NCBI GenBank assembly: GCA_964392925.1
Contig: CAYMRP010000004.1
Span: 71,184 to 135,183, forward strand
DNA length: 64,000 nucleotides
Origin: an uncultured Gammaproteobacteria bacterium
GTDB taxonomy: Bacteria > Patescibacteriota > Microgenomatia > Daviesbacterales > UBA10151
Reading direction: 5' to 3'
Shown here: one piece after another, positions 1-64,000 of the stretch
Layout of the letters: each line of letters begins with the position of its first letter
Numbering within the stretch: position 1 is the stretch's first letter
The notes under the pieces: model-generated
Database searches by the model: none
Seen by the model: the letters and a program-made list of their open reading frames with translations, nothing else
What the model was told of the DNA's origin: nothing
Made by a program: the position numbers and the translations under genes

Positions 1-1
1 A

Positions 2-136
2 GAAGAGCATAAAGTCTATAAAATCGTCGATTCCCCGGAGGAAGTGTTAGAAGCCATCAACGCTTTTGAAAAAGAAATTGAAAAAGGCGACCACGGCGAT
101 CACCTCAAAGCCTCAACCGAAGGCTTCTCTATTTAA
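2..136 (+). CDS. Partial CDS, 3' end of a gene that starts upstream of the window; C-terminus resembles LOG/Rossmann-fold nucleotide-binding proteins
   Basis: Frame 2 is open from the window edge to TAA at 134-136 (...EEHKVYKIVDSPEEVLEAINAFEKEIEKGDHGDHLKASTEGFSI*). The C-terminal pattern '..VDSPEEVLEAI' is typical of LOG-family proteins, but the similarity is weak. Confidence 0.3.
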   Translation, partial: EEHKVYKIVDSPEEVLEAINAFEKEIEKGDHGDHLKASTEGFSI

Positions 137-211
137 ACAACCTAAGTATAAACTCTATTTTGTGCCTCCTGGTACTTGTGGTACTTTTGATACTCGTGGT
201 ACCCTTAAACT

Positions 212-1096
212 ATGCAACTTTCCCCTCATGATGTTAAAGATTTAGAACTAAAAGCCAACGAAATCCGTACAGATATTATAAAAATGTTAGTTGAAGCTAA
301 ATCCGGCCATTCAGGCGGTCCATTAGGCTTAGCCGATATTTTTACAGCCCTATTCTTTAAAGAATTAAATATAAATCCTGAAAAGCCTGAGTGGGAAGAA
401 AGAGATAGGTTCGTTTTATCCTGCGGCCATACCTGTCCTGTCATGTATGCTACCATGGCCCATCGCGGATTCTTTCCTATTTCCGAACTAAAAACCCTCC
501 GAAAACTTGGCAGCAGACTCCAAGGCCATCCGCATAGAGAAGCACTTCCCGGATTAGAAACAACCTCAGGCCCCTTAGGCTCAGGTTTATCTCAAGCTGC
601 CGGCATGGCTTTGGTTGGAAAAATGGATAATAAGTCTTGGCGGGTATATTGTGTAACCTCAGACGGCGAACACCAGGAGGGAAATACCTGGGAAGCAGTC
701 ATGTTTGCAGCCGGCCAAAAACTTGGAAATTTAACAGCCATAATGGATAGAAATAATATGCAAATCGACGGCCATACCGAAGATGTTTTGCCTCTTGATC
801 CGGTAGCCGATAAATATCGCGCCTTCAATTGGAATGTAATCGAAGTAAACGGCCATAATTTTGAGGAAATACTCGAAGCCTGCGAATCGGCTAAAAAAAT
901 TACTGATAAACCAACTATGATTATCGCCAACACTGTCCCTGGCAAAGGCGTAAGCTATATGGAAAACCGCTACGAATGGCACGGCGCACCTCCAGATGGA
1001 ATGGATATTGAAGGAGCTCCTAAAAAAGGCGAGCAGGCAAGCGAGGCACTACAACAATTGGAAAAAATTGAAAGAAGTCTTAAAGACTCAAGTTAA
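212..1096 (+). CDS. Transketolase, N-terminal (TPP-binding) subunit of a split transketolase
   Basis: 294 aa containing GHSGGPLGLADIF and the TPP-binding region GDGEHQEGNTWEA. The adjacent downstream ORF encodes the C-terminal half. Confidence 0.9.
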   Translation: MQLSPHDVKDLELKANEIRTDIIKMLVEAKSGHSGGPLGLADIFTALFFKELNINPEKPEWEERDRFVLSCGHTCPVMYATMAHRGFFPISELKTLRKLGSRLQGHPHREALPGLETTSGPLGSGLSQAAGMALVGKMDNKSWRVYCVTSDGEHQEGNTWEAVMFAAGQKLGNLTAIMDRNNMQIDGHTEDVLPLDPVADKYRAFNWNVIEVNGHNFEEILEACESAKKITDKPTMIIANTVPGKGVSYMENRYEWHGAPPDGMDIEGAPKKGEQASEALQQLEKIERSLKDSS

Positions 1097-1103
1097 AAGT
1101 CAT

Positions 1104-2078
1104 ATGCAAAATAACCTAAATCCAAAATTATTTGATGATGATATCGAGCAAGTTCCGTCCCGGAACGGTTTTGGCGAAGGCTTAGTTATAGCTGGTGAAG
1201 AAAATCCAAACGTCGTTGCTCTCTGCGCAGATCTCACAGAATCGACTAGGATGGAAGGATTTAAAAAGAAATTCCCTGAACGCTTCGTTGAAGTTGGAGT
1301 TGCCGAGCAAAACCTGGTAACTGTCGCCTCCGGCATGGCGCATGAAGGCAAAATCCCATTCACCTCCTCATACGCCACATTCTCCCCAGGTAGAAACTGG
1401 GAGCAAATAAGAACCACAATTTGCTACAACAATCAGCCAGTTAAAATAATCGGCAACCACACCGGAGTCTCAGTCGGTCCCGATGGCGCAACTCATCAAG
1501 CGTTGGAAGATATCGCTCTGATGCGTGTTCTCCCCAATATGATCGTCGTTGTTCCGGCAGACTCAATCGAAGCTAAAAAAGCCACTATCGCTATCGCCAA
1601 AAATGGCAAACCAAGCTACCTTAGACTTTCCAGAGACAAGACCCCGGTTATTACTACTGAAGACTCATCGTTTGAGATAGGCAAAGCCGAAGTTCTAAAT
1701 AATGGTAATGACGTGACTATTATTGCTTGTGGCCAAATGGTGTACCTCGCTTTAAAAGTTGCTAAAACCCTTGAAGAGGATAAGATTAGTGTTCGGGTAA
1801 TAAATTGCCACACAATTAAACCTTTAGACACAAAAACAATCCTAAATGCCGCAGAAGAAACTGGTGCCATAGTTACAGTCGAAGAACACCAAATAGCTGG
1901 TGGTTTAGGCAGCGCAGTCGCAGAAGTCGTTTCAGAATCATATCCTGTGCCCATTAAACGAATCGGCATTGAAGACAGTTTTGGCGAAAGTGGTTCGACT
2001 GCAGAGCTGATGACAAAATATGGCCTAACTGAAGAGCATATAAAGAAAGCTGTTCTCGAAGTAATTAGGCGAAAGTAA
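1104..2078 (+). CDS. Transketolase, C-terminal (pyrimidine-binding/C-terminal domain) subunit
   Basis: The track ORF begins at 996 and overlaps the previous gene; the likely start is the ATG at 1104 (MQNNLNPKLF...). The translation shows the transketolase Pyr/C-terminal domains (GEDGPTHQ-like 'GPDGATHQALEDIALMR'). Confidence 0.9.
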   Translation: MQNNLNPKLFDDDIEQVPSRNGFGEGLVIAGEENPNVVALCADLTESTRMEGFKKKFPERFVEVGVAEQNLVTVASGMAHEGKIPFTSSYATFSPGRNWEQIRTTICYNNQPVKIIGNHTGVSVGPDGATHQALEDIALMRVLPNMIVVVPADSIEAKKATIAIAKNGKPSYLRLSRDKTPVITTEDSSFEIGKAEVLNNGNDVTIIACGQMVYLALKVAKTLEEDKISVRVINCHTIKPLDTKTILNAAEETGAIVTVEEHQIAGGLGSAVAEVVSESYPVPIKRIGIEDSFGESGSTAELMTKYGLTEEHIKKAVLEVIRRK

Positions 2079-2244
2079 TCTATGTGTAATCTCTGCGGTG
2101 TAGTCACCATACCTCTCGATTTCCTACTCTCACTCTTAATGCTCGCCCTATCATACTTAATAATGATTTCTCAAATGGCCGTTATGTTTATATCCCGTTT
2201 TCTTGAATACAACCTCCGCAAATTCACCCAAAAATAATCTCCAC

Positions 2245-2269
2245 TTTTCGAACATAGTGAGAAAATGCC
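2245..2269. repeat. Copy A of a 25-nt dispersed motif TTTTCGAACATAGTGAGAAAATGCC (two related copies at 59728 and 59764)
   Basis: Direct comparison gives a three-copy consensus TTTCGARCRYAGYGAGAAAA. This copy lies about 70 bp upstream of the DsbA-like gene. Confidence 0.6.
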
Positions 2270-2342
2270 TTAAGGAAGCAAATCCGGGAAACTGCGGGGT
2301 TTACACGCCAATACTCTTTGTGTAGAATCTTTTAACTAACGC

Positions 2343-3113
2343 ATGGACAAGACTGAGACTACTTCTTTCATTACCACACCAACAGCAATCTTAATCGGAT
2401 CGATCTTAATCTCTATTTCCTTATTAATCTCTGGCGGTGCTGTTCAAATAAAAGGTTTTAATTCTGGCGCGGCTGGTGTACCTACAGCCCCAGGAGCTCC
2501 TGCAGCTCCAGGCGCACCCACAGCTGCAGCCCCAGCTGAGCCAACATCTGCCACAGTCTCTATAGACGATGATCCCATCTTAGGAAATGCGGACGCTCCT
2601 GTCACCATAGTTGAATTCTCCGACTATGAATGCCCATTCTGCAAAAGACATTTTGAACAGACTTATGCTCAACTAAAAACTAACTACATAGAAACAGGCA
2701 AGGTAAAGTTAGTTTTCCGTGATCTCCCGCTTTCTTTCCATGATCCTCTAGCTACAAAAGAAGCAATCGCTGCCAATTGCGCTAGAGAGCAGGGCAATGA
2801 TCAGACTTATTTCAAGATGCATGAGGCACTTTTTCAAACCACAACATCAAATGGTAGTGGCATGACCATGGATCAGCTTTACGGTTTAGCCGGGAAAGTC
2901 GGTATTGATCAAACTGCTTTCAAAACCTGTATCGATGCCGATAAATATAAAGATGAAGTAGCCAAAGACTTAGCAGATGCCGGTGCAGCCGGAGCAACTG
3001 GAACTCCTAGTTTTGTGATTGGTAAATCAGGCAAAGAAGTCTCAGGTAAGTTAATAGTTGGAGCTCAGCCGTACGCAGCATTCCAAGCCGAAATCGATGC
3101 TTTGTTAAAGTAA
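2343..3113 (+). CDS. DsbA-family thiol:disulfide oxidoreductase, membrane-anchored with a Pro/Ala-rich linker
   Basis: N-terminal TM helix, a PAPGAP repeat linker and a thioredoxin-fold CPFC active site (DYECPFCKRHF). Confidence 0.8.
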   Translation: MDKTETTSFITTPTAILIGSILISISLLISGGAVQIKGFNSGAAGVPTAPGAPAAPGAPTAAAPAEPTSATVSIDDDPILGNADAPVTIVEFSDYECPFCKRHFEQTYAQLKTNYIETGKVKLVFRDLPLSFHDPLATKEAIAANCAREQGNDQTYFKMHEALFQTTTSNGSGMTMDQLYGLAGKVGIDQTAFKTCIDADKYKDEVAKDLADAGAAGATGTPSFVIGKSGKEVSGKLIVGAQPYAAFQAEIDALLK

Positions 3114-3180
3114 CAATTTAACCATTTAACAATTCAGCAATTTAACCATTTAACAATTCAGCAATTTAACAATTAATTTA
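3114..3180. repeat. Tandem 24-nt repeat (CAATTTAACCATTTAACAATTCAG, 2.7 copies) in an intergenic region
   Basis: Seen directly in the sequence immediately after the TAA stop at 3111-3113. Confidence 0.8.
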
Positions 3181-3202
3181 TGCTATATTGTTACTACCTG
3201 CT

Positions 3203-4423
3203 ATGAATTTTGATCTTGAAAATGATTTTCAAATTTTTGATGAACTCCTAAAAAAACGGCCCGAAATCTCGACTGATTCTTTCAAAAAAGATCTTCAAAA
3301 CTTTTTCCTCCCTTATGCCGAGAAGCTTCTAAAGCTTAAGGAATCAGCAGATAAAGCTATAGTTATCGGAGTCTCTGCCATTCAGGGTGCTGGCAAAACC
3401 ACGCAGGGTGAAATCCTAGAGATCCTCCTCCGGCATTTTAATAAAACATCAGTTAGTCTTTCGATTGACGATCATTACATTACTCATAAAGAGCTCTGTG
3501 AATTAAGACAACAGGATTCAAGGTTTATCAGGCGTGGAGTGACCCACGATATTGGTCTTGCGATAAGAAATATTAATGATTTAGTAGATTTTAAATCCCC
3601 AATAATCATTGCTCAATATGATAAAGGTGCACAAATGGGGGACGGAGATAGGTTTGCCTTTATAACACCTGTTGAAAATTTAACTCTTAAAGCCAAAGTT
3701 TTTGAAGAGGATCTGATTATTAATAAACTTCCTCAAACTGAAAAAGCTCTTAAGTTGTTGTCCTCTCAGTACGGCTCTGAAGATTTGAAATTGCCCGAAA
3801 ATATGGGTTCGGATATCCCAATAACTGAGGAATTTCTTCCTCAACCGCTTTGCGACTTTCTTTCCAGAATTGATAATCAGGTTGTTACAATTACCCGAGT
3901 CCAGGATAAGGTCTATTTTAGAGGTGGGGAAGATTTAGAAGTAAATATTAGTGATCTGCCAAAAGGCTGGAGACTAGTTCCTCAAAAACCCGATTTTATT
4001 TTCTATGACGGCTGGATGTTAGGTGCTAGAAAAGTTCAGGATGAGTCTGCATTTAGTCCTGAACTGCCTGCGCTGGAAGGCCCTAACTCTAGGGACTTCG
4101 CAATTTTTATTAATAATAAGCTCACTCATTACAATCCTTTATGGGACTTAATAGACTTTACCTGTGTTTTATATGTGCCTAATTATCAAATGTCTCTCAA
4201 ATGGAGAGATCAGGCAGAAGAATCCTTACGCACTCAGGGAAAAGGCATGACCCCGGATCAAATCCGTGAATTCGTTTACTATTTCTGGCGCTCAGTCCAT
4301 CCGGCCATTCAAATTAAAAATCTAGCCCAAGATCCCGAAACAGACCAGGTAATTATTATTAACGACGATCACACAATAAAAGAAGTATTGAAGCCGGAAG
4401 AAGTAGCAGTTAGGTATCAGTAA
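3203..4423 (+). CDS. P-loop kinase, D-glycerate 3-kinase (GLYK)/Tda10-like family
   Basis: Walker A embedded in GVSAIQGAGKTTQGEILEIL, like the G(I/V)SAPQGxGKTT motif of plant-type glycerate kinases. The track start at 3188 is TTG; the ATG at 3203 is more likely. Confidence 0.5.
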   Translation: MNFDLENDFQIFDELLKKRPEISTDSFKKDLQNFFLPYAEKLLKLKESADKAIVIGVSAIQGAGKTTQGEILEILLRHFNKTSVSLSIDDHYITHKELCELRQQDSRFIRRGVTHDIGLAIRNINDLVDFKSPIIIAQYDKGAQMGDGDRFAFITPVENLTLKAKVFEEDLIINKLPQTEKALKLLSSQYGSEDLKLPENMGSDIPITEEFLPQPLCDFLSRIDNQVVTITRVQDKVYFRGGEDLEVNISDLPKGWRLVPQKPDFIFYDGWMLGARKVQDESAFSPELPALEGPNSRDFAIFINNKLTHYNPLWDLIDFTCVLYVPNYQMSLKWRDQAEESLRTQGKGMTPDQIREFVYYFWRSVHPAIQIKNLAQDPETDQVIIINDDHTIKEVLKPEEVAVRYQ

Positions 4424-4533
4424 AATTTCTAATTTCTAAGTGCTCTAATTACTAAACAAATCCCAATACTCAAAATTGGGACTTTGGTTATTTCTTAGGT
4501 TAATTAGAAATTAGGTTAATTAGAAATTAAACC
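4424..4533. repeat. Copy 1 of a ~110-130 bp dispersed intergenic element (AATTTCTAATNTCTAAGTGCTCTAATT...TTAGAAATTAGGTTAATTAG)
   Basis: Near-identical 5' 30-mer and 3' TTAGGTTAATTAGAAA-type repeats are shared with 41434-41565. Both copies start immediately after a stop codon on the + strand. Confidence 0.7.
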
Positions 4534-5520
4534 ATGTACGATCTTATAACTATCGGAGACACAGTCATTGATACCTATCTGCCGATTGATGATGCCCAAG
4601 TTCTTGATAAAAAAGGCGTTAAATATCTTGGTTTAAAGTATGGTTATAAAATCCCCGTTTCTGACGGAGTTTCTGTGGTTGCCGGCAATGCCGCCAATAA
4701 CTCTATCGGAGCCTCCCGGCTGAAGCTAAAAACCGCAATCTATACTAATGTCGGGAATAAAGACGACGAGCAAAATGATGATCGTATCAAAGCTAAATTG
4801 AAGCAGGAAGGTGTGGATGTTCGCTATATAAAAGAAACTGACGATCTTCCTTCAAATCACAATATCGTCCTGACTTATAAAGGTGAGCGAACAATACTAG
4901 TCCATCACCAGCCATTCAAATTCGAGCTTCCAGACTTGGATAAATCTAAATGGGTTTATTTAACTTCAATGGCCCCAAATTATATTGAAACTCCCCTTGT
5001 AAATCAGCTTATCAATTACCTAGAGAGATCAAACGCTAAGCTTGCTTACCAGCCAGGCACTTTTCAGGTCAAACTGCGAGCAAAAAAACAGCACCGAATA
5101 TTATCTTTAGTTAATTTCTTGATTATGAACGCAGAAGAAGCAATTCATTTTCTGGAGCAGGAAGCCAATGAGCCCGTTCCAATTAAAAAACTTCTTAATA
5201 TGCTTTATCAATTAGGTCCTCGGTTAGTTGTTATCACTGATGGTAAAAAAGGCTCATTTGGTTTTGATGGAAAAAAGTATTTCTCGCTTGATGTCTTCCC
5301 TGCCAAGCTTGTCGAAATGACTGGTGCAGGGGATTCATTCGCAACCGGCACTCTGGCCGGCCTCTTTTACGGACATTCACTTGAAGAATCAATGCGCTGG
5401 GGCGGAGTTAATTCAGCCTCAGTCGTCGAACACATGGGATCAACCCCCGGATTATTAACACTAAACAAAATGGAAGAAAAACTAAAGGAACACAAAAAAA
5501 TTACTGCAAATGAATTATGA
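4534..5520 (+). CDS. PfkB-family carbohydrate/nucleoside kinase (ribokinase-like)
   Basis: PfkB C-terminal signature VEMTGAGDSFATG, an N-terminal GG-type motif, and about 328 aa. Confidence 0.8.
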   Translation: MYDLITIGDTVIDTYLPIDDAQVLDKKGVKYLGLKYGYKIPVSDGVSVVAGNAANNSIGASRLKLKTAIYTNVGNKDDEQNDDRIKAKLKQEGVDVRYIKETDDLPSNHNIVLTYKGERTILVHHQPFKFELPDLDKSKWVYLTSMAPNYIETPLVNQLINYLERSNAKLAYQPGTFQVKLRAKKQHRILSLVNFLIMNAEEAIHFLEQEANEPVPIKKLLNMLYQLGPRLVVITDGKKGSFGFDGKKYFSLDVFPAKLVEMTGAGDSFATGTLAGLFYGHSLEESMRWGGVNSASVVEHMGSTPGLLTLNKMEEKLKEHKKITANEL

Positions 5521-6217
5521 TGTTATTATGTCCATAAACCAAAAAGGCCTGACTGCAATATTTATTATTGTAAGCCTGCTGGTTTTTAGTAGTGCTATAG
5601 GCGGAGCCTATTTTTTTGGCACACAATCTAAAGCACCTGTCCCTTCCCCAAGCTTAGGCCCCTCATCAACGCCCTCTGTTGCACCAATTCTAAGTCCTCT
5701 TCCTTCCCAAACAGCAGCCACTCCGAGCCCAAGTGCTCAGGCTTCAGTTGTCACCACTCCTGTAACCGCTGTCAAAACCGAGCTAAAAATTACTTCAACT
5801 GTCCTTAATAACTCTCTCCCCTCAGGTTGGAAAACCATAAACAGCGCTAACAATAGCTTTCAGGTAGGCTATGATCCAAATCTGTATGAGGGAGAACAAA
5901 CAGCTTCATTTGCTGATAGTATTAACATTGAGAGAAGTAAAGAATGCTGTTTTAACTTTAACATTAATATAAAACCTTACAATGGTGGTTCAAGACATTC
6001 ATTCATAGGTAATTATGATAAAACTCCTCAGACTTATGAAAAAGATTATTACATAAAAGGTCGAAATGGCTTAGTGATATACAACATAATCTCCTCCTCA
6101 GCCTCAGCAATTGGCATGGTCAATATAGACGGTAAAAGAGCTTTTTATCTTACTTTCTATGGAAGCGACCAAGCATATATAGAGAAAGTATTGGCAAGCC
6201 TGAGAGTCCTACCCTAG
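5510..6217 (+). CDS. Hypothetical membrane-anchored protein with a Ser/Pro/Thr-rich linker
   Basis: N-terminal TM helix, a low-complexity PSPS linker and a C-terminal globular part; no recognisable motif. Confidence 0.45.
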   Translation: MNYDVIMSINQKGLTAIFIIVSLLVFSSAIGGAYFFGTQSKAPVPSPSLGPSSTPSVAPILSPLPSQTAATPSPSAQASVVTTPVTAVKTELKITSTVLNNSLPSGWKTINSANNSFQVGYDPNLYEGEQTASFADSINIERSKECCFNFNINIKPYNGGSRHSFIGNYDKTPQTYEKDYYIKGRNGLVIYNIISSSASAIGMVNIDGKRAFYLTFYGSDQAYIEKVLASLRVLP

Positions 6218-6793
6218 GAGCATCAGGTTGAATTCTTTCATTTTCTCGGAATCAAGTTTAGCCTCCAAAACTTTAACTTTCAAAGCTAAGTTAGGAAAAC
6301 TCTCCTCTGAAACTTTTTCTATAAATTCATCAAAACTAAATAAAATGGGTGTAATTCTTTCCCCTCCCTCTAAATTTTGCGGTCCAACTTTACGGCATCC
6401 CCGCGCCACATACGTATAAACAGTCCAATCAATCTTATAAATTGGATTTTCTAAATACCAAAGTTCAATTTCTTTACATTCATAACCAGTCTCCTCCAAA
6501 AGCTCGCGTTTGGCGGTATCTTCTGGTTTTTCCCCAGGATCCACTTTCCCGGCGACATTCTTTAAATGAAGTGGAATATGAGGCTGTTCTTCCTCAATCA
6601 GCATAATCTTCCCGTCCTCAGTAACGGGAATAACAGTCACAGTCTCACTTCTTTTTAATGACTCAAAAATAGCTTTTGAATCATCAAACAACACCTGTTC
6701 CCATTGATATACGTCAAAGATCTTACCTTTAAAAACTTTCTTTGCTGCATCTGGAATCTTCTTCATCTCGACTCTAAGTTTAATATATGTCAA
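6209..6793 (-). CDS. NUDIX hydrolase
   Basis: Nudix box GKVDPGEKPEDTAKRELLEETGY (GX5EX7REUXEEXGU). Confidence 0.85.
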   Translation of the reverse strand: MTYIKLRVEMKKIPDAAKKVFKGKIFDVYQWEQVLFDDSKAIFESLKRSETVTVIPVTEDGKIMLIEEEQPHIPLHLKNVAGKVDPGEKPEDTAKRELLEETGYECKEIELWYLENPIYKIDWTVYTYVARGCRKVGPQNLEGGERITPILFSFDEFIEKVSEESFPNLALKVKVLEAKLDSEKMKEFNLMLLG

Positions 6794-6803
6794 ACTAAAT
6801 TCA

Positions 6804-7169
6804 ATGCCTAATATAAATCAAAATGGTCTCGCACCTCTAATATTAATCGGGGTTTTGTTATCTATTGGGGTAATTGCTGCCTCCGGAACATACTACGCTT
6901 TGAATTTAACCCAACCTGTAAAGCAGGAATCTATCATCCCGGCGCAAAATCCAATTCCTTCGCCAAATGTAAATGTCACCATAGAAGAAGTTAAACAAAC
7001 AAACGAAGATGCTTTATTAAATATGGAAGGTGTGGAAAAAGTCGAAGTGGGGGAGAAGGATGGTAAACCCTGTGTAGTTGTCTTCAGCTTCAAAGAAACA
7101 GACGAACTTCAAAATCTGGAGAATAATGGTTTAAGTGGCTATGAGGTAGTTGTCCAAAATACTAAATAA
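6804..7169 (+). CDS. Hypothetical small secreted/membrane-anchored protein
   Basis: A 121-aa ORF with an N-terminal hydrophobic segment and no recognisable motif. Confidence 0.4.
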   Translation: MPNINQNGLAPLILIGVLLSIGVIAASGTYYALNLTQPVKQESIIPAQNPIPSPNVNVTIEEVKQTNEDALLNMEGVEKVEVGEKDGKPCVVVFSFKETDELQNLENNGLSGYEVVVQNTK

Positions 7170-7217
7170 TTAGTAATATCTCGACAATCCCAAAGCGATA
7201 TGCCAAACTAAATATTA

Positions 7218-8102
7218 ATGCCCAATCTTTCTAAATTCCAAAAAGACGGAAAATTCTTAATGCTGGCTTTTGATCACCGCGGCAGCTTCAAAAAACTAAT
7301 GAATCCTGAAAATCCTGATTCAGTAACTGACGAAGAAGCAATTTCTTTAAAAAAAGAAATTATTGACTCACTTAGAGGCCAGTTCACAAGTCTTCTGATT
7401 GATCAGGAAATCGGCTTAAAAGCTTATGAACCCAGAGATGTGCCTTATCTTCTTCCAATCGAAAAAACTGGTTATGAAGTAACGGGTGAAGAACGTTTAA
7501 CTGAACTTGAGAATTCCGTAGAATCACTCAAAGCAGCCGGAGCCTCAGGCGTAAAAATCTTAGTTTGGTTTAATCCCTACGTTGAATCGGCTCAAAAACA
7601 ATTGGAAATCAGTAAAAAAGTTATGGAGGAATGCCAAGCTGCAGATATGCCTTATTTTCTCGAGATCAGAACTTATGACGGTAAACGTGAAGCCGATAAA
7701 ATGGACGATGATGAAAGAGAGAAGATAATCCTCGAATCAATAAAAATGTTCTTAAGACATGATATATTCCCTGATGTCTACAAGCTAGAATACCCAGCCT
7801 CAGCCCTAGCCTGCCAAACAATCTCCGCCGCACTCCAGCTATCAGAACGGGAAATCCCATGGATCCTCCTCACAATGGGCTCCTCATTCGACGACTTCGT
7901 CGCCCAGCTAAAAGAAGCAAGCATCAGAGGCTGTAAAGGATTCTTAGCCGGCCGTGCAGTTTGGCAGGAAGTCTGCGCTATGAAAGGCGAAGAAAAACAG
8001 AAATTCCTAAAAGAAACTCTACCCGAAAGATTCAAAATAATCTCAGAAATAATGGTTGGTAATGCGGAAAATGTCATTGCGAGCGAAGCGTCGCAATCTT
8101 AA
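7218..8102 (+). CDS. Class I aldolase of the tagatose-1,6-bisphosphate aldolase (LacD)-like family
   Basis: N-terminus FLMLAFDHRGSFKKLM resembles the LAFDQRGALKQMM region of LacD; about 294 aa TIM-barrel size. Confidence 0.55.
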   Translation: MPNLSKFQKDGKFLMLAFDHRGSFKKLMNPENPDSVTDEEAISLKKEIIDSLRGQFTSLLIDQEIGLKAYEPRDVPYLLPIEKTGYEVTGEERLTELENSVESLKAAGASGVKILVWFNPYVESAQKQLEISKKVMEECQAADMPYFLEIRTYDGKREADKMDDDEREKIILESIKMFLRHDIFPDVYKLEYPASALACQTISAALQLSEREIPWILLTMGSSFDDFVAQLKEASIRGCKGFLAGRAVWQEVCAMKGEEKQKFLKETLPERFKIISEIMVGNAENVIASEASQS

Positions 8103-8151
8103 CTAAACCAGCTTGGAGTATAAATCTTTTAACAGCACTCACAGTGACTTT

Positions 8152-9834
8152 TTACTTCTTAACACCTTTATAATCTGCAACAGTTATCCCTGCCCCACTT
8201 AAATGAGCCTGAGAGTATTCGTGCGTCGCATCCATCTTCTTATGCGGATTAAAAATTCCCCGGGGATCAAATATCTTCTTCACAGCCTTAAACAGCTTCA
8301 GCATCTCCGGTCCATACATCTTTTCTAAATATGGTCCCCGGACCAATCCATCATTATGCTCGGCCGCCATAGATCCCCCAAATTCAAAAACCAAATCAAA
8401 AACTTTCCTTGATATCTCCGGAATCAAATCACGGATCTCTTTTTTATGCATATCCATCAAAGGGATAATATGAAAATTCCCATTTCCAATATGCCCGGCA
8501 ATTGTATAAATAATCTTCTTACGATATGGACTTAATACTTTTTGCAGTCTCGGCAGAAAAGCTGGCAATTTCTCAACCCGCACTACAATATCATCAATAA
8601 ACGGCGCAGTCCTTAAAGTCTTTCCTGAATGATTTCTTAAAATATTAAAGCTATCTCGTCTTAAAATCCAGTACTTATCAGAATCGCCATAAGGCACTAC
8701 CCGGCTTATAACTTTAGGATATTTCTTTAGAGAGCTGTGCACACTCTCAGCCTGGCTCATGACTTCTTCTTGGGAATCCCCTGTAAACTCCGCAATCAAA
8801 ACAATCTTCGGTAATTTTCTAAACAAATCCCGCATAAACCCAGGCAATAATTTTAGTTGAATCGGGTCAGAATTATGCTTTTTGAAATCCTTCTTAAAAT
8901 CTGGAATAAATCTATACGAAAATTTGATAGTTTGATCATCAAAACACTCAAAACTCTCCGGCTTAAACTTCAACACCTCCAAAACTACTTTATCCAATTG
9001 GTCCAAAGACGCAAGCTCAATCTCCACCATCGCTTTTTTAGTTTTAGGCTTAATAAGTCCAAATTTAATCTGCGTTATGATCCCGAGAGTTCCTTGTGAG
9101 CCTACAATTAACTTATTTAAATCAAATATCGCCCGGTTTTTATCCCAAACATTCCATAAATAGAGTCCAGTCGAATTTTTTGATGTCTGTGGTTTATGCT
9201 TTTTAATTAAGTCTTCATTTCTCTCTATTAAATTAAAAATCTGTTTATATAAATTTCCCTCGAAAGTTTTCTCTTTCATTTTCGCATCAAGCTCTCTTTT
9301 AGTCAGAGGCTCAATAACATACTCCTGGCCATCAGCCAAAACCACTTTGAGCTCACGAACCCATCTTTCTGTTTGACCATAGCTTAATGTTTTTTCACCT
9401 GCTGAGTTATTGCCCACCATTCCACCAACAGTATTTAATTCTCGGGAAGAGGTATAACAGGGGAGCAGCAAATTCTTCTTAAGAGTTTCTTTTTCAAAAT
9501 TTCTATAATAAACTCCAGGCTGAGTTACAGCATAGTCGTTTCCAACCTGAATCACCCGGTCAAAGTGCTTTGTCATATCAAGAACCAACGACTCGGATAA
9601 TGATCCTCCTGACATACAGGTACCTGCGGCTCTTGGGGTCAGGGATATATCAACCTCTGGATGATCATTAACAAACTGAACCAGCTTTTGGATATCCTCT
9701 GAGTCCTTTGGCGCTATTACCAGTTCTGGTTTCACTACAAATATTGATGCGTCTTTTGAAAAAGTTTCTAAAACTTCTGGTGTATCGATAACCTCTCCTT
9801 TAATAACTTTTGACAACTGATCTTTAAGCTTCAT
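8152..9834 (-). CDS. FAD-linked oxidase (PCMH-type FAD-binding domain; D-lactate dehydrogenase/GlcD-like)
   Basis: 560 aa. The N-terminal FAD_binding_4-like region (PRAAGTCMSGGS) and C-terminal oxidase domain are consistent with the family. Confidence 0.75.
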   Translation of the reverse strand: MKLKDQLSKVIKGEVIDTPEVLETFSKDASIFVVKPELVIAPKDSEDIQKLVQFVNDHPEVDISLTPRAAGTCMSGGSLSESLVLDMTKHFDRVIQVGNDYAVTQPGVYYRNFEKETLKKNLLLPCYTSSRELNTVGGMVGNNSAGEKTLSYGQTERWVRELKVVLADGQEYVIEPLTKRELDAKMKEKTFEGNLYKQIFNLIERNEDLIKKHKPQTSKNSTGLYLWNVWDKNRAIFDLNKLIVGSQGTLGIITQIKFGLIKPKTKKAMVEIELASLDQLDKVVLEVLKFKPESFECFDDQTIKFSYRFIPDFKKDFKKHNSDPIQLKLLPGFMRDLFRKLPKIVLIAEFTGDSQEEVMSQAESVHSSLKKYPKVISRVVPYGDSDKYWILRRDSFNILRNHSGKTLRTAPFIDDIVVRVEKLPAFLPRLQKVLSPYRKKIIYTIAGHIGNGNFHIIPLMDMHKKEIRDLIPEISRKVFDLVFEFGGSMAAEHNDGLVRGPYLEKMYGPEMLKLFKAVKKIFDPRGIFNPHKKMDATHEYSQAHLSGAGITVADYKGVKK

Positions 9835-9964
9835 TAATTAATAATAGAGGCTTTTAGTATCTCAAAACACCCCCTAAAAATAGACCTATAGATTTGATTA
9901 TTGACCCATAGTATGGTATTATATTCACTTCAGTTAAAGCTATTTAGGCTCAAAACTGACAAAT

Positions 9965-10639
9965 ATGATACAAACTGCCCTAATTTCAGTAATGCTTCTT
10001 TCAAACGTCGCCTTTACCCAGGCTGAATTTCCTACCACAGCCTCCGCCCAGTTGAAAACTGAGGCTAGCCAGGCTCAAACTATCCTAGGCTCAAGATCGA
10101 TGTCTTTAAACATGAGATATGGCTACGACGTGCCTGAGAACGTTTATAAAGACAATATTTTACTTAATTTAGCCTATCTCTCAGGCACAGTTAAATCTAA
10201 AAACGACATCAATTGGGACGTTTTAAAACAGCCTTCATCTACGAAATTCACTTTAAAACCAGGTGAAAGATTTGCTTATCACGATTTAATCGATCCTCAA
10301 TATCAAGATAATGTTGTTGTAACTGCCCATACTAACTTTGGAGCTGGCGATGGTTATAAATTCGAAGGTGGACTATATGGAATGGGTGTTTGTCACTTAG
10401 CTTCTTTAATCCATTGGGCTGCGCTTGATGCTGGACTAGAATCAATTGCTCCAAGCAACCATGACTTTTATGCTATACCTGAAATCCCTAAACAATATGG
10501 AGTAGCAATTTACGCAAGCCCTGATGCAGTTTCTTCATCTGTAAGACAAAATCTTTATATTAAAAACACTCTGGATTCAGAAATAACAATTAAATTTGAT
10601 TTCGACGGAGTAAATCTAATAGTTAGCGTTATTAAGTAA
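9965..10639 (+). CDS. VanW-family secreted protein
   Basis: Signal peptide, a GERFAYHDL segment and a GGLYGMGVCHLASLIHWAALDAGL segment matching the VanW GGGVCQ...AGL core, then SNHDFY...ASPDAV. Confidence 0.6.
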   Translation: MIQTALISVMLLSNVAFTQAEFPTTASAQLKTEASQAQTILGSRSMSLNMRYGYDVPENVYKDNILLNLAYLSGTVKSKNDINWDVLKQPSSTKFTLKPGERFAYHDLIDPQYQDNVVVTAHTNFGAGDGYKFEGGLYGMGVCHLASLIHWAALDAGLESIAPSNHDFYAIPEIPKQYGVAIYASPDAVSSSVRQNLYIKNTLDSEITIKFDFDGVNLIVSVIK

Positions 10640-10641
10640 GT

Positions 10642-11343
10642 TTAGTGAACTCTTACCCTTGTCCCAGGATTATCTACAGATGCTCTTAAAGCATTAACCC
10701 CAGGCGGTAAAACAGGTCCAGTCCAATCGAATAACTCAGCAACTTCAGCCAATGGTGAATTAACACATCCATGACTCATTGGGTTTCCAAAATTACTGTG
10801 CCAATACGCCCCATGTATCGCATAACCCTGATAAAAGAACATATTATGAGGCACATTCGGTAAGTAATAATAAGTTCCTAATTCTTTTGAGCCCCCTTTC
10901 ATCGCCTGAGAACGGGTCTTATACCAAATTCTAAATTCCCCCTTTGGTGTTGCAGCCCATTTACCAGAAGATATTAAAAACTCTTTAACAATTGTATCGC
11001 CTTCATAAGCCCTTAACTTCTGCTCATCAAGCGAAACATCAATCCATTTTTCCTCACCTGCTGCATTTGTTATTCCGAGTACACTCACATCTTGAATTTG
11101 ATTATTGGATAAAATTTGAGCCAGAGATGTCTTTGGGTAATCTATGATCTCATTATTGTAAATTGCCAAATTAGCACCCTCATCAAAACCTCCATCAGAT
11201 AAATTATTTACATCACAGCACGACAATGTTGTATCTCCTGAAATTCCAAGTCTATAAGCAGCCTCACGGCGAATTGGTGTGTAATTAAAAGCGCCCACAA
11301 TCAGGGCTATAAAGACTAGTATGGGCAGAAAACGTATCATCAC
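10642..11343 (-). CDS. L,D-transpeptidase (YkuD domain)
   Basis: Catalytic motif AIHGAYWHSNFGNPMSHGCVNS (His...SHGC) and an N-terminal TM anchor. Confidence 0.85.
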   Translation of the reverse strand: MMIRFLPILVFIALIVGAFNYTPIRREAAYRLGISGDTTLSCCDVNNLSDGGFDEGANLAIYNNEIIDYPKTSLAQILSNNQIQDVSVLGITNAAGEEKWIDVSLDEQKLRAYEGDTIVKEFLISSGKWAATPKGEFRIWYKTRSQAMKGGSKELGTYYYLPNVPHNMFFYQGYAIHGAYWHSNFGNPMSHGCVNSPLAEVAELFDWTGPVLPPGVNALRASVDNPGTRVRVH

Positions 11344-11417
11344 TTCAGCGAAGAAAATAAAGCCTCAACGCTTAATATATTGTCCGGTTTGCTAGTATAA
11401 TAAGTCAAGACTTCAAT

Positions 11418-12503
11418 ATGAGAATCCACTGGTTTTTTAAAGTTACAGGTTTTTTTGCGGCGATTTTTATAATCTGGCTGCTGTTTTATTATGCTCTCCC
11501 GGAAATATTACCTGCGCAAAGAGTCGAGTCATCAGAAGTCTATGGACTAATCTTCTCTGATCAAATTTGGGGAGGAAATATTAAAATTGTTGGAGATGTT
11601 TATACTCTCACAAATAGTAAGGTAACGATTCTTCCGGGAACTAAAATAAAAGTTGCCATTAATAGTGATAAATCAAATATGGATCTTCTTCCTTGGCATA
11701 GAAAGGAAGGAGTTAACACCGGAGATTTTTATAAAGGTGTTAAAACTGGTGAGCCTTTCTGGAATGAAAGCCGGAAAATTCAAATCCATCTCAATACAGT
11801 CGAAATGATTGGAGAGCCCAGCAATACTATCGAAATAACCTCAGAATCAGAAGACCCTAGTCCATATGACTATAATATTTTAAGTATAAGATCAGGTAAG
11901 ATTACGCACGCTTTATTTTCTAACTACCGCCGTTTTGAAACTAATGGCGATTTAGAAGTAATGAACTCTACCTTTCGTAATACAGGTGAATGCGCACTCT
12001 GTATAACTGGTGGAACACCCAGAGTCTACAACAATACTTTTGAAAATAGCTTACGTGAGTCAATTTGGATTAAAAAAGCCAGCCCCATAATCGATAATAA
12101 TTTATTCATTAACCTAACCGGAGATGGAATAAAAATAGATCCTCAAAAAATTGCCGCACCTCATATCGTAAATAATGTTTTTGAAATGCCTCAACGAGGA
12201 GCAATTGATATAATAGCAGGAAGTCAACTTGGGGAAATATTAATTGCCAGAAATATTTTCTCCGGAAATTCGCAGATTAAAATCGCTTGTGATGCACAAG
12301 TCAAAATAAGAGATAATGCTATCTTTGGGCTGATTAGTTTTACCAATGGTTGTACTGGTGGATTCACCTTTGGGTCCAATTTTTGGGGAACTATTGACCC
12401 GCGAATTATCCTCAGTGAAAAAATTCTCAGTAAATATGAAAGATTCCGCATTGAAATACCTAACGTTCTATTTATGGCTCCTAAAGGAGCGGGGAGGAAA
12501 TAG
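11418..12503 (+). CDS. Right-handed parallel beta-helix repeat protein (pectate-lyase-fold, secreted/membrane-anchored)
   Basis: Repeated N-x-F/I-x-N turns (NNTFENS, DNNLFINL, NNVFEM, RNIFSGN, DNAIFG) typical of PbH1 repeats, plus an N-terminal TM helix. Confidence 0.6.
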   Translation: MRIHWFFKVTGFFAAIFIIWLLFYYALPEILPAQRVESSEVYGLIFSDQIWGGNIKIVGDVYTLTNSKVTILPGTKIKVAINSDKSNMDLLPWHRKEGVNTGDFYKGVKTGEPFWNESRKIQIHLNTVEMIGEPSNTIEITSESEDPSPYDYNILSIRSGKITHALFSNYRRFETNGDLEVMNSTFRNTGECALCITGGTPRVYNNTFENSLRESIWIKKASPIIDNNLFINLTGDGIKIDPQKIAAPHIVNNVFEMPQRGAIDIIAGSQLGEILIARNIFSGNSQIKIACDAQVKIRDNAIFGLISFTNGCTGGFTFGSNFWGTIDPRIILSEKILSKYERFRIEIPNVLFMAPKGAGRK

Positions 12504-12557
12504 TAACTGAAAAATTTATTAGCATTCTTAGGAATATTACTTCTTAGTAGCTTTGTT

Positions 12558-13439
12558 TTGTTTAAATCTGGTGAATTCTTTACTAAATCCAGCTTAACGT
12601 CACCCGTGCTTGGAGTAGCGAAGGAAAGAGTTTCTGAAAACGTCTGGGCTCCTCATATAGAGGATATCACTTTAAATCAGTTTATTGATGCCCCAGAAAT
12701 AACCGCCATCTCAGCATTATTTGTTGACACTACAACCGGTCAGGTTTTATATGAGAAAAATTCTCAGCAGGAATTGTCTATTGCTTCGTTGACTAAAATA
12801 ATGACAACTATAATTGCTCTGGAGAATAAAACCCCCGAAGATCTTTTTACAGTGTCTGAACATGCCTCCAGCATGGAGCCCGATAAAATGTATTTGATAG
12901 CTGGAGAAAAAATCAGCCTAAGCAACTTACTAGATGGAATATTCCTGGTCTCTGCCAACGATGCAGCGGAAGTTATCGCTGAGAACACCTCTGGGAGAAG
13001 AGAGGAGTTTATTAATTTAATGAATTCTAAAGCCAGGCAACTAGGTATGAATAATACTTTTTTCCTCAATCCCTCCGGTCTTGAAGAAGATTTTGCTAAA
13101 CAGTATTCAACAGCCCTTGATGTCGCTGTTATGTCTAGATATTTAATTACCAGGTGGCCTAATGTTGTTAATATTTCCTCGCAACCCCATGTTTATATCG
13201 AACGGACAGACTATCACCAAGATTATGATATGTATAGCGGTATTAATTTACTCACTACTTATCCGGGAGTTTTAGGATTAAAAACTGGCTATACTCCTGT
13301 TGCCGGCTTAACTCTAGTAACTTTAGCTAGGCGTGGCGATAAAGAAGTCTTAGGCGTTTTACTTGGTGCTGTTAACCGTCGGGACGATGCTAAGGCCTTA
13401 CTAGACTATTCCTTCAAAAAACTCGGTTTAGAGATATAA
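12558..13439 (+). CDS. D-alanyl-D-alanine carboxypeptidase (peptidase S11, PBP5-like); the true N-terminus probably lies upstream
   Basis: SxxK (SIASLTKIM), SxN (SAND) and KTG (LKTGYT) motifs. The track start is TTG, and an in-frame hydrophobic signal-like segment is encoded just upstream (see finding). Confidence 0.85.
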   Translation: MFKSGEFFTKSSLTSPVLGVAKERVSENVWAPHIEDITLNQFIDAPEITAISALFVDTTTGQVLYEKNSQQELSIASLTKIMTTIIALENKTPEDLFTVSEHASSMEPDKMYLIAGEKISLSNLLDGIFLVSANDAAEVIAENTSGRREEFINLMNSKARQLGMNNTFFLNPSGLEEDFAKQYSTALDVAVMSRYLITRWPNVVNISSQPHVYIERTDYHQDYDMYSGINLLTTYPGVLGLKTGYTPVAGLTLVTLARRGDKEVLGVLLGAVNRRDDAKALLDYSFKKLGLEI

Positions 13440-13528
13440 ATCTTACCCCACTTCTTCATACCCAAAATAAACTATGAGCTAGCTTTCAGGATTAGAGTAT
13501 GTTATTATAGGCCCTCATAATTTTCCCA

Positions 13529-16500
13529 ATGAATCTGGGAATAGATGTTATGGGTTTAAACATGAGCAATTTAGATATCATCATCCCGGTTAAAAACGAA
13601 GAAGGCAATATTCTTGCCTTAGTCCAGAGAATCAGTCAAGCAATGAAGCTTGGAAATCTTTCCTATAAAATGATTTTCATCGATGATAATTCAAGCGATA
13701 AAACTGTCTCCTCTCTAGAAATACTAAAAAAAATCTATCCAATTGAAATACATCCAAAAAAGGGCAAGCCAGGCAAAGCTTATTCAATAATTGAGGGAGT
13801 CGATTACGCAACCAGCGATAACATCGCCATGATCGATGCCGATCTTCAATACCCCCCAGAAGTTTTGCCTCAAATGCTCAAACAATTAGCAGATTCAGGG
13901 GTAGTAATCGCCCGCCGGAAAACAGCCCAGGGCTCAAAGTTGCGAAGATTCGTCAGTAAAGCTTTTACCAATGTATTTGGCGGCCTTCTTCACAACCTAA
14001 ACGTTGATGTTCAATCAGGACTCAAAGTCTTCAAAAAAGAAGTAATTGAAAAAATAGACCCCAAGAAAATAACACCTTGGACTTTAGACCTCTCACTGGT
14101 TTTAGTTGCCCGGGATTTAGGATTAGGCATTTCAGAAGTTGATATTGAATTTGATAAAAGAAAAAATGGTAATTCAAAAGTAAGTTTAGTCAGAACTTCA
14201 ATTGAAATCGGCAAAAACGCTTTAAAGCTTAAGTTCTTTAGAAAAAGACAATTCACTATTAAACCAACTAAAGAAAACTCCATGATCGGTGGAGGCATAA
14301 TACTTAAGGGTAAAAAATATATTACTCACACCACCTTAGAAGATAAGCATCTCGCTCTCAAAACATTTAGCACCACCCAAAAGTTCATTATTGGCTCACT
14401 AGTTACCGCTGCCATAGTTGGTTTAATCACAAATCCTCTTGCTGCAATTTTAACTATAGTCGCGATTCTCAGCGTAATTTATTTTATTGACGTTGTTTTT
14501 AATATTAGTGTTGTTCTGAAGAGTCTTCATTTTCCGCCAGAAATTAAAATACCCTCGGAAGACATCGAGGCTGTAGATGATAGTAAATTACCAACCTATA
14601 CAATTCTCTGTCCTCTCTATCGAGAAGCGGATGTATTGCCGCAGTTTTTGGAGTCTATCGAAAAACTTGATTGGCCTAAAAGTAAGCTTGATGTCATACT
14701 TTTACTTGAGGAAGATGATAAAGAGACTGTCGCTGAAATTAGTAAAAAAAGACTTCCATATTACGTCAGGGCTTTAATTACTCCCGACTCTCAGCCTAAA
14801 ACAAAGCCCAAGGCCTGTAACTACGGTTTAGCCCATGCTAACGGTGAATACCTAGTTATTTATGATGCCGAAGATCGACCTGATCCAGACCAATTAAAAA
14901 AGGCCTATCTCGGCTTTAAAAATTCCGGATCTAAAATTGTCTGCTTGCAGGCAAAATTGAACTATTTTAATCCTCACCAAAATTTACTCACCCGTTTCTT
15001 TACCGCTGAATATTCACTCTGGTTCGATGTTATGCTACCGGGACTCCAGTCTATTAATACTGTGATCCCTCTGGGCGGTACCTCAAATCACTTCAGAACC
15101 GCCACCTTAAGAGATCTCGAAGGATGGGATCCATTCAACGTCACAGAGGATTGTGACTTAGGAGTGAGAATCTTTAAAAAAGGCTGGTCAACAGCAATTA
15201 TCGATTCAATAACTCTAGAAGAAGCCAATTCAAATTGGGCTAATTGGATCAGGCAGCGTTCAAGATGGCTCAAAGGTTATATGCAAACCTACCTGGTTCA
15301 TATGCGTAATCCTTTCAGTTTTATTGCTCAAAACGGCTGGCACGCTTTTGTTTTTCAACTAATTATTGGTGCCCGTATCTCGTTCATGCTTATTAACCCG
15401 ATTCTTTGGTTAACGACTCTTTCCTATTTTGCTCTCTACGCCTATGTTGGTCCGGCAATTGAAGAGATTTTTCCTTCAGCAATATTCTATATGGCGGTCT
15501 TTTCTCTTTTAGTCGGTAACTTCTCATATATCTATAACTACATGATAGGTGCCTTAAAGCGCGAGCACTATTCGCTTATTAAGTTCATTTTCTTGATCCC
15601 AATCTATTGGCTGGTGGCATCCTACGCAGCTGGAGTGGCTGCTTATCAATTAATTGTTAAACCTCACTATTGGGAAAAAACTGTCCACGGTCTCCATATC
15701 AAAAAAATGACTATAGAGAGTATAAAAGAAGAAATACTGCCCACGCTTACTGCCGATTTAATTAAGCCCTCTGACGGAAGAATGTCATTCTACAAGAAGC
15801 TATCCTTACCAAAAGCTTTAATACCAAGTGCAATTTACACCTTAGCTACTTTTATCTCAGGGATTCTTAACCTAGGATTTAATGTCTTCTTAGGTAGAGT
15901 AATCAGCTTTGAGAACTTAGCGACCTTAAGTTTAGTAAGCAGTTTTTTGTATTTTTCTTCAGTGCCTCAGAACTCCTTACTAAGCACTATCACCCATAAA
16001 GTTGGTTATCTAGAAGGTAAAGGTAAGTTAACATCAGCACTTCATTTTTTTAAACAGGCAACAAATAGATCGCTTTTAATATCTTTTATTGCCTCGGCTG
16101 CATGGCTTTTTTCAATTCCCTTTCTAATGGATTATTTCCAATCAGATGATATATTTCCTTTTCTTCTCTTTACCCCTGTTTGGACACTTGGTACGGTTTT
16201 CGCTCTGATGAAGGGGTTTTTAGTAGGGAGATTAATGCTTGCCAGAGTAGGGTTTATTCTTTTTGCTGAAACTGTATTTAAATTTAGCATAGCGCTCATT
16301 TTTATATATTTTAATCTTTCCCACTGGGCATTTGTTGCTCTACCAGGATCGATTGTGCTCAGCGCAATTCTGATAATTCTTATCTCGGGAAAACTACTTA
16401 AAGTGCCAGAGAATGCTCCACAGTTAAAAAATGAATTTAGCTTTCCTCTTAAGTTCTATTCTGCTTCTGCCCTATCAATACTTGCACCCATTGCCTTTTT

Positions 16501-18274
16501 AAGTATGGATGTCCTCTTGGCTAAGCACTACTTAGCTCCCGTTGAAGCGGGTAAGTACGCCTTGCTTTCTGTCATTGGAAAAATCATTTTCTTTATGGGT
16601 GCATTAGCTAATCAGCTAGTGCTGCCTCTGGTTAGTCGAAATGAGGGCGCGGGTCGAAGTTCAGAAAAGTTTCTTGGCTGGGTATTTATTGGAACATTCT
16701 TAGTCACAAGTCTGGGCTTCATTTTCTGGGGTTTACTTGGAGGCTATACAGTACCTCTAGTTTTCGGAGAAAAAGCCAATGAAATAACACAATTCTTAGA
16801 AATATTCACTTTTACAATGATATGTTTCTCACTCTCAAGAGTATTAGTGTCTTATTTTCTGGCCAAAAAAGTTTACACCTTCCCTATTGTTTCATCTCTA
16901 ATTGTTATTCTCCAATTCGCTTTAATTTATTTTAATCATTCCGACTTAGGGTCAATAGTTTTTGATATGTTCTTGGTCGGAGTAATTGATTTACTTGCTA
17001 TGGCTATTCTTTATTTATTCTTGCCGTATGTAAAAATATTTGAAAATAATGTTAGCGATTTATTTGGATTATTTACCCGATCACTTCCTTTTAGTAAAGC
17101 TGAAGCTAACAAAAAAGTCCGAATTCTCATATTCAATTGGAGAGATATCAGCCATGTCTGGTCTGGTGGAGCAGAGAACTATATTCATGAATTAGCAAAA
17201 CTTTGGGTGGAACAGGGTTATCAGGTAACTATTTTTTCAGGTAACGATAACTTAAGTAAACGGTATGAAGTTTTAGACGGTGTACAAATAGTTAGAAGGG
17301 GTGGGTTCTATACAGTCTACTTCTGGGCAGTTTTATATTATATTTTCCGTTTCCGCGGTCTATATGATTTAGTTATAGATTCTGAAAACGGCATCCCTTT
17401 CTTTACGCCTCTATACGTTGGAAAAGCAAAGCTTTTATTAATTCATCATATCCACCAAGAAGTTTTCAGAAATCACCTTTCTTTGCCACTGGCAATTTTT
17501 GCATCATTCCTTGAAGGCAAACTTATGCCATTTATTTATAAAAATCAAAAAGTTATAACAGTTTCTGAATCTTCAAAGCAGGAAATCTTAAAACTGGGCA
17601 AGGATGTATTTGGTGCAATTGAAATTGTTAATCCTGGAATTCACACTCATAAATTCCTCACCCTAAAGAAAACAACAAATCCATCATTCTTATATCTCGG
17701 CCGACTGCAGCCTTACAAGAATATTGAAGTAGCAATTAAAGCATTCGCACAAGTTATTTCTAAATACCCTGATGCCACTTTAACAATTGCCGGTTTTGGT
17801 GAAAGTCTGATATCTCTTAAAAAACTAGCCGGCCAATTATCAATAGAAAAATCAGTTATTTTTACTGGCCGTGTCACTGATGAGAGGAAGTACGAGCTGT
17901 TATCAGAAAGCTGGGTTATGCTTCAGCCCTCAATGATTGAAGGCTGGGGGATCACTGTTATAGAAGCAAATGCGTCCGGAACTCCTGTAATCGCCTCAAA
18001 TGTTAACGGTCTTCGTGATTCAGTTGTCGATGGTAGAACCGGCATGTTAGTTAGACCAAAAGATGTTCAGATGTTTGCCCGGGTCATGACAGATCTTATT
18101 GAAAATAAAGAATTTAGAGATTACTTATCAGCTCAGGGAATTAAGTGGTCACAAAATTTTTCTTGGAAAAAACAGGCTGAAAAATATACTCACATTATAG
18201 AAGAGACCCTCTCTGATCATACCAAGAAAGGTATAAATTTAACAAAATCATGGAGTTTAAATTTTAGAAAGTAA
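13529..18274 (+). CDS. Giant multidomain glycan synthase: GT2 (polyprenyl-P-sugar synthase-like) + processive GT2 (QxxRW) + polysaccharide-exporter-like TM domain + GT4
   Basis: A single 1581-aa ORF without internal stops. Domain 1: IIIPVKNEEGNI...FIDDNSSD...DADLQYPP. Domain 2: YTILCPLYRE...DAEDRPD...TEDCDLGVRIF...QRSRWLKGYMQ. Then about 14 predicted TM helices (polysaccharide biosynthesis/Wzx-like). C-terminal GT4: EGWGITVIEANASGTPVIAS. An alternative start is the ATG at 13562 (MSNLDIIIPV). Confidence 0.8.
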   Translation: MNLGIDVMGLNMSNLDIIIPVKNEEGNILALVQRISQAMKLGNLSYKMIFIDDNSSDKTVSSLEILKKIYPIEIHPKKGKPGKAYSIIEGVDYATSDNIAMIDADLQYPPEVLPQMLKQLADSGVVIARRKTAQGSKLRRFVSKAFTNVFGGLLHNLNVDVQSGLKVFKKEVIEKIDPKKITPWTLDLSLVLVARDLGLGISEVDIEFDKRKNGNSKVSLVRTSIEIGKNALKLKFFRKRQFTIKPTKENSMIGGGIILKGKKYITHTTLEDKHLALKTFSTTQKFIIGSLVTAAIVGLITNPLAAILTIVAILSVIYFIDVVFNISVVLKSLHFPPEIKIPSEDIEAVDDSKLPTYTILCPLYREADVLPQFLESIEKLDWPKSKLDVILLLEEDDKETVAEISKKRLPYYVRALITPDSQPKTKPKACNYGLAHANGEYLVIYDAEDRPDPDQLKKAYLGFKNSGSKIVCLQAKLNYFNPHQNLLTRFFTAEYSLWFDVMLPGLQSINTVIPLGGTSNHFRTATLRDLEGWDPFNVTEDCDLGVRIFKKGWSTAIIDSITLEEANSNWANWIRQRSRWLKGYMQTYLVHMRNPFSFIAQNGWHAFVFQLIIGARISFMLINPILWLTTLSYFALYAYVGPAIEEIFPSAIFYMAVFSLLVGNFSYIYNYMIGALKREHYSLIKFIFLIPIYWLVASYAAGVAAYQLIVKPHYWEKTVHGLHIKKMTIESIKEEILPTLTADLIKPSDGRMSFYKKLSLPKALIPSAIYTLATFISGILNLGFNVFLGRVISFENLATLSLVSSFLYFSSVPQNSLLSTITHKVGYLEGKGKLTSALHFFKQATNRSLLISFIASAAWLFSIPFLMDYFQSDDIFPFLLFTPVWTLGTVFALMKGFLVGRLMLARVGFILFAETVFKFSIALIFIYFNLSHWAFVALPGSIVLSAILIILISGKLLKVPENAPQLKNEFSFPLKFYSASALSILAPIAFLSMDVLLAKHYLAPVEAGKYALLSVIGKIIFFMGALANQLVLPLVSRNEGAGRSSEKFLGWVFIGTFLVTSLGFIFWGLLGGYTVPLVFGEKANEITQFLEIFTFTMICFSLSRVLVSYFLAKKVYTFPIVSSLIVILQFALIYFNHSDLGSIVFDMFLVGVIDLLAMAILYLFLPYVKIFENNVSDLFGLFTRSLPFSKAEANKKVRILIFNWRDISHVWSGGAENYIHELAKLWVEQGYQVTIFSGNDNLSKRYEVLDGVQIVRRGGFYTVYFWAVLYYIFRFRGLYDLVIDSENGIPFFTPLYVGKAKLLLIHHIHQEVFRNHLSLPLAIFASFLEGKLMPFIYKNQKVITVSESSKQEILKLGKDVFGAIEIVNPGIHTHKFLTLKKTTNPSFLYLGRLQPYKNIEVAIKAFAQVISKYPDATLTIAGFGESLISLKKLAGQLSIEKSVIFTGRVTDERKYELLSESWVMLQPSMIEGWGITVIEANASGTPVIASNVNGLRDSVVDGRTGMLVRPKDVQMFARVMTDLIENKEFRDYLSAQGIKWSQNFSWKKQAEKYTHIIEETLSDHTKKGINLTKSWSLNFRK

Positions 18275-18276
18275 TT

Positions 18277-18840
18277 ATGGGAAAAACGATATCAATCATC
18301 TTACGAGTCTTTAAAAAAACACAAGCCAAAATATATACCAGATTTTGGAAACTATTTCTAAAATCCTTAGGGAAATACAGTGTTCTATATCCTGGGAGCA
18401 CCTTTGCCGGGGCATGTAATATCCAAATAGGTCATCACGTATTTATTCATCAGGGAGCACATTTATATACTGGCGGCAGCAAAATTACCATTGGGAACTA
18501 CGTACTCATTGGTAGAAACTGCTCAATTATCGCCGCCAACAGAGACTATGCGAATTGGACTCGGCCTATTTATTTTGGTACAGAATATGTGAAAAAACCT
18601 GTAGTTATAAAAGATGATGTTTGGATTGGTGAACGGGTAATTATTACCGCTGGTGTGACCGTTGGGCGAGGAGTTGTAATAGGTGCGGGTTCAATCGTAA
18701 CAAAAGATGTACCTGATTTCGCTATTGTTGCTGGTGTTCCTGCCAAGTTAATTAAATATCGATTTGATAAAAAAACTATTCAGCGAGCGATGCGGATAGA
18801 CTTGTCCAAATTCAAAGATATCAAAAAGGAGAAAAAATAA
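18277..18840 (+). CDS. Hexapeptide-repeat (LbH) sugar O-acetyltransferase
   Basis: Left-handed beta-helix hexapeptide repeats (IGRNCSIIAAN...VWIGERVIITAGVTVGRGVVIGAGSIVTKDVPDFAIVAGVPAKLI), like WbbJ or maltose acetyltransferase. Confidence 0.85.
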   Translation: MGKTISIILRVFKKTQAKIYTRFWKLFLKSLGKYSVLYPGSTFAGACNIQIGHHVFIHQGAHLYTGGSKITIGNYVLIGRNCSIIAANRDYANWTRPIYFGTEYVKKPVVIKDDVWIGERVIITAGVTVGRGVVIGAGSIVTKDVPDFAIVAGVPAKLIKYRFDKKTIQRAMRIDLSKFKDIKKEKK

Positions 18841-20198
18841 TGTCCGGAATAATTACTAGAATTTCTACTTTGGCTTCCAAAAACAAACTTATAACTACAG
18901 CTGGATTATTTGTGGCAGCCTCGATGTTGGCAAATATATTCAATTGGCTTTTAAGTATCCTAGCCGGCCGGGTTTTAGATACAGATGAATTTGCAGTCTA
19001 CGCTGTTTTTGTAAGCATATTAGGCATTCTGTCTGTTCCCTCAAACGCTTTAGCAACAACAATCAGCAGATACTATGCTTATTATTCGGGAAAAGAGAGC
19101 AGTTCAGATATTAAAGCTTTGATTAACTATTATAAAAAAGTAGCGCTGATTTTAGGAGTTCTTGGTGTCCTTATAGTCTATTTCACAAACGACTATATCA
19201 GAGCTTTTTTAAAGCTACCATCAGATAGCATGGTCGTTGGGTTTGCACCCGTTGCTTTCTTTCTTTTTACGGCGGCTTACTTCAGAGGAATTTTAAAAGG
19301 AAAACTAAAATTCGGCATAGTTGGACTGATGATGATAGTAGAAACATTTACTAAGCTGATACTTTTATTCTCCGGATACATGTTAAACCTTCCTGTTCTC
19401 GTAATAGCCATCATTTCCTTACCACTTTCTTGGTCGCTTGCATCTCTGATCGGGTTTTTAGCTACTTTTGAAAACGATGATAAGACTAGAATCACAAAGA
19501 AAACAGGAACCTTAGAATTTTCAAAATTAGATAGTCATTTTTTTATGACAAACGCTTTTTTTGCTAGTGTTGGTATGATGCTAATGAATAGTGTCGATAT
19601 TTTGCTAGTAAAACATTATTTTTCCGATTTTGAAGCTGGAACTTATGCTCTATTAAGCCTTTTCGGGAAAATTCTTTACTTTGGAGGTGGAAGCTTCATA
19701 GAATTATTTGTTCCACTCACCGCTAAGTCACATGCGAAAAATTCTAACAGTAGAAATCAATTTTTTAAACTTCTCGTATTGGTATCATCAGTAGCGATCC
19801 CCACACTAATTCTATTTCTTTCATTCCCAAACTTCACAACATACCTATTCTTAAAGGATAAAGGCTACCTAGTAATTCCGTATTTGGCACCTTATCTTAT
19901 TGCAACAACATTCCTGCTTTATACCAATTGTTTTAATGCATATAACACGGCTAAAAAACATTTCATCTCGACATACCTGATAACTGCGATGGCATTAGTC
20001 CAGGGAGCTTTGATTATGATATGGCACAAATCGCTTACTGATATTGTAAACATTGTTCTTTTCACTCAAGTTGTACTTTTTGTACTAGTTCTGTTTTATG
20101 AATTTTTTATATCTCCAAAACACTCTGAAGAAAAATCAACTTCGTCACTATGGACAAAATGGTCTCCAATTTGGGAAAGGACTAACAACAATGTCTAA
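18840..20198 (+). CDS. Polysaccharide biosynthesis protein / Wzx-type (MOP superfamily) flippase
   Basis: 452 aa with about 12 predicted TM helices in the typical Wzx layout; adjacent to GT genes. Confidence 0.65.
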   Translation: MSGIITRISTLASKNKLITTAGLFVAASMLANIFNWLLSILAGRVLDTDEFAVYAVFVSILGILSVPSNALATTISRYYAYYSGKESSSDIKALINYYKKVALILGVLGVLIVYFTNDYIRAFLKLPSDSMVVGFAPVAFFLFTAAYFRGILKGKLKFGIVGLMMIVETFTKLILLFSGYMLNLPVLVIAIISLPLSWSLASLIGFLATFENDDKTRITKKTGTLEFSKLDSHFFMTNAFFASVGMMLMNSVDILLVKHYFSDFEAGTYALLSLFGKILYFGGGSFIELFVPLTAKSHAKNSNSRNQFFKLLVLVSSVAIPTLILFLSFPNFTTYLFLKDKGYLVIPYLAPYLIATTFLLYTNCFNAYNTAKKHFISTYLITAMALVQGALIMIWHKSLTDIVNIVLFTQVVLFVLVLFYEFFISPKHSEEKSTSSLWTKWSPIWERTNNNV

Positions 20199-21195
20199 AA
20201 CTTTATTAGTACAACAGCAACAGCTCCACTTTTTCTTGGTGATGCTTATGTCGTTATTCAGAAAAAAACAAACAGCCATCTCGCCTCTCCCAGCTTTAGT
20301 AAATGGCTTCGCTCTAGAGAGGGAGCTAAATTCAGGTGAGTTAATAAAGCCTCACAGAATAGGAATATACAAAAATGATCGCGGACAAAAAGGTGTAGTT
20401 AAATGGTGGAGTGGAAACAAAAAAACATTTGCAGCTATATCATTAGAGAATGAACTTTCAATGGCCAAATTATTAGAGAAATTAAACCATCGGACAATTA
20501 AAAATCAAAAACCAAATTTGACTCAAATTGGAAGTGCACATGTTATCACAAGTAGAGTAAATGAAAAAACAGTTTTTATAATGTCTGAATTTCATGAGGG
20601 AAAACTTCTTAGAGAAGTAGCAAAGGCGATCCAGATTAAAGAGTATAAACGGGCACTAAACTATTTAAGTAGTCTATCTGGCAATTTAACCCAAATTGAA
20701 ATTGACGCGCTTCCCAAGAGAACATATATTGATTACCTATTGCTTTACCCAGCTTTGTTAAGTGTCTCTATTCTAAGACAACCGAGATATTTTTGGACAT
20801 TTATAAAAGGCCTGCCCCCAGTACTTTTCTCACTTACAAAAATTAGAAAACATCCTTTAACCATAGTGCATCGAGATCTTCACACAATGAATATTATCTA
20901 TTCTCCATCTCGCACAACCATCATCGATCTACAGCGTGCTGTTCTAACTTACGGGTTATATGAGCTGGTAACAACTTTAGCAGTTGAATGGGACAACAAG
21001 GAATTACGTCAGGCGATTCTAGATTATATTTACTCATCATATTCGAATTCTTTAACTATCTTTAGAGGACTAATGATTTATTTTGCAACTCATGCTCTGA
21101 CTGCCAATAACTTGCCGGAGTATTATCTTAGCCGCTACAAAGCAATGCTTAACTTCGCGGTCTATAAATATTCCAACTATTATTTAAAAACATGA
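20191..21195 (+). CDS. Kinase-fold phosphotransferase (APH/choline-kinase-like) within the glycan locus
   Basis: Catalytic-loop-like IVHRDLHTMNIIY followed by IIDLQ (the HxDxxxxN...D pattern of APH/ChoK/Kdo-kinase folds). The track start at 20098 overlaps the upstream gene by 100 nt; the ATG at 20191 is more likely. Confidence 0.5.
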   Translation: MSKTLLVQQQQLHFFLVMLMSLFRKKQTAISPLPALVNGFALERELNSGELIKPHRIGIYKNDRGQKGVVKWWSGNKKTFAAISLENELSMAKLLEKLNHRTIKNQKPNLTQIGSAHVITSRVNEKTVFIMSEFHEGKLLREVAKAIQIKEYKRALNYLSSLSGNLTQIEIDALPKRTYIDYLLLYPALLSVSILRQPRYFWTFIKGLPPVLFSLTKIRKHPLTIVHRDLHTMNIIYSPSRTTIIDLQRAVLTYGLYELVTTLAVEWDNKELRQAILDYIYSSYSNSLTIFRGLMIYFATHALTANNLPEYYLSRYKAMLNFAVYKYSNYYLKT

Positions 21196-22097
21196 AAACA
21201 AAAAAAACATTAACTATTTGTATACCCGCATTTAATGAGGCAGAAAATCTAAAAAAACTGCTTCCATCCCTACTCGCTCAAAAAAGGTCAACTTACATTC
21301 TTTCTAAAATAATAGTAGCCTCTGATGCAAGCACTGACACTATATATAATGTGGTAAAGAAAATAGGAAGCAAAAAAATAAATGTTATACATGGAAAGGA
21401 GAGAAAAGGTGTCGCTTATCGTCAAAATCAATTATTAGAAAAATCGACCTCTGATATTGTAGTTCTTCTTAATGCTGACATCGCTGTTATCGATTTCAGA
21501 TATATTGAGAAATTAGTTGCTCCAATTATAAAAAATAAAGCCGATATGACTTCATCAGCTCTCATGGAAACAAGTCCCCGCACTTTTTTCGAAAAAGCCC
21601 TATATACCAGCATGCAAGCAAAAAAATATGCTTTCAATAAATTCAAAGACGGAAATAATGTCTATACCTGTCGCGGACCTGCAAGAGCTTTTAGTAAAAA
21701 TCTCTATAAAATAATTCGTTTCCCTTCTGGTATCGGGGAGGATGCATACTCCTACCTTTTTACAATCAAACGAGGCATGCGATTTATCGCTGTTAAAAAC
21801 GCTACAGTCTACTATTCCTTGCCCACAACCTTTAAAGATCACAAAAGACAAAGCCTGCGTTACCTGAGTTCTAAATCAAATTTTACTTCCAAATTTGGCG
21901 AAAAGTTTGTCAAAGATGAATACAACCTTCCCCTAAAATATATATTGGAAGCAGCTCTGTTCTACTCAATGTCGAATCCTATCTATATGCTTTGCTACTT
22001 CATGATCTTCATGCAAATAAATCTTAGATCTCTATTCAAAAACACCCAGAGTGAAACATGGGAGGTGGCAACAAGTTCAAAGTTGCTAAATGTATAA
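21192..22097 (+). CDS. Glycosyltransferase family 2
   Basis: The N-terminus LTICIPAFNEAENL and DxD-type motifs (VASDASTD, LNADI) are typical of GT2. Confidence 0.8.
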   Translation: MKTKKTLTICIPAFNEAENLKKLLPSLLAQKRSTYILSKIIVASDASTDTIYNVVKKIGSKKINVIHGKERKGVAYRQNQLLEKSTSDIVVLLNADIAVIDFRYIEKLVAPIIKNKADMTSSALMETSPRTFFEKALYTSMQAKKYAFNKFKDGNNVYTCRGPARAFSKNLYKIIRFPSGIGEDAYSYLFTIKRGMRFIAVKNATVYYSLPTTFKDHKRQSLRYLSSKSNFTSKFGEKFVKDEYNLPLKYILEAALFYSMSNPIYMLCYFMIFMQINLRSLFKNTQSETWEVATSSKLLNV

Positions 22098-22905
22098 AAT
22101 GAAAACCAATCCAATATTTATCATTCGCCGTTATATATACAAAACTCTAAATCTGGTCGATCGCCTTTTTGACAACAATACTAAAGCATTTGTTCTTTGC
22201 TATCACGGAATTGACTCCAGTGACTGGAGGTTTAGTATTTCGCTTATCATGTTCAAAAAACAAATTAAGCATCTGAAAAATGAAGGCTACTCTTTCATAA
22301 CAACTAAAGACATATTGGAATATTGCCAAGGTAAAAAAATTCTACCTAAGCCTAGTGTTGCAATAACTTTCGATGATGGATACAAAAGCATGAAAATAGT
22401 CGCTAAATTTCTCAAAGAAGAAAAAATTGAACCAACCCTATTCCTCCTCTCTCAAACAGTAAAACCTAACTGGAAAGAAATTGGTAAAAAGGACAGTTTC
22501 TTAAATTTCTCTGAGATAAAATCCTTGGAAAGAAATGGCTGGTTAATGGGAAGTCACAGCAGCACACATGCTAACCTTTCAGAGCTATCAAAAGAAGAGT
22601 TGGTAAATGAAATCTCAAATTCTAAAAAAGTGTTAGAACAAAAGCTTAAGAAATCTATTTCAGATTTTGCATACCCAAGAGGTAAATACAATGATTCCGT
22701 ACTAAAGCAAGTAAAAAAAGCTGGATTTAAAGCGGGTTGGACTATGGACGATGGATTTTTGGGTCCACAAACAAACTTACTTCAAATACCCAGAATAGGA
22801 GTTGACAGAACCCATTCCTTAGAAGAGTTTAAAACGCTATTCAGCCCATCGGCAATATTAATGCGAAAACTTATAAAACAATCTCCCATAGGAGGATTAC
22901 TATGA
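22090..22905 (+). CDS. Polysaccharide deacetylase (NodB homology domain, CE4)
   Basis: NodB motifs: TFDDGY (motif 1) and HSSTHANLSEL (His motif). Confidence 0.85.
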   Translation: MYKMKTNPIFIIRRYIYKTLNLVDRLFDNNTKAFVLCYHGIDSSDWRFSISLIMFKKQIKHLKNEGYSFITTKDILEYCQGKKILPKPSVAITFDDGYKSMKIVAKFLKEEKIEPTLFLLSQTVKPNWKEIGKKDSFLNFSEIKSLERNGWLMGSHSSTHANLSELSKEELVNEISNSKKVLEQKLKKSISDFAYPRGKYNDSVLKQVKKAGFKAGWTMDDGFLGPQTNLLQIPRIGVDRTHSLEEFKTLFSPSAILMRKLIKQSPIGGLL

Positions 22906-24074
22906 AAAGTAAACAAATTGATGTTGTAGTGAAATATTTTCACCCTGTTGCGGCGGGTATAGAAACTAACATACTTAATACATATAGTGTGCTTGCCCAA
23001 ATGGGTTGGGATGTTCGTATTCACACATCTACAAACACTCACACGGGTAAGGACATACTTCCAAAATTCGAAATAATCAGAGGCTTAAAAGTATATCGCT
23101 ATAAACATCATTGGTATGGAATACAGCCTAATATAGACTATACGAAAACTTCTTTAGTTTGTATCCATAATTTTAATATCTTTCCTCATATTCAAATAAT
23201 GACTAAAGCGATACTGGGTAACCTAACGAAAACAAAGAAGTACGGGCTGGTCTTGACCCCTCACGGGGGTTACACTCCTGATTGGAACGTTTTTGGACCA
23301 ATATCAAAACAAATTAAGAAAATCTATCACAGAACCCTAGGTAAAATTCTTATTAATTTATCTTGTGATGCAATAAGAGCAGTCTCAGTATGGGAGAAAG
23401 ACCAAATAATTAGCCAGGGAGTTAATAAAGATATTATTCAAGTTATAACAAATGGGGTAGAGAATGAAGCATTTGTAGATTTAAATAAAGAAGCAAGTAA
23501 ACAGGTCAAGAATCTCGCTCACTCATTAGGCGACTATATAATCCAGGTTGGAAGAATATACCCAATTAAAAACTACGAAACGACAATTCGAGCTCTTAGT
23601 CTGATCCCAGGTAACCTAAAATATGCTATTACTGGAGCAGATTCAGAGAAATCCGGTTATTTTAATTCCCTCAAAAAATTAATTAAATCGTTGGGGCTTG
23701 AAGAAAGAGTTGTCTTCACGGGAGTCATTTCCGGGGTCGATAAATTCTATCTCATGAATAAAGCCCAGATGATGGTCCATATGGCACATTGGGAGAGTTT
23801 TTGTAATGTGGTTCACGAAGGAATGAGCCAAGGATTAGTCTGTATCGTGGCCAACAATACTGCACTTCCATATCTAATAAAAAATAATGTGAACGGATAC
23901 TGTGTTGAAACTTTTGACTATAAATCTTTAGCAAGCAAGATTGAATATGTCATAAAAAACAAAAACAAGAAAGAAATTATTCAAATCGAAAAGAATAATA
24001 AAAATATTGGTTCTCAGGAAACTTGGGGTGCAGTTGCTGAAAAAATGAATAACTTGTATCTAAAGCTAATATGA
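22902..24074 (+). CDS. Glycosyltransferase family 4 (group 1)
   Basis: GT-B architecture with the C-terminal motif HMAHWESFCNVVHEGMSQGLVCIV (E-X7-E-like). Confidence 0.75.
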   Translation: MKSKQIDVVVKYFHPVAAGIETNILNTYSVLAQMGWDVRIHTSTNTHTGKDILPKFEIIRGLKVYRYKHHWYGIQPNIDYTKTSLVCIHNFNIFPHIQIMTKAILGNLTKTKKYGLVLTPHGGYTPDWNVFGPISKQIKKIYHRTLGKILINLSCDAIRAVSVWEKDQIISQGVNKDIIQVITNGVENEAFVDLNKEASKQVKNLAHSLGDYIIQVGRIYPIKNYETTIRALSLIPGNLKYAITGADSEKSGYFNSLKKLIKSLGLEERVVFTGVISGVDKFYLMNKAQMMVHMAHWESFCNVVHEGMSQGLVCIVANNTALPYLIKNNVNGYCVETFDYKSLASKIEYVIKNKNKKEIIQIEKNNKNIGSQETWGAVAEKMNNLYLKLI

Positions 24075-24964
24075 AAAAGAAATTAAAAATATCAATCGCT
24101 ATACCTACTTACGAAGCCGGAGAAAGTCTTGTTGTCACACTCCGCTCTATCTACAATCAAACTTTTTATTCGGAAATAGATAAAATTTATGTGGCTATAG
24201 ATGGTAATAAGATAAAAAGCAAAATCATGAATAAAATAAAAAATCCAAAGCTGAGTCTACTTCACTATAAAAGAAGAGAAGGCCAAGCCCAAAGAATTAA
24301 TAATTTATTCAAAAAATCGAGTTCTGACATTTTGGTATTAACCAACGATGATATCTACTTAACCAATACCTTAGTCGAGGAAATTGTCCGCACTTATAAT
24401 GGTGACCTGATATTAGGAAATGTCCTAGGTATCAAGCCTCAGACATTCATTGAGAGACTCGTCTTGGTAGGAGCAAATATTAATAAAAGAGTCGCAGAAT
24501 CCTGGAATTCAGGCGACAATTATCTTTCCTGCAACGGCAGACTGATCATACTTTCTAAAAAATTATATAAAAGAATAGAGCTGCCGAAAACAATTTGGAA
24601 TAGTGATGCTTATATTTATTTCTATGCAAAAAAACTTAAATCTGAAGTTAATATCGGCAAAGAACTAAAAGCATATTTCAGAGCTCCTAGCAATCTTGAA
24701 GAGCATATTAAGCAGAGTGATAAGTTTCAAATGTCTCGGGAGGAAAATATGTCTTATTTTAAAGAGGATATATCTAAACAATACGACATACCTAAAGCTC
24801 TAAAATTTAAATCCCTCATTCTTGAATTCCTATTAAACCCAGTGATTACTTTTTGCTACGTACTTATTTATATCTATACAAGAACCCATAGAAAATACTA
24901 TAATATACAACATAAGGATTTTTGGGAAACTGATAAAACAACTAAGCAATTGAAAATATCATGA
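24071..24964 (+). CDS. Glycosyltransferase family 2
   Basis: ISIAIPTYEAGESL at the N-terminus, a DGNK/TNDDIYL DxD region, and a C-terminal TM helix. Confidence 0.75.
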   Translation: MKKKLKISIAIPTYEAGESLVVTLRSIYNQTFYSEIDKIYVAIDGNKIKSKIMNKIKNPKLSLLHYKRREGQAQRINNLFKKSSSDILVLTNDDIYLTNTLVEEIVRTYNGDLILGNVLGIKPQTFIERLVLVGANINKRVAESWNSGDNYLSCNGRLIILSKKLYKRIELPKTIWNSDAYIYFYAKKLKSEVNIGKELKAYFRAPSNLEEHIKQSDKFQMSREENMSYFKEDISKQYDIPKALKFKSLILEFLLNPVITFCYVLIYIYTRTHRKYYNIQHKDFWETDKTTKQLKIS

Positions 24965-26511
24965 AAAAAATAATTACTTCAATACTATTAATAATCTTCA
25001 GTTTCGTAATTCTAACTCTTTCTATAAGGGGCATAGCTGGTAATCCTAGTGATGCTACCATTAACGAACCGTACTGGAAAGATAATGGTCCTTTAGAGCT
25101 CTCACCTGAAAGAGGTAAATTTGCTCTGACATATTCCTTCGTTGAGGATAATTCTGTTCATTTCTCGGTTCCAATAGCAAAATTCTCGACACCCGACTTA
25201 GGTTATAGTAAAGGTAATTATGTCTCACTTTTTGCACCAGGCGTAGCCTATATAACAATACCAGGATATATTATAGGTAAGGAATTTGGCTCTTCGCAAG
25301 TTGGCACTTATGCTGTAATAGCATTATTCGCGATAATGAACGCAGCCTTAATAAATTTAATCCTCCTAAGGCTTGGTGTAAGGAGTATTTTATCTGCTAT
25401 AAGTAGTATCATTTTTCTATTCGCGACACCGGCTTTCGCATATGCCGTATCTCTATATCAGCATCATATATCCACATTTATAATACTTCTAAGTGTATAT
25501 CTGCTGCAAAGATTTAAAGGAATTTGGCCACTGGTAATTATATGGTTTATCTTAGCCATATCTTTAGCAGTAGATAATCCAAATCTTTTTATGGTTTTCC
25601 CGATCGGGATATATGCATTAGGGCGAGTAGTTTACGCAAAAATTGATCAGAACAAGGTTAAGGTAGGAGTGAAGACATTAGCAGTTCTGACTTTAGTCAC
25701 TGCTTTAGTCCCTCTTTTACTTTTCGGGTGGTTCAACAAAATATCTTATGGCGACGCTATGAGACTTGGAGGTACTGTGGCATCGGTTAAAGAAATAGAT
25801 GAACAAGGTAAGCCAGCTGCTCCAAAAAATACAGGAACAACTAATGTTGCCCAGTTTATCAATCCTGATCAGCAAAAAAAGTCAGCTCTCAGATTCTTTA
25901 AGACCAGAAATATATTAAACGGCTTTTATATTCATTTTATTAGTCCTGACAGAGGCATTATATATTTTACACCGGTCATACTATTGGGTTTCATTGGAAT
26001 GTTTTATTTTTACAGGAAAGATTCGGGATTAACGTCTCTTCTTATTGCAATCATGGGAACAAATATCCTGCTGTATTCTATGTGGGGTGATGCATGGGGA
26101 GGATGGGCGTTTGGTTCGAGATATTTAGTACCTTCTTATGCAATACTCGCCATTTTCCTTGGTGTCGCCCTAAACAGGTTCCATCGGAATATTATATTTA
26201 TACTTGTGTTCTTATCTCTTTTTGTATATTCGGCAGCTATAAATACCGTAGGTGCTATTACTTCCAATAGAAATCCTCCTCAGGTTGAAGTTTTGGGTCT
26301 GGAGCAGCTAACAGGCAAACAAGAAAAATACACTTATGAAAGAAATTTTGACATGCTAGGCATTAATCAATCTAAATCTTTTGTATTTAATACTACAGTT
26401 AACAAATATTTCACTGCATGGGAATACTACTATTTCCTGACGGGGCTAATTATTCTCTCAGTGGCATTGCCATTAATTACACTTAACGCACTAGACTGGA
26501 GAAGAAAATGA
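24961..26511 (+). CDS. Polytopic membrane protein, putative GT-C-fold glycosyltransferase (ArnT/PMT-like)
   Basis: 516 aa with more than 10 predicted TM helices, a first extracytoplasmic loop carrying an acidic motif (FVEDNS), and a location beside a polyprenyl-P-sugar synthase-like GT2. The assignment rests on topology and context only. Confidence 0.45.
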   Translation: MKKIITSILLIIFSFVILTLSIRGIAGNPSDATINEPYWKDNGPLELSPERGKFALTYSFVEDNSVHFSVPIAKFSTPDLGYSKGNYVSLFAPGVAYITIPGYIIGKEFGSSQVGTYAVIALFAIMNAALINLILLRLGVRSILSAISSIIFLFATPAFAYAVSLYQHHISTFIILLSVYLLQRFKGIWPLVIIWFILAISLAVDNPNLFMVFPIGIYALGRVVYAKIDQNKVKVGVKTLAVLTLVTALVPLLLFGWFNKISYGDAMRLGGTVASVKEIDEQGKPAAPKNTGTTNVAQFINPDQQKKSALRFFKTRNILNGFYIHFISPDRGIIYFTPVILLGFIGMFYFYRKDSGLTSLLIAIMGTNILLYSMWGDAWGGWAFGSRYLVPSYAILAIFLGVALNRFHRNIIFILVFLSLFVYSAAINTVGAITSNRNPPQVEVLGLEQLTGKQEKYTYERNFDMLGINQSKSFVFNTTVNKYFTAWEYYYFLTGLIILSVALPLITLNALDWRRK

Positions 26512-28166
26512 TAAAAATAAATAAGTTAGCTGAAATAGAAATAGAGCTTAATGTCTCTTTACTAGACAAAATTAAAGATTTTTTCTCTAAGTATGGACTC
26601 TACTTCATAATTTTAATACTTTCAGGCATTTCCGTAGGCGGATTTCTATACTTTCTTGAAAACGGATTAGGGCTCGCATACAACGATGCCAGATCCCATT
26701 TAAATATTGGCCGAAGAGTAGTAGAAGGGTTAAAGCCAGGTTTCGCCCAAATTGGTAGTGTCTGGTTACCTCTACCTCACGTTCTAATGATTCCTACAAT
26801 CTGGAATGATTTTATGTGGCACACAGGTTTATCCGGTGCAATTGTCTCGATGTCCTCCTTTATTGGAACAGGTGTATTAGTCTATAAGTTCCTTCAAAAA
26901 CTAGGAGCAGGATTAATGGGTAGATGGATGGGAGTTCTTGTGCTGGTAGCAAACATTAATATTCTATATTTGCAATCTACCGCAATGACTGAACTATTAT
27001 TACTTTTCACAATGACCGCCGCAGCCTACGACCTAATGATCTGGCACCAATCAAGCAGAATTATTAATCTGGTTAAAGCCGCATTTTGGATAATGTTATC
27101 AACTCTCGTCAGATATGATGGTTGGTTCCTATTTTTCGTATCAGTTATTCTTATAGTCATTAATCTTATGCGGGTGGGTAGTTTTAAAATAAAGGATCTC
27201 CCTGCTAAATATTTCAAAATAGAGGGAGTCGTCATTGCTTTCTGTACGTTAGCAGGTCTTGGAGTTTTTCTATGGTTACTATGGAACCTATTAATTTTTA
27301 AAGATCCGTTTTTCTTTGCCTTTGGCCCATACTCAGCTCATGCCCAGCAACAGCAATTAGAAAGTGCGGGGGAGTTAATTACCAAACATGATTGGTTTCT
27401 TTCAGCTAAGTTTTATACATATGCTCTAGCCTATAATTCCGGAGCTTTCTCAGCACTTCTTGGGATATTTGGGTTAGTAGCTATTTGGTTCGATAAGAAG
27501 CTATTAACACCGGTAAAATTTGCAGTGTTTGCTTTAGTTGCACCACTTTTATTCAATATATTAGCATTATACCTTGGGCATTCAGTTCTATTTATCCAAG
27601 GACTTTCTGGTGATGTCTGGTTCAATGTCCGATACGGCATTATGATGATGCCATCAATAGCAATCTTTATTGGTTTTCTTATCGATAGGGTTAAGAATCT
27701 TAGAGCAGTCCTTATCGGGCTTTTACTACTTACGATTTTCTTCCAGTTCCAAAACTTTGATGCAGTTACTATTGATGATGCCAGAGTTGGATCTTCTCAG
27801 AAAAATGTCAGCGAAGTATCAGATTGGCTATCTCAAAATGCTAAAGATAGGGATGGGTTCATTTTAATCTCAGCAGCCTCACACGACGCTATTATTTTTT
27901 CATCTGGATTACCAATGAAAAAATTTATCCATGAAGGTACCGGCAGATATTGGGAATCCGCAACAACAAATCCTGAAAGATGGGCAAGATGGATTATTGC
28001 CAGAACTCATGACAATAACGATTCTACGTGGAGAGCTGTATCGCAAACTCCAGATATTAATAACTATATTCTTGTTAAGTCTTACCCGTTTGCAGATATC
28101 TACGAACTAAAGCCAGAGTTCCTCCCTAACCTCAATACAAAACCTATCTTAGGCAAGCAAAAGTAG
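26508..28166 (+). CDS. Polytopic membrane protein, putative GT-C-fold glycosyltransferase
   Basis: 552 aa with an N-terminal block of about 11 TM helices and a C-terminal soluble extracytoplasmic domain; translationally coupled to the preceding gene. Confidence 0.45.
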   Translation: MIKINKLAEIEIELNVSLLDKIKDFFSKYGLYFIILILSGISVGGFLYFLENGLGLAYNDARSHLNIGRRVVEGLKPGFAQIGSVWLPLPHVLMIPTIWNDFMWHTGLSGAIVSMSSFIGTGVLVYKFLQKLGAGLMGRWMGVLVLVANINILYLQSTAMTELLLLFTMTAAAYDLMIWHQSSRIINLVKAAFWIMLSTLVRYDGWFLFFVSVILIVINLMRVGSFKIKDLPAKYFKIEGVVIAFCTLAGLGVFLWLLWNLLIFKDPFFFAFGPYSAHAQQQQLESAGELITKHDWFLSAKFYTYALAYNSGAFSALLGIFGLVAIWFDKKLLTPVKFAVFALVAPLLFNILALYLGHSVLFIQGLSGDVWFNVRYGIMMMPSIAIFIGFLIDRVKNLRAVLIGLLLLTIFFQFQNFDAVTIDDARVGSSQKNVSEVSDWLSQNAKDRDGFILISAASHDAIIFSSGLPMKKFIHEGTGRYWESATTNPERWARWIIARTHDNNDSTWRAVSQTPDINNYILVKSYPFADIYELKPEFLPNLNTKPILGKQK

Positions 28167-28175
28167 TATTCTAAT

Positions 28176-29186
28176 ATGATCAAAAAAGTATTAATAGTCT
28201 CAGCTATAACAATAGTCATATTCTTGTTATTCTCCTACTTCAACTCAAAAATTGAAGAATATCATAAAGAATCTGCTCTAAAAAGAATTCATCTGTGGGA
28301 TTTTCGTTCGGTTGATACTGTAAAATATTCAAGAGATCTCGCACGCGAAATGATGGAGGATCAAGAATTCGATACCATTATTAGTAAACAAGTTAGTGAC
28401 ATAGCATTGCTAGGAGCTTCACATATTGCCATAAGTACTCCATACGATGCCGAATTCCTACCTTTCCTGAAAAGATGGGTTACCGTTGCAAGAGAGAAGA
28501 ATCTTAAAGTCTGGTTTAGAGGTAATTTTTCAGGCTGGGAAAATTGGTTTGGCTACGAAAGAATGACCAGAGAAGAACATAAAATATTACTCAAAGAGTT
28601 TATTGAAAATAATCCTGGTCTATTTGAAGATGGAGACATTTTTACCTCATGTCCTGAATGCGAGAACGGTGGACCAGGGGACCCGAGGCATAATGGTGAT
28701 GTAATAGGACATCGTAAATTCCTAATTGATGAATACAATATTTCTAAAGAATCATTTGCCAATATTGATAAGCAAGTTCAGCCTGGTTTTTATTCTATGA
28801 ATTATGATGTCGCAACTCTAGTTATGGATGAGGATACAACAAATAAGCTCGGAAACTTAGTAGTTATTGATCATTACATCAAAGATCCTGAAAAACTTGC
28901 CAAAGACGCAAGAAAGATAGCTGAGAAATCAAAAGGTGAAGTTGTTCTGGGTGAATTTGGTGCACCGATTCCTGACATACATGGAGCAATGACAGATAAG
29001 GCACAGGCTGACTGGATTAACCAAGCTTTGCAAGAAGTGAGTCTTGTTGAAGAAGTAACTGGTGTAAATTACTGGACTAATGTTGGAGGTTCTACCGAAT
29101 TGTGGAATTCAGGAGGTACTCCCAAAGCAGCTGTAGATATGATAAGAGAATATTATAAAAAAACAAAACTAATATCTCCACGTTGA
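28176..29186 (+). CDS. Membrane-anchored extracytoplasmic protein, possible clan GH-A (TIM-barrel) glycoside hydrolase
   Basis: N-terminal TM anchor and a GEFG motif (VLGEFGAP) resembling the nucleophile strand of GH5-like enzymes. The match is weak. Confidence 0.35.
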   Translation: MIKKVLIVSAITIVIFLLFSYFNSKIEEYHKESALKRIHLWDFRSVDTVKYSRDLAREMMEDQEFDTIISKQVSDIALLGASHIAISTPYDAEFLPFLKRWVTVAREKNLKVWFRGNFSGWENWFGYERMTREEHKILLKEFIENNPGLFEDGDIFTSCPECENGGPGDPRHNGDVIGHRKFLIDEYNISKESFANIDKQVQPGFYSMNYDVATLVMDEDTTNKLGNLVVIDHYIKDPEKLAKDARKIAEKSKGEVVLGEFGAPIPDIHGAMTDKAQADWINQALQEVSLVEEVTGVNYWTNVGGSTELWNSGGTPKAAVDMIREYYKKTKLISPR

Positions 29187-29266
29187 TTTAAACCCATAGT
29201 CGTGATACAATAACCCATAATGTTTTTTATTATGATAAAAAACATGCGAAATTTTTAATAAAACTT

Positions 29267-29905
29267 ATGAAGATAGTGTTCGTTATTTTTCTCGTTATTT
29301 TCAGCCTATTAATTAATTCAGGTCAAGCTCTCGCGTACGAAATACCTACCTTTACCTCCTGTGTTAACCCTCAAGGAGATCTCAAAGCTAACTATGAAAC
29401 TGGTACTCACGGAATTGCTGGCCGTCCAGGATTATTTGAAGGAAAAGACACCGTCTATGCAGTCGCGAGTAACGCCATTACTCAATGCTTTTGCCCAACC
29501 GATGGTAATGGTGTTCAGACAAATTTCTGGAAAATACCCGCTTTGACTCAATCTAAAATTAGTGTTCTTGAGGCTCAGGGTTGGATTTATATTCCCAACG
29601 GAGCATTGTGGGGATTAGAAAACGCTCCGTACCTAGCAAAAAATTCAGACTATAGCTGTAAATCATCAGGTGGAAGTAACGATAGTTCAGGTAGTTCTGG
29701 AGGTAGTAATGGATCTGGATCATCAGGCAGTAATTCTGGAGCTGGGGGCTCCTCATCTCTTTCAGTATCGGGCGGAGTAGGGCAGGTTTTAGGTCTCGCC
29801 TCAACCGGAAATACAATTTTTGTCTTAGGCACTGCTCTAACTTCAGGAATATCCCTGCTTCTGGGCCTTATTCTAAAAAGAAGAACAACAAATTTATCCA
29901 AGTAA
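29267..29905 (+). CDS. Sortase substrate: secreted protein with a Gly/Ser-rich stalk and C-terminal LAxTG (LASTG) sorting signal
   Basis: Signal peptide, a GGSNDSSGSSGGSNGSGSSGSNSGAGGSSS stalk, then LASTG + a hydrophobic stretch + KRRTT at the C-terminus. It lies immediately upstream of the sortase gene. Confidence 0.65.
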   Translation: MKIVFVIFLVIFSLLINSGQALAYEIPTFTSCVNPQGDLKANYETGTHGIAGRPGLFEGKDTVYAVASNAITQCFCPTDGNGVQTNFWKIPALTQSKISVLEAQGWIYIPNGALWGLENAPYLAKNSDYSCKSSGGSNDSSGSSGGSNGSGSSGSNSGAGGSSSLSVSGGVGQVLGLASTGNTIFVLGTALTSGISLLLGLILKRRTTNLSK

Positions 29906-29906
29906 A

Positions 29907-30485
29907 ATGGCAAAATATAATGAGGGTACAAAACTAACTCAGTCTGTTTTTTTAGGTAACCTATTACTTATTTTTGGTCTAATAAGTTTTATAGCCTTCA
30001 GCTACCTGATATTCCAAAGATATAATCCTCAAAACTTAGCTTTTGATTTACCTGAAGCAATCGCCGTCTCTGATAATGAAAATTCTGAACTTCAGCCTAT
30101 TGGTTTAAGAATAAATTCTATAGATTTAGCTCTCTCAATTACTCCTGCGGAAATTAAAAATAATAATTGGCAGGCTTTTCCTAACGCAATTTCCTATCTT
30201 AAAACTACGGTTGTTCCAGGAGCCAAAGGTAATAGCGTTCTGTATGGTCATAACTGGCCAAATCTATTAGGTGATCTAAAAAAAGTAAAACCCGGCGACA
30301 ATATTAATATAATTTACTCAGACAACTCATCAAAAGATTTTGAAATCGAATTTATAACAAAAGTACTTCCTTCCGAAACCTCTATCCTTAAAGATTCACC
30401 AGACAATAGGGTAACTCTTTACACCTGTACCGGATTTCTCGACTCAGAAAGACTAGTGGTTATCGCAAAACTTCTTAATTCTTAA
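29907..30485 (+). CDS. Sortase (class E-like, LAxTG-specific)
   Basis: N-terminal TM anchor, catalytic His (VLYGHNWP), TLxTC motif (VTLYTCTG) and a C-terminal Arg region. The LAxTG substrate is encoded adjacent. Confidence 0.8.
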   Translation: MAKYNEGTKLTQSVFLGNLLLIFGLISFIAFSYLIFQRYNPQNLAFDLPEAIAVSDNENSELQPIGLRINSIDLALSITPAEIKNNNWQAFPNAISYLKTTVVPGAKGNSVLYGHNWPNLLGDLKKVKPGDNINIIYSDNSSKDFEIEFITKVLPSETSILKDSPDNRVTLYTCTGFLDSERLVVIAKLLNS

Positions 30486-30732
30486 TTAGTCCTGTTAGAA
30501 TAGCTCTGTGGCCAAAGCAATAATTAGATTTATCAAAAATGACACAGTTTTTTGGCTATTCTTTATAGTCCTTTGTTTTATTATGCTGACATTTATTATG
30601 AAGAAAGAGGATATAAAAGTAACTATAACTTTGAGTGAGCCTTACGATAATAAAGTGATCACATTATTTGGTCGTTGACTGTGACTGGTCCGCTTGCCAA
30701 AAAAGAATGATAGTGGTATAAAACCTGTTGGG

Positions 30733-31389
30733 ATGAGTGAGAAGTCGTTTACAGTAATTTTCATAGCTATAACAATTGTTGCCGTTATTGGAATAATTGC
30801 GACCCGGTTAATAAGTTCTACTTCACCGGCTCCTTCTCCGTCTGCGGCTTCAGAACCGCAGCCAACCCAGCCAGTGCAGGAAGAAGCTACTCAAGCCGCC
30901 AATGTTATGAATGATAAAAAATCTTACACCCAAGCCCCAACCCCAATGCCTGCAGCTCAGTTAAAAAATAAAAAAGCTGTCATTGAAACCACCAAAGGCA
31001 ATATTGAGTTTGAAATTTATCCTGAAGCCTCTCAGGCCGCGACTAACTTCATCTTCCTTGCTAATGAAGGATTCTATGACAATTTAACTTTCCATCGTGT
31101 CGTTCCCGGCTTTGTTATTCAAGGCGGAGATCCTCTAGGTAATGGGACAGGCGGTCCAGGCTACCGATTTAATGACGAACCCGTTAAGCGCAAATATGAT
31201 AAAGGTATAGTCGCTATGGCTAATTCAGGTCCGAACACAAATGGTTCTCAGTTCTTCATCATGCTTGATAATAATCCTGATTTACCTGCTAAATATACTA
31301 TTTTTGGCAAAGTTACTAAAGGTCAGGACATAGTAGATGAAATAGCTGTCGGGGATGTCATGACTAAAGTTACAATTTCTCCAAAATAA
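30733..31389 (+). CDS. Peptidyl-prolyl cis-trans isomerase, cyclophilin type, membrane-anchored
   Basis: Cyclophilin signature FHRVVPGFVIQGGDP...GGPGY plus an N-terminal TM helix. The track start at 30694 is TTG; the ATG at 30733 is more likely. Confidence 0.9.
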   Translation: MSEKSFTVIFIAITIVAVIGIIATRLISSTSPAPSPSAASEPQPTQPVQEEATQAANVMNDKKSYTQAPTPMPAAQLKNKKAVIETTKGNIEFEIYPEASQAATNFIFLANEGFYDNLTFHRVVPGFVIQGGDPLGNGTGGPGYRFNDEPVKRKYDKGIVAMANSGPNTNGSQFFIMLDNNPDLPAKYTIFGKVTKGQDIVDEIAVGDVMTKVTISPK

Positions 31390-31615
31390 TTTCTCTCTTT
31401 CTTAAATCCAGTTTATGTAAATGAAGATTAATTAAGTGTGGCTGGGGTATTTAGTGCGCTGATACTGAAGCTGCAATCGAAAAAACAAAAAAAGTAAAAA
31501 CAATTGCTATTAATATAAGTGCTTGAATCCGCATCTATCTTTAAAACTACCACACACGCTCATTAGAGTCAAAGCTTTATAGATCTTAACTCCTGATTCT
31601 TGATACACTAATCAA

Positions 31616-32194
31616 ATGACCGGCAGAACTCACGACCTAGCAGCCTTTACCGCTTTATCATATGTGATCGCCACTCAGCCTCTTCCAGAGCACATCTCTT
31701 TGGCCACCGGTATTGTTGCTATCTCCGCCAATTTTATCGGCGGACTGGCACCTGATATTGACCAATCAACAGCTACTCTTTGGGGCAGGCTTAGAGGTGG
31801 TTCGGTATGGGGTAGAATATTCGCTCCTCTTTTTGGAGGCCATCGGTTCATCTCTCACTCCTTAATAGGTATCGCTTTATTTGGTATTGGCTCAAAGTTA
31901 ATTCTTCAGGCAATGAGCTCTGTTTTGATAGTTGATATGGATATAGTTTGGTGGGCTTTTATGATTGGTTTTGTCTCGCACCTCTTAATGGATACTATCA
32001 CCCGTGACGGCGTTCCTTGGCTTTTTCCAATCCCAATTCGCTTCGGCGTACCTCCACTCAGATTTCTTAGATTAAAAACCGGTGGTCTATTAGAAAAATC
32101 ATTTATTTTCCCCTCACTTATCCTGATAAATATCTGGATTTACTATCGTTACTACGATCGTTTCTTAGAAATTCTCCGGAATTACATAAAATAA
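31616..32194 (+). CDS. Membrane-bound metal-dependent hydrolase-like protein (YdjM/DUF457-like)
   Basis: The N-terminus MTGRTHDLAAF, several TM helices and conserved His/Asp residues; the family assignment is tentative. Confidence 0.4.
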   Translation: MTGRTHDLAAFTALSYVIATQPLPEHISLATGIVAISANFIGGLAPDIDQSTATLWGRLRGGSVWGRIFAPLFGGHRFISHSLIGIALFGIGSKLILQAMSSVLIVDMDIVWWAFMIGFVSHLLMDTITRDGVPWLFPIPIRFGVPPLRFLRLKTGGLLEKSFIFPSLILINIWIYYRYYDRFLEILRNYIK

Positions 32195-32237
32195 AGTCCT
32201 AGCTGAGCTTGCAAGTTATATTTTAGGCTAGTCTAAT

Positions 32238-32339
32238 ACAACATCTAGTGTATTGACAGTTACCTAAGACAATATGTTAATCTTATTTTTACATTAATAC
32301 ATGTTGAGTCTTCAAGACCAATGAGGTACAATATGTTGT
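32238..32339 (+). promoter_or_regulatory. nrdR-nrdJ upstream region: candidate NrdR boxes and a sigma70-like promoter (TTGAGT-17-TACAAT) abutting the ATG
   Basis: ACAACATCTAGTGTAT (32238-32253), ACAATATGTT (32269-32278) and ACAATATGTTGT (32328-32339) resemble the ACAC-ATATAT-GTGT NrdR box. TTGAGT (32304-32309), a 17-nt spacer and TACAAT (32327-32332) end 8 nt before the start codon. Confidence 0.4.
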
Positions 32340-32792
32340 ATGTATTGCCCATTTTGCAGATCCTTACAGAGCAGTGTTATCGATAAAAGATCGGTAAAAG
32401 GCACTGGTGAAATTAGACGTAGAAGAGAGTGCCTGAAATGTAAAAGACGCTACACTACCTACGAACGGGCAAGCGCAGTCGAGTTATTAGTTATCAAGCG
32501 GGACGGTAGAAGACAGCCTTTTGATATTGAAAAACTCAGAATGGGACTTGAAAGATGTCTGGAAAAGCGTCCGGCTTATCAGAATCTAGATGTCATCCTG
32601 GCTAAACTTGAGCGTAAAATCCGCTCTAAGGAAGTAGCTGAGATTGACAGCAAGGTTATCGGTCGGGAAGTACTCGGAGAACTTAAAAAGCTGGACCAAA
32701 TAGCTTATTTAAGATTTGTTTCCGTTTACAGACAATTTAAGCAGGCCAGCGATTTTACAAAAGAACTCGCAAACCTGAAGCTAGAAGAGTAG
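32340..32792 (+). CDS. nrdR: Transcriptional repressor NrdR (zinc ribbon + ATP-cone)
   Basis: MYCPFC...CLKCKRRYTTYE zinc ribbon followed by an ATP-cone; encoded immediately upstream of the RNR gene. Confidence 0.9.
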   Translation: MYCPFCRSLQSSVIDKRSVKGTGEIRRRRECLKCKRRYTTYERASAVELLVIKRDGRRQPFDIEKLRMGLERCLEKRPAYQNLDVILAKLERKIRSKEVAEIDSKVIGREVLGELKKLDQIAYLRFVSVYRQFKQASDFTKELANLKLEE

Positions 32793-32859
32793 AGTTCGTT
32801 GAAAGCTTCGCTTCCAAAAGAACTTGCCAACTTAAAATTAGAAGAATACTAAAAATAAA

Positions 32860-35379
32860 ATGAAAAAACAAAATCAAAACAAAGCAGTCGCTCTACAAAT
32901 TCAAATCCCAGCAGATAACGCCAAAAAAGCCGAAATCAAAGATGTAAACAGAGCCTTTGATGAAGGAATACTTCCAAAAATCCGGACCAAAACTGAATTA
33001 GATGGTATCCGTCAAAAAGTCTTTATGGATCGCTACTCGCTTAAAGACGTTAACGGTGAACCAACCGAATTTATTCCAGAAGAAATGTGGCAAAGAGTCG
33101 CCGCTGGAATTGCTCAAATGGAAAAAACCCATCCTTTAAGAAAACATTGGGCAAAAGAGTTTTATTCTGCCATGGAAGGATTTAAATTCGTTCCAGCCGG
33201 CCGTATTCTCTCCGGTGCCGGCACGGGCTACGAAGTCACGTTCTTCAATTGCTATGTTATCCCTTCTCCCAAAGATTCAAGACAGGGCATCATGGAAAAC
33301 ATCACTCACACCGTAGAGATTCAGGCAAGAGGTGGAGGAGTTGGAATCAATCTTTCATCTTTAAGACCTCACGGTGCTCGTGTTAAAAAAGTTAACGGCA
33401 CATCCTCAGGACCAGTCTCTTGGGCAAAATTATATTCAGCCGCCAATCACGACGTTATTCAGCAGGGTGGTTCAAGACGCGGCGCTCTAATGCTCATGCT
33501 TCACGACTGGCATCCAGATGTTATTGAATTCATTCACGCCAAAGAAGATGGGGTTTCAATTCCCGGAGCTAATCTCTCAGTCTGTGTTTCTGATAAATTT
33601 ATGGAAGCCGTTCAAAAAGATGAAGAATGGGTAACTGTTTTTCCCGATGTTTCTGACCCTGAATATGATGAAAAATGGGATGGTGTTTTAGAAAATTGGA
33701 CAGAAATGGGTAAGCCAGTTATTGAATACACCAGAATGCCAGCTCGGGAAATTTGGGATCAAATCTGCACTTCAGCCTGGAAGTCCGCTGAGCCAGGTCT
33801 TCACTTCCTTGAGCGAAGCAATAAATGGGGAAATACTTGGTATTTTGAAAAATTACTCTCCACCAATCCTTGCGGTGAACAGCCTTTAGGTGAATGGGCA
33901 GTTTGTAACTTAGGCGCTATGAATCTCTCGGCTTTTGTTAATGATGAAGGGGTGTTCGATTATGACGATCTCGATGCTAAAGTCAGAGTCGCTATGAGAT
34001 TTATGGATAACGTTGTTGATGCCAACTATTATTTCTGGGAAGAGAACGAGAAAAAAGCTAAAGATATTAGAAGAACCGGCATCGGCACAATGGGCTTAGG
34101 TGATGCCTTAATCAAGATGAAACTTGCCTACGGTTCCGAAGATGCTCAACCAGTCATCGAAAAAATATATAAAACAATTAGAGATGCCTCTTATGACACA
34201 TCTTCTGACTTAGCCGCTGAAAAAGGCTCCTTCCCGATGTTTGACTCGGAAAAATATTTACAGGGCCATTTTATTAAACAGCTGCCTCAGCCAATCAGAA
34301 GCAAAATCCAAAATCAGGGCATTAGAAACGCTGTTATTTTAACTCAGGCTCCAACCGGAACTACCTCACTTCTAGCCGGTGTTTCCTCAGGAATCGAACC
34401 AGTTTTTGATTTCAAATTCACCAGAAAAGATCGAATAGGCGAGCACGTTATTTATCATCCGCTATACGAAGCCTGGATGAAGCAAAATCCTGGAGCTGAT
34501 CGCCCTCACTATTTCGTCGGCGCAAATGACATGAGTCCTATGGATCACGTTAAAGTCCAGGCTTTAATCCAGGGATACACTGATTCCTCGATTTCCAAAA
34601 CAGCCAACGCTCCTTTTGAATTCACAGTCGACCAGGTTAAAGAGCTTTATATGGAAGCATATAAATTAGGCTGCAAAGGGGTAACTTTCTTCAGAGACGG
34701 CTCAAGAACTGCCGTCTTAACTCATGGTGATGATAAAAAAACTGAGGTAGCCAAAGTAGAAATGAATTCTGCGACCACACAAGATACTGTCGTTTCTCGC
34801 CCAATGATCTTAAGAGGACGCACCTATAAAATGCAGACTCCAGTTGGAGAAGGTTTTATTACTATCAATCGTGATGAGCAAGATAATCCTTTTGAAGTCT
34901 TCATTACTGTTGGTAAAGGCGGAATGCACACAATGGCTGATGCTGAAGCAATGGGCCGTTTAGTTTCTCTATCCTTAAGACTCGCCAGAAGTGCTTCAAA
35001 CGCTGATCCTAAAACAGTTGCCCAAAAAATCTCGGCCCAACTCCGGGGAATTGGCGGCGCTTCCCACGTTGGATTCGGCAAAGATCGTGTTATGTCCTTA
35101 GCTGACGCTATTGCTAAAGCTTTAGCTGAAGATTTAGCAATAACCGCTGAAAATCCATCAGAAAAAATTGAAACTGTCCCTCTTAATTTAACAATGGAAA
35201 CAGAAACCGCTTCCCCAGTCGAAAATACTGGTGCAGATGATGTTATCACTTCTCAAATGCCGTTAATAACGGAATCTACTCAAAAAACCGCCGATCTTTG
35301 TCCGGAATGCGGACAGGCGAGTTTTGTATTCGAAGAGGGGTGCAAAAAATGCTACTCCTGCGGATACTCAATGTGTTAG
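32860..35379 (+). CDS. nrdJ: Ribonucleoside-diphosphate/triphosphate reductase, class II (adenosylcobalamin-dependent)
   Basis: 839 aa with RNR active-site region NPCGEQPL and a C-terminal Cys cluster CPECGQASFVFEEGCKKCYSCGYSMC. Context: NrdR upstream, corrinoid adenosyltransferase downstream. Confidence 0.9.
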   Translation: MKKQNQNKAVALQIQIPADNAKKAEIKDVNRAFDEGILPKIRTKTELDGIRQKVFMDRYSLKDVNGEPTEFIPEEMWQRVAAGIAQMEKTHPLRKHWAKEFYSAMEGFKFVPAGRILSGAGTGYEVTFFNCYVIPSPKDSRQGIMENITHTVEIQARGGGVGINLSSLRPHGARVKKVNGTSSGPVSWAKLYSAANHDVIQQGGSRRGALMLMLHDWHPDVIEFIHAKEDGVSIPGANLSVCVSDKFMEAVQKDEEWVTVFPDVSDPEYDEKWDGVLENWTEMGKPVIEYTRMPAREIWDQICTSAWKSAEPGLHFLERSNKWGNTWYFEKLLSTNPCGEQPLGEWAVCNLGAMNLSAFVNDEGVFDYDDLDAKVRVAMRFMDNVVDANYYFWEENEKKAKDIRRTGIGTMGLGDALIKMKLAYGSEDAQPVIEKIYKTIRDASYDTSSDLAAEKGSFPMFDSEKYLQGHFIKQLPQPIRSKIQNQGIRNAVILTQAPTGTTSLLAGVSSGIEPVFDFKFTRKDRIGEHVIYHPLYEAWMKQNPGADRPHYFVGANDMSPMDHVKVQALIQGYTDSSISKTANAPFEFTVDQVKELYMEAYKLGCKGVTFFRDGSRTAVLTHGDDKKTEVAKVEMNSATTQDTVVSRPMILRGRTYKMQTPVGEGFITINRDEQDNPFEVFITVGKGGMHTMADAEAMGRLVSLSLRLARSASNADPKTVAQKISAQLRGIGGASHVGFGKDRVMSLADAIAKALAEDLAITAENPSEKIETVPLNLTMETETASPVENTGADDVITSQMPLITESTQKTADLCPECGQASFVFEEGCKKCYSCGYSMC

Positions 35380-35486
35380 TATCGAAAAAATAAAGAAACT
35401 CCGAAGTTTGTGAAACTCAAACACTGTGCCGCAACCGTAATAGCCGGGTCGAAGGTTTCTTTGAAAGTGAATAAGTCTCACGAGCA

Positions 35487-36776
35487 ATGAGGGTGATATT
35501 GAAAGTTACCTTCTCCAAAAGAGAAGGTTTTTTTATTTTCAAGCGAAAGCGAGAAAACAAAGTTTCTTTAACCCCAATTCTCCAAAGACTCCAAAATAAT
35601 ATGATTCAAGATTTAGAACAATATAGAAATAGGCGTGAAGTAACGAAGGCACCAATAATTAGCGGTGCGAATGCTTTAAAGTTGCAACCGCTTGTTGAAA
35701 TGACACCTCAGCTTAGGGTTGTTACTGAGCTTCCTGCTCCGATTCAAATAGACTCGTTCTTGAAAAGAAAAGTAGAGCCTCTTGCTGAAATCCCTAAAAC
35801 TCCAGAAGTCTTGGCAAGGCAACAGATAATAAATAATACAGCTGAAGCAGAGCCAGAGCGATTTATAGAAAGAGAAATTGACCCAGATAAGCCCTGGAGC
35901 GCCTTTGGACAAGTCATGTTTATAAAAGAGCATATTATTGATGGAAAATCAGTAAAGAAAATCGCTGCGATAAGTATGGCTTATCCAGGTGGGGTAGGAA
36001 CTAGAATGGCAGGGGAAGTGTTGAGTGAAACCGTCGGAATTAACCAATCTGAATTTGTAAGCTGGAAAGGTCAATCTGAAGGGGGGATTATAGCCGCAAG
36101 CAAAGAAGTTCAAAATATTACTGATCAATTTGGACTTATGGACGACTTTATTCAAAACTCCGGTTCAGTAATTAAAAACCGTCATGCTCAAGGTGAGCAC
36201 GAGGTGGTCCAGCACTTCTTCGGCCTGCAAGACACAAGGAAAGAATTTCTAGATACTGTTAAAGAAGATGCAGCTGCAATTTTAGAAAACCCTAATTTCA
36301 CGAGTAGGTCAGCGTTTGATGAGCGTTACAAGGACAAAGGTATTTACTTAATTGAAGGTATAGTGGTCGATGGAGTATGGGAAGGTGGAGATCCTCAGGG
36401 AAAAAGAATGCGTCTTGTTGATATGGCCGCAGATGAAGCACATCTAAAATGGTTGCAATGGGCTGAAAAAACAGCAAGCGAGATGAAAGGTGACGGAGTA
36501 ATTGTTGATGCAGAAGATACTGAGACAGTAACAGACTGCGGTGGAAATAAAGGATGCTCTGAATTCTTTGAAAAAATGGAAGGCAGCACATCTGAACCAA
36601 CCATCGATCTGAGCCGCTACTCTGTATCCACTGGAATAGCAGGCTCTATTGCTGCATCCGCATATTCAAAATCTCAGATTTCTGGAGGCGGAGCTCCAGC
36701 TTATGATAGTGAAAATTGCTCATCCTGCGGCAAAGACCGCTATAAAGAAGATGGCTGCAAATGCTCTACTAATTAA
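35487..36776 (+). CDS. Hypothetical protein with C-terminal Cys-rich motifs, located between nrdJ and the corrinoid adenosyltransferase gene
   Basis: 429 aa. The C-terminus carries DCGGNKGC and CSSCGKDRYKEDGCKC; there is no recognisable domain, and the N-terminal 40 aa may not be translated. Confidence 0.45.
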   Translation: MRVILKVTFSKREGFFIFKRKRENKVSLTPILQRLQNNMIQDLEQYRNRREVTKAPIISGANALKLQPLVEMTPQLRVVTELPAPIQIDSFLKRKVEPLAEIPKTPEVLARQQIINNTAEAEPERFIEREIDPDKPWSAFGQVMFIKEHIIDGKSVKKIAAISMAYPGGVGTRMAGEVLSETVGINQSEFVSWKGQSEGGIIAASKEVQNITDQFGLMDDFIQNSGSVIKNRHAQGEHEVVQHFFGLQDTRKEFLDTVKEDAAAILENPNFTSRSAFDERYKDKGIYLIEGIVVDGVWEGGDPQGKRMRLVDMAADEAHLKWLQWAEKTASEMKGDGVIVDAEDTETVTDCGGNKGCSEFFEKMEGSTSEPTIDLSRYSVSTGIAGSIAASAYSKSQISGGGAPAYDSENCSSCGKDRYKEDGCKCSTN

Positions 36777-36778
36777 TA

Positions 36779-37333
36779 ATGAAACCCAGCAAAAAATTTA
36801 AAGAAACAAAGCACGGTTTAACAATTATCTACACCGGTGAAGGCAAAGGTAAAACTACTGCCGCCTTAGGTTTGGCTTTACGTGCCGCAGGCTACAAAAG
36901 AAAAGTCTTAATTATCCAATTTGGCAAAACCTGGTTTTCAGGTGAGCTGGAAGGCATCAAAATGTTAAAGCCTTACGTCAAAATTATTCAGGGCGGTTTA
37001 GGTTTCGTTAAAATCTTTGATGACCAATCCGATATAAAAGACCACAAAAAAATGGCTCAGCAAACTTATGACCTATTATATAAGGAAGTTGTATCCGGAA
37101 ATTATGATGTAGTTATAGCAGATGAAATAGTTGGAGCAATTGCTGGAAAAATGGTCACCCAAAAACAAGTTATTCAACTAATAAAAGACAAACCTAAAAC
37201 CCTCGACTTGGTTTTAACCGGCCACCACGGCAAGCCTTCACTATTCAAACACGCCGATTTAGTAACCGAAATGATGCCAATAAAACACCCCTTCGAAAAA
37301 GGCTTCCTAGCTAAACCAGGAGTAGACTACTAA
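36779..37333 (+). CDS. ATP:cob(I)alamin adenosyltransferase (CobA/CobO/BtuR family)
   Basis: P-loop LTIIYTGEGKGKTTAALGLALRAAG and an about 184-aa length typical of the CobA/BtuR family. Confidence 0.85.
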   Translation: MKPSKKFKETKHGLTIIYTGEGKGKTTAALGLALRAAGYKRKVLIIQFGKTWFSGELEGIKMLKPYVKIIQGGLGFVKIFDDQSDIKDHKKMAQQTYDLLYKEVVSGNYDVVIADEIVGAIAGKMVTQKQVIQLIKDKPKTLDLVLTGHHGKPSLFKHADLVTEMMPIKHPFEKGFLAKPGVDY

Positions 37334-37376
37334 TTTTTAGTTTGCACAATAAATAACTATAAGATATAATATCATA

Positions 37377-37772
37377 ATGTTAAGAGATATTGGTGATATC
37401 GGAGCTGAGTTAAAAATTCAATACCTGCAAAGCGATAAAAAAAGTCGCCAATTTACGCGCATACGCTTAGGAACAAAGGGTATACTGGTTGCAAATAATA
37501 GTCACATTTGGACAAAGTCTTTTTCTTTAGAGCACGACAATTCTATAAGAGATCTAAATGAATGGGCCGACTTATTAAGTTGGGATCCACCTTCTAATTT
37601 TAACAGATCTTATAATTGGCTAAAAATCTCAAAGCCTAAAAAAGTGTACAGATTACGGTTAAGTGAGGGCTTGAAAAGTACAGTCTGTTCTACGGGTACA
37701 ATTGAATGGGCACCTGATGGGGTTCGTCATTTGATAACGCAACTTGAAGCATATGCAGAAAAGAAGAAGTAA
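37377..37772 (+). CDS. Hypothetical protein
   Basis: 131-aa ORF with no recognisable motif. Confidence 0.35.
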   Translation: MLRDIGDIGAELKIQYLQSDKKSRQFTRIRLGTKGILVANNSHIWTKSFSLEHDNSIRDLNEWADLLSWDPPSNFNRSYNWLKISKPKKVYRLRLSEGLKSTVCSTGTIEWAPDGVRHLITQLEAYAEKKK

Positions 37773-37797
37773 TTCCCTCTAACCTTCGTTTACCGGG

Positions 37798-37826
37798 TTG
37801 ACACTCTTTAGCACTCATGATATATT
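37798..37826 (+). promoter_or_regulatory. Sigma70-like promoter upstream of lon (TTGACA-17-TATATT)
   Basis: TTGACA at 37798-37803, a 17-nt spacer and TATATT at 37821-37826, about 95 nt upstream of the lon ATG. Confidence 0.45.
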
Positions 37827-37919
37827 ACTGCTAAATCCAGTTGAAGTTATCTCTTGAACAGATGTGGTAAAATAAGCTCCACTGTCCAATAACCTCTAAC
37901 TTGGACTCCCAATTTTTTT

Positions 37920-40322
37920 ATGGATCCAATCTCTAACCCTATTAAACTAAGTAAAACTTTACCAGTAGGTCCTTTACGCGGCACTGTTATTTTCCCTGGC
38001 AACACAGTCCCAATCGTCTCCGCCCGTCCAAAATCACGCGCGGCCCTTGATGCTGCTTGGGCTACTAATCGTTTAGTAGTTTTCGTTGCCCAAAAGAATG
38101 AGCGCATCGATGATCCCAAAAAAGATGATTTATTCCAGGTAGGCACAGTTTGTTTAATCAAAAGAATTTTAAAAGTCGATAATGAATACCAACTTAGTGC
38201 CGAAGGCTTAACCCGTGTATTTATTAAAGGCTTCACCCAGACTGATAATTATTTAGAAGCTGAAATTGAAGAAATTCCTGAGCTATATGAGAGAAATGAA
38301 GAAACAGAAGCTTTAATTAGAACAGTTCGTGAGCAATTACGAAAATATCTGGAACTCAACGGAAATCCGTTATTTGATATGTCCTCACTTACAAACTGGC
38401 CGCTAATTTCCTCAAGCGATGATCCAAATCAGCTAGTTAATACAATTTGCCAAATGATCGAATTTAAAACAATCGATAAGCAGCAAATTTTAGAAATGGT
38501 TGCAGCCTCAGAAAGACTTCAAAGAGTCTCCGAATTACTCGCCAAAGAAATCAGAATTCTGGAAATTTCTCAAAAAATCTCTTCCCATACTCAGGAGAGA
38601 GTTTCCCGGATGACTAAAGAAGCTATTTTAAGAGAACAAATGCGCTCAATTGAAGAAGAGTTAGGTGAAGCTTCTGAAAATTCCGAAGTCCGCGAGTTTG
38701 AACTTAAGATCCGCAAAGCCAGCATGCCTAAAGAAGTTCGTGATAAAGCTAATAAAGAGCTTGGTCGTTTGGCAAAAATGTCCTCGTATAATCCTGAAGC
38801 TGCCTATATTAGAAATTACATTGAATGGTTAACTGATTTGCCTTGGAAAGGTGCACCCAAAACAAAAATCGATATGAAAAAAGCTGAAAAAGTTTTGGAT
38901 GCCGAGCATTACGGACTAAAAAAAGTTAAAGAGCGAATTATGGAATACCTAGCCGTTTATAAATTATCAGGCAAACTCCACGGCCCAATCTTATGTTTCG
39001 CTGGACCTCCGGGTACTGGAAAAACCTCAATCGGAAAATCAATCGCCAAAGCCTTAGGCCGAAAGTTTGTTAAAGTTTCTCTCGGTGGTATCAGAGACGA
39101 AGCTGAAATCAGAGGTCACAGAAGAACCTACGTTGGTTCTATGCCAGGACGCATGATCCAATCAGTCAAACAAGCTGGAACCTCAAATCCGGTCTTTATG
39201 TTAGACGAAATTGATAAAATCGGAGCCGATTACCGAGGTGATCCTTCAGCAGCCTTGCTTGAAGCGCTTGATCCTGAACAAAATCATTCCTTCTCAGATC
39301 ATTATTTAGAAGTGCCTTACGATTTGTCTAATGTTATGTTTATAACCACAGCAAACATGCTCGATACCATTCCTCCGGCACTGCGTGATCGTCTCGAAGT
39401 CATTACTTATCCAGGCTATACCAGAGATGAAAAATTTAATATCGCTAAGAACCATCTATTACCAAAAGTAATCGAGTCTCACGGACTAAAAAATTCTAAA
39501 ATCAAACTCGATTTTGATGAAAGCGCTATTTATCAGGTTATCGATGGCTACACTCGTGAAGCCGGAGTCAGAAGTTTAGAGCGGGAGCTCTCCGCAGTAA
39601 TTAGAAAAATCGCCAGAAAAATCGCTGAAGGCGAAATTAAATCTAGCTATCCGGTCACTGAAGAAGTTGTCAGAAAATTATTAGGTCCTGTTAAATTCTT
39701 GCCAGAGCTCGCTGAAATTGAAGATATGATCGGCGCTTCGACTGGCCTCGCTTGGAGTGAAGTTGGCGGATCAATTATGTTTATCGAGGTTACTTTAATG
39801 CCTGGTAAAGGTGCAATTCAATTAACAGGTCAATTAGGAGACGTTATGAAAGAATCAGCTCAAGCTGCAATGTCATATGTCCGTTCAAGTTGGGCAGCTC
39901 TAGGCTTAAATGAAAAATTCTTCCATAAAGTCGATGTTCACGTCCACGTTCCTGAAGGCGCAGTTCCTAAAGACGGTCCCTCTGCTGGAATCGCTTTAAC
40001 TACCGCTATTGTTTCAGCTTTTACTAAAATCCCTGTTAAAAAAGACATCGCCATGACCGGAGAAGTTACTTTAAGAGGTCGGGTTCTAGAAATCGGCGGC
40101 TTAAAAGAAAAAGTCCTCGCTGCCCACAGGGCTGGTGTTAAAGATATTATTATTCCTGAAAACAATAAAAAGGATTTGGAAGATATTCCAGAACATATTG
40201 TTGCTGATCTAAAATTCCACACAGTCAAGCATATGGACCAGGTACTGGAAATCGCTCTAATCAGAAATCCTTTTCCTAAAGCCAAGAAAATTCATTCAAC
40301 CCTTCCTCCAGCTTTTGCTTAA
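37920..40322 (+). CDS. lon: ATP-dependent Lon protease (LonA)
   Basis: N-terminal LON domain, AAA+ Walker [10 protein letters not shown], and an S16 protease domain with catalytic Ser in [16 protein letters not shown] and Lys downstream. Confidence 0.95.
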
Positions 40323-40362
40323 CCATCTAGACCTATAGATCTTTTTAGATTATAATTCGCAG

Positions 40363-40833
40363 ATGAGAATTGAATCAGTCCAAGCTCCTATAGAGAGGCT
40401 AAAGTTTCTGCGTAATTTTAAGACTGAATCTTTAAGTGTCTTAGCCGGTGTTGGGATAGGGATATATGCCGCTCTGTCAGGTTCTATAAATAATGACCCA
40501 GCCTTCAAAATATCTTACTCCTGCGAAGAAAATAAAATGACGAATAATCGTGCAGAGGGAAAACACATAGAAATTGAAGTGGTCAGTAATTATCGGACCC
40601 GCGACGATTCTCTTCTCATTTTCTGGACTCCTCAACGACTAAGTCGGTTTAATCCCGAGCGACCATTTAATGGCTCTGCCAAGGAATCATTTGAGATGCC
40701 TAACGGCGTGAGTGTGCCTAAAGGTACGGTTGCCAGATTGAGAATCGTCCACTCTGACAGTCCCGATTTGAAACACTCTCTAAGCAGTGGCCGAGAGGTA
40801 GCTGCCCAAGCAGTACCAATAACTTGTGAATAG
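40363..40833 (+). CDS. Hypothetical protein, possibly membrane-anchored
   Basis: 156-aa ORF with an internal hydrophobic helix (SLSVLAGVGIGIYAAL) and no family motif. Confidence 0.35.
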   Translation: MRIESVQAPIERLKFLRNFKTESLSVLAGVGIGIYAALSGSINNDPAFKISYSCEENKMTNNRAEGKHIEIEVVSNYRTRDDSLLIFWTPQRLSRFNPERPFNGSAKESFEMPNGVSVPKGTVARLRIVHSDSPDLKHSLSSGREVAAQAVPITCE

Positions 40834-40926
40834 CTTCTTATATTTGACTATAAGTCCTAAAATTTAGTATAATTCCTCAATCAAAATTAATCTCTAGGTA
40901 ACCCCAAAGATTATTGATATACTAAA

Positions 40927-41433
40927 ATGACAGTGCATAATATTGGTGTCGGTAAAAAGTTTCCAAACGAAATATATGTAGTACTAGAGATCCCAAAAGG
41001 ATCTAGAAACAAATACGAATTCAACGAGGAATTCGGACTAATCGAACTAGACCGTGTTAACTACACAGCCATGGCTCATCCATACGACTATGGGTTTATA
41101 CCTGGAACCAGAAGCGAAGATGGCGATCATCTCGATGCTTTTGTTTTACTTGATCATTCCGCATTCCCTGGAGCACTCGTCTCCGCTCGTCCGGTAGGAG
41201 TTTTATTCATGGTTGATGACGGCGAAAAAGACGAAAAAATTATTGCAGTCCCTTCTAAAGATCCTAGATTTAATCATATTAAAGATCTTTCAGATCTATC
41301 TCCTCACATCAAAAAAGAAATCGAGCATTTCTTCCAGCATTACAAAGATCTTCAAAAAGTTACAGTTGAACTAAAAGGCTGGGGCGGAGCAGAAAAAGCT
41401 AAGGAAGTAATAGAGAAAAGTAGAGAAGAATAG
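40927..41433 (+). CDS. ppa: Inorganic pyrophosphatase (family I, soluble)
   Basis: Family I PPase motifs (DHLDAFVL, IAVP) and a 168-aa length. Confidence 0.9.
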   Translation: MTVHNIGVGKKFPNEIYVVLEIPKGSRNKYEFNEEFGLIELDRVNYTAMAHPYDYGFIPGTRSEDGDHLDAFVLLDHSAFPGALVSARPVGVLFMVDDGEKDEKIIAVPSKDPRFNHIKDLSDLSPHIKKEIEHFFQHYKDLQKVTVELKGWGGAEKAKEVIEKSREE

Positions 41434-41565
41434 AATTTCTAATATCTAAGTGCTCTAATTGACATAAGAAAATCCCAATATCCAAGTCCCAAATTTAAGT
41501 CATTCTAACCTTGGTGCTTGTTTAGATAAATTAGAAATTAGGTTAATTAGGTCAATTAATTCCAC
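41434..41565. repeat. Copy 2 of the dispersed intergenic element (see 4424-4533)
   Basis: AATTTCTAATATCTAAGTGCTCTAATTGAC...AAATCCCAATATCCAAG...TTAGAAATTAGGTTAATTAGGTCAATTAATT is highly similar to copy 1 and starts right after the ppa stop codon. Confidence 0.7.
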
Positions 41566-41628
41566 ATTCCCTCTTGACCTGTAACCTGTAGTTGTTGTAA
41601 TAATATCCCCACTGCCGCCAAGGTCTAT

Positions 41629-43632
41629 ATGGGTTTTGAATTAACACCACAAATTTTAAATTACTTTATTTGGTCCGGCTCAATCGCCGCCACAGCTTAT
41701 GGACTCATTCTTGCTTGGTTAATCTTAAAACTCCCCACAGGTAACGACAAAATGAGGGAAATCGCCTCAGCAATTCAGGAAGGTGCTACCGCATATTTAA
41801 CCCGACAATACATGGTTATCTCCCTGGTTGCGCTAGTAATAACTGTCCTGATCGGTCTCTTCATCTCCTTAAATAGTGCAATCGGCTTCGTTATCGGTGC
41901 TTTATTCTCAGCTGTTGCCGGTCTCGTCGGTATGGTTGTAGCCGTTAGAGCAAATATCCGATGCGCTGAAGCTGCAAAAAAAGGTTTAGCTCAGGCATTT
42001 GATGTCGCCTTTAAAGGCGGAGCAGTCACAGGTTTTATAGTTGTTGGCTTGGCTTTAGGCGTAACTTATGGCTTTTACCAATATTCTCTCGATATCCCAG
42101 CTTTAGTTTCTTTAGGTTTTGGAGCTTCTTTGATCTCAGTTTTTGCTAGACTCGGTGGGGGAATCTATACTAAAGGCGCAGACGTTGGTGGTGACATGGT
42201 TGGTAAAGTTGAGGCCGGAATTCCGGAAGATGATCCTCGAAATCCTGCTGTTATTGCTGATCTTGTAGGCGATAATGTTGGTGACGATGCTGGAATGGCT
42301 GCTGATATTTTCGAGACTTATGTTGTGACTGCAATTGCCGCAATTCTGCTCGGTGAATTCTTAATCCCTGGCTCTGAAACAGTTATTTATTATCCTCTGG
42401 CATTAATGTCAGGCGGTATTTTTGCTTCAATTATTGGTTCATTCTTTGCCCGTCTCACAGGTGGCCGGATTATGGGTACTTTATATCAGGGTCTTGGCGT
42501 AGCTGTTGTTTTATCTGCAGTTTCTTTTTACTTTATTACTGATGCTATGTGGGCAGGCAACGCAATCTTCTCCTCGACAAACTTATTCCTGGCCAGCCTT
42601 GTTGGTTTAGCAGTTTCAGCCGGCATGATGATAATTACGGAGTATTACACAGGGACAAAGTATAGTCCTGTTCGTTCAATAGCTCAGGCTTCAGCAACTG
42701 GCCATGGCACTAATGTTATTGCAGGCCTCGCAGTTTCTATGAAATCTACCTTTGCTCCAATCATCTTAATCTGCGCCGCTACTCTAATCTCTTTCTTCTT
42801 AGCTGATCTCTATGGAGTCGCTATCGCTGCAGTTGCCATGTTATCTCTGGCTGGAATAGTTGTGGCTATCGATGCCTTTGGTCCGATAACTGATAACGCC
42901 GGAGGAATCGCCGAAATGAGCGGTATGCCTGCTAAAATCCGTGCGAGTGTGACTGATCCTTTGGATGCCGTTGGCAACACCACCAAAGCAGTCACCAAAG
43001 GTTATGCTATTGCCTCAGCCGGCCTCGCAGCACTAGTTCTCTTTGCAGCCTACACACAAGAACTAGGTTCAGGAGTTATATTTGCCCTTAATGATCCTAA
43101 AGTCTTAGTTGGATTATTTATTGGTGGCGCATTGCCTTATGTATTTGCCTCCTTTGCTATGGAAGCAGTGGGTAAAGCTGGACAAGCTGTTGTTGAAGAA
43201 GTCCGCCGTCAATTCAAACTTTACAAAGGCATTATGAAAGGCACTCAAAAACCAGATTACGCTGCCTGTGTTTCAATAGTTACTGCAGCTGCTCAAAAAG
43301 AAATGATTATCCCAACTCTAATCCCTGTCTTAGCTCCAATCATAGTTGGTCTTTTCTTAGGTCCTATCGCCTTAGGCGGAATGCTCGTCGGTATAATTAT
43401 CACTGGTTTATTCGTTGGTTTATCTATGACAACTGGCGGAGCCGCTTGGGATAACGCTAAAAAATATATTGAGCAAGGTAACTTAGGCGGCAAAGGCTCC
43501 TTCGCTCATCAATCAGCAGTCACTGGCGACACAGTCGGCGATCCTTATAAGGATACTGCCGGACCAGCCATCAACCCAATGATTAAAGTTGCAAACATTG
43601 TTGCCCTACTTCTAGTCGCTCTTCTCAAATAA
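41629..43632 (+). CDS. hppA: Membrane-bound H+/Na+-translocating pyrophosphatase (V-type, HppA)
   Basis: 667 aa with about 16 TM helices and the signature [18 protein letters not shown]. Confidence 0.95.
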
Positions 43633-43660
43633 TTATTATTCTCTCAGTTATAATTAGTGA

Positions 43661-44833
43661 ATGTTTCAGCAATCCCGAAGAAATGTTTTAAGAAATATTA
43701 AGCTCTTATATCTCTATGATTTTTTCTCAGACTTTAGATTTTATTATCCTATTGAAATATTATATTTTTCTGAAATAGCCGGTTCTTATGCTTTAGGAAT
43801 GATGGTCTGGGGTGTTATGAGTGTTTCTTCATCTTTATTCGAAGTTCCAACAGGGATTTTTTCTGATTATATTGGCAGGAGAAAAACAATTATTCTGGCA
43901 TCTATAGCCTGTGTTATGTCAGTCTTTTGTTATGCATTAGGTCTTTCATATTGGTTTTTAATTCTCGGGGCAGTACTCCAAGGCCTTTCGAGATCGTTCT
44001 TCAGTGGAAATAATGAAGCTTTACTTCACGATTCTCTAAAAGAAAAAGATATGCAAAATGAATATCACCACTTTCATGGAAAAACTAACAGTATGATGCA
44101 GACAGGAGCCGCAATATCAGCTTTGGCCGGAGGCTTTCTCGCATACTATTTTTCATACAGCTTTGTTTTTTGGCTAAGCCTTATTCCACTGCTTATAAAT
44201 CTAGGACTATCTTTTCTATTCATAGAGCCGAAAGTTAAATCGGAAAAAAGCGGAAATTTATATAACCACTTAGGTGAAGCAATTACCTTATTTATTAAAA
44301 ATCCTAAACTTAGATTATTAAGCTTTGCCAGTATTTGGGCTTATGGTTTAGGTGAAAGCGGTTGGCTTTTTAGATCGGCTTTTGTTGCAACAATTTGGCC
44401 AATTTGGGCTGTCGGAATACCTAAAGCTCTTGGGAATATTGGAGCAGCATTTGGATTTTTTATTGCAGGTAAAGTAATCACAAAATTTAAAGCAATTAAA
44501 GCTCTTTTGTTCGGTAGTATATTCGCCCATACAATAAATATTATTGCTTTTGCTTTTGTAACGATACTTTCTCCAATAATATCTATACTAGGTTCTCCAA
44601 TTTTTGGAATTTCAGAAACTGCAAAATCTACCCTTTTTCAAAAAGAATTTACTGATAAGCAAAGAGCAACAATGGGTTCTTTAAATGCATTGGCTGGATC
44701 TTTATTCTTTGCCCTCGCTTCTTACTCAGTGGGATATATCGCAGATTTACTTGATCCGGCCAAAGGACTCTTGATCTTACAAATACTAATGCTTGTGAAT
44801 ATTTATATTTATTGGCGACTTCTTAAAAGATAA
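43661..44833 (+). CDS. MFS transporter
   Basis: 390 aa in a 12-TM layout with the conserved loop 2-3 motif GIFSDYIGRRKT (G-x-L-aD-r-x-G-R-R-like). Confidence 0.75.
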   Translation: MFQQSRRNVLRNIKLLYLYDFFSDFRFYYPIEILYFSEIAGSYALGMMVWGVMSVSSSLFEVPTGIFSDYIGRRKTIILASIACVMSVFCYALGLSYWFLILGAVLQGLSRSFFSGNNEALLHDSLKEKDMQNEYHHFHGKTNSMMQTGAAISALAGGFLAYYFSYSFVFWLSLIPLLINLGLSFLFIEPKVKSEKSGNLYNHLGEAITLFIKNPKLRLLSFASIWAYGLGESGWLFRSAFVATIWPIWAVGIPKALGNIGAAFGFFIAGKVITKFKAIKALLFGSIFAHTINIIAFAFVTILSPIISILGSPIFGISETAKSTLFQKEFTDKQRATMGSLNALAGSLFFALASYSVGYIADLLDPAKGLLILQILMLVNIYIYWRLLKR

Positions 44834-44860
44834 TTTGACACCAAGGACTATAATTTAGGT

Positions 44861-45502
44861 ATGAATGAGAGATTCATAGCCGATAAGCTTGCTGAATATC
44901 CCAAAGGCTGGAGTGCAAAAGTAAGACCTATTATTCCTTATGCAAATATTTCTTTAAGTAAAACTGCCTTACACGAAGCAAAGCATTTGGTATTACTGCA
45001 CGCAAATGGAACGGGTGCCAAAAGCGGGACAATTGAACCCGGACCCGGATATTTAGGAATGGTTGAGCCTCATGGCTTTGACGCTGTTGCCGCTTTAGGT
45101 CCAGATGCAGACGGAGATACCGGGACTGATCATGATAAAAGAGTTGCTGCATGGGGCGGCGCAGATATTGATTCATCTAGAAAAGTTGCCAGAACTATGC
45201 TTAATCGTTTAAGAGAAGAGGTCAGATTAGTAGCAGGGCTTCTAGAAGTAGAAAGAACTGTCTCCGGGGGCAGGGTATCAGAAGTTATAAATAAATATCA
45301 GCAAGATCCTGACGAAGAAGTAGAGGTGGTCGATCCAATTGGTAACATAACAACAACTAAGACACCCCGAAGTAAAAGACACGAAATACTTTTCGGGGTA
45401 AATGAAAAGAATAAACACTTAGAAAATAAAGATATAAAAAAAGTCAGGAATTTCAGACCTTTGAATAATAAGTTAAAAATTTCTACTAAAATAGCAGCTT
45501 GA
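44861..45502 (+). CDS. Stand-alone FtsH-type (M41) zinc-peptidase domain protein lacking AAA+ and TM regions
   Basis: TALHEAKHLVL (HExxH) resembles FtsH TAYHEAGHALV; GTIEPGPGYLGMVEP resembles TIIPRGRALGYT; GGADIDSSRKVARTML resembles TGASNDIERATEIARNMV. The ORF is 213 aa and GC-richer than its neighbours. Confidence 0.5.
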   Translation: MNERFIADKLAEYPKGWSAKVRPIIPYANISLSKTALHEAKHLVLLHANGTGAKSGTIEPGPGYLGMVEPHGFDAVAALGPDADGDTGTDHDKRVAAWGGADIDSSRKVARTMLNRLREEVRLVAGLLEVERTVSGGRVSEVINKYQQDPDEEVEVVDPIGNITTTKTPRSKRHEILFGVNEKNKHLENKDIKKVRNFRPLNNKLKISTKIAA

Positions 45503-45680
45503 CCTATAGTAGAGTATTGCAAAAAATAAAATTTATGATAGTATATTCATACAACTAAATATCAAAAGCGTTTGTACTTGTAGTCGCGCACAAGGAGCTG
45601 GTTCTCAAAATAGAACACGGAGACGAAACCGTAAAAGACAGTAACATGTGTCGGTAACGGAGCATGTCAGGAATAAGTAA

Positions 45681-45703
45681 TTCTTTGACATCTCGCGAAA
45701 GCG
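45681..45703 (+). terminator. Intrinsic-terminator-like hairpin (TCTCGC-GAAA-GCGGGA followed by T7)
   Basis: A 6-bp stem with a GAAA tetraloop followed by TTTTTTT, located inside a 320-bp noncoding region. Confidence 0.45.
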
Positions 45704-45747
45704 GGATTTTTTTGAATTAGTACAAGGTGGCACCGCCAATTTAAAGG

Positions 45748-45797
45748 CCCTTGTGATTTTCTTAACTAAAGTTAGGGAATTCACAAGGGCTTTTTTA
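45748..45797 (+). terminator. Rho-independent terminator (10-bp stem GCCCTTGTGA/TCACAAGGGC followed by T6)
   Basis: A perfect 10-bp inverted repeat at 45748-45757 and 45781-45790, followed by TTTTTT. Confidence 0.6.
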
Positions 45798-45822
45798 ATG
45801 CCCTAAAAAAGGAAAAAAATAT

Positions 45823-46413
45823 ATGAGATCAATATATAAGGAAAAGCTAAGTAATCCAATATCGGAACACATTCCTGGGAAAATTATTATGGGCGGAGAA
45901 ATTGACATCCTCTCTTTAGGGGTGAGGCAGGGGTATGCAAGTTATATTAGTGAGGAGCTAGGTAAGCATCAAGATAAAACTAAACTAAGAAGTTCCATAG
46001 AATTAGAAAGGGATATGCGAGAAGCCAGAGCGATTCTTTGTCTTCACCCCGAGACTGAGCAATTATTAGCATTCGCCAAGCTCGAATATTTTGGAATAAA
46101 TGATGCAAAACAAATTATATATGAGTTTGGTTCTTGGATTGGTAAGAATGGCTATGGAAGAGATGTCTTAGAGGCTGGAAGAGATTTAGCCGCCCAGCAA
46201 TTTCCGTATGCCAGACTGATAGCAATTGTCAGACCCAGCAACCTAAAAGCGCAAAGAATAATTACTGAGAGTGGGGGAATAAAAGTGGGTTATCTTGATC
46301 CTCTCGTGAAACATATTTACGACATAACCAGAAGACAACAACCAACAAGTGTAATCAAGCTAGGTCAGGGTGGAATTTGGATTAATCAACAAAATCAAGG
46401 TCATATTCTATAA
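45823..46413 (+). CDS. Hypothetical protein (possible acyl-CoA N-acyltransferase-like fold; weak)
   Basis: 196 aa with a good SD-like AAGGAAAAA upstream. A weak GNAT-like segment (ARLIAIVRPSNLKAQRIITESGGIKVG) does not support a confident family call. Confidence 0.3.
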   Translation: MRSIYKEKLSNPISEHIPGKIIMGGEIDILSLGVRQGYASYISEELGKHQDKTKLRSSIELERDMREARAILCLHPETEQLLAFAKLEYFGINDAKQIIYEFGSWIGKNGYGRDVLEAGRDLAAQQFPYARLIAIVRPSNLKAQRIITESGGIKVGYLDPLVKHIYDITRRQQPTSVIKLGQGGIWINQQNQGHIL

Positions 46414-46424
46414 GGAAAAAAGTT

Positions 46425-47150
46425 ATGAAAAAATCTACAGCAATAAAATACAAGACAATAGGTGTTTTAGGAGGCATGGGCCCCTCTGCCTCAGCATACT
46501 TTTATCAGCTTTTATTGAAAACTCTACAGCAAAAGCATAATGCTGTGCAGGATTATGACTATCCTCAAATAATCATTAATTCATTATCTCTATCGGATTC
46601 CAGCGAGAATGGAATGGAAAGTTCGACTAGAATTATTAATCAGTTAACCAAAGGGATTAATGCATTGGAAAAGGCGGGTGCTAATTTTATTACAATTCCT
46701 TGCAATTCAGTTCATAATTCAATTAAGGTACTGAGGAAGAAAACAAAGTTACCAATAATCAGTATTATTGAGAAAGTAAGCTTGGAGGTTATTAAGGATA
46801 AATCTAAGAAAATTCTTATTCTCTCCTCAAAAACAACTAATAATTACGGTCTTTATGATAGTTTGAAAAATGAGGGAATAATTATAATAAAACCTAACAG
46901 TATTCTTGAGGAGCAAGTCACTAGGTTAATACTTGCTGTAATGGGAAATAAGAATATTCAGAACGTAAAAAAACCTGTTATCAAAACAATTAACAGCATG
47001 TTTAACAGTGGTGATATTGATTCAGTACTTCTAGGTTGTACCGAGTTACCATTAGCAATAACTAAGGGCGATGTAGATTGTAAGATTTATGATTCATTAA
47101 GAATATTATCGGAGGCTTCTGTAAACTACTCACTAATCTCGGCGAAATAA
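46425..47150 (+). CDS. Aspartate/glutamate/hydantoin racemase-family protein (Asp racemase-like)
   Basis: N-terminal IGVLGGMGPSAS motif and a second half-site with Cys (LLGCTELP), typical of Asp/Glu racemase superfamily two-Cys enzymes. Confidence 0.75.
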   Translation: MKKSTAIKYKTIGVLGGMGPSASAYFYQLLLKTLQQKHNAVQDYDYPQIIINSLSLSDSSENGMESSTRIINQLTKGINALEKAGANFITIPCNSVHNSIKVLRKKTKLPIISIIEKVSLEVIKDKSKKILILSSKTTNNYGLYDSLKNEGIIIIKPNSILEEQVTRLILAVMGNKNIQNVKKPVIKTINSMFNSGDIDSVLLGCTELPLAITKGDVDCKIYDSLRILSEASVNYSLISAK

Positions 47151-47256
47151 TTATTGTTTTAATTTTTACACAGTTTAAGCTATAATAGGCACTATAAACG
47201 AAGACTTCATTAAAAACACATTATCTTTAAGAGGCAAGGTTAAGGGTCAAAAATGG

Positions 47257-48102
47257 TTGGACAGTTTGCCAGAACTTGTTAAAAGTTATGAAACTAAATG
47301 GGGTATCAAAACTGGCAGCCCTATCGAAAATCTTTCAATAAATTATGTTCAAAATGCTCAGGCCAGAGAAGGACAAGCTGTTCTAAAAATTGGATTTCCA
47401 GAAGATCAAGTTTTTCTCTATGAAATAAAAGCACTTGAAGTTTTTAATGGTAACGGCGCAGTTAGAATTATCAGAGAAGATTTTGAAAATTCTGTTGTCC
47501 TTCTTGAATCATGCATCCCTGGTAAATCTTTAGATACTATTAATGATGAAGAAAAAGAAAATTTAATTTTTACAAATGTTAGTAAAAGAATTTGGAGAAG
47601 AGTTTTTGAAGATTCAGAATTTCCTAAACTCTCAGATGAAATAAAATACTTCGACTGGTACTTCAGCAATAAAAAAGCTGCAACACTTTTGCCGGTGGAA
47701 TTAGTTACAAAGGCAAAGGAAAAATTTGAGGCATTAATAAAAGCCCAGAAAGATTTATATCTTTTACATGGTGATTTACATCACGGTAATATTCTATCTT
47801 CTGAAAGAGGATGGCTCTCTATTGATCCTAAAGGCATAGTCGGTGAAAGGGAATACGAAATAGCTTCTTTTATTACCAACCCCCGATCCAGATTTGAAAA
47901 CAACAATGATCTAATTGATAAAGATTATTTTGCCAAAAAAATAGAATCAATAGCAACCATCCTCAGATTTGATAAGAAAAAAATCACTCAATGGGCTTTT
48001 GTTAAGCAGGTTCTATCATTAATTTGGACAATCCAAGATCATGGTAAAACCGATAAGCTAGGACTAAGAATTGCTACCGAACTGGAAAAGTTAATATCAT
48101 AA
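47257..48102 (+). CDS. Aminoglycoside 6-phosphotransferase APH(6)-family kinase (streptomycin kinase-like)
   Basis: LHGDLHHGNIL and GWLSIDPKGIVGE closely match the APH(6)-Id LHGDLHHENI and GWLVIDPVGLVGE catalytic-loop region. The track start is TTG. Confidence 0.8.
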   Translation: MDSLPELVKSYETKWGIKTGSPIENLSINYVQNAQAREGQAVLKIGFPEDQVFLYEIKALEVFNGNGAVRIIREDFENSVVLLESCIPGKSLDTINDEEKENLIFTNVSKRIWRRVFEDSEFPKLSDEIKYFDWYFSNKKAATLLPVELVTKAKEKFEALIKAQKDLYLLHGDLHHGNILSSERGWLSIDPKGIVGEREYEIASFITNPRSRFENNNDLIDKDYFAKKIESIATILRFDKKKITQWAFVKQVLSLIWTIQDHGKTDKLGLRIATELEKLIS

Positions 48103-48159
48103 ACCTCCTATAAACTCGAAAAAAGAAATCTAAATGGTGAATTTGCTTAGTAAAGTAAA

Positions 48160-48561
48160 ATGTTAAATATAACTGAGCTTTTAACTAAAATAATAAATTG
48201 GGGAAATTCTGAAGAAAGTATTCAAGCCATTGGTTTAGTTGGATCTCACGCCAGAAAAGCAGCAACAGATGATTCAGATGTTGATCTAATGATCATTTGT
48301 AAAAATCCCGAAAATTATATTTCTGACGAAGATTGGATTCACAATTTCGGTCAAGTAAAAGAAATAAAAAATGAAATATGGAGTCAGTTAAAAACCAAAA
48401 GGGTTTTCTACACGAACGGCTTAGAAGTTGAATTTAATTTCGACAAAGCTTCTTGGGCAAATCATGAAGATTCAGGAACTAAAAGAGTTATTACAGATGG
48501 AATAAAGATTCTAGTAGATAAAGAAAAAATTCTGGAAAATTTACAAAAGTTTTTTAAGTAG
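48160..48561 (+). CDS. Nucleotidyltransferase-domain protein resembling the N-terminal half of ANT(6)/AadK aminoglycoside adenylyltransferase (truncated; possible gene remnant)
   Basis: The NTase motif GLVGSHARKAATDDSDVDLMII aligns with AadK LEGSRTN...DYDISYFV. The ORF is 133 aa against about 280 aa for ANT(6), and its stop codon overlaps the 3' end of the tRNA-Glu gene. Confidence 0.55.
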   Translation: MLNITELLTKIINWGNSEESIQAIGLVGSHARKAATDDSDVDLMIICKNPENYISDEDWIHNFGQVKEIKNEIWSQLKTKRVFYTNGLEVEFNFDKASWANHEDSGTKRVITDGIKILVDKEKILENLQKFFK

Positions 48562-48630
48562 CGCGTACGGGAGTCGAACCCGTTCTGCTAGATTGAGAAT
48601 CTAACGTCCTAACCGGTAGACGAACGCGCC
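48559..48630 (-). tRNA. tRNA-Glu (anticodon CUC)
   Basis: The reverse complement folds as a cloverleaf: acceptor GGCGCGT/ACGCGCT (a G1-U wobble at the end), D-stem GTCT/GGAC, anticodon stem TTAGA/TCTAG with loop TTCTCAA (anticodon CTC), and T-arm ACGGG-TTCGACT-CCCGT. No CCA is encoded. Confidence 0.8.
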
Positions 48631-48724
48631 AAGAAGGTTAATTTTACCAGACTTCAGCCTTCCATGCCAATTGATATGCAAAGTCGATACTTGCCAGGAA
48701 TATTGAAAGTGCTAAACTGATGGA

Positions 48725-48994
48725 ATGTTAACGAAACAAGATATACGACAAATAGGGGAAGTAATAGAAGTTAAATTAATGCCAATCGATGAAAAAGTAA
48801 CTGGACTTGATGAAAAAGTAACTGGACTTGATGAAAAAGTAACGAAGCTCGAGAAATCTCAAAAAGCATTGAAGAAAACACTTAATAGAGTTGCAAGAGA
48901 GCAACAAGCGATTCTAGGCTTCCTGAACAAAGAAGATGTGGAGACTCGCAAGCGGGTTGATAGAATAGAAGATTATCTGGGACTTTCTTCTTAA
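48725..48994 (+). CDS. Hypothetical small coiled-coil protein with a tandem EKVTGLD heptad repeat
   Basis: A 21-nt unit (GATGAAAAAGTAACTGGACTT) is repeated about 2.5 times in the coding sequence; the protein is charged and alpha-helical in character. Confidence 0.4.
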   Translation: MLTKQDIRQIGEVIEVKLMPIDEKVTGLDEKVTGLDEKVTKLEKSQKALKKTLNRVAREQQAILGFLNKEDVETRKRVDRIEDYLGLSS

Positions 48995-49036
48995 TAACTT
49001 CCAATATAGCCTCAAAAAATATATACTTAAGCCTCT

Positions 49037-50599
49037 ATGTATTGGGCAGATAAAGTCGCTAAACAAATTATTGATTCAGGAAAATTTAAGCCATATTTAG
49101 TGGACGATATGTTCACGCCATCCGGTTTTCCTCACATCGGATCCCTTCGCGGTCCTATTGTCCACGATTTAATTTTTAAAGCCCTCAAGAGTCAAAAACA
49201 GGATGTTAAATTTACTTTTGTCATAAACGATTTTGATCCAATCGATGGTTTGCCTCCTTCAATGGAAGAAGAATTTACGAAATATATGGGACTGCCTTTA
49301 AGAAATGCGCCTTCTCCCGTTGAAGGGTTCACTTCATTTGCCGCTTACTTTGCAGATGATTATAAAAAATCTATGAAGTCTCTTGGTGTAGAACCAGAGT
49401 TTTTATCCTCCTGGGATATGTACCACGAAGGTAAATTTGATCCAGCCATAAAACTTGCTTTAGATAATGCCGGTAAAATTCAGGACATTTATGAAGAAGT
49501 TTCCGGTAGTAAAAAAAGACAGGCTGGTTGGTTGCCTCTCCAAGTTATTTGTCAAAACTGCGGCAAAGTCGGAACCACCAGAGTTTTTGATTGGGATGGA
49601 GAAACTGTTGCCTATAAATGTGAACCTGATTTAGTTAAATGGGCTAAAGGCTGCGATAACGAAGGCCGCATCTCTCCATTCGGCGGAAATGGTAAATTAC
49701 CCTGGAAAGTCGATTGGCCATCTCATTGGCTGGTGATTGGTGTAACCATTGAGGGTGCCGGAAAAGATCACTCTTCTGCCGGCGGCTCACGTGATATCGC
49801 CCGAGAACTTTTAAAACAAATCTTCAAAATAGAAGAGCCGTTTAATTTGCCGTATGAATTCTTCTTAATCGGTGGTAAAAAAATGGCCTCCTCAAAAGGC
49901 TTGGGTTTAAAAGCCCGGGATTTAACTGAATTATTACCCTTAGAACTCGGCCGGTTTTTATTTTGTCGGGCCGACTATCGGCAGCAAGTTAATTTCGATC
50001 CTATTAACACCATGGCCATTCCGGATTTATTTGATGAATATGATCGTTGTTTCCAGGCTTTTGTTAGCAGTACAGATCCAGATTTTGCCCGGGCTTTTGA
50101 AATGAGTCATATAGGGGAGCTTCCGGAAAAAGCAAAAATATTTCTGCCCCGTTTTCGGGACGTAGCCAATTTTATTCAACAACCCACAGTCAAATTGGAA
50201 GAAAAATTCGCCGAAATTAAAGGCTCAGACTTAAATCCAATAGAAATAGAAATACTAAATGAAAGAGTTAAATATGCAAAAATCTGGCTGGATAAATTTG
50301 CCCCAGAGGATTTAAAACTTAGCCTCTCGGAAGATACTAAAAATAATTTCCAACTTTCTGCAGAGCAAAAACAATATCTTAAAGAAGTCATCAATTTAAT
50401 TGAAGAAGATTCTGATGCCGAGGAACTTCAAGCTAAACTCTACGAACTAACAAAATCCCAAGGCATAAATGCTAAACTTGGTTTTCAGGCAATCTATCAA
50501 ACATTGATCGGCAAAGATTTTGGTCCTAAAGCCGGAGCATTCATTAGGCAATATGAAAAACAGGAAGTTATTGGTAAAATAAACCAGGTTTTGAATTAA
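49037..50599 (+). CDS. Lysyl-tRNA synthetase, class I (archaeal-type LysRS)
   Basis: HIGH-type motif PSGFPHIGSLRG, KMSKS-type motif KKMASSKG, and an about 520-aa length typical of class I LysRS. Confidence 0.75.
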   Translation: MYWADKVAKQIIDSGKFKPYLVDDMFTPSGFPHIGSLRGPIVHDLIFKALKSQKQDVKFTFVINDFDPIDGLPPSMEEEFTKYMGLPLRNAPSPVEGFTSFAAYFADDYKKSMKSLGVEPEFLSSWDMYHEGKFDPAIKLALDNAGKIQDIYEEVSGSKKRQAGWLPLQVICQNCGKVGTTRVFDWDGETVAYKCEPDLVKWAKGCDNEGRISPFGGNGKLPWKVDWPSHWLVIGVTIEGAGKDHSSAGGSRDIARELLKQIFKIEEPFNLPYEFFLIGGKKMASSKGLGLKARDLTELLPLELGRFLFCRADYRQQVNFDPINTMAIPDLFDEYDRCFQAFVSSTDPDFARAFEMSHIGELPEKAKIFLPRFRDVANFIQQPTVKLEEKFAEIKGSDLNPIEIEILNERVKYAKIWLDKFAPEDLKLSLSEDTKNNFQLSAEQKQYLKEVINLIEEDSDAEELQAKLYELTKSQGINAKLGFQAIYQTLIGKDFGPKAGAFIRQYEKQEVIGKINQVLN

Positions 50600-50600
50600 T

Positions 50601-51833
50601 ATGATCGATATTAAATTAATTAGAGAGCAAACAGATTTAGTTAAAGAAGGAGTTCTTAAAAAGAACTTCGATGTCTCCAAAGTTGATGCAGTTCTTGAGC
50701 TTGATAAAAAAAAGCTTGAAATGCTTCATAAAATAGAAACCCTGCGTCAGGAACGCAATACTTTAAGCCGTGATGCCATAGACAGGGGCAGAGAAATAAA
50801 AGAAGAGCTAAAACAACTTGAGCCGGATCTCGAAGTTGTTGAAAAAGAATTTAAACATTTGCTACATGAAATTCCTAATCTCCCATCTGATGAATCTCCT
50901 GTAGGTAAAGGTGAAGCCGAAAATAAAGAAGTCAGACTGGTTGGTGAAAAACCAAACTTCGACTTTGAAGCCAAAGATCATGTTGAAATTGGAAAAAATC
51001 TTGATATCTTGGACTTTGAAAACGGTGCCAAAGTTGCCGGTTCCGGCTTCTACTATTTGAAAAACGCTGGTGCAATGCTTGAAGTTGCCTTAGTAAATTA
51101 TGGTTTACTCTTTTTGTCTAAGAGGGGTTTCTCTCCAGTCATAACTCCAGACTTAGCCCGCGAAAAATTCTACTTAGGTACTGGCTACAATCCTAAAGGT
51201 GATGAAGCTCAAACATATAAAATTGAAGACTCCGATCTAGGTCTAATAGCCACCTCAGAAGTTACAATCGCTGGGTATCATGCAGATGAAATAATCCAGA
51301 ACTTAGATAACCCCAAGCTGTATGGCGGGTATTCTCATTGTTTCCGGATGGAGTCAGGGGCTTACGGTAAATACTCAAAAGGTCTATATCGGGTTCATCA
51401 GTTCACAAAAGTTGAAATGTTTGCTTACACCAAAAAAGAAGAGTCTAAAAAAATGCACGAAAGATTTCTTGAACTGGAAGAGGAATTCTGGAAGAGTTTG
51501 GGTATTCCTTACCGGGTCCTTGAAATGTGTACTGGAGATCTCGGTTCGCAAGCTGTTCGCAAATTCGATCTGGAAGCCTGGATGCCTGGCCGCGGAGATT
51601 GGGGAGAGGTTACCTCAACCTCAAATACTACCGACTACCAAGCCCGCAACTTAAATATTAAATATAAAGATGGCGGCTCGACCGAATACGCTCATATGTT
51701 AAACGGCACATTAGTCGCCACTTCAAGAGCAATCATTGCCATACTAGAAAATTTCCAGCAGGCTGATGGTTCTGTTAAAGTTCCTGAAGTTCTGGTGCCG
51801 TTTGTTGGAGTCTCCGAAATTAAATCCTCTTAA
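50601..51833 (+). CDS. serS: Seryl-tRNA synthetase
   Basis: N-terminal coiled-coil MIDIKLIRE..., class II motifs (FRMESG, GDLGSQAVRKFDLEAWMPG) and 410 aa. Confidence 0.95.
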   Translation: MIDIKLIREQTDLVKEGVLKKNFDVSKVDAVLELDKKKLEMLHKIETLRQERNTLSRDAIDRGREIKEELKQLEPDLEVVEKEFKHLLHEIPNLPSDESPVGKGEAENKEVRLVGEKPNFDFEAKDHVEIGKNLDILDFENGAKVAGSGFYYLKNAGAMLEVALVNYGLLFLSKRGFSPVITPDLAREKFYLGTGYNPKGDEAQTYKIEDSDLGLIATSEVTIAGYHADEIIQNLDNPKLYGGYSHCFRMESGAYGKYSKGLYRVHQFTKVEMFAYTKKEESKKMHERFLELEEEFWKSLGIPYRVLEMCTGDLGSQAVRKFDLEAWMPGRGDWGEVTSTSNTTDYQARNLNIKYKDGGSTEYAHMLNGTLVATSRAIIAILENFQQADGSVKVPEVLVPFVGVSEIKSS

Positions 51834-51849
51834 GTCAAAATCCCTTATC

Positions 51850-53358
51850 TTAATTTACCGGTAAGCTTGATGAAGTGCCTGCCGAAGCAGCTGGACTGCC
51901 GCTAGGTGTTGGTGAAGCTTTTTGCTGAGCAGCTCTCATCGCCGGGCTAAGCGATGCTGCTGGACTTGAAGCAGGGTCTGGTGATCCGCCTACTGTAGGT
52001 GCTGGTAATGCAGTGTCTGTTGTTGGTTCCATGACTGGAACTGGAGATGGGGCAACTATTTGTGCCGGAGGATTAGTTAATGGAGCTTGTGTCTGTTGTG
52101 TTTCTTCAACAGGTAAAGAAGTTTCATCTGTAGGTGTTGGATTAGCTTGCCCCACTCCTAATATTAAATAAGCACTTAAAGCTGCAACTATCAGGATAAT
52201 TGGAATACCCGCAACTAAAAGTACTTTTGTTAAATTTAAATGCTTACCAGGAGGTGGAGCATCGCCTTCTGCTGATTGTGGTGTTGCAGAAGCCGGAGCC
52301 ATATTCAAGTTCTGATCAGCTGCAACTGGTGGGGTATAAACTCCATTCGTCTGCGAAGGTGCTGTCTCGTCACCTGCAATTAAATGCGATAAATCAGTTG
52401 GGGCATTCTCAACAGGTCCCATGTCCGGAAGAGGGGAGGCTGTAGGTGCGGCTGCAGCCTGATCAGGTTGTATTGGTGCTTGCATAGCAGCTGGATCTGC
52501 AGGCGGAGTAGTTGTAGCCCCGAGTCCCGATTGAAGTCCTGATAAATCCATCGATCCGGGTTGCGGCTGTGAGGACATAGTTTGATCCTGAATTTGGGCA
52601 GTTTCTTGTGGTGGGTTTCCAGGCTGGACATTTAGATCAATAGTAGGTGTCGCCATTGGGTCAGACATCGAAGCTGCTACTGGCGCTGCGGTTGGCGCTG
52701 AGAACTGTGACTCTGCCGGAGCCGGTTGATCCCAAGGATTAACAGTTGGTGCAGCAGGCTGAGTAGGATCACTAGGTAGCGCCGTAGCTCCTTCAAACGG
52801 ACTCTGCGGAGGAGTCGGAGTGAATGCTGTATTCAAAGGATCAGGTGGAGTAGTTGTCTGAGCACCGTATGGTGCGGCTGGTTGTTCAGGCAAAGGCGTA
52901 GGTGCTGCAGGCTGTTCAAAGGGAGGTGATGTATTAAAAGTCCCTGCTTGAGGCTGTAAAAAAGGATTAGCGGCTGCCGGATTTTCACTTGGCACTGCTG
53001 GTTCTGGAGGTGCCATCGGAGCTGTTGGTACATCTGTCGGAACAGTCGCTTGTGGGGTAGGCGGCCACGCCGCTCCTGAACTTGCGGTCGGTGTACTTGG
53101 CAATGGTGAAGAAAATCCAGGTTCTGGTGCAACAGTTTCAACCGGTACCGGGCTCCAAGGATTAGGAGCAGCTGTTGGGTTTGATTGGGCTGGATCTGAC
53201 ACAGGCATACTGGAAGAAAGGGGAGCTGATGTTGCCGATTGGTCAGGACTGCTGGACCATCCTGGAGTTTGTTGTGGAGGGGTTAATGGATCAACAGGGG
53301 CTGCGCCAAAAGGTAAACTAGGATTGTTATTTGGATTATTAGGGTCATTACTATCCAT
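51850..53358 (-). CDS. Proline/alanine/threonine-rich low-complexity protein with a single TM helix
   Basis: The 502-aa ORF is open over 1.5 kb with extreme P/A/T/Q/S composition and one hydrophobic helix (VLLVAGIPIILIVAALSAYLILGV). It shows a marked local GC rise. Confidence 0.5.
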   Translation of the reverse strand: MDSNDPNNPNNNPSLPFGAAPVDPLTPPQQTPGWSSSPDQSATSAPLSSSMPVSDPAQSNPTAAPNPWSPVPVETVAPEPGFSSPLPSTPTASSGAAWPPTPQATVPTDVPTAPMAPPEPAVPSENPAAANPFLQPQAGTFNTSPPFEQPAAPTPLPEQPAAPYGAQTTTPPDPLNTAFTPTPPQSPFEGATALPSDPTQPAAPTVNPWDQPAPAESQFSAPTAAPVAASMSDPMATPTIDLNVQPGNPPQETAQIQDQTMSSQPQPGSMDLSGLQSGLGATTTPPADPAAMQAPIQPDQAAAAPTASPLPDMGPVENAPTDLSHLIAGDETAPSQTNGVYTPPVAADQNLNMAPASATPQSAEGDAPPPGKHLNLTKVLLVAGIPIILIVAALSAYLILGVGQANPTPTDETSLPVEETQQTQAPLTNPPAQIVAPSPVPVMEPTTDTALPAPTVGGSPDPASSPAASLSPAMRAAQQKASPTPSGSPAASAGTSSSLPVN

Positions 53359-53490
53359 GGCAGTTACTCTATAAGTTTATGCGAAGATAGCCTTAATAAT
53401 CAAGTAGTCGCATAAATTACGGTAGTGCTTTTTGCTCATTTCAGGTATAATCCCTCACACAGGGGAATTCCCAAAGTAAGAGTCAGTAAT

Positions 53491-56292
53491 ATGCTTAATT
53501 TTTTTTCTTCATTAATCGATGCCAATAAACGGGAAATTAATCGCCTCTCAAAAATCGTTGAAACCATTAATAGTTATGAAGCTAAAATCAAAAAGTTTGA
53601 CGATAAAAAGTTTAAAGAAAAAGCTCTAGATCTACGTAAAAGACATGAAAAAGGTGAAACCTTAGAGTCTCTTTTACCTGAAGCTTTTGCTTTCGCCCGC
53701 GAAGCCGCTAGCCGCAGCCTAGGCATGCGTCACTATGATGTTCAGCTAATGGCAGCCATCGCTTTGCACAGCGGTAAGATCGCCGAACAACGAACCGGTG
53801 AAGGAAAAACTATGTCTGGTGTTCCGGCCATTTTTCTAAATGCTCTTTCCGGTAAAGGTGTCCATGTAGTTACGGTAAATGATTATTTAGCTCGCCGCGA
53901 TGCAGGTTGGAATGGACCTATCTTTCATACTCTAGGTGTTTCAGTCTCAGTTATTATTCATGAAAAGGCTTTTCTTTTTGATCCAAAATATAAAGATCCA
54001 GACACAACAGATAAACGGCTTAAGAATTTAAGACCAGTCACTCGCAAAGAAGCTTATGCTGCTGATATAACTTACGGCACTAATAATGAGTTTGGTTTTG
54101 ATTATCTAAGGGACAACATGGCCAACAGCTTGGATAATATGGTTCAGCGAGGTCACAATTTCGCCATCGTTGATGAAGTAGATTCAATTTTAATTGACGA
54201 GGCCCGTACTCCATTAATTATTTCAGCCCCCGATACTGAGCCCACAGGTAAATATATTGAGTTCACCAAAATCGTCAGTCAGCTTGATGGTAAAACAGAT
54301 TATGTAGTTAACGAAAAAGAACGTGCAGCCCACATGACAGAGGAAGGTATTCTTCATATCGAAAAAATTATGGGTGTCGATAATCTTTATGAAAAAGATT
54401 TTTCTGCTCTTCACCATATAGAAGAAGCCTTAAAAGCCAGAACCCTTTTTCTTAAAGACCGCGACTATGTTGTTAAAGATGGCGAAGTAATTATTGTTGA
54501 TGAATTCACTGGCCGTTTAATGCCGGGCCGCCGTTACTCCGGAGGTCTACATCAATCAATCGAAGCCAAAGAAGGCGTTAAAATCCAACAAGAGTCAAAA
54601 ACTTTAGCCACAATTTCTTTCCAGAATTACTTCAGAATGTATAAAAAGCTTTCTGGTATGACTGGAACTGCAGCCACCGAAGCAGAAGAATTCTTTAAAA
54701 TCTATAAGCTGGAAGTAGTTATTATCCCAACTCATCAACCTATGATCAGAAAAGATAATCCTGATGCTATCTTTAAAACCCAAACCGGTAAATTGATGGC
54801 CGTCGCCTCAGAAGTTGAAAAAATTCATGCATCTGGCCAGCCTGTTTTAGTAGGTACAACTTCGATTGATAAAAACGAATTCTTATCTGAACTCTTAAAG
54901 AAAAAGCGGATCTCCCACGCACTTTTAAATGCTAAAAACCACGAACGCGAGGCCGAAATTATTGCTGATGCCGGTCAAAAAGGTTCAGTAACTGTAGCCA
55001 CTAACTTAGCCGGTCGTGGTGTCGATATTAAGCTTGGTAAAAATGTTGAAAAATTAGGCGGACTTTATGTTATCGGTACCGAACGTCACGAATCAAGGAG
55101 AATCGATAATCAATTAAGAGGCCGCTCAGGTCGTCAGGGTGACCCGGGTGCTTCCAAATTCTTTGTTTCTCTTGAAGATGATTTAATGAGAATCTTTGGC
55201 GGCGAGCAAGTCGCAAGAGTCATGGGCTTTTTAAAAATGCCGGAAGATACTCCTATCGAAAACGGTATGGTTTCCAAAGCAATTGAAGGCGCACAGAAAA
55301 AAGTTGAAGGTCATAATTTTGATATCCGTAAACATACAGTTGAATACGACGACGTTATGAATCAGCAGCGCCAGATTATTTATGGTGTCAGAAGGAATGT
55401 CCTGGATGTCTTAGCTGGAAAATCCAAAGATGGTAAATCTCTTAAGGATGAAATCATCGAAAAAATCGGCATTGAAGTCGAAGCCATCATTGATGACTAT
55501 GCGATTGAAGGGGAGATAGAATATGAAAAAATTATCGAAGATTTCTCAACCATAATTAATTTTGATCAAGCCAGCCGTAAACAGCTATTAGGCCAAATCT
55601 CAGATATCAAAGATGAAGCTAAATTAAAAGAATTTTTAGTCCGTCTCGCCGAAGATCTCTACGGTGAAAAAGAAAAAACCGTCGGTGCCGATCTGATGCG
55701 CCAAATGGAAAGCTTTGTTTACTTAAACACAATTGATACTTTTTGGATGGAACATCTCGATACAATGGATGATCTTCGCTCAGGTATCGGATTGCGCGGA
55801 TATGCCCAAAGAGATCCTCTAATCGAATATAAAAAAGAAGGCTTTGAGTTATTCGAAAAAATGATTGCTGAAATTGATTCAGAAATTGCCAGACGTATCT
55901 ATAAAGTCTCAATGCATAATCATGGGCCAGTCCAGGTTGTTTCTCCAATCGATATGTCAAAAGCCGTCGCAACCCACGATGAGGCGCTCGATGAAAAAAC
56001 CTTACTTGAAGAAGTCGGCCAGCTTATGCCGTCAGTTCCTGAAGTTCGCCACAGCGGAACCAAAATCAAAGTTGAAGGCTCAAGTAATGATGAGGCATAC
56101 TCTCAGACTCCGACTGTAGTCGAAGAACCAGTTGCTGCCGGCACCCGAGTTACTGTTGAAAGAGCCGGTCAGGTTGTCTCACAAGATGTCTATAACGATA
56201 CAGGTTCGCTCCAAAGGAAAAAGCCTGGCAGAAATGACCCCTGCCACTGCGGTTCAGGCAAAAAATATAAAAAATGCCATTATCCTAATTAG
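53491..56292 (+). CDS. secA: Preprotein translocase ATPase SecA
   Basis: DEAD-like motor (Walker A GEGKTM, DEVDSILIDEART), preprotein cross-linking and helical scaffold domains, and a C-terminal zinc finger CHCGSGKKYKKCH. The track start at 53425 is likely too early; the ATG at 53491 (MLNFFSSLID) fits SecA N-termini. Confidence 0.95.
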   Translation: MLNFFSSLIDANKREINRLSKIVETINSYEAKIKKFDDKKFKEKALDLRKRHEKGETLESLLPEAFAFAREAASRSLGMRHYDVQLMAAIALHSGKIAEQRTGEGKTMSGVPAIFLNALSGKGVHVVTVNDYLARRDAGWNGPIFHTLGVSVSVIIHEKAFLFDPKYKDPDTTDKRLKNLRPVTRKEAYAADITYGTNNEFGFDYLRDNMANSLDNMVQRGHNFAIVDEVDSILIDEARTPLIISAPDTEPTGKYIEFTKIVSQLDGKTDYVVNEKERAAHMTEEGILHIEKIMGVDNLYEKDFSALHHIEEALKARTLFLKDRDYVVKDGEVIIVDEFTGRLMPGRRYSGGLHQSIEAKEGVKIQQESKTLATISFQNYFRMYKKLSGMTGTAATEAEEFFKIYKLEVVIIPTHQPMIRKDNPDAIFKTQTGKLMAVASEVEKIHASGQPVLVGTTSIDKNEFLSELLKKKRISHALLNAKNHEREAEIIADAGQKGSVTVATNLAGRGVDIKLGKNVEKLGGLYVIGTERHESRRIDNQLRGRSGRQGDPGASKFFVSLEDDLMRIFGGEQVARVMGFLKMPEDTPIENGMVSKAIEGAQKKVEGHNFDIRKHTVEYDDVMNQQRQIIYGVRRNVLDVLAGKSKDGKSLKDEIIEKIGIEVEAIIDDYAIEGEIEYEKIIEDFSTIINFDQASRKQLLGQISDIKDEAKLKEFLVRLAEDLYGEKEKTVGADLMRQMESFVYLNTIDTFWMEHLDTMDDLRSGIGLRGYAQRDPLIEYKKEGFELFEKMIAEIDSEIARRIYKVSMHNHGPVQVVSPIDMSKAVATHDEALDEKTLLEEVGQLMPSVPEVRHSGTKIKVEGSSNDEAYSQTPTVVEEPVAAGTRVTVERAGQVVSQDVYNDTGSLQRKKPGRNDPCHCGSGKKYKKCHYPN

Positions 56293-56300
56293 GTTTTTCT

Positions 56301-56723
56301 ATGATAAAAACAGCCAGCGAAATAGTTGACCAACTTAGAACCGAAGGTCACCGTATCACCCCGATTAGAAATCGGATTCTCGATATTCTCTCCAAGAGCA
56401 CAGAGCCTATTTCGGCATTAGATTTAATAGCAGACTTTAAATCCTCAAATCTTAACGTTAACAAAACCACCATCTACCGGGAAATAGAATTTTTATTAGG
56501 CAAAAATCTTATTAATGAAGTTGAATTTGGAGATGGCAAAAAAAGATACGAGATGGATAATGGGCATCACCATCACTTAGTTTGCTTAAAGTGTGGCAAA
56601 GTTGAAGATGTTAGTTTGGAGACGGATTTATCATCGGAAGAAAAAAAGATAGAAAAAGAAACAGGTTTTAAAGTTGAATCTCATTCATTAGAATTTTTTG
56701 GAATTTGTAAAACCTGCCAATAG
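56301..56723 (+). CDS. Fur-family metalloregulator (Fur/Zur/PerR)
   Basis: N-terminal winged helix (RITPIRNRILDIL), HHHH metal site and CxxC...CxxC (HHHHLVCLKCGKV...FGICKTCQ). Confidence 0.85.
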   Translation: MIKTASEIVDQLRTEGHRITPIRNRILDILSKSTEPISALDLIADFKSSNLNVNKTTIYREIEFLLGKNLINEVEFGDGKKRYEMDNGHHHHLVCLKCGKVEDVSLETDLSSEEKKIEKETGFKVESHSLEFFGICKTCQ

Positions 56724-56808
56724 AACTTTACTAAAGGTAAGTTGTTTACTAACAGCGATTTTCGTGCTAACTTAATCAAGTCAAATTCAAAACGAAAGGG
56801 GGTGTTTT

Positions 56809-57291
56809 ATGGAAGAACAAGTAAATACACAAGGCAGTTTGCCGAAGTTTGTAATGCCCACTGTTGTTGCAGCTCTAATAGTGTTCGCAGTTATCGGTTA
56901 TTATTTTTATAATTCCGGCTCAAATAACTCGTCTCAGCCAGCATCCACTATGGAAGGCCAAGGTTCTCCTGCAGCGGTTTCAGAAAGTAATTCGAATTAT
57001 AAAAATGGTACTTACACCATTAACGGGGAATACGTTAGCCCAGGAGGGCCCAGAGAAATTGGGGTAACTTTAACTTTGACTGATGGTTTAGTAACCGCAG
57101 CAGAGAGTCAGGTGCTCGCCGAGGATGCCACCTCTAAAAGATTCCAAACCGAGTTCGTTGAAGGTTTTAAACCAATGGTTATTGGTAAAAGTCTAAACGA
57201 AGTCGTTCTATCAAAAGTTTCGGGCTCATCTTTAACTCCTAAAGGATTTAATGATGCTGTCGAAAAGATTAAAGTTGAGGCTCAGTCTTAA
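56809..57291 (+). CDS. FMN-binding domain protein (NqrC/RnfG/PplA-like), predicted extracytoplasmic, with candidate flavinylation motif
   Basis: N-terminal TM anchor and an FMN_bind-like C-terminus. KVSGSSLTPKG aligns with the (D)AVSGAT(V)TS(R) flavinylation motif; there is a strong SD (AAGGGGG) upstream; ApbE is encoded immediately downstream. Confidence 0.6.
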   Translation: MEEQVNTQGSLPKFVMPTVVAALIVFAVIGYYFYNSGSNNSSQPASTMEGQGSPAAVSESNSNYKNGTYTINGEYVSPGGPREIGVTLTLTDGLVTAAESQVLAEDATSKRFQTEFVEGFKPMVIGKSLNEVVLSKVSGSSLTPKGFNDAVEKIKVEAQS

Positions 57292-58170
57292 ATGATTTGG
57301 GATCAAAAGTTTAATTTTGAAGAAATAGGAACCTCATGGACTATTGAATATTCAGGAGTCTCAAAACTTTCACCTGAATTACTTATAGAAAAGATCCGCG
57401 CAGAAATTAATAAATTCTCGCGGGTTTTTTCTAGGTTTGACAAAAATTCAGCGGTTTTTAAATCAAGTAAAACCGCATCTGAGATTATTATTCCGGAAGC
57501 TTATTTACCGCTTCTAGCTATCTATAAATCTTTATATAAATTAACTGACGGTTTATTCACTCCTCTTGTTGGAAATTTACTTTCTGAATCAGGCTACGAC
57601 GAAGATTATTCTCTGGTTCAAAAAAAATTAAATCCTGTTCCGCAGTGGGACCAAGTTATTGAGATTTCCGGAGAAACAATTAAATTTAAAAAGCCCTGGC
57701 TTCTAGATTTTGGCGCGGCCGGCAAAGGATTTATTGTTGATCTGATAGGGGAGTTGCTGGAAGATCAAAATATTAAGTCCTATTGTATAGATGCCGGCGG
57801 AGACATTCGCTATAAATCTGATAACAATGAAAAACTAAAAATCGGCCTTGAGCACCCCGATAATTTAGATCAGGTTCTTGGAGTTGCAGATCTAGAAACA
57901 GGTAGTATTTGCGGCTCATCTGGAAATCGCCGCAAATGGGCAAATCTTCACCATATTTTCAACCCTAAAAAACTTGATTCTGTTAGAGAAGTCCTGGCAG
58001 TTTGGGTAATTTCAGATACTACTTTAATAGCAGATGCTCTCTCGACAGCTTTATTCTTTGTAAACCCGGAAAAGCTTTTAGGAGATTTTAAGTTTCAATT
58101 TCTAATAATTTACCCGGATTTCACTTTTAAAAAATCCCCAAACTTCCCCGGTGAAGTATATGTGGCATGA
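57292..58170 (+). CDS. apbE: FAD:protein FMN transferase (ApbE family)
   Basis: ApbE-family motifs (FGAAGKGFIVD, CIDAGGDI, ICGSSGNRR), 292 aa, translationally coupled to the FMN_bind gene. Confidence 0.8.
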   Translation: MIWDQKFNFEEIGTSWTIEYSGVSKLSPELLIEKIRAEINKFSRVFSRFDKNSAVFKSSKTASEIIIPEAYLPLLAIYKSLYKLTDGLFTPLVGNLLSESGYDEDYSLVQKKLNPVPQWDQVIEISGETIKFKKPWLLDFGAAGKGFIVDLIGELLEDQNIKSYCIDAGGDIRYKSDNNEKLKIGLEHPDNLDQVLGVADLETGSICGSSGNRRKWANLHHIFNPKKLDSVREVLAVWVISDTTLIADALSTALFFVNPEKLLGDFKFQFLIIYPDFTFKKSPNFPGEVYVA

Positions 58171-58197
58171 GATGTCCAAGTCGGGTAAACTAGAATA

Positions 58198-59718
58198 ATG
58201 TACTTACTTAATAAAATTGATTCTCTTCTAAATTCAATCACCATGTACCGGCTGGTGCTATATGTATTACTAGTCCAATCCGCATTCGCAATAATTCTAG
58301 GTTTTCTAAATCTCCTACCTTATTCCGGAATCCAATTCACACTGACGCTTCTAGTTTTAGTCATAGTTAGTTATATATCCAATTTAATTTTTGCCTGGAC
58401 CGTCAAAGCCGTAGTTAACGTAGAGTCCTGGTTAATAACTGCCTTGATTCTTTTTTTAGTCCTGGCCCCGATAAATAATTTTCAGGATTTTATAGTCACC
58501 ACTGTTATCGCGATAGTGGCTATGGCTTCCAAATACTTTTTAACTTATGACAAAAGACATATCTTTAATCCGGCCGCTTTAGCTATGTTTCTAGCTAGCC
58601 TTTTCGGTTTCGGAAATTCTATTTGGTGGATTGGAAGTTCAATTATGCTGCCTGTCGTTTTAGTAACCGGCTTATTAATTGTTAGAAAAATTAGGAGATT
58701 TAGGTTAGTGATTATGTTCCTTGTCACAGCTGTCCTAACAGTCAGTGTCTTTAATTATTTAAATGGTATTCCTCTTACCCAAGCCTTAATCCAAGTTTTT
58801 ACATCTTGGCCTTTAATCTTTTTTGCAACGATTATGTTAACAGAGCCATTCACAACTCCTCCCAACAGAGAGTTCCGAAATTACTACGGAGTTTTTACTG
58901 GAGCATTATTTGGCTCTCAATTCTCAATCGGTCCTCTTTACGCTTCTCCAGAGCTCGCCCTAGTTGCCGGTAATTTTGTGTCATTTCTTTTAAGTCCTAA
59001 GGGTAAATTAATCCTTAAGTTTAAACAAAGAAACCAACTCGCTCCAACAATTTTCGAATTTATTTTTTCTCACAATGGGAAATATAATTTTACTCCTGGC
59101 GAATATTTAGAATGGACCCTGCCTCACCCAAATTCAGATTCAAGAGGTGTCAGAAGATATTTCACTATTGCCTCCTCCCCAGAAGAACCAGATTTAAAAC
59201 TTGGGGTTAAAATTATTCCTGATAAATCAAGTAGTTTTAAAAAAGCTCTCTTGGCTTTACAGCCCGGCAGTACACTTGCCGCCGACCAACTCTCGGGTGA
59301 TTTTGTCCTGCCTAAAAATCCCTCTCAAAAATTAGTTTTTATTGCTGGAGGAATCGGGGTAACTCCGTTTCGCAGTATGATTAATAGTCTAATTGTTAGT
59401 GGCGCAAAAAAGGACATAGTCCTTTTTTATAGCGCCGCAGATCCAAAAGAATTCGTCTATAAAGATATTTTCACTCAAGCAGAATCTTCCGGACTTAAAA
59501 CAGTTTATGTTTTTGGCGGTAAAGAAGTACCGCCTGATTGGCAAGGGGAGACAGGATTTCTAAATGAAGCAATGCTCAGAAAATATGTCCCTGATCTGAA
59601 AGAACGGAAATTCTATATGTCAGGTCCTGTCGCGATGGTTAACAATTATAAAGGCCTTCTGAAAACCCTAGGCATCTCCAACTCATCAATCGTTACCGAC
59701 TACTTCCCCGGCTTCTAG
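58198..59718 (+). CDS. Fusion protein: NqrB/RnfD-like polytopic membrane domain + C-terminal ferredoxin-NADP reductase-like FAD/NAD(P)H-binding domain
   Basis: The N-terminal ~280 aa carry about 8 TM helices with RHIFNPAALAMF (compare RnfD/NqrB ...FNPAM/LNPAL) and TEPFTTP (compare TDPVTAS). The C-terminus has the RxYS FAD motif (RRYFTIASSPEEP) and an NAD(P)-binding GxGxxP motif (FIAGGIGVTPF). Confidence 0.65.
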   Translation: MYLLNKIDSLLNSITMYRLVLYVLLVQSAFAIILGFLNLLPYSGIQFTLTLLVLVIVSYISNLIFAWTVKAVVNVESWLITALILFLVLAPINNFQDFIVTTVIAIVAMASKYFLTYDKRHIFNPAALAMFLASLFGFGNSIWWIGSSIMLPVVLVTGLLIVRKIRRFRLVIMFLVTAVLTVSVFNYLNGIPLTQALIQVFTSWPLIFFATIMLTEPFTTPPNREFRNYYGVFTGALFGSQFSIGPLYASPELALVAGNFVSFLLSPKGKLILKFKQRNQLAPTIFEFIFSHNGKYNFTPGEYLEWTLPHPNSDSRGVRRYFTIASSPEEPDLKLGVKIIPDKSSSFKKALLALQPGSTLAADQLSGDFVLPKNPSQKLVFIAGGIGVTPFRSMINSLIVSGAKKDIVLFYSAADPKEFVYKDIFTQAESSGLKTVYVFGGKEVPPDWQGETGFLNEAMLRKYVPDLKERKFYMSGPVAMVNNYKGLLKTLGISNSSIVTDYFPGF

Positions 59719-59727
59719 TTATATTAC

Positions 59728-59752
59728 GTTTCGAACGCAGTGAGAAAAACAT
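59728..59752. repeat. Copy B of the 25-nt dispersed motif (GTTTCGAACGCAGTGAGAAAAACAT)
   Basis: Matches copies at 2245 and 59764; in tandem with copy C (36-nt offset) upstream of gene 59868. Confidence 0.6.
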
Positions 59753-59763
59753 GCTCTTCATAT

Positions 59764-59788
59764 TTTTCGAGCATAGCGAGAAAATACT
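59764..59788. repeat. Copy C of the 25-nt dispersed motif (TTTTCGAGCATAGCGAGAAAATACT)
   Basis: See copies A and B. Confidence 0.6.
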
Positions 59789-59867
59789 TTACTGTGTTTC
59801 GCTAACAAGTTAGAATATTGACAAACGCCACAAAGTTGCATATACTTAATGCCACAAGGTTGCAATT

Positions 59868-60857
59868 ATGGAAAGAAGAGAAGCCTCTAACGAACTAAAT
59901 AAATCACTAAACTCTGTTGGCTTAAGACTTGAAGGTGCCCCAAAAGTTATAATCCCTAAAACGCTTAGTGCTGAAATTCTGGCAGCAAAAGCCATCGCTA
60001 TGTCAGAAGACATGCAATATGGTTTTGATTTAGCAAATATAGTCACAGATCTCAGGCAATCTGCAATCAGAACCCTAAAAGACGGAAAGTCCTTTCCATT
60101 AGTACTGGATATACCAAACCTCGCAGATCCGAATTATGAACCTACTCCAGCTGATATTGCGCCTTCTTTGCTCGCCGCAAGTCTTGGAAGTTTTGCAATT
60201 GTCAGGATTGCTATGCCAAACTCAGATCACAGTATATCGCAGCTTTACGGAACAACTACACCCAGAACAAACATTGATGAGGGGGAACTGCAATTTACTT
60301 ACATCGGATTAAGAGTCTCGAGTAAGAGCGGTTATAAATGGGAGTCCCCCGCGCAAATAGATCCTTTAAGACCAGACCTGGTCTCTCCGGCCGATATGGA
60401 AACTTATTTATCAGGTGCAAATCAACTCGGCCTAGTTGGTGATCACGATAACTCAGGAATAAAAGTTTCAGATCCAAGACACTTAATAAATCTCCTCCAC
60501 GGCCTAGCAAATCCTGGACTTAGCGGACATTGGGCAGATGCACTTGAAAGTAATGGTCAAAGAAAACTTTTGACCGAAACATCAGCAAAAAGAATAATTG
60601 CCCCTAACGAGTTTGGCGACAGCTTGTATCAAGACCCCCTAAACACGACCCCTGTATTCACAATAGGTGCAGAGAGAATTCCCATGGCCATAGTTCTGGC
60701 CCCTGAACTTATGGAAGATATAGATTCTCTTGAAACCAGACGCAGTAATAAACCGGGAAGTCTTGAAACTTTGCAAGGAATGGCGCTCGCTGCACGTTTC
60801 GCGCAGAGATTAGGGGATAGCTTAGATCGGGCAATACCTAAAAGCGGAATGATTTAA
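59868..60857 (+). CDS. Hypothetical protein (no recognisable family), GC-richer than surrounding genes
   Basis: 329-aa ORF preceded by two GCCACAARGTTGCA direct repeats and the tandem 25-nt motifs. Confidence 0.4.
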   Translation: MERREASNELNKSLNSVGLRLEGAPKVIIPKTLSAEILAAKAIAMSEDMQYGFDLANIVTDLRQSAIRTLKDGKSFPLVLDIPNLADPNYEPTPADIAPSLLAASLGSFAIVRIAMPNSDHSISQLYGTTTPRTNIDEGELQFTYIGLRVSSKSGYKWESPAQIDPLRPDLVSPADMETYLSGANQLGLVGDHDNSGIKVSDPRHLINLLHGLANPGLSGHWADALESNGQRKLLTETSAKRIIAPNEFGDSLYQDPLNTTPVFTIGAERIPMAIVLAPELMEDIDSLETRRSNKPGSLETLQGMALAARFAQRLGDSLDRAIPKSGMI

Positions 60858-60859
60858 CT

Positions 60860-61396
60860 ATGCTAGAGACAGCATCACCTAAAAAATTATTTGGAAAGAA
60901 AAAAATAGAATCTCAGGATATATCAACTCATTCTTTGGGAAACCCAATTCTAATAACAGAAACTCTCGACATTTTTAACCAAAGCCTGAGTGCCGAGATT
61001 ATAAAACAGGACCAGCAAATTACAGAGGTCCTTAAAAAAACATCAGATAACTTTATTAACTTCACAGGTCCTAAAGTTTTAGATTGGAATAAAAGTACTG
61101 GAAGAATAGCATTAGCAGAAAGTGTCATCAAAAATTCCGAAACCGAGTTTTTAGCATTCCGGCAAAGAATGACCGCTATGGCAGATGCTGATGGTTGCGG
61201 TGGTAAAAATGAAATTGCAAAATCTTCAGAGTCTGCTCTTTCTTCAAATGCGAATGTTATAGATTTTGGACAGGCGAAATTAAACAAAGCCTTAGGGATA
61301 AATAATAAACATACTCATAAATCAGGGGAACACGATCATTGTTCTCACGGCAATGATTACGGAGAATGCCCTAGCGGTTGTAAAAAAGCAGCCTAA
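60860..61396 (+). CDS. Hypothetical protein with a His/Cys-rich C-terminal putative metal-binding tail
   Basis: The 178-aa ORF ends NKHTHKSGEHDHCSHGNDYGECPSGCKKAA and is translationally coupled to the upstream ORF. Confidence 0.4.
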   Translation: MLETASPKKLFGKKKIESQDISTHSLGNPILITETLDIFNQSLSAEIIKQDQQITEVLKKTSDNFINFTGPKVLDWNKSTGRIALAESVIKNSETEFLAFRQRMTAMADADGCGGKNEIAKSSESALSSNANVIDFGQAKLNKALGINNKHTHKSGEHDHCSHGNDYGECPSGCKKAA

Positions 61397-61417
61397 ACTC
61401 TAAAATTAGCTGACTAA

Positions 61418-62497
61418 ATGAAAAAAATCCTAGCAGTACTTCTCCTTTTTCTTGCGTTACAAATATCTCCTGCTTTAGCTCAGGAAAACTTAGATCAGAC
61501 CATAAATTCCTCTGGGTATTCAACCCCGACCGATGAAATAAAACTTGAAGGTGTAGTTTTAGAAGATGGAAAAAAAGTCGAAGTGACCTCTCCTAACCGG
61601 CAGGGCGAAATTCTAAATACTGAGCAATCTTTTAATGCCCCTAATTCTCCGAGTTTTAAAAATGGTGATAAAGTAAAAGTTTCAATCTTTACGAATCCTG
61701 ATAACTCTCAGCAAATTTTCATTACTGATTTTATTAGAACCAGCCCGCTTTATTGGCTGTTCGGGTTATTTGTTTTGCTTGTTTTAATAATAGGAAAAAA
61801 ATCAGGACTCGGCTCGCTCGTCGGTATGGCTATATCTTTTGCAGTTCTATTCCTTTTTATTGTTCCCCAAATAACCGCCGGTCAAAATCCAATCTGGACT
61901 ACTTTAATTGGAGTATTATTTATTCTTCCTATAACTTTTTATCTATCCCACGGCATCAATAAAAAAACTACTATTGCTCTTGTTTCAACTTTTCTTTCTG
62001 TTTGTTTTACCAGTCTATTATCAATCTTCTTTATTAATACCGCCAAAATTTCCGGCTATGCTAGTGAACAGGCCGGCTTTATTCAAACTGCCAGAAGCGG
62101 AAGCTTCGATATTCAGGGATTATTATTTGCCGGAATTGTAATAAGCATAATTGGTATTCTGGATGATGTCACTATTTCTCAGGCCTCCATTGTTAATCAA
62201 CTGAAGATCGAACTACCAAAAGCTAAAGTGCTAGAGCTTTATAAAAAAGCTATGAATATTGGTCGCGATCATATTGGCTCTGTTGTAAATACGTTAATTC
62301 TTGTTTATGCCGGCGCATCCCTGCCGCTTTTAGTTTTATTCACAGACAGCAGTATTGGTTTTAACGAAGCGCTCAACAATGAAATAGTCGCCGAAGAAAT
62401 AGTAAAAACTCTGGTTGCCAGCATCGGACTTGTTCTATCAATTCCTTTGACCACAATTCTGGCTGCTTATTTTCTCAGTAATGACAAAGAAGCTTAA
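61418..62497 (+). CDS. YibE/F-family integral membrane protein
   Basis: Signal peptide, an N-terminal extracytoplasmic domain, then about 8 TM helices; the layout matches YibE/F-like proteins. Confidence 0.5.
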   Translation: MKKILAVLLLFLALQISPALAQENLDQTINSSGYSTPTDEIKLEGVVLEDGKKVEVTSPNRQGEILNTEQSFNAPNSPSFKNGDKVKVSIFTNPDNSQQIFITDFIRTSPLYWLFGLFVLLVLIIGKKSGLGSLVGMAISFAVLFLFIVPQITAGQNPIWTTLIGVLFILPITFYLSHGINKKTTIALVSTFLSVCFTSLLSIFFINTAKISGYASEQAGFIQTARSGSFDIQGLLFAGIVISIIGILDDVTISQASIVNQLKIELPKAKVLELYKKAMNIGRDHIGSVVNTLILVYAGASLPLLVLFTDSSIGFNEALNNEIVAEEIVKTLVASIGLVLSIPLTTILAAYFLSNDKEA

Positions 62498-62862
62498 GAA
62501 TTAATAATTGCTCTTGTCGCTTCAACATCCCTGGCCATTTGTGCAGTCAAATCTTTCTTATCAGGAAAATTCATAACTGGTCTTAAAAATTTAATAACTT
62601 CAACTTCGAATTCACGGGAATTCGGAATATCCGATTCCTTCGTATCAATTAAAAAGAACTCCAATGTTTTATCATCTTCTAAGAAAACCGGAATCGGCCC
62701 GTAATGCATTGCACCAATAAATTCTTTGTCTTCAATAAAAACTTTAACTGCATAAATTCCGTCATCTAAAATTAAGTCTGTTGGGATTTCTAAATTGATT
62801 GTTGGGAACCCTAAGATCTTCCCCCGGCCCTTCCCTTTAACTTGTGTGCTCTTAAACCTCAT
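62494..62862 (-). CDS. Riboflavin kinase (stand-alone flavokinase domain)
   Basis: GKGRGKILGFPTINL matches the RibF kinase-domain motif GxGRGKxLGFPTAN. The ORF is 122 aa and overlaps the upstream DMT gene by 11 nt. Confidence 0.75.
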   Translation of the reverse strand: MRFKSTQVKGKGRGKILGFPTINLEIPTDLILDDGIYAVKVFIEDKEFIGAMHYGPIPVFLEDDKTLEFFLIDTKESDIPNSREFEVEVIKFLRPVMNFPDKKDLTAQMARDVEATRAIINS

Positions 62863-63784
62863 GCTTTAATTGTAGTGAAGATAATCTCCAAATACTAAAC
62901 ATCAAAACCGCAGCTGCCAATAATTGAGTTGGAGCCAAGAATGTTTTATACAAAACTGCATCAATAATAATAGTTAACACCGGAAACACTAATTCCAAAA
63001 TAGTCGCCACCCTAACTGGAGTCTGTTTAAGACCTTTGTAATAGATAAGCAGTGCCACCATACCAGTCGATAAAGCAATAAATCCAAATTTTAGAAACTG
63101 CGAAAAATCTGGTGTAAACAATTGCGGCATCGCCCCTAGAAAAATAATAAATGGAATAGCCAAAATTGTTGTAAAAATAAATCGTAGTCCGGTAACTGTA
63201 TTAGAGTCATACTTTGTTAAAGCCATTTTAGAGAATGTTGTCGAAGTTCCCCAAGCAAACGCTGCTCCTAACGCAAATAAAGCTGCAGTTGCAGTTCCGC
63301 TGCCAGTCCCAAAATTAACCACCCCACCAGGGAAAGTGACAAAGTATGCAGCCGCAAATGCTAGGAGTGCCCAAGGTAAATAACTCTTTTTAATCGGTTC
63401 TTTAAGAAAAATTATCGCCGAGGAAATTGCAAAAATCGGCTGTAGTTTTTGGAGTAAAAATACGACAGAGAAAGGGATGAAGTTAACTTGCAAAAGTGCA
63501 GTTGTAAACCAAAGTGTACCTAATACACCGCTAAGCAACCCAATCACAATTAAAAGTAAAAATTCTTTCCGGGTTAAACGGACAGTAATTAATTTTTTCC
63601 AGATAAATGGAATTAAAATTAATAGTCCTATTAGATGCTCATAAAATACAATAATAATCGGCGGTAAAGAATAAAGGCTCCGTCTAACAACTCCGTCCAA
63701 AGCCCAAAGCACTGCTGCCGTAATAATTAATACTGGCCCTACTTTTAAAATATGTTTAATGAAGTGATTCATATAGATCCCCAC
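62852..63784 (-). CDS. DMT-superfamily (EamA-like) transporter
   Basis: 310 aa with 10 predicted TM helices arranged as two EamA-like repeats. Confidence 0.75.
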   Translation of the reverse strand: MGIYMNHFIKHILKVGPVLIITAAVLWALDGVVRRSLYSLPPIIIVFYEHLIGLLILIPFIWKKLITVRLTRKEFLLLIVIGLLSGVLGTLWFTTALLQVNFIPFSVVFLLQKLQPIFAISSAIIFLKEPIKKSYLPWALLAFAAAYFVTFPGGVVNFGTGSGTATAALFALGAAFAWGTSTTFSKMALTKYDSNTVTGLRFIFTTILAIPFIIFLGAMPQLFTPDFSQFLKFGFIALSTGMVALLIYYKGLKQTPVRVATILELVFPVLTIIIDAVLYKTFLAPTQLLAAAVLMFSIWRLSSLQLKHEV

Positions 63785-63845
63785 ATCGCTCCGCTCCTCA
63801 GGATGACAAATTGAATTTTAAATTTTATTCCATTTGTCAATTTTC

Positions 63846-63874
63846 CAAAAAAAATCCCCGACAAAATCGGGGGT
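63846..63874 (-). terminator. Rho-independent terminator on the minus strand (CCCCGA-TTTTG-TCGGGG followed by U8)
   Basis: On the + strand this reads as an A8 run followed by TCCCCGACAAAATCGGGGG. On the minus strand it is a hairpin followed by a poly-U run, downstream of an ORF that leaves the window. Confidence 0.6.
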
Positions 63875-63916
63875 AAATTTTGCACATCAAATGCGCAGCC
63901 TTCTTTCACTCCACTT

Positions 63917-64000
63917 GCGCCTAATGGCTTGGTGGAGTGTTCCGCACAGCTTTATTAAAAGCGACGTGGAACATCCGGACTATACCGTCGACTTTGGAAT
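63917..64000 (-). CDS. Partial CDS (3' end) of a minus-strand gene that continues beyond the window
   Basis: The minus-strand frame is open from the window edge (..KVDGIVRMFHVAFNKAVRNTPPSH*) with stop TAG at 63917-63919, followed about 45 nt later by the terminator. Confidence 0.3.

Follow-up and report, generated by a model that had tools for sequence, protein, structure and literature searches.

Two repeat copies in the window

The window, by which we mean the whole 64-kb stretch of DNA analysed here, contains two short and similar sequences without an ORF, each located in a spacer between two genes. Copy 1 lies between a 411-aa gene and the gene of a PfkB-family kinase, and copy 2, placed in the same orientation, between the genes of a soluble inorganic pyrophosphatase and an H+-pyrophosphatase. 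The genes and the parts of the two copies are as follows.

3188-4423, + strand: 411-aa gene upstream of copy 1; its stop codon TAA abuts the copy
4424..4528, no strand assigned: copy 1, the whole ORF-less element of 105 nt, filling the spacer from the 411-aa gene to the PfkB-family kinase gene
4424..4456, + strand: 'GTGCTC arm' of copy 1, AATTTCTAATTTCTAAGTGCTCTAATTACTAAA, with four CTAA(T) motifs 7-9 nt apart
4458..4481, + strand: inner stem and core of copy 1, AAATCCCAAT..ATTGGGA, with a 7-bp stem (4461-4467/4475-4481)
4495..4528, + strand: 'ATTAG arm' of copy 1, TTAGGTTAATTAGAAATTAGGTTAATTAGAAATT, holding a 16-nt internal direct repeat and pairing with 4424-4456
ATG at 4534, + strand: PfkB-family kinase gene downstream of copy 1
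40927-41433: soluble inorganic pyrophosphatase gene upstream of copy 2; its stop codon TAG abuts the copy
41434..41557, no strand assigned: copy 2, the whole ORF-less element of about 124 nt, oriented as copy 1
41434..41468, + strand: GTGCTC arm of copy 2, AATTTCTAATATCTAAGTGCTCTAATTGACATAAG
41470..41485, + strand: core of copy 2, AAATCCCAATATCCAA, without a matching ATTGGGATTT partner, the centre being degenerate
41521..41557, + strand: ATTAG arm of copy 2, TTTAGATAAATTAGAAATTAGGTTAATTAGGTCAATT, pairing with 41434-41450
41629-43632: H+-pyrophosphatase gene, about 70 nt from the end of copy 2

Both copies had been marked in the first-pass annotation, and we found them at 4424-4528 and 41434-41557, sharing a 27-nt end, a 16-nt core and a 20-nt end. 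The 27-mer AATTTCTAATTTCTAAGTGCTCTAATT is present at 4424-4450 with no mismatch and at 41434-41460 with one; when up to 3 mismatches were allowed, no third match was found in the 64 kb, and none was obtained in 100 shuffles. An exact match to the 20-mer TTAGAAATTAGGTTAATTAG is present at both 4504-4523 and 41531-41550, with 0.06 matches expected. The common core that had been described was recovered as AAATCCCAATAYYCAA at 4458-4473 and 41470-41485; by itself it is weak and non-significant evidence, two or more hits being obtained also in 7 of the 100 shuffles. Over the whole spacer the copies have an identity of 73%, the ends being conserved and the centre divergent.

The description of both copies as starting right after a stop codon is accurate (TAA at 4421-4423 for copy 1, TAG at 41431-41433 for copy 2), and the inverted repeat TCCCAAT/ATTGGGA ascribed to copy 1 is indeed there, at 4461-4467 and 4475-4481. 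That the repeat ends just before the next gene is true of copy 1, which stops 5 nt before the ATG at 4534, but not of copy 2, which ends near 41557, some 70 nt before the ATG at 41629. No further diverged copies were detected in the window by nhmmer with arm profiles.

Folding of the copies and their possible roles as RNA or regulatory modules

A point absent from the first-pass annotation is that the two ends of each window copy are inverted repeats of each other, and no other local inverted repeat in the window is as strong as that of copy 1. Copy 1 is predicted to fold into one long imperfect hairpin of -25.7 kcal/mol (z = -4.3), and copy 2 into a similar one of -21.4 kcal/mol (z = -2.1). 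Fourteen further short elements of the family described below were tested, and all 14 gave a single long hairpin each, with z values from -2.1 to -5.9. Either strand is equally foldable, the comparison coming out 12 of 24 each way with means of -26.3 and -25.2 kcal/mol. Hence, there is no sign of one functional strand, and a strand-specific RNA formed through G.U pairs, considered at one stage, was rejected on the ground that both strands fold alike.

Two of the three roles suggested earlier for the repeat, those of a small RNA gene family and of a terminator-promoter module, found no support in these data. For the former, Rfam yielded no family at the gathering score for either copy (the sole Rfam match in the window is a tRNA), no internal promoter was recognized, the elements are found in either orientation and neither strand folds better than the other. 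A family of small RNAs, each transcribed independently, would account for the stable and recurrent fold, and the only matches obtained at E <= 1 were weak ones to miRNA-precursor-like hairpins (E = 0.6-0.8); with no family at the gathering score, no promoter inside the copies, a centre highly variable in both sequence and length, and no strand preference, we consider this explanation highly improbable. As to the terminator-promoter module, neither copy contains a sigma-70-like promoter, and the occurrence in both orientations and the equal folding of both strands apply here as well. The terminator scan flagged the inner 7-bp stem of copy 1 only, while copy 2 gave no signal. A consistent T tail is not seen on the arms, which are AT-rich.

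A family of short elements in Microgenomates

The repeat is not confined to the window. The 25-mer TTTCTAATNTCTAAGTGCTCTAATT was found at 6 loci in a scan of species-representative genomes, all of them in MAGs of Patescibacteria/Microgenomates, namely Curtiss-, Roizman- and Levybacteria and other Patescibacteria MAGs, including two labelled Gammaproteobacteria. All other matches being from Patescibacteria, the label of these two MAGs is suspected to be wrong. A 21-mer gave 37 loci in a metagenome scan and 0 matches in a viral scan. After removal of duplicates and of five matches lacking a second arm, the set comprised about 24 distinct complete elements, 65-180 nt long. The five excluded loci (L010, L020, L025, L040 and L044) have the 21-mer and look like chance or coding matches. 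Altogether, what had been described as a dispersed element on the basis of two loci recurs in its modules at some 25 other distinct sites between genes in assemblies of Microgenomates (CPR).

These elements share one plan. Read in the orientation of the first-pass annotation, the first arm has four CTAA(T) motifs, one of which is interrupted by GTGCTC; it is followed often by a CAAATCCCAAT core, then by a variable centre and often by ATTGGGATTTG, and the second arm has three or four AATTAG motifs and the end AATTAGAAATT. Within the arms the motifs are spaced by 7 or 9 nt and are conserved, while the stretches between them vary. Stop codons in all six frames were found in 28 of 48 arms, as compared to 3.1 expected, and in several loci the element provides the stop codon of the upstream gene, for example that of def. 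At two loci, L014 and L034, one arm is followed by a G+C-rich repeat and a tRNA-like sequence.

The elements almost fill their spacers, leaving 0-13 nt to the flanking ORF on the side of the nearest gene. Among about 22 loci, both neighbours are on the opposite strand in 12, on the same strand in 6 (both window copies included), and convergent in 4. In the 12 opposite-strand loci it is the start codon of the other-strand gene that the 'AATTTC...' end adjoins, the same end that follows a stop codon in the window; strict positioning after stop codons, which had been taken as a sign of a transcribed functional unit, is therefore not a general property of the family. The tight fit to genes results from the location of the elements in very short operon spacers. 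The number of exact-motif copies per genome is 1-2: there are two in the 64-kb window, and the species-representative scan gave one match per genome, also for an 835-kb contig.

Full-length relatives encode a four-helix-bundle protein

In three loci found by the DNA motif (L015, L022 and L041), a profile search of the fetched sequences placed the arms 460-540 nt apart, with a 120-aa ORF between them. The predicted product matches PF05635, '23S rRNA-intervening sequence protein' (E = 2e-10), and TIGR02436, 'four helix bundle protein' (E = 2e-16), and its closest solved relative is PDB 2rld, of the pentamer type (E = 7.5e-10), an entry with five chains. This subfamily alone comprises 7961 homologues at E <= 1e-10; the best 120 of them show 73-99% identity, and the named ones among these come from Levy-, Davies- and Curtissbacteria. 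Six more loci were fetched via the protein alone, so that their selection was unbiased as to the DNA arms, and the same succession of arm, ORF, core and arm was present in all 6, bringing the full-length loci to nine.

The full-length cassettes measure about 450-550 nt (448 nt in L069). After the upstream stop codon comes a left arm of the form AATTRAC(CTAATTnn)x3-4 CTAAAnA, which leads into the ORF, beginning ATG ACY AAT. The stop codon of the ORF is followed in most loci by ATTGGGATTT and then by the right arm, (ATTAGnn)x3-4, which terminates in ATTAGAAATT in 7 of 9 loci and ends 2-8 nt before the ATG of the next gene. A second CTAATT array lies 3' of the ORF in L045 and L055. In minimum free energy folds, 14-38 nt of the pre-ORF arm pair with the post-ORF region in all nine elements; in these predicted folds the arms pair across about 400 nt and close the ORF in a loop. 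The cassettes reside in unrelated contexts (the atp operon, T4SS-pilin genes, and the junctions of M48 peptidase and obg, X and tatC, def and fmt, and hisS and EamA), and the ORF is codirectional with its neighbours in at least 7 of the 8 loci in which both neighbours are known. For the ORF, dN amounts to 0.08-0.20 and dN/dS does not exceed 0.05 in pairs with an estimable dS, dS being saturated elsewhere; these values show that the coding sequence is under strong purifying selection.

Correspondence of the window copies to these cassettes can be followed part by part. One widespread variant of the post-ORF arm, marked by GAGCAC and reading ATTAGAGCACTTAGAAATTAGAAATT, is reverse-complementary to the 27-mer AATTTCTAATTTCTAAGTGCTCTAATT, and the GTGCTC arm of copy 1 is the reverse complement of this right arm in L015, L022 and L041. 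The inner stem and core of copy 1 correspond to the ATTGGGATTT core 3' of the ORF, and its ATTAG arm, when reverse-complemented, gives the CTAATT array of the left, pre-ORF arm. The ATTAGAGCACTTAGAAATTAGAAATT variant is present in L015, L022 and L041, in part in L067, and is absent from the other five full-length loci, which means that the family is wider than this motif. As judged by the GAGCAC marker of the ORF-bearing relatives, the 'sense' of the family is the minus strand of the window, and copy 1 is therefore inverted with respect to its + strand neighbours. The same holds for copy 2, and neither copy carries the gene; tblastn detected no four-helix-bundle gene anywhere in the 64 kb. We assign the two copies to the family with good confidence.

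A remnant of the ORF start was also sought in copy 1. The reverse complement CCTAAGAAATAACCAAAGTCCCAATT resembles the left arm and ORF start of L045, CCTAAACAATGACCAATAACCCAATT, but this likeness is not relied on, as the arms mirror each other and the same motif occurs also in right arms (L069).

The regular motifs allow yet another interpretation, in which the CTAAT/ATTAG arrays, with their 7-9 nt spacing and 3-5 motifs per arm, are binding sites on DNA for a sequence-specific protein and the hairpin is a by-product of the inverted arrangement. The binder would possibly be the pentameric four-helix-bundle protein itself; apart from the five chains in the 2rld entry, Xcc0516 was reported to be a pentamer (PMC4990558). 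Conserved motifs separated by variable spacers, the invariance of the 27-mer across lineages and the equal folding of both strands, as expected of symmetry at the DNA level, are in agreement with such arrays. Yet equal strand stability is also given by a plain inverted repeat in RNA, and ORF-less copies persist in the window without a four-helix-bundle gene. We regard protein-binding arrays as an improbable explanation.

Presence, absence and constraint between relatives

Relatives differ in presence of the elements at two places. Loci L081 and L069 share the gene order Wzy/TPR - def - fmt - x - L28 - M50, at a protein identity of 54-67% only; in L081 def and fmt are separated by a gap of 8 nt (TAA TGTTAACA ATG) with no cassette, whereas L069 has its 448-nt cassette between an intact def stop and an intact fmt start. 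On either side of the copy 2 spacer a closer relative, L007, has 90-94% identity with the window. The similarity stops exactly at the stop codon of the pyrophosphatase gene and resumes only at 41627, at the ATG of the H+-pyrophosphatase gene (41629); L007 is devoid of copy 2, and its whole spacer is replaced and includes a 221-aa gene on the minus strand. No target-site duplication is recognizable at the ends of the elements, in AT-rich flanks and with no nucleotide-level empty site among the loci compared. Saturation of dS between the ORFs of different loci indicates that the sampled insertions are old, and recent transposition is not in evidence among them; together with the low apparent copy number, it argues against recent bursts.

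Copy 1 was compared with locus L073, which shares 90.7% identity with the window over 4 kb (98% in the PfkB protein). No mismatch is found over 110 nt, against differences of 6.5% and 4.8% in the adjoining coding flanks of 124 and 166 nt; the probability of such perfect conservation at the rates of the flanks is about 0.002. In two relatives with 82-83% PfkB identity, the spacer of copy 1 is occupied by other long hairpins (z = -3.9 and -3.1), one composed of TTCAAATT/AATTTGAA and one with (CCAAT)x5 and (ATTGG)x4 as its two sides. A need of the host for a hairpin at this position fits these differing hairpins as well as an insertion hot spot does.

This brings into consideration a structural module that serves the host and is not a selfish insertion, with long AT-rich hairpins of operon spacers acting in mRNA processing, in formation of 3' ends or in translational coupling, with the ORF as an occasional passenger. 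Such a hairpin would bring the upstream stop codon and the downstream start codon to the base of one stem. The perfect conservation of copy 1 (0/110) next to coding DNA differing by 5-9%, the retention of a hairpin of similar length and unrelated sequence in the 82-83% PfkB relatives, and the filling of the spacer on one or both sides, the arm of full-length forms ending 2-8 nt from the next ATG, would all be accommodated by it. What it explains poorly is that the neighbours are functionally unrelated and found in both orientations, that L007 does without copy 2 and L081 without the def-fmt cassette, and that near-identical 27-mers recur across Microgenomates lineages whose neutral sites are saturated. 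The last of these observations suggests spread or sequence-specific recognition and not a generic requirement for a hairpin. In our estimation a module serving the host is unlikely, and we prefer the interpretation of the copies as remnants of an inserted cassette.

Relation to known systems

Intervening sequences (IVSs) in rRNA have been known since about 1990, and they are the closest parallel to the elements described here. The cassettes resemble the ORF-bearing 23S rRNA IVSs of Coxiella and Leptospira in their size (about 430-550 nt), in inverted termini forming a stem of 20-30 bp, and in a loop with an ORF of about 120 aa for a four-helix-bundle protein of the same Pfam family. In Coxiella the IVS measures 428 nt, has a 28-bp terminal stem, encodes an S23p ORF of this Pfam family and is excised by RNase III (PMC4990558). 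Its ORF is preceded by direct repeats of the heptamer GACAGAT (PMC4990558), just as the cassette ORF is preceded by short direct repeats, here CTAATT with a spacing of 7-9 nt. Two differences should be pointed out: the cassettes lie between protein-coding genes and not in helix 25 or 45 of 23S rRNA, and their ORF has a dN/dS of at most 0.05, unlike that of the Coxiella IVS, which reportedly decays.

Complementary termini forming an enclosing stem, as in an IVS, were found in the window copies, in the 14 short forms and in 9 of 9 long forms, and an S23p/PF05635/TIGR02436 ORF lies in the loop of the long forms, the window copies being without it. Insertion in rRNA was not observed: both copies and every related locus examined are located between protein-coding ORFs, and for this reason the elements are not filed as IVSs. 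As far as sequence can tell, they would work like an IVS in a different context, and what appears to link them to true IVSs is the ORF family and the architecture only. A counterpart of the short forms may be seen in the ORF-less IVSs of Salmonella, Yersinia and Campylobacter and in the short non-intron insertions at the same rRNA sites in CPR, which likewise form hairpins some 100-150 nt in length and are found in nature alongside forms with the ORF (PMC11270868, PMC4990558). These reside in rRNA and the window-type elements in mRNA spacers, the likeness being one of architecture. ORFs of the 23S_rRNA_IVP type were found in rRNA insertions of CPR (PMC11270868).

The third role suggested for the repeat, that of a miniature mobile element, comes closest of the three, given the gene-less window copies, the dispersal of the family over unrelated loci and lineages, and the presence or absence of its members. 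What stands is a dispersed ORF-less family with presence/absence between close relatives; what has to be given up is a classical MITE, because the partner encodes a PF05635 protein and not a transposase and no target-site duplication was seen. A MITE in the strict sense would have its arms as terminal inverted repeats for a DDE or other transposase encoded elsewhere, with the four-helix-bundle gene as cargo. Terminal inverted repeats are indeed present, with sub-terminal repeated motifs, in short elements (65-180 nt) that are dispersed in intergenic regions in either orientation and differ in presence between relatives. Nevertheless, in none of about 35 loci was a transposase gene seen between or beside the arms, the four-helix-bundle ORF is the only recurrent internal gene and the only one encoded by the long forms (9/9), no target-site duplication is discernible, and there are 1-2 exact-motif copies per genome, those in the window not being near-identical. 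Taking these points together, we regard a classical MITE as very unlikely.

Correia/NEMIS, RUP, ERIC and REP/BIME sequences are short, intergenic, co-transcribed hairpins made of inverted repeats and occurring in either orientation, and Correia elements are substrates of RNase III. Such repeats have transposase or RAYT partners, or a high copy number and defined target duplications. The elements described here share with these hairpin repeats and with bacterial MITEs the shortness, the intergenic location, the inverted repeats and the indifferent orientation, and differ from them in the four-helix-bundle partner, in the apparently low copy number and in that no duplication was seen.

Genes of the same protein family wedged between genes of an operon are already on record. 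The available part of the report by Zhang, Doak and Ye (2014, PMC3936711) places 23S_rRNA_IVP genes between cas genes, for example between cmr3 and cmr2, and takes their association with cas as functional. The situation is similar to that at def-fmt and in the atp operon, whereas flanking arms and ORF-less derivatives are described here and not in that part of the report. Full-text searches covering part of the literature gave no paper that describes the arms, derivatives lacking the ORF or elements of this kind in CPR operons.

Proposed origin and mode of action

The explanation that we favour, and consider reasonably probable, derives the window repeats by internal deletion, with loss of the ORF, from an IVS-like hairpin cassette that resides in intergenic spacers of Microgenomates (CPR). 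The cassette would be co-transcribed with the host operon, and its arm stem, an imperfect double-stranded RNA of 20-45 bp, would be cut by RNase III in the way known from rRNA IVSs; alternatively, the stem might be a 3'-end or processing hairpin. By analogy with rRNA IVSs, processing by RNase III can be put forward as the molecular role of the hairpin, though only tentatively and with more doubt than conviction. The CTAA/TTAG arrays would give stop codons in every frame on both strands and thereby permit insertion without fusion of reading frames. ORF-less forms could arise through deletion of the loop, for instance between CTAATT arrays flanking the ORF, as they do in L045 and L055. Gene-less and inverted, the window copies would act only as intercistronic or 3'-UTR hairpins.

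A broader proposal may be formulated, which at present we consider a long shot. The PF05635/TIGR02436 proteins would maintain or mobilize hairpin cassettes as a general class, the classical rRNA IVSs being just those members that landed in rRNA. The pentamer would recognize the CTAAT/ATTAG motifs (3-5 per arm) of its own arms; the cassettes would invade junctions of a few nucleotides between genes coupled in translation, supplying stops in all frames and an A/U-rich leader to the next gene, and the ORF-less hairpins would be non-autonomous copies acted on in trans. For rRNA IVSs, Ralph and McClelland put forward in 1993 the idea that the ORF serves mobility (as quoted in PMC4990558). IVSs are suspected to be selfish (PMC4990558), and so are the present cassettes.

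What the family offers is an IVS-like cassette outside rRNA, of which the window has only two degenerate, gene-less copies. The PF05635/TIGR02436 ORF family is one of the large uncharacterized bacterial families, and in Microgenomates there are dozens of independent insertions of one fixed architecture in protein-coding operons. Filled and empty junctions (def-fmt) can be compared, and ORF-bearing and ORF-less forms coexist, which makes binding of the arms by their own protein and cleavage by RNase III in mRNA amenable to experiment. The same holds for the entry of a cassette into an intergenic junction of 8 nt without breaking the operon. For annotation, it follows that four-helix-bundle genes in cas, atp and def-fmt operons are probably insertions and not functional partners.

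Phages were considered as a possible vector of the cassettes and discarded. The general left-arm pattern gave 5 matches in the viral scan, all of them plain tandem octamer repeats, with neither an inverted arm nor a four-helix-bundle gene.

A separate matter is that of regulatory signals in and around the copies. The stretch TTGATT..TAGAAAT in the arm, noticed by eye, was considered as a promoter for leaderless mRNAs and dropped for its poor hexamers and spacing. The sequence CTAAGTGCTCTAA resembles one half-site of CIRCE; a CIRCE/HrcA operator was rejected, there being no second half-site at the 9-nt spacing. Outside the element, downstream of copy 2, the sequence TTGACC-(18)-TAATAAT can be seen by eye at 41574..41604 (+ strand); in this stretch, where the promoter scan reports no + strand promoter, it could be the candidate promoter of the H+-pyrophosphatase gene itself.

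Variation around the two elements

The spacer that holds copy 1, the hairpin element free of open reading frames upstream of the PfkB-family kinase gene, is occupied by different sequences in more distant relatives. In both loci with 82-83% PfkB identity a long hairpin of another sequence family lies in this same spacer: TTCAAATT/AATTTGAA in one (L075:2890-3000), and (CCAAT)x5 ... (ATTGG)x4 in the other (L079:2867-3000). This suggests either that motif-array hairpins form a broader class or that hairpins have been acquired repeatedly by this spacer.

Close by, one further open reading frame differs between relatives:

5510-6217, open reading frame of 235 aa, which the relative L073 (91% identical) lacks

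Its product gave no Pfam hit, and in L075 this position is taken by a gene on the opposite strand that encodes a Clp_N domain. Thus, in view of its absence from the former relative and the different gene in the latter, this is a variable spot.

At copy 2, the whole spacer between the pyrophosphatase genes ppa and hppA (41434-41628) is replaced in L007, a locus 90-94% identical to the window, by a segment (L007:1487-2368) containing a minus-strand gene of 221 aa, for which no Pfam hit is on record. Further block indels distinguish the two sequences, as 44864-47174 and 48659-48998 of the window are missing from L007. The second of these blocks bears an 89-aa open reading frame (48725-48994) with internal repeats:

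48773-48843, three 21-nt tandem repeats, in frame

A probable cassette remnant and arm-bearing loci

At L003:1187-1363, and also in L023, part of a four-helix-bundle gene is present in truncated form (aa 10-68, 58% identity), 2.4 kb away from an element free of open reading frames on the same contig. Since its AT-rich flanks retain only traces of the arms, this fragment is probably a full-length cassette that has decayed. The GTGCTC arm stands alone, without a second arm, in L034 and on the minus strand of L014:1-560; after it come a G+C-rich repeat (GAGCTTCGAGC...) and, judged by eye, tRNA-like sequence. Locus L002 has a second copy, arm-like and diverged, at L002:4247-4293; a distance of 1.35 kb separates it from the main element there.

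Other intergenic features of the window

Two further features were noted:

45503-45822, spacer of 320 nt
2246-2267 and 59765-59786, second dispersed intergenic repeat, TTTCGARCATAGYGAGAAAAT, in two distant spacers

The 320-nt spacer gave no Rfam match; it contains a strong G+C-rich terminator-like hairpin (45743-45794) followed by T's, and could be the site of an unannotated RNA. For the dispersed repeat, no occurrence in two distant spacers is expected by chance; a further similar stretch lies near 59729. One gene upstream of copy 1, the spacer 5' of the 411-aa gene (3114-3187) is another AT-rich, repeat-built one, made up of about 2.6 copies of the 24-nt tandem repeat CAATTTAACCATTTAACAATTCAG and predicted to be unstructured.

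Follow-up and report, generated by a model that had tools for sequence, protein, structure and literature searches.

Does a 1581-residue frame that strings together four glycan-related modules encode one real protein and, if so, what kind of pathway does it serve? The question is raised by a locus on the forward strand of the window, by which we mean the whole stretch of 64,000 nucleotides analysed here. An earlier sequence-only reading had described a single uninterrupted 4.7-kb ORF, and the ORF translation agrees, giving one frame of 1581 codons (13529-18274, +) without an internal stop. We infer that so many open codons at approximately 38% GC far exceed what chance would produce. Translation may begin at any one of three ATG codons, at 13529, 13550, or 13562. 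Coordinates of the modules and of the neighbouring genes are collected in Table 1.

Table 1 The four-module ORF and its downstream neighbours in the window.
Feature	Position	Strand	Extent, basis or remark
Whole ORF, modules M1-M2-M3-M4, 1581 aa	13529..18274	+	ORF; homologues; alternative starts 13550, 13562
M1, GT-A GT2 of polyprenyl-phosphate glycosyltransferase type	13529..14248	+	aa 1-240; PF00535, motifs, PDB matches
M2, membrane-embedded cellulose-synthase-like GT2	14369..15694	+	aa 281-722; Pfam; profile vs PDB; motifs
M3, MOP-superfamily (Wzx/MurJ/MATE fold) transporter	15809..17077	+	aa 761-1183; AF2 model, Foldseek vs PDB
M4, GT-B GT4 glycosyltransferase	17117..18223	+	aa 1197-1565; PF13439 + PF00534, motifs, PDB matches
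Hexapeptide-repeat acetyltransferase, WcaF/WbbJ-like	18277..18840	+	
Stand-alone MOP / Polysacc_synt flippase, M3 paralogue	18840..20198	+	PF01943 34.8 bits, above cut-off
APH-family kinase-like protein	20191..21195	+	longest ORF from 20098; gene call of near-identical contig, 20191
GT2	21192-22097	+	
Polysaccharide deacetylase	22090-22905	+	
Agl16-like GT4	22902-24074	+	
GT2	24071-24964	+	
516-aa multi-TM protein	24961..26511	+	no Pfam match; weak similarity to LA_3751/LA_3752 putative glycosyltransferase family
552-aa predicted GT-C-fold glycosyltransferase	26508..28166	+	invariant YNDA.SH (aa 58-64), first loop
336-aa protein, N-terminal TM anchor + extracytoplasmic domain	28176..29186	+	conserved partner
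Ser/Gly-rich secreted protein, C-terminal LASTG sorting signal	29267-29905	+	
Sortase	29907-30485	+	right after LASTG protein

Authenticity and layout of the protein

All four modules named by the sequence-only reading, here M1 to M4, were recovered in the order it gave, M1, M2, and M4 by Pfam and M3 by an AF2 model searched with Foldseek. That reading had also suggested looking for the same order among relatives, and homologues with all four modules, order kept, were found in at least 120 distinct 90%-identity clusters. They are full-length (1535-1607 aa), share 48-72% identity, and are labelled merely "glycosyltransferase" in public databases, so the protein is not a rare oddity. Literature searches covering CPR, Microgenomates, and Patescibacteria returned no publication describing it, in line with the earlier statement that the architecture had not been described; papers on XagB offered nothing informative. 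An exact look-up of the window protein gave no record and the near-identical P0001 was used in its place; NCBI protein P0391 is identical to the window protein.

The alternative that separate genes were wrongly joined by assembly or annotation draws on loci L006, L008, and L014, where the coding frame is broken at a module border into ORFs that overlap; such splits are therefore real in some loci or are products of sequencing error. Against it, the full frame recurs across many projects, is intact in an independent, near-identical wastewater assembly (97.8% nucleotide identity), and shows no frame breaks where the inter-module linkers of homologues are aligned. Because at least 120 divergent clusters keep the order and an identical NCBI protein is on record, an artefact is exceedingly improbable, and the 1581-aa fusion, a protein of 180 kDa, is a genuine, conserved inner-membrane single polypeptide.

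The chain runs M1, two TM helices, M2, about four TM helices, the 12-TM M3, and M4, with the catalytic domains of M1, M2, and M4 all on the cytoplasmic side. This gives approximately 18 helices (2 + ~4 + 12) in place of the roughly 14 counted earlier, and it moves the second junction from about 15400 to near nt 15700 (aa ~722). We assigned the helices at aa ~604-706 to M2 because stand-alone homologues stop right past the conserved YWEKTxHG. The side of the membrane on which M2 ends can be read from the fusions: its C-terminus must be cytoplasmic since MOP-less M2-M4 fusions use a non-TM linker, and an even number of C-terminal helices is then required, which together with hydropathy led to the count of about four. 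Catalytic motifs and residues are invariant or nearly so across 56-120 homologues.

Family assignments of the modules

M1 carries PF00535 (GT2; Pfam scan) at aa 17-145, with DDNSSD at aa 52-57, DAD at 103-105, and the hallmark IDADLQYPPE at 102-111, where D103, D105, Y108, and P110 are invariant and L106, Q107, and E111 are at least 90% conserved. Its PDB matches were P. furiosus Dol-P-Man synthase (2.8e-18), GtrB (5.6e-15), and ArnC (1.3e-11). The domain thus combines a GT-A, DxDLQxPPE-type motif with similarity to DPMS/GtrB/ArnC-type GT2s, and the two hydrophobic helices that follow it (aa ~286-330), common to M2, provide a membrane anchor. Since the top NCBIfam matches all fell below their equivalog cut-offs (PgfS, 69.4 against 500 bits; ArnC, 63.2 against 529; AglJ, 47 against 325), M1 was placed in the superfamily only, as a sequence-predicted polyprenyl-phosphate sugar synthase of DPMS/GtrB/ArnC type. 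The module had been read as an initiation-type enzyme; the polyprenyl-phosphate-synthase type is upheld by its sequence, whereas "initiation" is uncertain, the usual product of such enzymes being a donor for GT-C enzymes and normally not a primer.

M2 is the best conserved of the four modules. The Pfam scan placed Glyco_tranf_2_3 / Glyco_trans_2_3 at aa 355-636, and the motifs comprise DAED (446-449), TED (539-541), QRSRW (576-580), and a terminal PHYWEKTVHG. Among 56 sequences, D396 is at least 90% conserved, and D397, D446-A-E-D449, T539-E-D541, and Q576-R-S-R-W580 are invariant. M2 thus has the D, DxD, TED, and QxxRW signature of BcsA, hyaluronan synthase, PgaC, and NodC-type synthases, which stand-alone homologues of other phyla also keep, and it shares with them a TM-flanked GT-A domain. 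Profile comparison with the PDB matched E. coli BcsA (2.6e-21), R. sphaeroides BcsA (1.7e-15), PcManGT (2.7e-11), and HAS1 (9e-6). Hydropathy indicated two helices before the GT domain and three or four after it, with invariant intramembrane motifs. Codon differences between strains (86 synonymous against 5 non-synonymous) indicate purifying selection. M2 lies below the equivalog cut-offs of CelA (79 against 699.1 bits) and PgaC (55.3 against 422.3 bits) and differs from BcsA in having neither a PilZ domain nor a BcsB-like partner; its own invariant motifs (PKTKPKA.N.GL, PLGGTSNHF, and YWEKT.HG) and its fusion to three further modules also set it apart from BcsA-type enzymes, and its processivity is putative, judged from sequence. 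QxxRW GT2s are not always processive, and the presence of the minimal cellulose-synthase-like PcManGT among the PDB matches of M2 speaks against the model that we prefer below.

M2 orthologues of Firmicutes, Actinobacteria, and Chloroflexi bear an MshEN domain, a c-di-GMP receptor, at the N-terminus. NfrB carries its MshEN domain at the other end, the C-terminus, and the CPR proteins lack the domain, the Pfam scan having found none in the 1581-aa window protein. Activated by c-di-GMP, the MshEN-GT2 protein NfrB of E. coli nevertheless resembles the non-CPR orthologues, which are likewise MshEN-fused GT2 synthases, and exopolysaccharide machines of the synthase type, NfrB among them, typically have c-di-GMP receptor domains (PMC8669469). 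NfrB was rejected as the family of M2 (21% identity, E 2e-6).

For M3, the sequence scan of the window protein gave only MatE, at 23.6 bits against a cut-off of 24.9, and no NCBIfam match, while PF01943/PF13440 is precomputed in 14 of the 120 homologues. The AF2 model (pLDDT 89.5) has 12 long TM helices, in keeping with the 12-14 of a two-bundle MOP fold, and Foldseek matched it to MATE1, MurJ, and WzxE in the PDB with a probability of 1.0 and TM-scores of 0.6-0.74 over ~440 columns. The module also aligns with the adjoining PF01943 protein (24% identity, E 1e-20). Export of the polymer by M3, as had been proposed, is unlikely, because M2 brings conserved TM helices of its own and because M1-M2-M4 fusions without a MOP module occur; no MOP gene was found near those fusions, in flanks of up to 10 kb a side. 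The predicted role that fits better than polymer exporter is that of a Wzx-type flippase acting on the lipid-linked sugar that M1 would make.

M4 matched PF13439 (5.5e-12) and PF00534 (2.6e-42) at aa 1213-1540, and thus has the Glyco_transf_4 N-domain and Glycos_transf_1 C-domain of a GT4 together with EX7E (E1471-X7-E1479, both Glu invariant) and NWRD..H.W.GGAE. Its PDB matches were MshA, PimA, and PimB.

Fusions across phyla, the operon and its GT-C-fold member

Related loci show the arrangements M1-M2-M3-M4, M2-M3-M4, M1-M2-M4, M2-M4, M1-M2 with separate M3-M4, and M2 with separate M3-M4. Modules fused in Microgenomates are separate neighbouring genes in other bacteria. M1 and the MOP module are not obligatory in cis, as each is missing from some variants; no M1-like gene was found in the flanks of the M1-less ones (up to 10 kb a side). 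Both absences count against the model preferred below. Firmicutes have a triad made up of MshEN-M2, a GtrB-like GT2, and a homologue of the downstream 552-aa protein, often beside candidate genes that we take, from an N-terminal motif, to belong to the GDP-mannose pathway. The partner enzymes recur fused or adjacent across phyla. Read as a "Rosetta stone", the fusion would bring together two halves that cooperate in a single surface-glycan pathway, and the fusions as a group point to a pathway, so far uncharacterised, that also needs the downstream GT-C glycosyltransferase.

The commonest context of the MOP subfamily of M3 is an M3-M4-type arrangement. Many proteins of ~820 aa have an M3-type MOP module at the N-terminus and look like M3-M4 fusions, with a GT4 C-terminus confirmed in one (P0126). 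Such tight pairing, which could mean that the MOP module carries the product of the GT4 and not that of M1, is a point against our preferred model. It would also suit two polymerase/export units, in which M2 acts like BcsA, a Pel-like M3-M4 pair yields another polymer or a copolymer, and M1 serves decoration only. In Pel, the GT4 PelF polymerises and the MOP-like PelG is implicated in export (PMC7112168), and a polysaccharide deacetylase lies in the operon here as it does in Pel and PNAG systems. We regard this arrangement as very unlikely, however, given that M4 scored 41.5 bits against the PelF cut-off of 100, that the scanned neighbours included no PelD/PelE-like genes, and that M4 is also fused straight to M2 with the MOP module absent; a further difference from Pel is the fusion of the pair to two GT2 modules. 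Membership of M3-M4 in Pel was ruled out by the PelF score.

The fusion gene is the first of an operon of ~16 kb with at least 10 further glycan genes, among them a second MOP gene, more GT2s and GT4s, a deacetylase, an acetyltransferase, and two large membrane proteins. The picture of a minimalist, self-contained machine is therefore abandoned, as the operon adds both a MOP paralogue and a GT-C-fold enzyme. The block of four genes at 21192..24964 (GT2, deacetylase, GT4, GT2) recurs downstream in many related loci, the 516-aa membrane protein was found in 30 of 80, and the LASTG protein and sortase lie downstream in 12 and 8, respectively. The Ser/Gly-rich LASTG protein is possibly an acceptor or a mere neighbour. 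A promoter/terminator scan of the operon gave fewer promoter-like sites than in shuffled sequences, no nucleotide-sugar genes that might hint at the sugar were found upstream, and an Rfam scan of the window returned one tRNA only. For the 336-aa anchored protein there was no Pfam, NCBIfam, or PDB match, and its identification as a glycoside hydrolase was accordingly dropped.

The fold of the 552-aa protein is GT-C, and an acidic residue is conserved in its first extracytoplasmic loop. The protein matched nothing in Pfam or NCBIfam even at E 10 or 0.1, and none of its 120 homologues has a precomputed Pfam domain. It is a new, Pfam-less GT-C family outside PMT, ArnT/GT83, YfhO, and STT3, and the fusions offer a functional handle on this large family of "hypothetical" membrane proteins. 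The 516-aa protein is not its paralogue (hhalign probability 6%). Characterised GT-C enzymes use polyprenyl-phosphate-linked donors (PMC8035078).

Candidate routes for the surface glycan

The best model overall, which we hold as a tentative favourite, combines a polymer made by M2 and M4 with a lipid-linked-sugar line of M1, M3, and the GT-C protein. M2, resembling BcsA, HAS, and PgaC, would polymerise sugar from a nucleotide donor and thread the chain through its own TM helices, and M4, a retaining GT4 tethered to the cytoplasmic C-terminus of M2, might add a primer or a second, alpha-linked sugar at the cytoplasmic face. M1 would charge polyprenyl phosphate with a monosaccharide, M3 would flip the product, and the GT-C-fold enzyme could use the flipped sugar outside, for decoration of the polymer or its attachment to a final acceptor. 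Help may come from the 516-aa multi-TM protein and the anchored 336-aa one, and the remaining GT2s, GT4, deacetylase, acetyltransferase, kinase-like protein, and second MOP protein of the operon may diversify the product.

The lipid-linked half of this model resembles the GtrB/GtrA/GtrV, CsbB/GtcA/YfhO, ArnC/ArnEF/ArnT, and GacI/GacJ/GacK/GacL (S. pyogenes) systems, which likewise combine a polyprenyl-phosphate GT2, a flippase, and a GT-C transferase; here all three lie in one operon. GacI/GacK/GacL is a proposed precedent for a Wzx-type flippase acting on an Und-P-monosaccharide, the type proposed for GacK being that of M3. In contrast to those systems, the GT-A enzyme and flippase are here covalently joined both to one another and to a synthase plus a GT4, no described sequence family contains the GT-C protein, and the acceptor would be a synthase-made polymer instead of teichoic acid, rhamnan, or O-antigen.

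A different reading is that M1, M2, M4, and the operon GT2s and GT4 build an oligosaccharide step by step, as in archaeal Agl or Lactococcus Wps systems (polyprenyl-monophosphate glycans with Wzx-like flipping). M1 would prime polyprenyl phosphate, the others would add sugars in the cytoplasm, M3 would flip the unit, and the GT-C enzyme would transfer it en bloc, say to the LASTG sortase substrate or the cell wall. The set of a DPMS/AglJ-like GT2, GT2s and GT4s, a MOP flippase, and a GT-C protein is common to those pathways and this locus, and oligosaccharide units are the classical cargo of Wzx-type transporters. The best curated matches of M1 include AglJ, Dol-P hexose transferase, and PgfS, both M4 and the neighbouring GT4 match Agl16, PcManGT, which has the cellulose-synthase-like fold in minimal form, is an N-glycan enzyme, and the LASTG protein and sortase recur downstream. 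Yet no Agl equivalog cut-off was reached, the genes here are fused, and M2 keeps six conserved, synthase-type TM helices with invariant intramembrane motifs, matches BcsA far better than PcManGT, and has orthologues elsewhere that bear the MshEN domain typical of polymer synthases. M2, M4, and the GT-C protein are moreover retained together in M1-less and MOP-less variants. We judge such a stepwise line to be rather unlikely.

Alternatively, the product of M1 could be the primer of a lipid-primed synthase, with M2 elongating and translocating the chain, the GT-C enzyme moving the whole polymer to its acceptor, and M3 and M4 as accessories. The O-antigen route of Salmonella O:54 (WbbE/WbbF) is both synthase-dependent and lipid-primed and thus offers a precedent, the M1-M2 fusion is frequent and also exists alone, and Chloroflexi have M2 joined in one chain with a GT-C protein homologue. 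This scheme would leave the MOP module without a role, however; several otherwise complete loci have no M1, and GtrB/DPMS-type products are normally donors rather than primers, all of which makes it decidedly unlikely.

Returning to the preferred model of a polymer and a lipid-linked-sugar line, we further envisage, with less assurance, a hybrid pathway in which a cellulose-synthase-like polymerase is coupled to a full lipid-linked-sugar line (polyprenyl-P GT2, Wzx-type flippase, and the new GT-C family), so that the polymer may acquire branches or an anchor on its way out of the channel. It might be controlled by c-di-GMP in Firmicutes, Actinobacteria, and Chloroflexi and be a constitutive one-chain version in Microgenomates, where it might make the main envelope glycan. 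To our knowledge, Microgenomates have not been brought into culture, and next to nothing is on record about the chemistry of their envelope. Few envelope loci in this analysis are conserved as well as the fusion gene and its operon, which are thus good candidates for making a major surface polymer. Through the fusions, a new GT-C family is tied to four enzyme classes, all of them usually studied apart, as synthase-dependent versus lipid-carrier-dependent systems. The unfused triad with its c-di-GMP switch, in cultured Paenibacillus, Sporolactobacillus, and Desulforamulus, provides a system that can be tested at the bench.

The open frame and its four modules

The claim of one stop-free 4.7-kb ORF was confirmed in the window as a single open frame of 1581 codons, with candidate start codons at 13529, 13550 or 13562 and no break in composition across it (GC ~0.38 overall). 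Three glycosyltransferase (GT) modules were recovered by Pfam in the order proposed by the sequence-only reading, namely a polyprenyl-phosphate-type GT2 (M1), a cellulose-synthase-like GT2 (M2) and a GT4 (M4), and all the motifs it had quoted were found. The hydrophobic middle region (M3) on its own gave only a sub-threshold MatE match in the domain scan. A structure model of M3, built from an alignment of 55 homologues, contains 12 long membrane helices (pLDDT 89.5, pTM 0.87), and Foldseek comparison with the PDB returned MOP-superfamily transporters exclusively, among them human MATE1, MurJ of E. coli and the lipid III flippase WzxE (~440 aligned columns each, TM-scores 0.6-0.74). M3 also resembles the stand-alone MOP protein encoded just downstream (24% identity, E 1e-20), which exceeds the Polysacc_synt (PF01943) threshold. 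Given the Pfam matches, the MOP fold and this likeness, all four modules are real, including the proposed exporter-like domain. Two details were revised: the M2/M3 border lies near nt 15700 instead of 15400, and the whole protein has ~18 TM helices (2 + ~4 + 12), where about 14 had been assigned to the exporter.

Features of the window discussed in the text
Feature	Position	Description
Upstream genes	9965-13439	VanW-like protein; YkuD L,D-transpeptidase (minus strand); beta-helix protein; S11 D-Ala-D-Ala carboxypeptidase
Fused ORF	13529-18274 (+)	1581 aa, heads the gene run
M1	aa 17-145	Glycos_transf_2 (Pfam)
M1 motif	aa 52-57	DDNSSD
M1 motif	aa 103-105	DAD
M2	aa 355-636	Glyco_tranf_2_3 / Glyco_trans_2_3 (Pfam)
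M2 motif	aa 446-449	DAED
M2 motif	aa 539-541	TED
M2 motif	aa 576-580	QRSRW
M3	aa 741-1200	Region modelled
M4	aa 1213-1540	Glyco_transf_4 + Glycos_transf_1 (Pfam, E 2.6e-42)
M4 motif	E1471-X7-E1479	
Run 1		Hexapeptide acetyltransferase
Run 2	18840-20198	MOP paralogue, stand-alone Polysacc_synt flippase
Run 3		APH-like kinase
Run 4		GT2
Run 5		Polysaccharide deacetylase
Run 6		Agl16-like GT4
Run 7		Second GT2
Run 8	24961-26511 (+)	516-aa multi-TM protein
Run 9	26508-28166 (+)	552-aa multi-TM protein (GT-C)
Run 10	28176-29186 (+)	336-aa protein, TM-anchored
Run 11	29267-30485	Ser/Gly-rich LASTG sortase substrate, then sortase
tRNA	48559-48630 (-)	
GC-rich segment	52001-54000	

M1 carries the hallmark motif DADLQxPPE and is closest to P. 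furiosus Dol-P-Man synthase, GtrB and ArnC; its matches to the curated families PgfS, ArnC and AglJ are all far under cut-off. A profile of M2 matched E. coli BcsA (2.6e-21), R. sphaeroides BcsA (1.7e-15), PcManGT (2.7e-11) and HAS1 (9e-6); M2 falls under the CelA and PgaC cut-offs and is 21% identical to NfrB. M4 is closest to MshA, PimA, PimB and Agl16. By these matches, each module adds a new member to a broad superfamily and lies outside any curated functional family.

Among 5.8 billion clustered proteins searched, the best 120 matches considered were 1535-1607 aa long, with 48-72% identity across 97-100% of the query, and all had the same Pfam set as the window protein. Their named sources were Microgenomates lineages (Woese-, Gottesman-, Levybacteria), and they are annotated as 'glycosyltransferase', nothing more. 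The implied rarity of the four-module order was thus not borne out, as it is already abundant in databases (at least 120 matches), though unnamed. Furthermore, the window protein has an exact match in one NCBI protein, another cluster member differs at 9 residues, and the frame is kept in an independent wastewater assembly (97.8% nucleotide identity). With a frame shared by at least 120 clustered homologues, that identical protein and that assembly, we regard erroneous assembly as an extremely improbable origin of the ORF. Across the family, the three GT modules keep their catalytic residues without exception, and M3 is the least conserved of the four modules. In M2, 86 of the codon differences between strains are synonymous and 5 non-synonymous; the module is under strong purifying selection.

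Relative to the near-identical wastewater strain (locus L082), differences across 10529-15499 are patchy: divergence is ~10% in 10529-12500 and ~13% in 14779-15499 (within M2, nearly all synonymous), while 12500-14750 is nearly identical and 15500-21274 identical. Such a pattern suggests recombination tracts or a strain-mosaic assembly.

Fusions and partners of M2 in related loci

When one genome per GTDB species was scanned with a profile, at least 596 relatives came up; ORF-level mapping covered the 80 loci that were retained. Besides the full M1-M2-M3-M4 form, we found a break after M1 (M1 followed by M2-M3-M4), M2-M3-M4 (e.g., Amesbacteria), M1-M2-M4 and M2-M4 without the MOP module, M1-M2 alone (several loci), and the adjacent gene pairs M1-M2 with M3-M4, M2 with M3-M4, and M2 with M3. 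M4 scored 41.5 bits against PelF (cut-off 100), and a Pel-like M3-M4 unit operating beside M2 seems very doubtful to us. No M1-like gene was found near M1-less variants in the flanks examined (up to 10 kb per side). In MOP-less fusions, a non-membrane linker of 60-100 aa separates M2's terminal YWEKTxHGLHL motif from the GT4, so the C-terminus of M2 is cytoplasmic; no MOP gene was found within their flanks of up to 10 kb per side, so the MOP module is dispensable in cis. One M1-M2-M4 variant of 1377 aa (L018, 9977-14107) has an insertion-like stretch of ~270 aa separating M2 from M4, in which several segments are hydrophobic. Similarity of these segments to the MOP module was undetectable, and they may represent a degenerate or replaced transporter half.

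An exhaustive search of representatives with the MOP region yielded 143 clusters at E<1e-30, with proteins of ~1560-1610 aa, many of ~820 aa with an N-terminal MOP region, and stand-alone forms of ~420 aa. The ~820-aa proteins look like M3-M4 fusions, given the C-terminal GT4 in P0126, the sole one looked up. Of the 80 loci, 41 have the 552-aa GT-C protein downstream, 30 the 516-aa protein and 22 the 336-aa protein. Many loci (L001, L003, L004, L016-L018, L022 and others) come from MAGs titled 'uncultured Gammaproteobacteria', 'Bdellovibrionales' or 'Pseudomonadales', yet the operon is of typical CPR type; these labels are probably wrong.

Outside CPR, M2 is remarkably well conserved (50-57% identity), and in Paenibacillus, Nocardioides and a Chloroflexi MAG it has MshEN domains, which are c-di-GMP receptors, at its N-terminus. 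In other Chloroflexi (L043, 9800-12787; L044; L048), an M2-type synthase bears at its C-terminus a GT-C part homologous to the 552-aa protein, a second, independent Rosetta-stone fusion. Cultured Firmicutes possess a triad of MshEN-M2, a GtrB-like GT2 (26-30% identity to M1) and a ~530-aa GT-C homologue (Paenibacillus macquariensis, L059, 9149-19992; also L057, L058, L065 and L072), with the first two genes tandemly duplicated in P. macquariensis. Often nearby are genes that we take, by N-terminal motif alone, to be GDP-mannose pyrophosphorylase- and phosphomannomutase-like. The triad makes this c-di-GMP-linked system, apparently uncharacterised so far, accessible to experiment.

Proposed mechanism and operon context

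M2 is linked to M1, M3, M4 and the GT-C protein by adjacency and by fusions that arose independently more than once, and by topology all GT domains are cytoplasmic. We tentatively prefer a model in which polymer synthesis by M2 with M4 is combined with a transmembrane glycosylation line. M2 would act as polymerase and translocase, like BcsA/HAS-type synthases, with M4 working alongside it at the cytoplasmic face; the c-di-GMP receptor domains on non-CPR orthologues fit this synthase class (NfrB, PMC8669469). M1, M3 and the GT-C enzyme would form the line, which matches the multi-component type reviewed in PMC8035078 and is similar to GacI/GacK/GacL, a system in which the GlcNAc-P-undecaprenol used by a GT-C enzyme is proposed to be flipped by a Wzx-type protein. 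The same partners could instead serve a lipid-primed synthase, with a primer from M1 and transfer of the finished chain by the GT-C enzyme, which we consider improbable.

The gene run is tightly packed on one strand, and many genes overlap. The four-module protein depends on this large operon and is therefore not the minimalist machine that had been suggested. The M3 paralogue lies two genes past the fused gene, giving the locus two flippases. Peptidoglycan-remodelling genes stand directly upstream. The small secreted protein of the last pair, a possible target of O-glycosylation, combines a long Ser/Gly-rich stretch with LASTG, a TM segment and a basic tail at its C-terminus; it and the sortase recur downstream of the glycan operon in 12 and 8 of the 80 related loci, respectively. 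A sequential Agl/Wps-like lipid-linked oligosaccharide line ending on this Ser/Gly-rich protein or on the wall is unlikely in our view, though it deserves some weight beside the preferred polymer-synthase model.

Every component belongs to a known kind, and the value of the locus lies in its Rosetta-stone links and a new GT-C family. No literature on the four-module protein or on an M2 and GT-C association was found in a search that most subscription journals lay outside, which is absence of evidence only. Elsewhere in the window, one tRNA is the sole Rfam match, and the GC content rises locally to 0.47 at 52-54 kb, where GC skew is positive.

Follow-up and report, generated by a model that had tools for sequence, protein, structure and literature searches.

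A 17-kb gene cluster (positions 13529–30485) in an uncultivated Microgenomates (CPR) bacterium probably encodes the Microgenomates version of an envelope-glycopolymer assembly line, in which polyprenyl-phosphate-linked intermediates are completed outside the membrane. We regard the cassette as a genuine pathway for a cell-surface sugar polymer, conserved widely in CPR; it is a variant of a known pathway type and introduces no new principle. Functions throughout the locus were assigned via homology or fold. The ORF listing places 13 genes in the cluster, all on the + strand, and these are given below together with the four modules of the first gene product. Positions are those of the 64-kb window, meaning the whole stretch of DNA that was analysed.

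13529–18274, +: megasynthase, 1581 aa, with DPMS-like GT2, processive GT2, Wzx-like membrane and GT4 modules (Pfam GT2 twice, GT4)
13535–14194, +: megasynthase aa 3–222, polyprenyl-phosphate sugar synthase-like GT2 (DPMS/GtrB/ArnC type)
14582–15514, +: megasynthase aa 352–662, processive beta-glycan-synthase-type GT2, followed by membrane helices
15761–17113, +: megasynthase aa 745–1195, multi-pass membrane domain with ~11 hydrophobic segments
17114–18274, +: megasynthase C-terminal GT4 (GT-B) domain (Pfam Glycos_transf_1 2.6e-42, Glyco_transf_4 5.5e-12)
18277–18840, +: accessory hexapeptide-repeat (LbH) acyl/acetyltransferase (Pfam Hexapep 3.2e-13)
18840–20198, +: free-standing Wzx-type (MOP superfamily) flippase (Pfam Polysacc_synt 34.8 bits, cut-off 28.2)
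20098–21195, +: accessory APH/kinase-fold phosphotransferase (Pfam APH 32.5 bits, cut-off 23.2; HRDLHxxN motif in the translation)
21192–22097, +: GT2a, a small GT2, cytoplasmic GT-A without a transmembrane (TM) segment (Pfam GT2 1.6e-23)
22090–22905, +: CE4 deacetylase (Pfam Polysacc_deac_1 1.3e-25)
22902–24074, +: GT4 glycosyltransferase (Pfam Glycos_transf_1 1.4e-27)
24071–24964, +: GT2b, a small GT2 and paralogue of GT2a (Pfam GT2 1.5e-10)
24961–26511, +: M1, membrane glycosyltransferase with a GT-C(A) fold and ~13 TM helices, from a family that lacks annotation
26508–28166, +: M2, GT-C(A)-fold membrane glycosyltransferase (AF2 and Foldseek) with a C-terminal soluble domain, aa ~415–552
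28176–29186, +: P336, N-terminally anchored extracytoplasmic protein with invariant E161, E163, N164 and a GEFG motif carrying E260
29267–29905, +: sortase substrate (LAxTG protein) with signal peptide, ~105-aa domain, S/G-rich low-complexity linker, LASTG, TM segment and KRR tail in the translation
29907–30485, +: sortase (Pfam Sortase 68.8 bits, cut-off 26.6), with His in YGHN, Cys in LYTCTG and Arg in SERLVV

Organization and conservation of the cluster

An earlier note on this DNA described a contiguous run of + strand genes with overlapping stop and start codons, and every ORF was recovered at exactly the same coordinates. Most junctions in the cluster are overlaps of 1–8 nt. Those named in the note are real, with 1 nt shared at 18840 and 4 nt each at 21192, 22902, 24071, 24961 and 26508, and there is an additional 8-nt overlap at 22090. 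The remaining intergenic gaps are 1–9 nt, with the exception of 80 nt ahead of the LAxTG gene. The true start of the APH-fold gene is probably the ATG at 20191. Because promoter and terminator scans of the locus yielded nothing above chance, a single operon is proposed from the gene overlaps only. The domain calls of the note also held, in that two GT2 domains and a GT4 (megasynthase), the hexapeptide transferase, Polysacc_synt (Wzx type), APH, GT2, CE4, GT4, GT2 and the sortase all score above their Pfam gathering thresholds. Neither the locus nor the rest of the 64-kb window showed an initiating phosphoglycosyl transferase, a Wzy, an LCP ligase or a GtrA-type flippase.

The synteny comparison that the note had proposed was carried out with 80 species-level genomes, where the denominators vary by feature (72, 71, 54 or 53 loci), and it revealed that the genes keep their order as one unit. 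M1 lies directly upstream of M2 in 72/72 loci, P336 is downstream of M2 in 68/71, and the megasynthase is upstream of M1-M2 in 46/53; a small GT2 is present in all 53. Because this arrangement recurs in related genomes, it is not due to chance. About two thirds of the loci carry an LAxTG protein (37–39 of 54) and a sortase (35 of 54) downstream of the cassette, and 15 of 54 have neither nearby. The acetyltransferase, deacetylase and kinase had been taken to imply a modified polymer. Their domains are confirmed by Pfam, but these genes are accessory only, being found in 7/53 (LbH), 27/53 (CE4) and 18/53 (APH) related loci.

Fusion proteins in other genomes join the same components. For example, one protein combines DPMS-GT2, synthase-GT2 and M2-like domains (P0292), another joins synthase, M2-like and GH113 domains (P0334, Ktedonobacteraceae), and further proteins link synthase to M2-like (P0345), M2-like to GH5 (P0250), M2 to P336 (P0251) and M1 to M2 (P0242). 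Cytoplasmic enzymes are likewise fused to M1, as GT2-CE4-M1, GT2-GT4-M1 and CE4-M1. These independent fusions suggest functional coupling of the synthase, M1, M2, the GH-like protein and the cytoplasmic enzymes.

The megasynthase and the small cytoplasmic enzymes

The four-part order of the megasynthase recurs across many related loci, and full-length homologues of 1550–1565 aa with identical domain order are present in two of them (L003 and L004). Its N-terminal domain has a DAD motif (aa 103), and a hydrophobic segment comes after this domain (aa 306–324). All seven matches of this domain to PDB sequences are to DPMS, GtrB or ArnC (Pyrococcus DPMS 5mlz, 4e-19; GtrB 5ekp, 8e-16; ArnC, 3e-12), and NCBIfam searches gave PgfS (3.6e-19) and ArnC (1.2e-15). 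A polyprenyl-phosphate-sugar-type GT2 is therefore present in the locus, as the earlier note proposed, but it resides in the megasynthase N-terminus and not in the small GT2 adjoining the GT-C genes. That protein, GT2b, is a generic GT-A by sequence and not specifically a polyprenyl-phosphate-sugar synthase (29% identity to GT2a; best PDB match TarP, 2.7e-4).

The second GT2 domain has the D,D,D,QxxRW signature of processive synthases (DAED446, TED539 and QRSRW576) and matches BcsA (4e-10, PDB), PgaC/IcaA (5.5e-23, NCBIfam) and CelA (2.6e-22, NCBIfam). It is the best-conserved part of the locus, with a median identity of 67.6% across the 80 species, followed by M2 with 62.5%. Fusions of this GT2 domain to M2-like proteins occur in other lineages. 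The membrane domain and the free-standing Wzx protein are paralogues (BLASTP E 1e-20, 24% identity over 408 aa).

GT2a has GalT1 as its best PDB match (1.6e-7), and its counterpart is fused N-terminally to M1 in two loci (L009 and L016) without a TM segment ahead of M1; the L016 protein is the GT2-GT4-M1 fusion. Neither a signal peptide nor a TM segment is present in the translation of the CE4 protein, which is predicted to be cytoplasmic. Its counterpart lies between GT2 and M1 in the L009 fusion and upstream of M1 in the L066 fusion, and a TM segment intervenes in neither.

M1 and M2 are GT-C-fold proteins

The earlier note had described M1 and M2 as GT-C-like in topology and had called for profile searches of 24961–26511 and 26508–28166 against GT-C families. 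Neither protein directly matches any GT-C Pfam model or PDB sequence, but structure prediction and fold searches confirmed the assignment, and the Pfam domains PMT_2 (GT39/GT83-type) and PMT were found in 54/89 and 10/89 representatives, respectively, of the wider M2 family. This family comprises 2675 representative clusters, and M2 is a divergent member of the PMT_2/PMT-type superfamily. For M2, the top 35 Foldseek matches are all GT-C enzymes, with the best E-value for STT3 (9e-6) and the highest TM-score for ArnT (0.52). The AF2 model is of moderate confidence (pLDDT 75, pTM 0.74), and its most conserved loops are its least confident parts. Five residues are invariant in the family (D60, W86, E162, R202 and W256), and all are predicted by the model to lie at outer-face helix ends.

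The structure of M1 resembles AftB, PimE, Emb and AftD, and its long first outer loop (aa 22–93) contains the invariant residues E62 and D79. Among curated sequence models, M1 touches just one, NCBIfam NF047440, the LA_3751/LA_3752 family of putative glycosyltransferases from Leptospira, which is itself uncharacterised (E 2.3e-9, aa 83–266, 36.6 bits, far below the cut-off of 200).

It is extremely improbable that M1 and M2 serve as transporters or structural membrane proteins and that the locus is an exopolysaccharide cluster of the common, variable kind, with a sortase beside it by coincidence. Such a reading draws on the absence of direct matches noted above, but it is contradicted by fold searches that return GT-C enzymes, with transporters only at probability <0.2, and by the PMT_2 matches of the relatives. 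An invariant acidic residue just after TM1 and the gene order kept across 80 species also speak against it. The two outcomes that the earlier note said would refute its own reading, large membrane proteins of non-glycosyltransferase families and a gene order not kept in relatives, did not occur.

P336, the LAxTG protein and the sortase

P336 is tentatively assigned as a clan GH-A-like glycosidase. The GH-like label given to it previously is only weakly supported: six of 36 homologues weakly match Glyco_hydro_cc and the M2-P336 fusion P0251 matches it at 26.2 bits (cut-off 21), but P336 itself has no match in a direct Pfam search and hhalign comparisons with GH5 and GH113 were not significant. 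Most homologues have a C-terminal CarboxypepD_reg domain.

The cluster ends, as previously described, with an LAxTG protein and a sortase. The LASTG motif, hydrophobic segment and KRR tail are evident in the translation of the former, and the sortase exceeds its Pfam cut-off, whereas it falls below every NCBIfam class cut-off (best, class F, 3.8e-10). The substrate has no match in Pfam or NCBIfam, and its relatives are all ~190–220 aa and labelled 'hypothetical'. Family alignment reveals four invariant Cys residues in the ~105-aa domain, and an LxxTG motif is present in 44/47 neighbours.

Proposed pathway and its alternatives

The presence of a GT2 of the polyprenyl-phosphate-sugar-synthase type makes it well founded to infer a step outside the membrane that uses a lipid-linked donor. 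This step, advanced in the earlier note, is supported by the DPMS/GtrB/ArnC-type domain together with the GT-C folds of M1 and M2, and precedent exists in three-component systems composed of a polyprenyl-phosphate-sugar synthase, a MATE/MOP flippase and a GT-C enzyme (PMC11127046). In the proposed pathway, the megasynthase would produce both a glycan backbone with beta linkages and a polyprenyl-phosphate-sugar, the latter being carried to the outer leaflet by its own flippase domain. Probably acting as a pair, M1 and M2 would add or join sugars on this backbone from lipid-linked donors, on the external face of the membrane. The role of the processive GT2 in supplying a backbone for the GT-Cs is proposed solely from fusions and co-conservation. 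Weighing against the pathway are the initiating transferase, Wzy, LCP ligase and GtrA-type flippase not seen in the window, the lack of direct GT-C Pfam matches for M1 and M2, the moderate M2 model and the weak GH assignment of P336. P336 may trim or transfer the glycan product, and the variable set of small cytoplasmic enzymes (two GT2s, GT4, CE4, LbH, kinase and second Wzx) would supply lineage-specific decorations. The sortase-anchored LAxTG protein, a frequent co-encoded wall-anchored partner, may act as binder, anchor or acceptor.

It is unlikely that the locus instead performs Pgf/PMT-like protein O-glycosylation, wherein M1 and M2 move the polyprenyl-phosphate sugar product of the DPMS-like domain to Ser/Thr residues in the LAxTG linker or in further secreted proteins, ahead of sortase anchoring to peptidoglycan. 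The frequent LAxTG protein and sortase, the 45-aa S/G-rich linker in the window and the matches of M2 relatives to PMT and PMT_2, which are protein O-mannosyltransferase-type domains, are consistent with this reading. S. mutans Pgf (PgfS, PgfM1, PgfE and PgfM2) similarly has a GT2 and two polytopic GT-C-type proteins and acts on LPXTG adhesins (PMC5856776), and streptococcal GtrB with a GT-C glycosylates disordered Ser/Thr-rich regions (PMC12041528); sortase-anchored LPXTG adhesins and disordered Ser/Thr-rich linkers are among the known targets of Pgf and of streptococcal GtrB/PgtC2 (PMC5856776, PMC12041528). However, the locus has no PgfE-type epimerase, matches PgfS at 69 bits against an equivalog cut-off of 500, and adds a processive synthase, a GH-like protein and many cytoplasmic glycosyltransferases. 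The linkers are not consistently Ser/Thr-rich (median S+T 0.28; some acidic, with 5–11% S+T), and the 15 of 54 loci without a sorting-signal protein and sortase contrast with the near-universal M1-M2-P336 set. The fusions of M2-like proteins to processive synthases and to glycan-acting GH5-, GH113- or GH128-like domains point more towards a glycan acceptor than a sortase substrate.

We consider quite unlikely an en-bloc, Wzx-dependent route resembling archaeal Agl pathways. Here the DPMS-like domain would prime a polyprenyl phosphate on which the small GT2s, GT4 and CE4 build an oligosaccharide, Wzx would flip this oligosaccharide, one GT-C (M1, or the STT3-resembling M2) would polymerise or ligate the whole unit onto an acceptor, and the other would add a final sugar from a polyprenyl-phosphate-monosaccharide. 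Fusions of unit-building enzymes to M1 (GT2-CE4-M1, GT2-GT4-M1), the two Wzx-type modules and the STT3 matches agree with such a route, as does the absence of a classical phosphoglycosyl transferase, a feature of dolichyl-monophosphate-based archaeal pathways such as Haloferax AglJ/AglD/AglR/AglS/AglB. However, the sequence relatives of M2 match PMT_2 and PMT rather than STT3, ArnT gives its top TM-score, no WWDxG-type motif is visible in its C-terminal domain (consensus, by inspection only), and the highly conserved processive GT2 is left without a role. A lipoglycan pathway like that of mycobacterial LM/LAM, in which GT4s make a glycolipid anchor at the cytoplasmic face that is flipped and then extended outside by M1 and M2 from polyprenyl-phosphate-sugar, giving a membrane-anchored rather than wall-linked product, is very improbable. 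The DPMS-like synthase, GT4s, flippase and two GT-Cs do parallel the LM/LAM set of Ppm1, PimA/B, PimE and MptA/B, and the window lacks an LCP-type wall ligase, but a lipid acceptor is without direct evidence and the processive GT2, the GH-like partner and the frequent sortase pair are left unexplained.

Comparison with known systems

The arabinogalactan and LM/LAM systems of mycobacteria and corynebacteria (which also include Emb and Aft enzymes) resemble the proposed glycopolymer pathway in having a polyprenyl-phosphate-sugar synthase, GT4s and several GT-Cs acting in series on an envelope glycan, and M1 shares its fold with their GT-Cs. However, they have no detectable sequence relationship to the locus, which belongs to a different phylum with a tiny genome, and they lack its fused megasynthase and sortase pair.

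Three-component systems include GtrA/GtrB/GtrX, ArnC/ArnD/ArnEF/ArnT, CsbB/GtcA/YfhO, GacI/GacL, and polyprenyl-phosphoribose synthase with a MATE flippase and GT136 (PMC11127046). The locus likewise co-encodes a DPMS/GtrB/ArnC-type GT2, a flippase and GT-C enzymes, and its flippase is of the MOP/MATE type, as in the GT136 systems, and not GtrA (PMC11127046). In contrast to these systems, the locus places synthase and flippase in a single polypeptide of 1581 aa, together with a processive GT2 and a GT4. It also has two GT-Cs in tandem whose families are not modelled in Pfam, and its GH-like partner is near-obligatory. ArnD, which deformylates the ArnC product ahead of flipping, has a parallel in the cytoplasmic CE4. 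The locus is a conserved core feature of its lineage and no optional serotype-converting add-on.

Cellulose (BcsA/BcsZ) and PNAG (PgaC/PgaB or IcaA/IcaB) systems share with the locus a processive GT2 that is embedded in the membrane and carries the D,D,D,QxxRW signature, as well as a dedicated extracytoplasmic glycosidase-like partner, and a CE4 is also present in the locus. Unlike PgaB and IcaB, this CE4 is predicted to be cytoplasmic, and no PilZ/c-di-GMP module or BcsB/PgaD-type partner was seen at the locus. In contrast to classical synthase-dependent systems, the synthase is coupled to a GT-C enzyme here and fused to one elsewhere.

Organization and genomic setting of the locus

All thirteen plus-strand ORFs that the earlier note had assigned to a compact cell-surface glycan locus were recovered at identical coordinates. 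The overlaps described between them were borne out, with 1 nt shared at 18840 and 4 nt at each of 21192, 22902, 24071, 24961 and 26508. A further overlap of 8 nt occurs at 22090, and the sole sizeable gap inside the locus is the 80 nt before the LAxTG gene. The genes referred to by name are as follows.

13529-18274, +, megasynthase (1581 aa)
18840-20198, +, free-standing Wzx-like protein
21192-22097, +, small glycosyltransferase GT2a
22090-22905, +, CE4 deacetylase
24071-24964, +, small glycosyltransferase GT2b
24961-26511, +, membrane protein M1
26508-28166, +, membrane protein M2
28176-29186, +, anchored GH-like protein P336
29267-29905, +, LAxTG protein
29907-30485, +, sortase

Matches above Pfam gathering thresholds agree with the domain assignments proposed for the megasynthase (GT2, GT2 and GT4), the hexapeptide transferase (LbH), the Wzx-like protein (Polysacc_synt), the APH-fold kinase, GT2a, CE4, the GT4 protein, GT2b and the sortase. 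As judged from its sequence, translation of the kinase probably begins at an ATG at 20191 rather than at 20098. A second APH-family kinase (APH_6_hur, 47257-48102) is present in the window and is unrelated to the locus.

The GC content of the locus is 34-38%. Directly upstream lies a peptidoglycan-remodelling group (9965-13439).

9965-10639, VanW-like protein
10642-11343, -, YkuD L,D-transpeptidase
11418-12503, DUF1565-like anchored protein
12558-13439, S11 D,D-carboxypeptidase

In a related locus (L003), genes for YkuD and BacA are found just downstream of the cassette. Downstream of the locus in the window are genes for a cyclophilin, YdjM, NrdR and ribonucleotide reductase, and the remaining window carries housekeeping genes. 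The M1 and M2 proteins are identical to those encoded on a 542-kb wastewater-metagenome contig (ERZ965181), and their named near relatives come from bins of Daviesbacteria, Levybacteria, Woesebacteria, Roizmanbacteria and similar groups. The window derives from a Microgenomates-type Patescibacteria (CPR) genome.

Scans of 12.4-31.8 kb returned fewer promoter-like sites than shuffled sequences did, and terminator-like sites at chance level. With Rfam, the window yielded a single tRNA and the locus no regulatory RNA. In the gap before the LAxTG gene, one site (29183-29211; TTGATT-17-TACAAT, TG present) resembles a promoter with an extended -10 element. This consensus match, from a scan that fell below shuffled counts, may drive the substrate and sortase genes from within the locus.

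M1 and M2 are predicted GT-C glycosyltransferases

Direct searches of Pfam, NCBIfam and the PDB with the two membrane proteins are nearly empty, and sequence alone therefore does not settle whether these proteins belong to the GT-C superfamily. The M1 window protein has no Pfam match, and none of 47 M1 family members match GT-C Pfam models (PMT, PMT_2 and others) at E<=1. Its sole sequence match is to NCBIfam NF047440 (LA_3751/LA_3752 'putative glycosyltransferase'), with 36.6 bits against a cut-off of 200. The M2 window protein matches nothing in Pfam (PF13231 and PF02366 included) or NCBIfam. Neither protein finds a match in PDB sequence searches, whether as a single sequence or as a family profile, and the relatives of each, numbering more than 1000, are all unnamed and without Pfam domains.

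The AlphaFold2 model of M1, computed with a 47-sequence alignment, is confident (pLDDT 90, pTM 0.91), and its best 26 Foldseek matches in the PDB are all GT-C proteins (EmbA/B, ArnT, ALG3, Pmt4, AftA/B, STT3 and ALG9). The M2 model is of moderate quality (pLDDT 75, pTM 0.74), its low-confidence stretches being its most conserved loops. Its best 35 Foldseek matches are also all GT-C (STT3 at 9e-6, ALG12, ArnT, DPY19, PglB, ALG9 and PMT), with ArnT giving the top TM-score of 0.52.

Exhaustive HMMER searching with an M2 profile yielded 2675 representative clusters, of which 828 scored below 1e-30. Pfam PMT_2 matches 54 of the 89 full-length representatives of this HMMER-defined family (~30% identity; best 5.9e-9), PMT matches 10 of the 89, and six fused relatives score 27-35 bits against a cut-off of 26.1. 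This transitive homology suggests that M2 is a divergent member of the PMT/ArnT-type GT-C superfamily. The earlier note had proposed searches with GT39/GT83/GT-C family profiles as a check on its GT-C-like pair. M1 and M2 themselves are unmatched in Pfam, whereas relatives of M2 do match PMT_2 and PMT, and the fold searches return GT-C for both proteins. On these models, M1 and M2 are each predicted to be a GT-C(A)-fold glycosyltransferase.

Only five columns are invariant among the 89 M2-family sequences (D60, W86, E162, R202 and W256), and all five residues are predicted from the model to sit at outer-face helix ends. The catalytic Asp of GT-C enzymes is located shortly after TM1, and D60 of M2 sits a few residues past TM1. 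In M1, E62 and D79 within the long first loop (aa 22-93) are invariant among 47 sequences, all of which are at least 47% identical. In three genomes GT2-CE4, GT2-GT4 or CE4 is fused to the front of M1 and no membrane segment intervenes, which indicates that the N-terminus of M1 is cytoplasmic.

A relationship between M1 and M2 was not detected by hhalign (probability 2.9%), which rules out recent paralogy. The only similarity it reports is not significant, and involves a short loop before the last helices at equivalent positions (M1 aa ~374-391, MWGDPWGGWAFGSRYLIP; M2 aa ~365-382, GLSGxTWFNVRYGIMMMP).

The megasynthase and the small cytoplasmic enzymes

All seven PDB sequence matches to the N-terminal domain of the megasynthase (aa 3-222) are DPMS, GtrB or ArnC (4e-19 to 4e-11), the best scores being Pyrococcus DPMS at 4e-19, GtrB at 8e-16 and ArnC at 3e-12. 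The domain scores under every NCBIfam equivalog cut-off, carries a DAD motif at aa 103, and has a hydrophobic segment C-terminal to it at aa 306-324. We predict that it is a polyprenyl-phosphate sugar synthase-type GT2 (DPMS/GtrB/ArnC). By these PDB matches, the donor-making GT2 of the earlier note is present, but it is this domain of the megasynthase and not the gene adjoining the GT-C pair.

The small GT2 at 24071 (GT2b) was dropped as the polyprenyl-phosphate-sugar synthase after PDB comparison, where it matches TarP (2.7e-4) and a generic glycosyltransferase (6p61, 0.077), with DPMS, GtrB and ArnC absent. GT2a matches GalT1 first, and DPMS only at 3.9e-4. The two small proteins are paralogous to each other and look like generic GT-A enzymes.

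Processive beta-glycan synthases have as their signature D,D,D,Q(Q/R)xRW with flanking membrane helices. The second megasynthase domain (aa 352-662) carries DAED446, TED539 and QRSRW576, and hydrophobic segments follow at aa 608-701. It matches BcsA in the PDB (4e-10), as well as PgaC (5.5e-23) and CelA (2.6e-22) in NCBIfam, both below equivalog cut-offs. This domain is predicted to be a processive membrane GT2 synthase of the BcsA/PgaC/chitin synthase type.

The third domain (aa 745-1195) is paralogous to the free-standing Wzx-like gene (E 1e-20), whose product scores 34.8 bits with Polysacc_synt against a cut-off of 28.2. Each has ~11 hydrophobic segments, and both Wzx/MOP modules are predicted flippases. 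A GT4 domain forms the C-terminus. The existence of full-length homologues of 1550-1565 aa indicates that the megasynthase is not an assembly artefact.

The architecture of the M1 fusions shows GT2a, CE4 and GT4 as predicted cytoplasmic enzymes, and by placing CE4 on this side of the membrane it rules out an extracellular PgaB/IcaB-like deacetylase. Three related loci (L001, L003 and L004) carry SAM methyltransferases instead of the kinase/LbH/CE4 set of the window, or a PIG-L deacetylase that is fused to a FemAB-like Acetyltransf_6 and accompanied by a second Acetyltransf_6. These swapped enzymes suggest that the glycan is N-deacetylated, and perhaps aminoacylated, in a lineage-specific manner.

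A fixed core cassette is conserved across species

In a survey of one genome per GTDB species, an M2 relative was found in at least 402 genomes, and 80 loci were analysed.

Synteny of the cassette in related loci, scored by tblastn with window proteins (E 1e-6), so that counts for short, divergent proteins are too low.
M1 directly upstream of M2: 72/72 loci
P336 <=6 kb downstream: 68/71 loci
Megasynthase GT4 module <=10 kb upstream: 46/53 loci
At least one small GT2: 53/53 loci
CE4: 27/53 loci
Kinase: 18/53 loci
LbH transferase: 7/53 loci
LAxTG homologue downstream: 39/54 loci
Sortase downstream: 35/54 loci

The conserved gene order anticipated by the earlier note is evident in the counts for M1-M2, P336 and the megasynthase. 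An independent regex search detected a sorting-signal protein in 37/54 loci, and neither such a protein nor a sortase nearby in 15/54. In this layout the core (megasynthase ... M1-M2-P336) is fixed, the tailoring enzymes form a variable block, and an LAxTG/sortase tail is frequent.

By median identity to the window, the processive GT2 domain (67.6%) and M2 (62.5%) rank first, followed by P336 (54%), the megasynthase GT4 (53.6%), M1 (45%), and the LAxTG protein and sortase (~41%). The value for M2 is in the same range as those of the few housekeeping neighbours that allowed a comparison (PPIase and NrdR).

Many GTDB representative MAGs (L007, L013, L015, L019, L023 and others) hold the cassette in full synteny under record titles such as 'uncultured Gammaproteobacteria', 'Bdellovibrionales', 'Pseudomonadales', 'Bathyarchaeia' and 'Eisenbacteria'. 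These titles are probably wrong, and the taxonomic breadth described here rests on named Microgenomates bins.

Gene fusions link the core components

Several distant M2 relatives are fused to other domains of the cassette or to glycoside hydrolases.

P0292: DPMS-like GT2, processive GT2 (55% identical to the window domain) and M2-like
P0334 (Ktedonobacteraceae genome): processive GT2, M2-like and GH113
P0345: processive GT2 and M2-like
P0250: M2-like and GH5
P0251: M2, P336 domain (45% identical) and CarboxypepD_reg
P0242: M1 and M2

Together with the GT2, CE4 and GT4 fusions to M1, these proteins physically link every core component in some genome. The domain matches tie M2 specifically to predicted polysaccharide synthase and glycan-active hydrolase domains. 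They also place a putative 'processive synthase + GT-C + glycosidase' module outside CPR, in the Ktedonobacteraceae (Chloroflexota) genome.

P336 has an N-terminal anchor, invariant residues E161, E163 and N164, and a GEFG motif (E260). The window protein matches no GH family model in Pfam, and Glyco_hydro_cc is weakly matched by only 6/36 homologues (best 0.0041). Most P336 homologues have an added CarboxypepD_reg domain. The P336-type domain of P0251 scores 26.2 bits with Glyco_hydro_cc against a cut-off of 21. Comparison of the P336 profile by hhalign with the GH5 and GH113 domains of the fused relatives gave probabilities of 5-6%, which are not significant, and a PDB profile search gave spurious matches only. 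The designation of P336 as 'GH-like' (clan GH-A) is plausible but tentative on these comparisons.

The LAxTG protein and its sortase

The LAxTG protein has the form described for it, with 212 aa ending in LASTG, a hydrophobic stretch and KRR. In members of its family, a signal peptide precedes a ~105-aa domain that contains four invariant Cys residues and the conserved motifs GTHGI, QCFC, GIQTNWW and WGL. Behind this domain are a low-complexity linker of variable length, VLGLAxTG(N/D), and a TM segment with a basic tail. The sorting motif is kept in 44/47 neighbouring homologues. Searches of Pfam and NCBIfam gave no domain match for the family, which has no named relatives. The sortase scores 68.8 bits with Pfam Sortase against a cut-off of 26.6 and retains a His/Cys/Arg triad (YGHN, LYTCTG and SERLVV). 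It is below the cut-off of all NCBIfam class models and fits no curated class. A DsbA-like thioredoxin (Thioredoxin_4/DSBA) encoded at 2343-3113 is a candidate for oxidizing the four invariant cysteines in the LAxTG domain.

The window and the related locus L087 (ENA ERZ965181, contig k127_151207) are identical from 25.3 kb to ~29.5 kb. Past this point they differ by ~1-23% per 200 bp in most bins, and by 40% in the last full bin. Divergence begins in the S/G-rich linker of the LAxTG protein and runs through every downstream gene (29400-34000 compared), which rules out hypervariability of the LAxTG protein between strains. Because the divergence is not specific to this gene, it points to a strain switch or an assembly junction at the low-complexity linker.

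A proposed pathway and alternative readings

We hypothesize that the locus encodes a pathway for an envelope glycoconjugate in which the GT-C steps are extracytoplasmic, a reading that we consider highly probable. Its specific version, in which M1 and M2 use a glycan acceptor, appears rather likely. The interpretation put forward in the earlier note is supported, with the donor synthase reassigned to the megasynthase. The megasynthase would produce a beta-glycan and a polyprenyl-phosphate-sugar, and would flip lipid-linked material. M1 and M2 would act on the megasynthase glycan at the outer face using lipid-linked donors, and P336 would process the product. The variable enzymes would diversify the glycan, and the LAxTG protein would serve as a wall-anchored partner. 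The 64-kb window lacks genes for a priming phosphoglycosyl transferase, a Wzy and an LCP ligase.

A different acceptor would be the LAxTG protein, as a target of O-glycosylation. Its linker is S/G-rich in the window, but in some other loci this segment is acidic with few Ser/Thr residues, and such variation in composition weakens the case for a Ser/Thr-rich linker as a conserved glycosylation target. We judge O-glycosylation of this protein unlikely. An Agl-like route with en-bloc transfer, in which one GT-C would act as the ligase, seems less likely again.

Below these we rank a sortase-anchored proteoglycan, an improbable arrangement in which the LAxTG protein would be the covalent acceptor or obligatory carrier and the GT-Cs would assemble or transfer the locus-encoded glycan on it. 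If this were true, Microgenomates would tether their main wall glycopolymer to peptidoglycan via a protein and a sortase, not an LCP-type ligase, and an archaeal-Agl-like lipid-monophosphate glycosylation route would be working in a bacterium. A lipoglycan route is more improbable still. That M1 and M2 are non-glycosyltransferase proteins would accord with their near-empty direct searches, but is hardly credible given that their best fold matches are all GT-C.

Relation to known systems

The underlying logic is already well known. In three-component systems for extracytoplasmic glycosylation, including versions with MATE/MOP flippases, a polyprenyl-phosphate-sugar synthase is combined with a flippase and a GT-C, a logic that the locus matches (PMC11127046). 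Partial parallels are provided by Arn (GT2, CE4, flippase and GT-C), by Pgf (PMC5856776), the locus likewise having two GT-C-fold proteins, by streptococcal GtrB with a GT-C (PMC12041528), by synthase-dependent exopolysaccharide systems and by mycobacterial LM/LAM. Regarding Pgf, the PgfS model gives 69 bits against a cut-off of 500, and no PgfE epimerase is encoded in the locus. The locus differs from the known systems by its four-domain megasynthase, two tandem GT-Cs from families without a direct Pfam model, a near-obligatory GH-like partner, a frequent dedicated sortase pair and a lineage-wide core cassette.

CPR/Patescibacteria represent a large share of bacterial diversity, and to our knowledge their envelope chemistry is almost unknown. 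Literature searches found no description of this cassette in CPR. Earlier comparative work noted only that sortase is near-ubiquitous in Microgenomates, and that the membrane families enriched in this group are hypothetical (Méheust et al., PMC6744442). What is new here is a predicted fold and a putative pathway role, as GT-C glycosyltransferases, for two such membrane families, and the finding that, along with a four-domain megasynthase and a GH-like protein, they make up a strongly conserved cassette. An investment of 17 kb in such reduced genomes suggests a function central to the cell surface, possibly in host attachment.

Other genes in the window

Elsewhere in the window are genes for a class I lysyl-tRNA synthetase (PF01921, 49037-50599) and a membrane H+-pyrophosphatase (41629-43632). 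A 502-aa low-complexity protein rich in Pro, Ser, Ala and Thr is encoded at 51850-53358 (-), where GC content is the highest among the 2-kb bins of the window (0.467). It matches nothing in Pfam, has a single hydrophobic segment (aa 381-399), and could be a surface or glycosylated protein.
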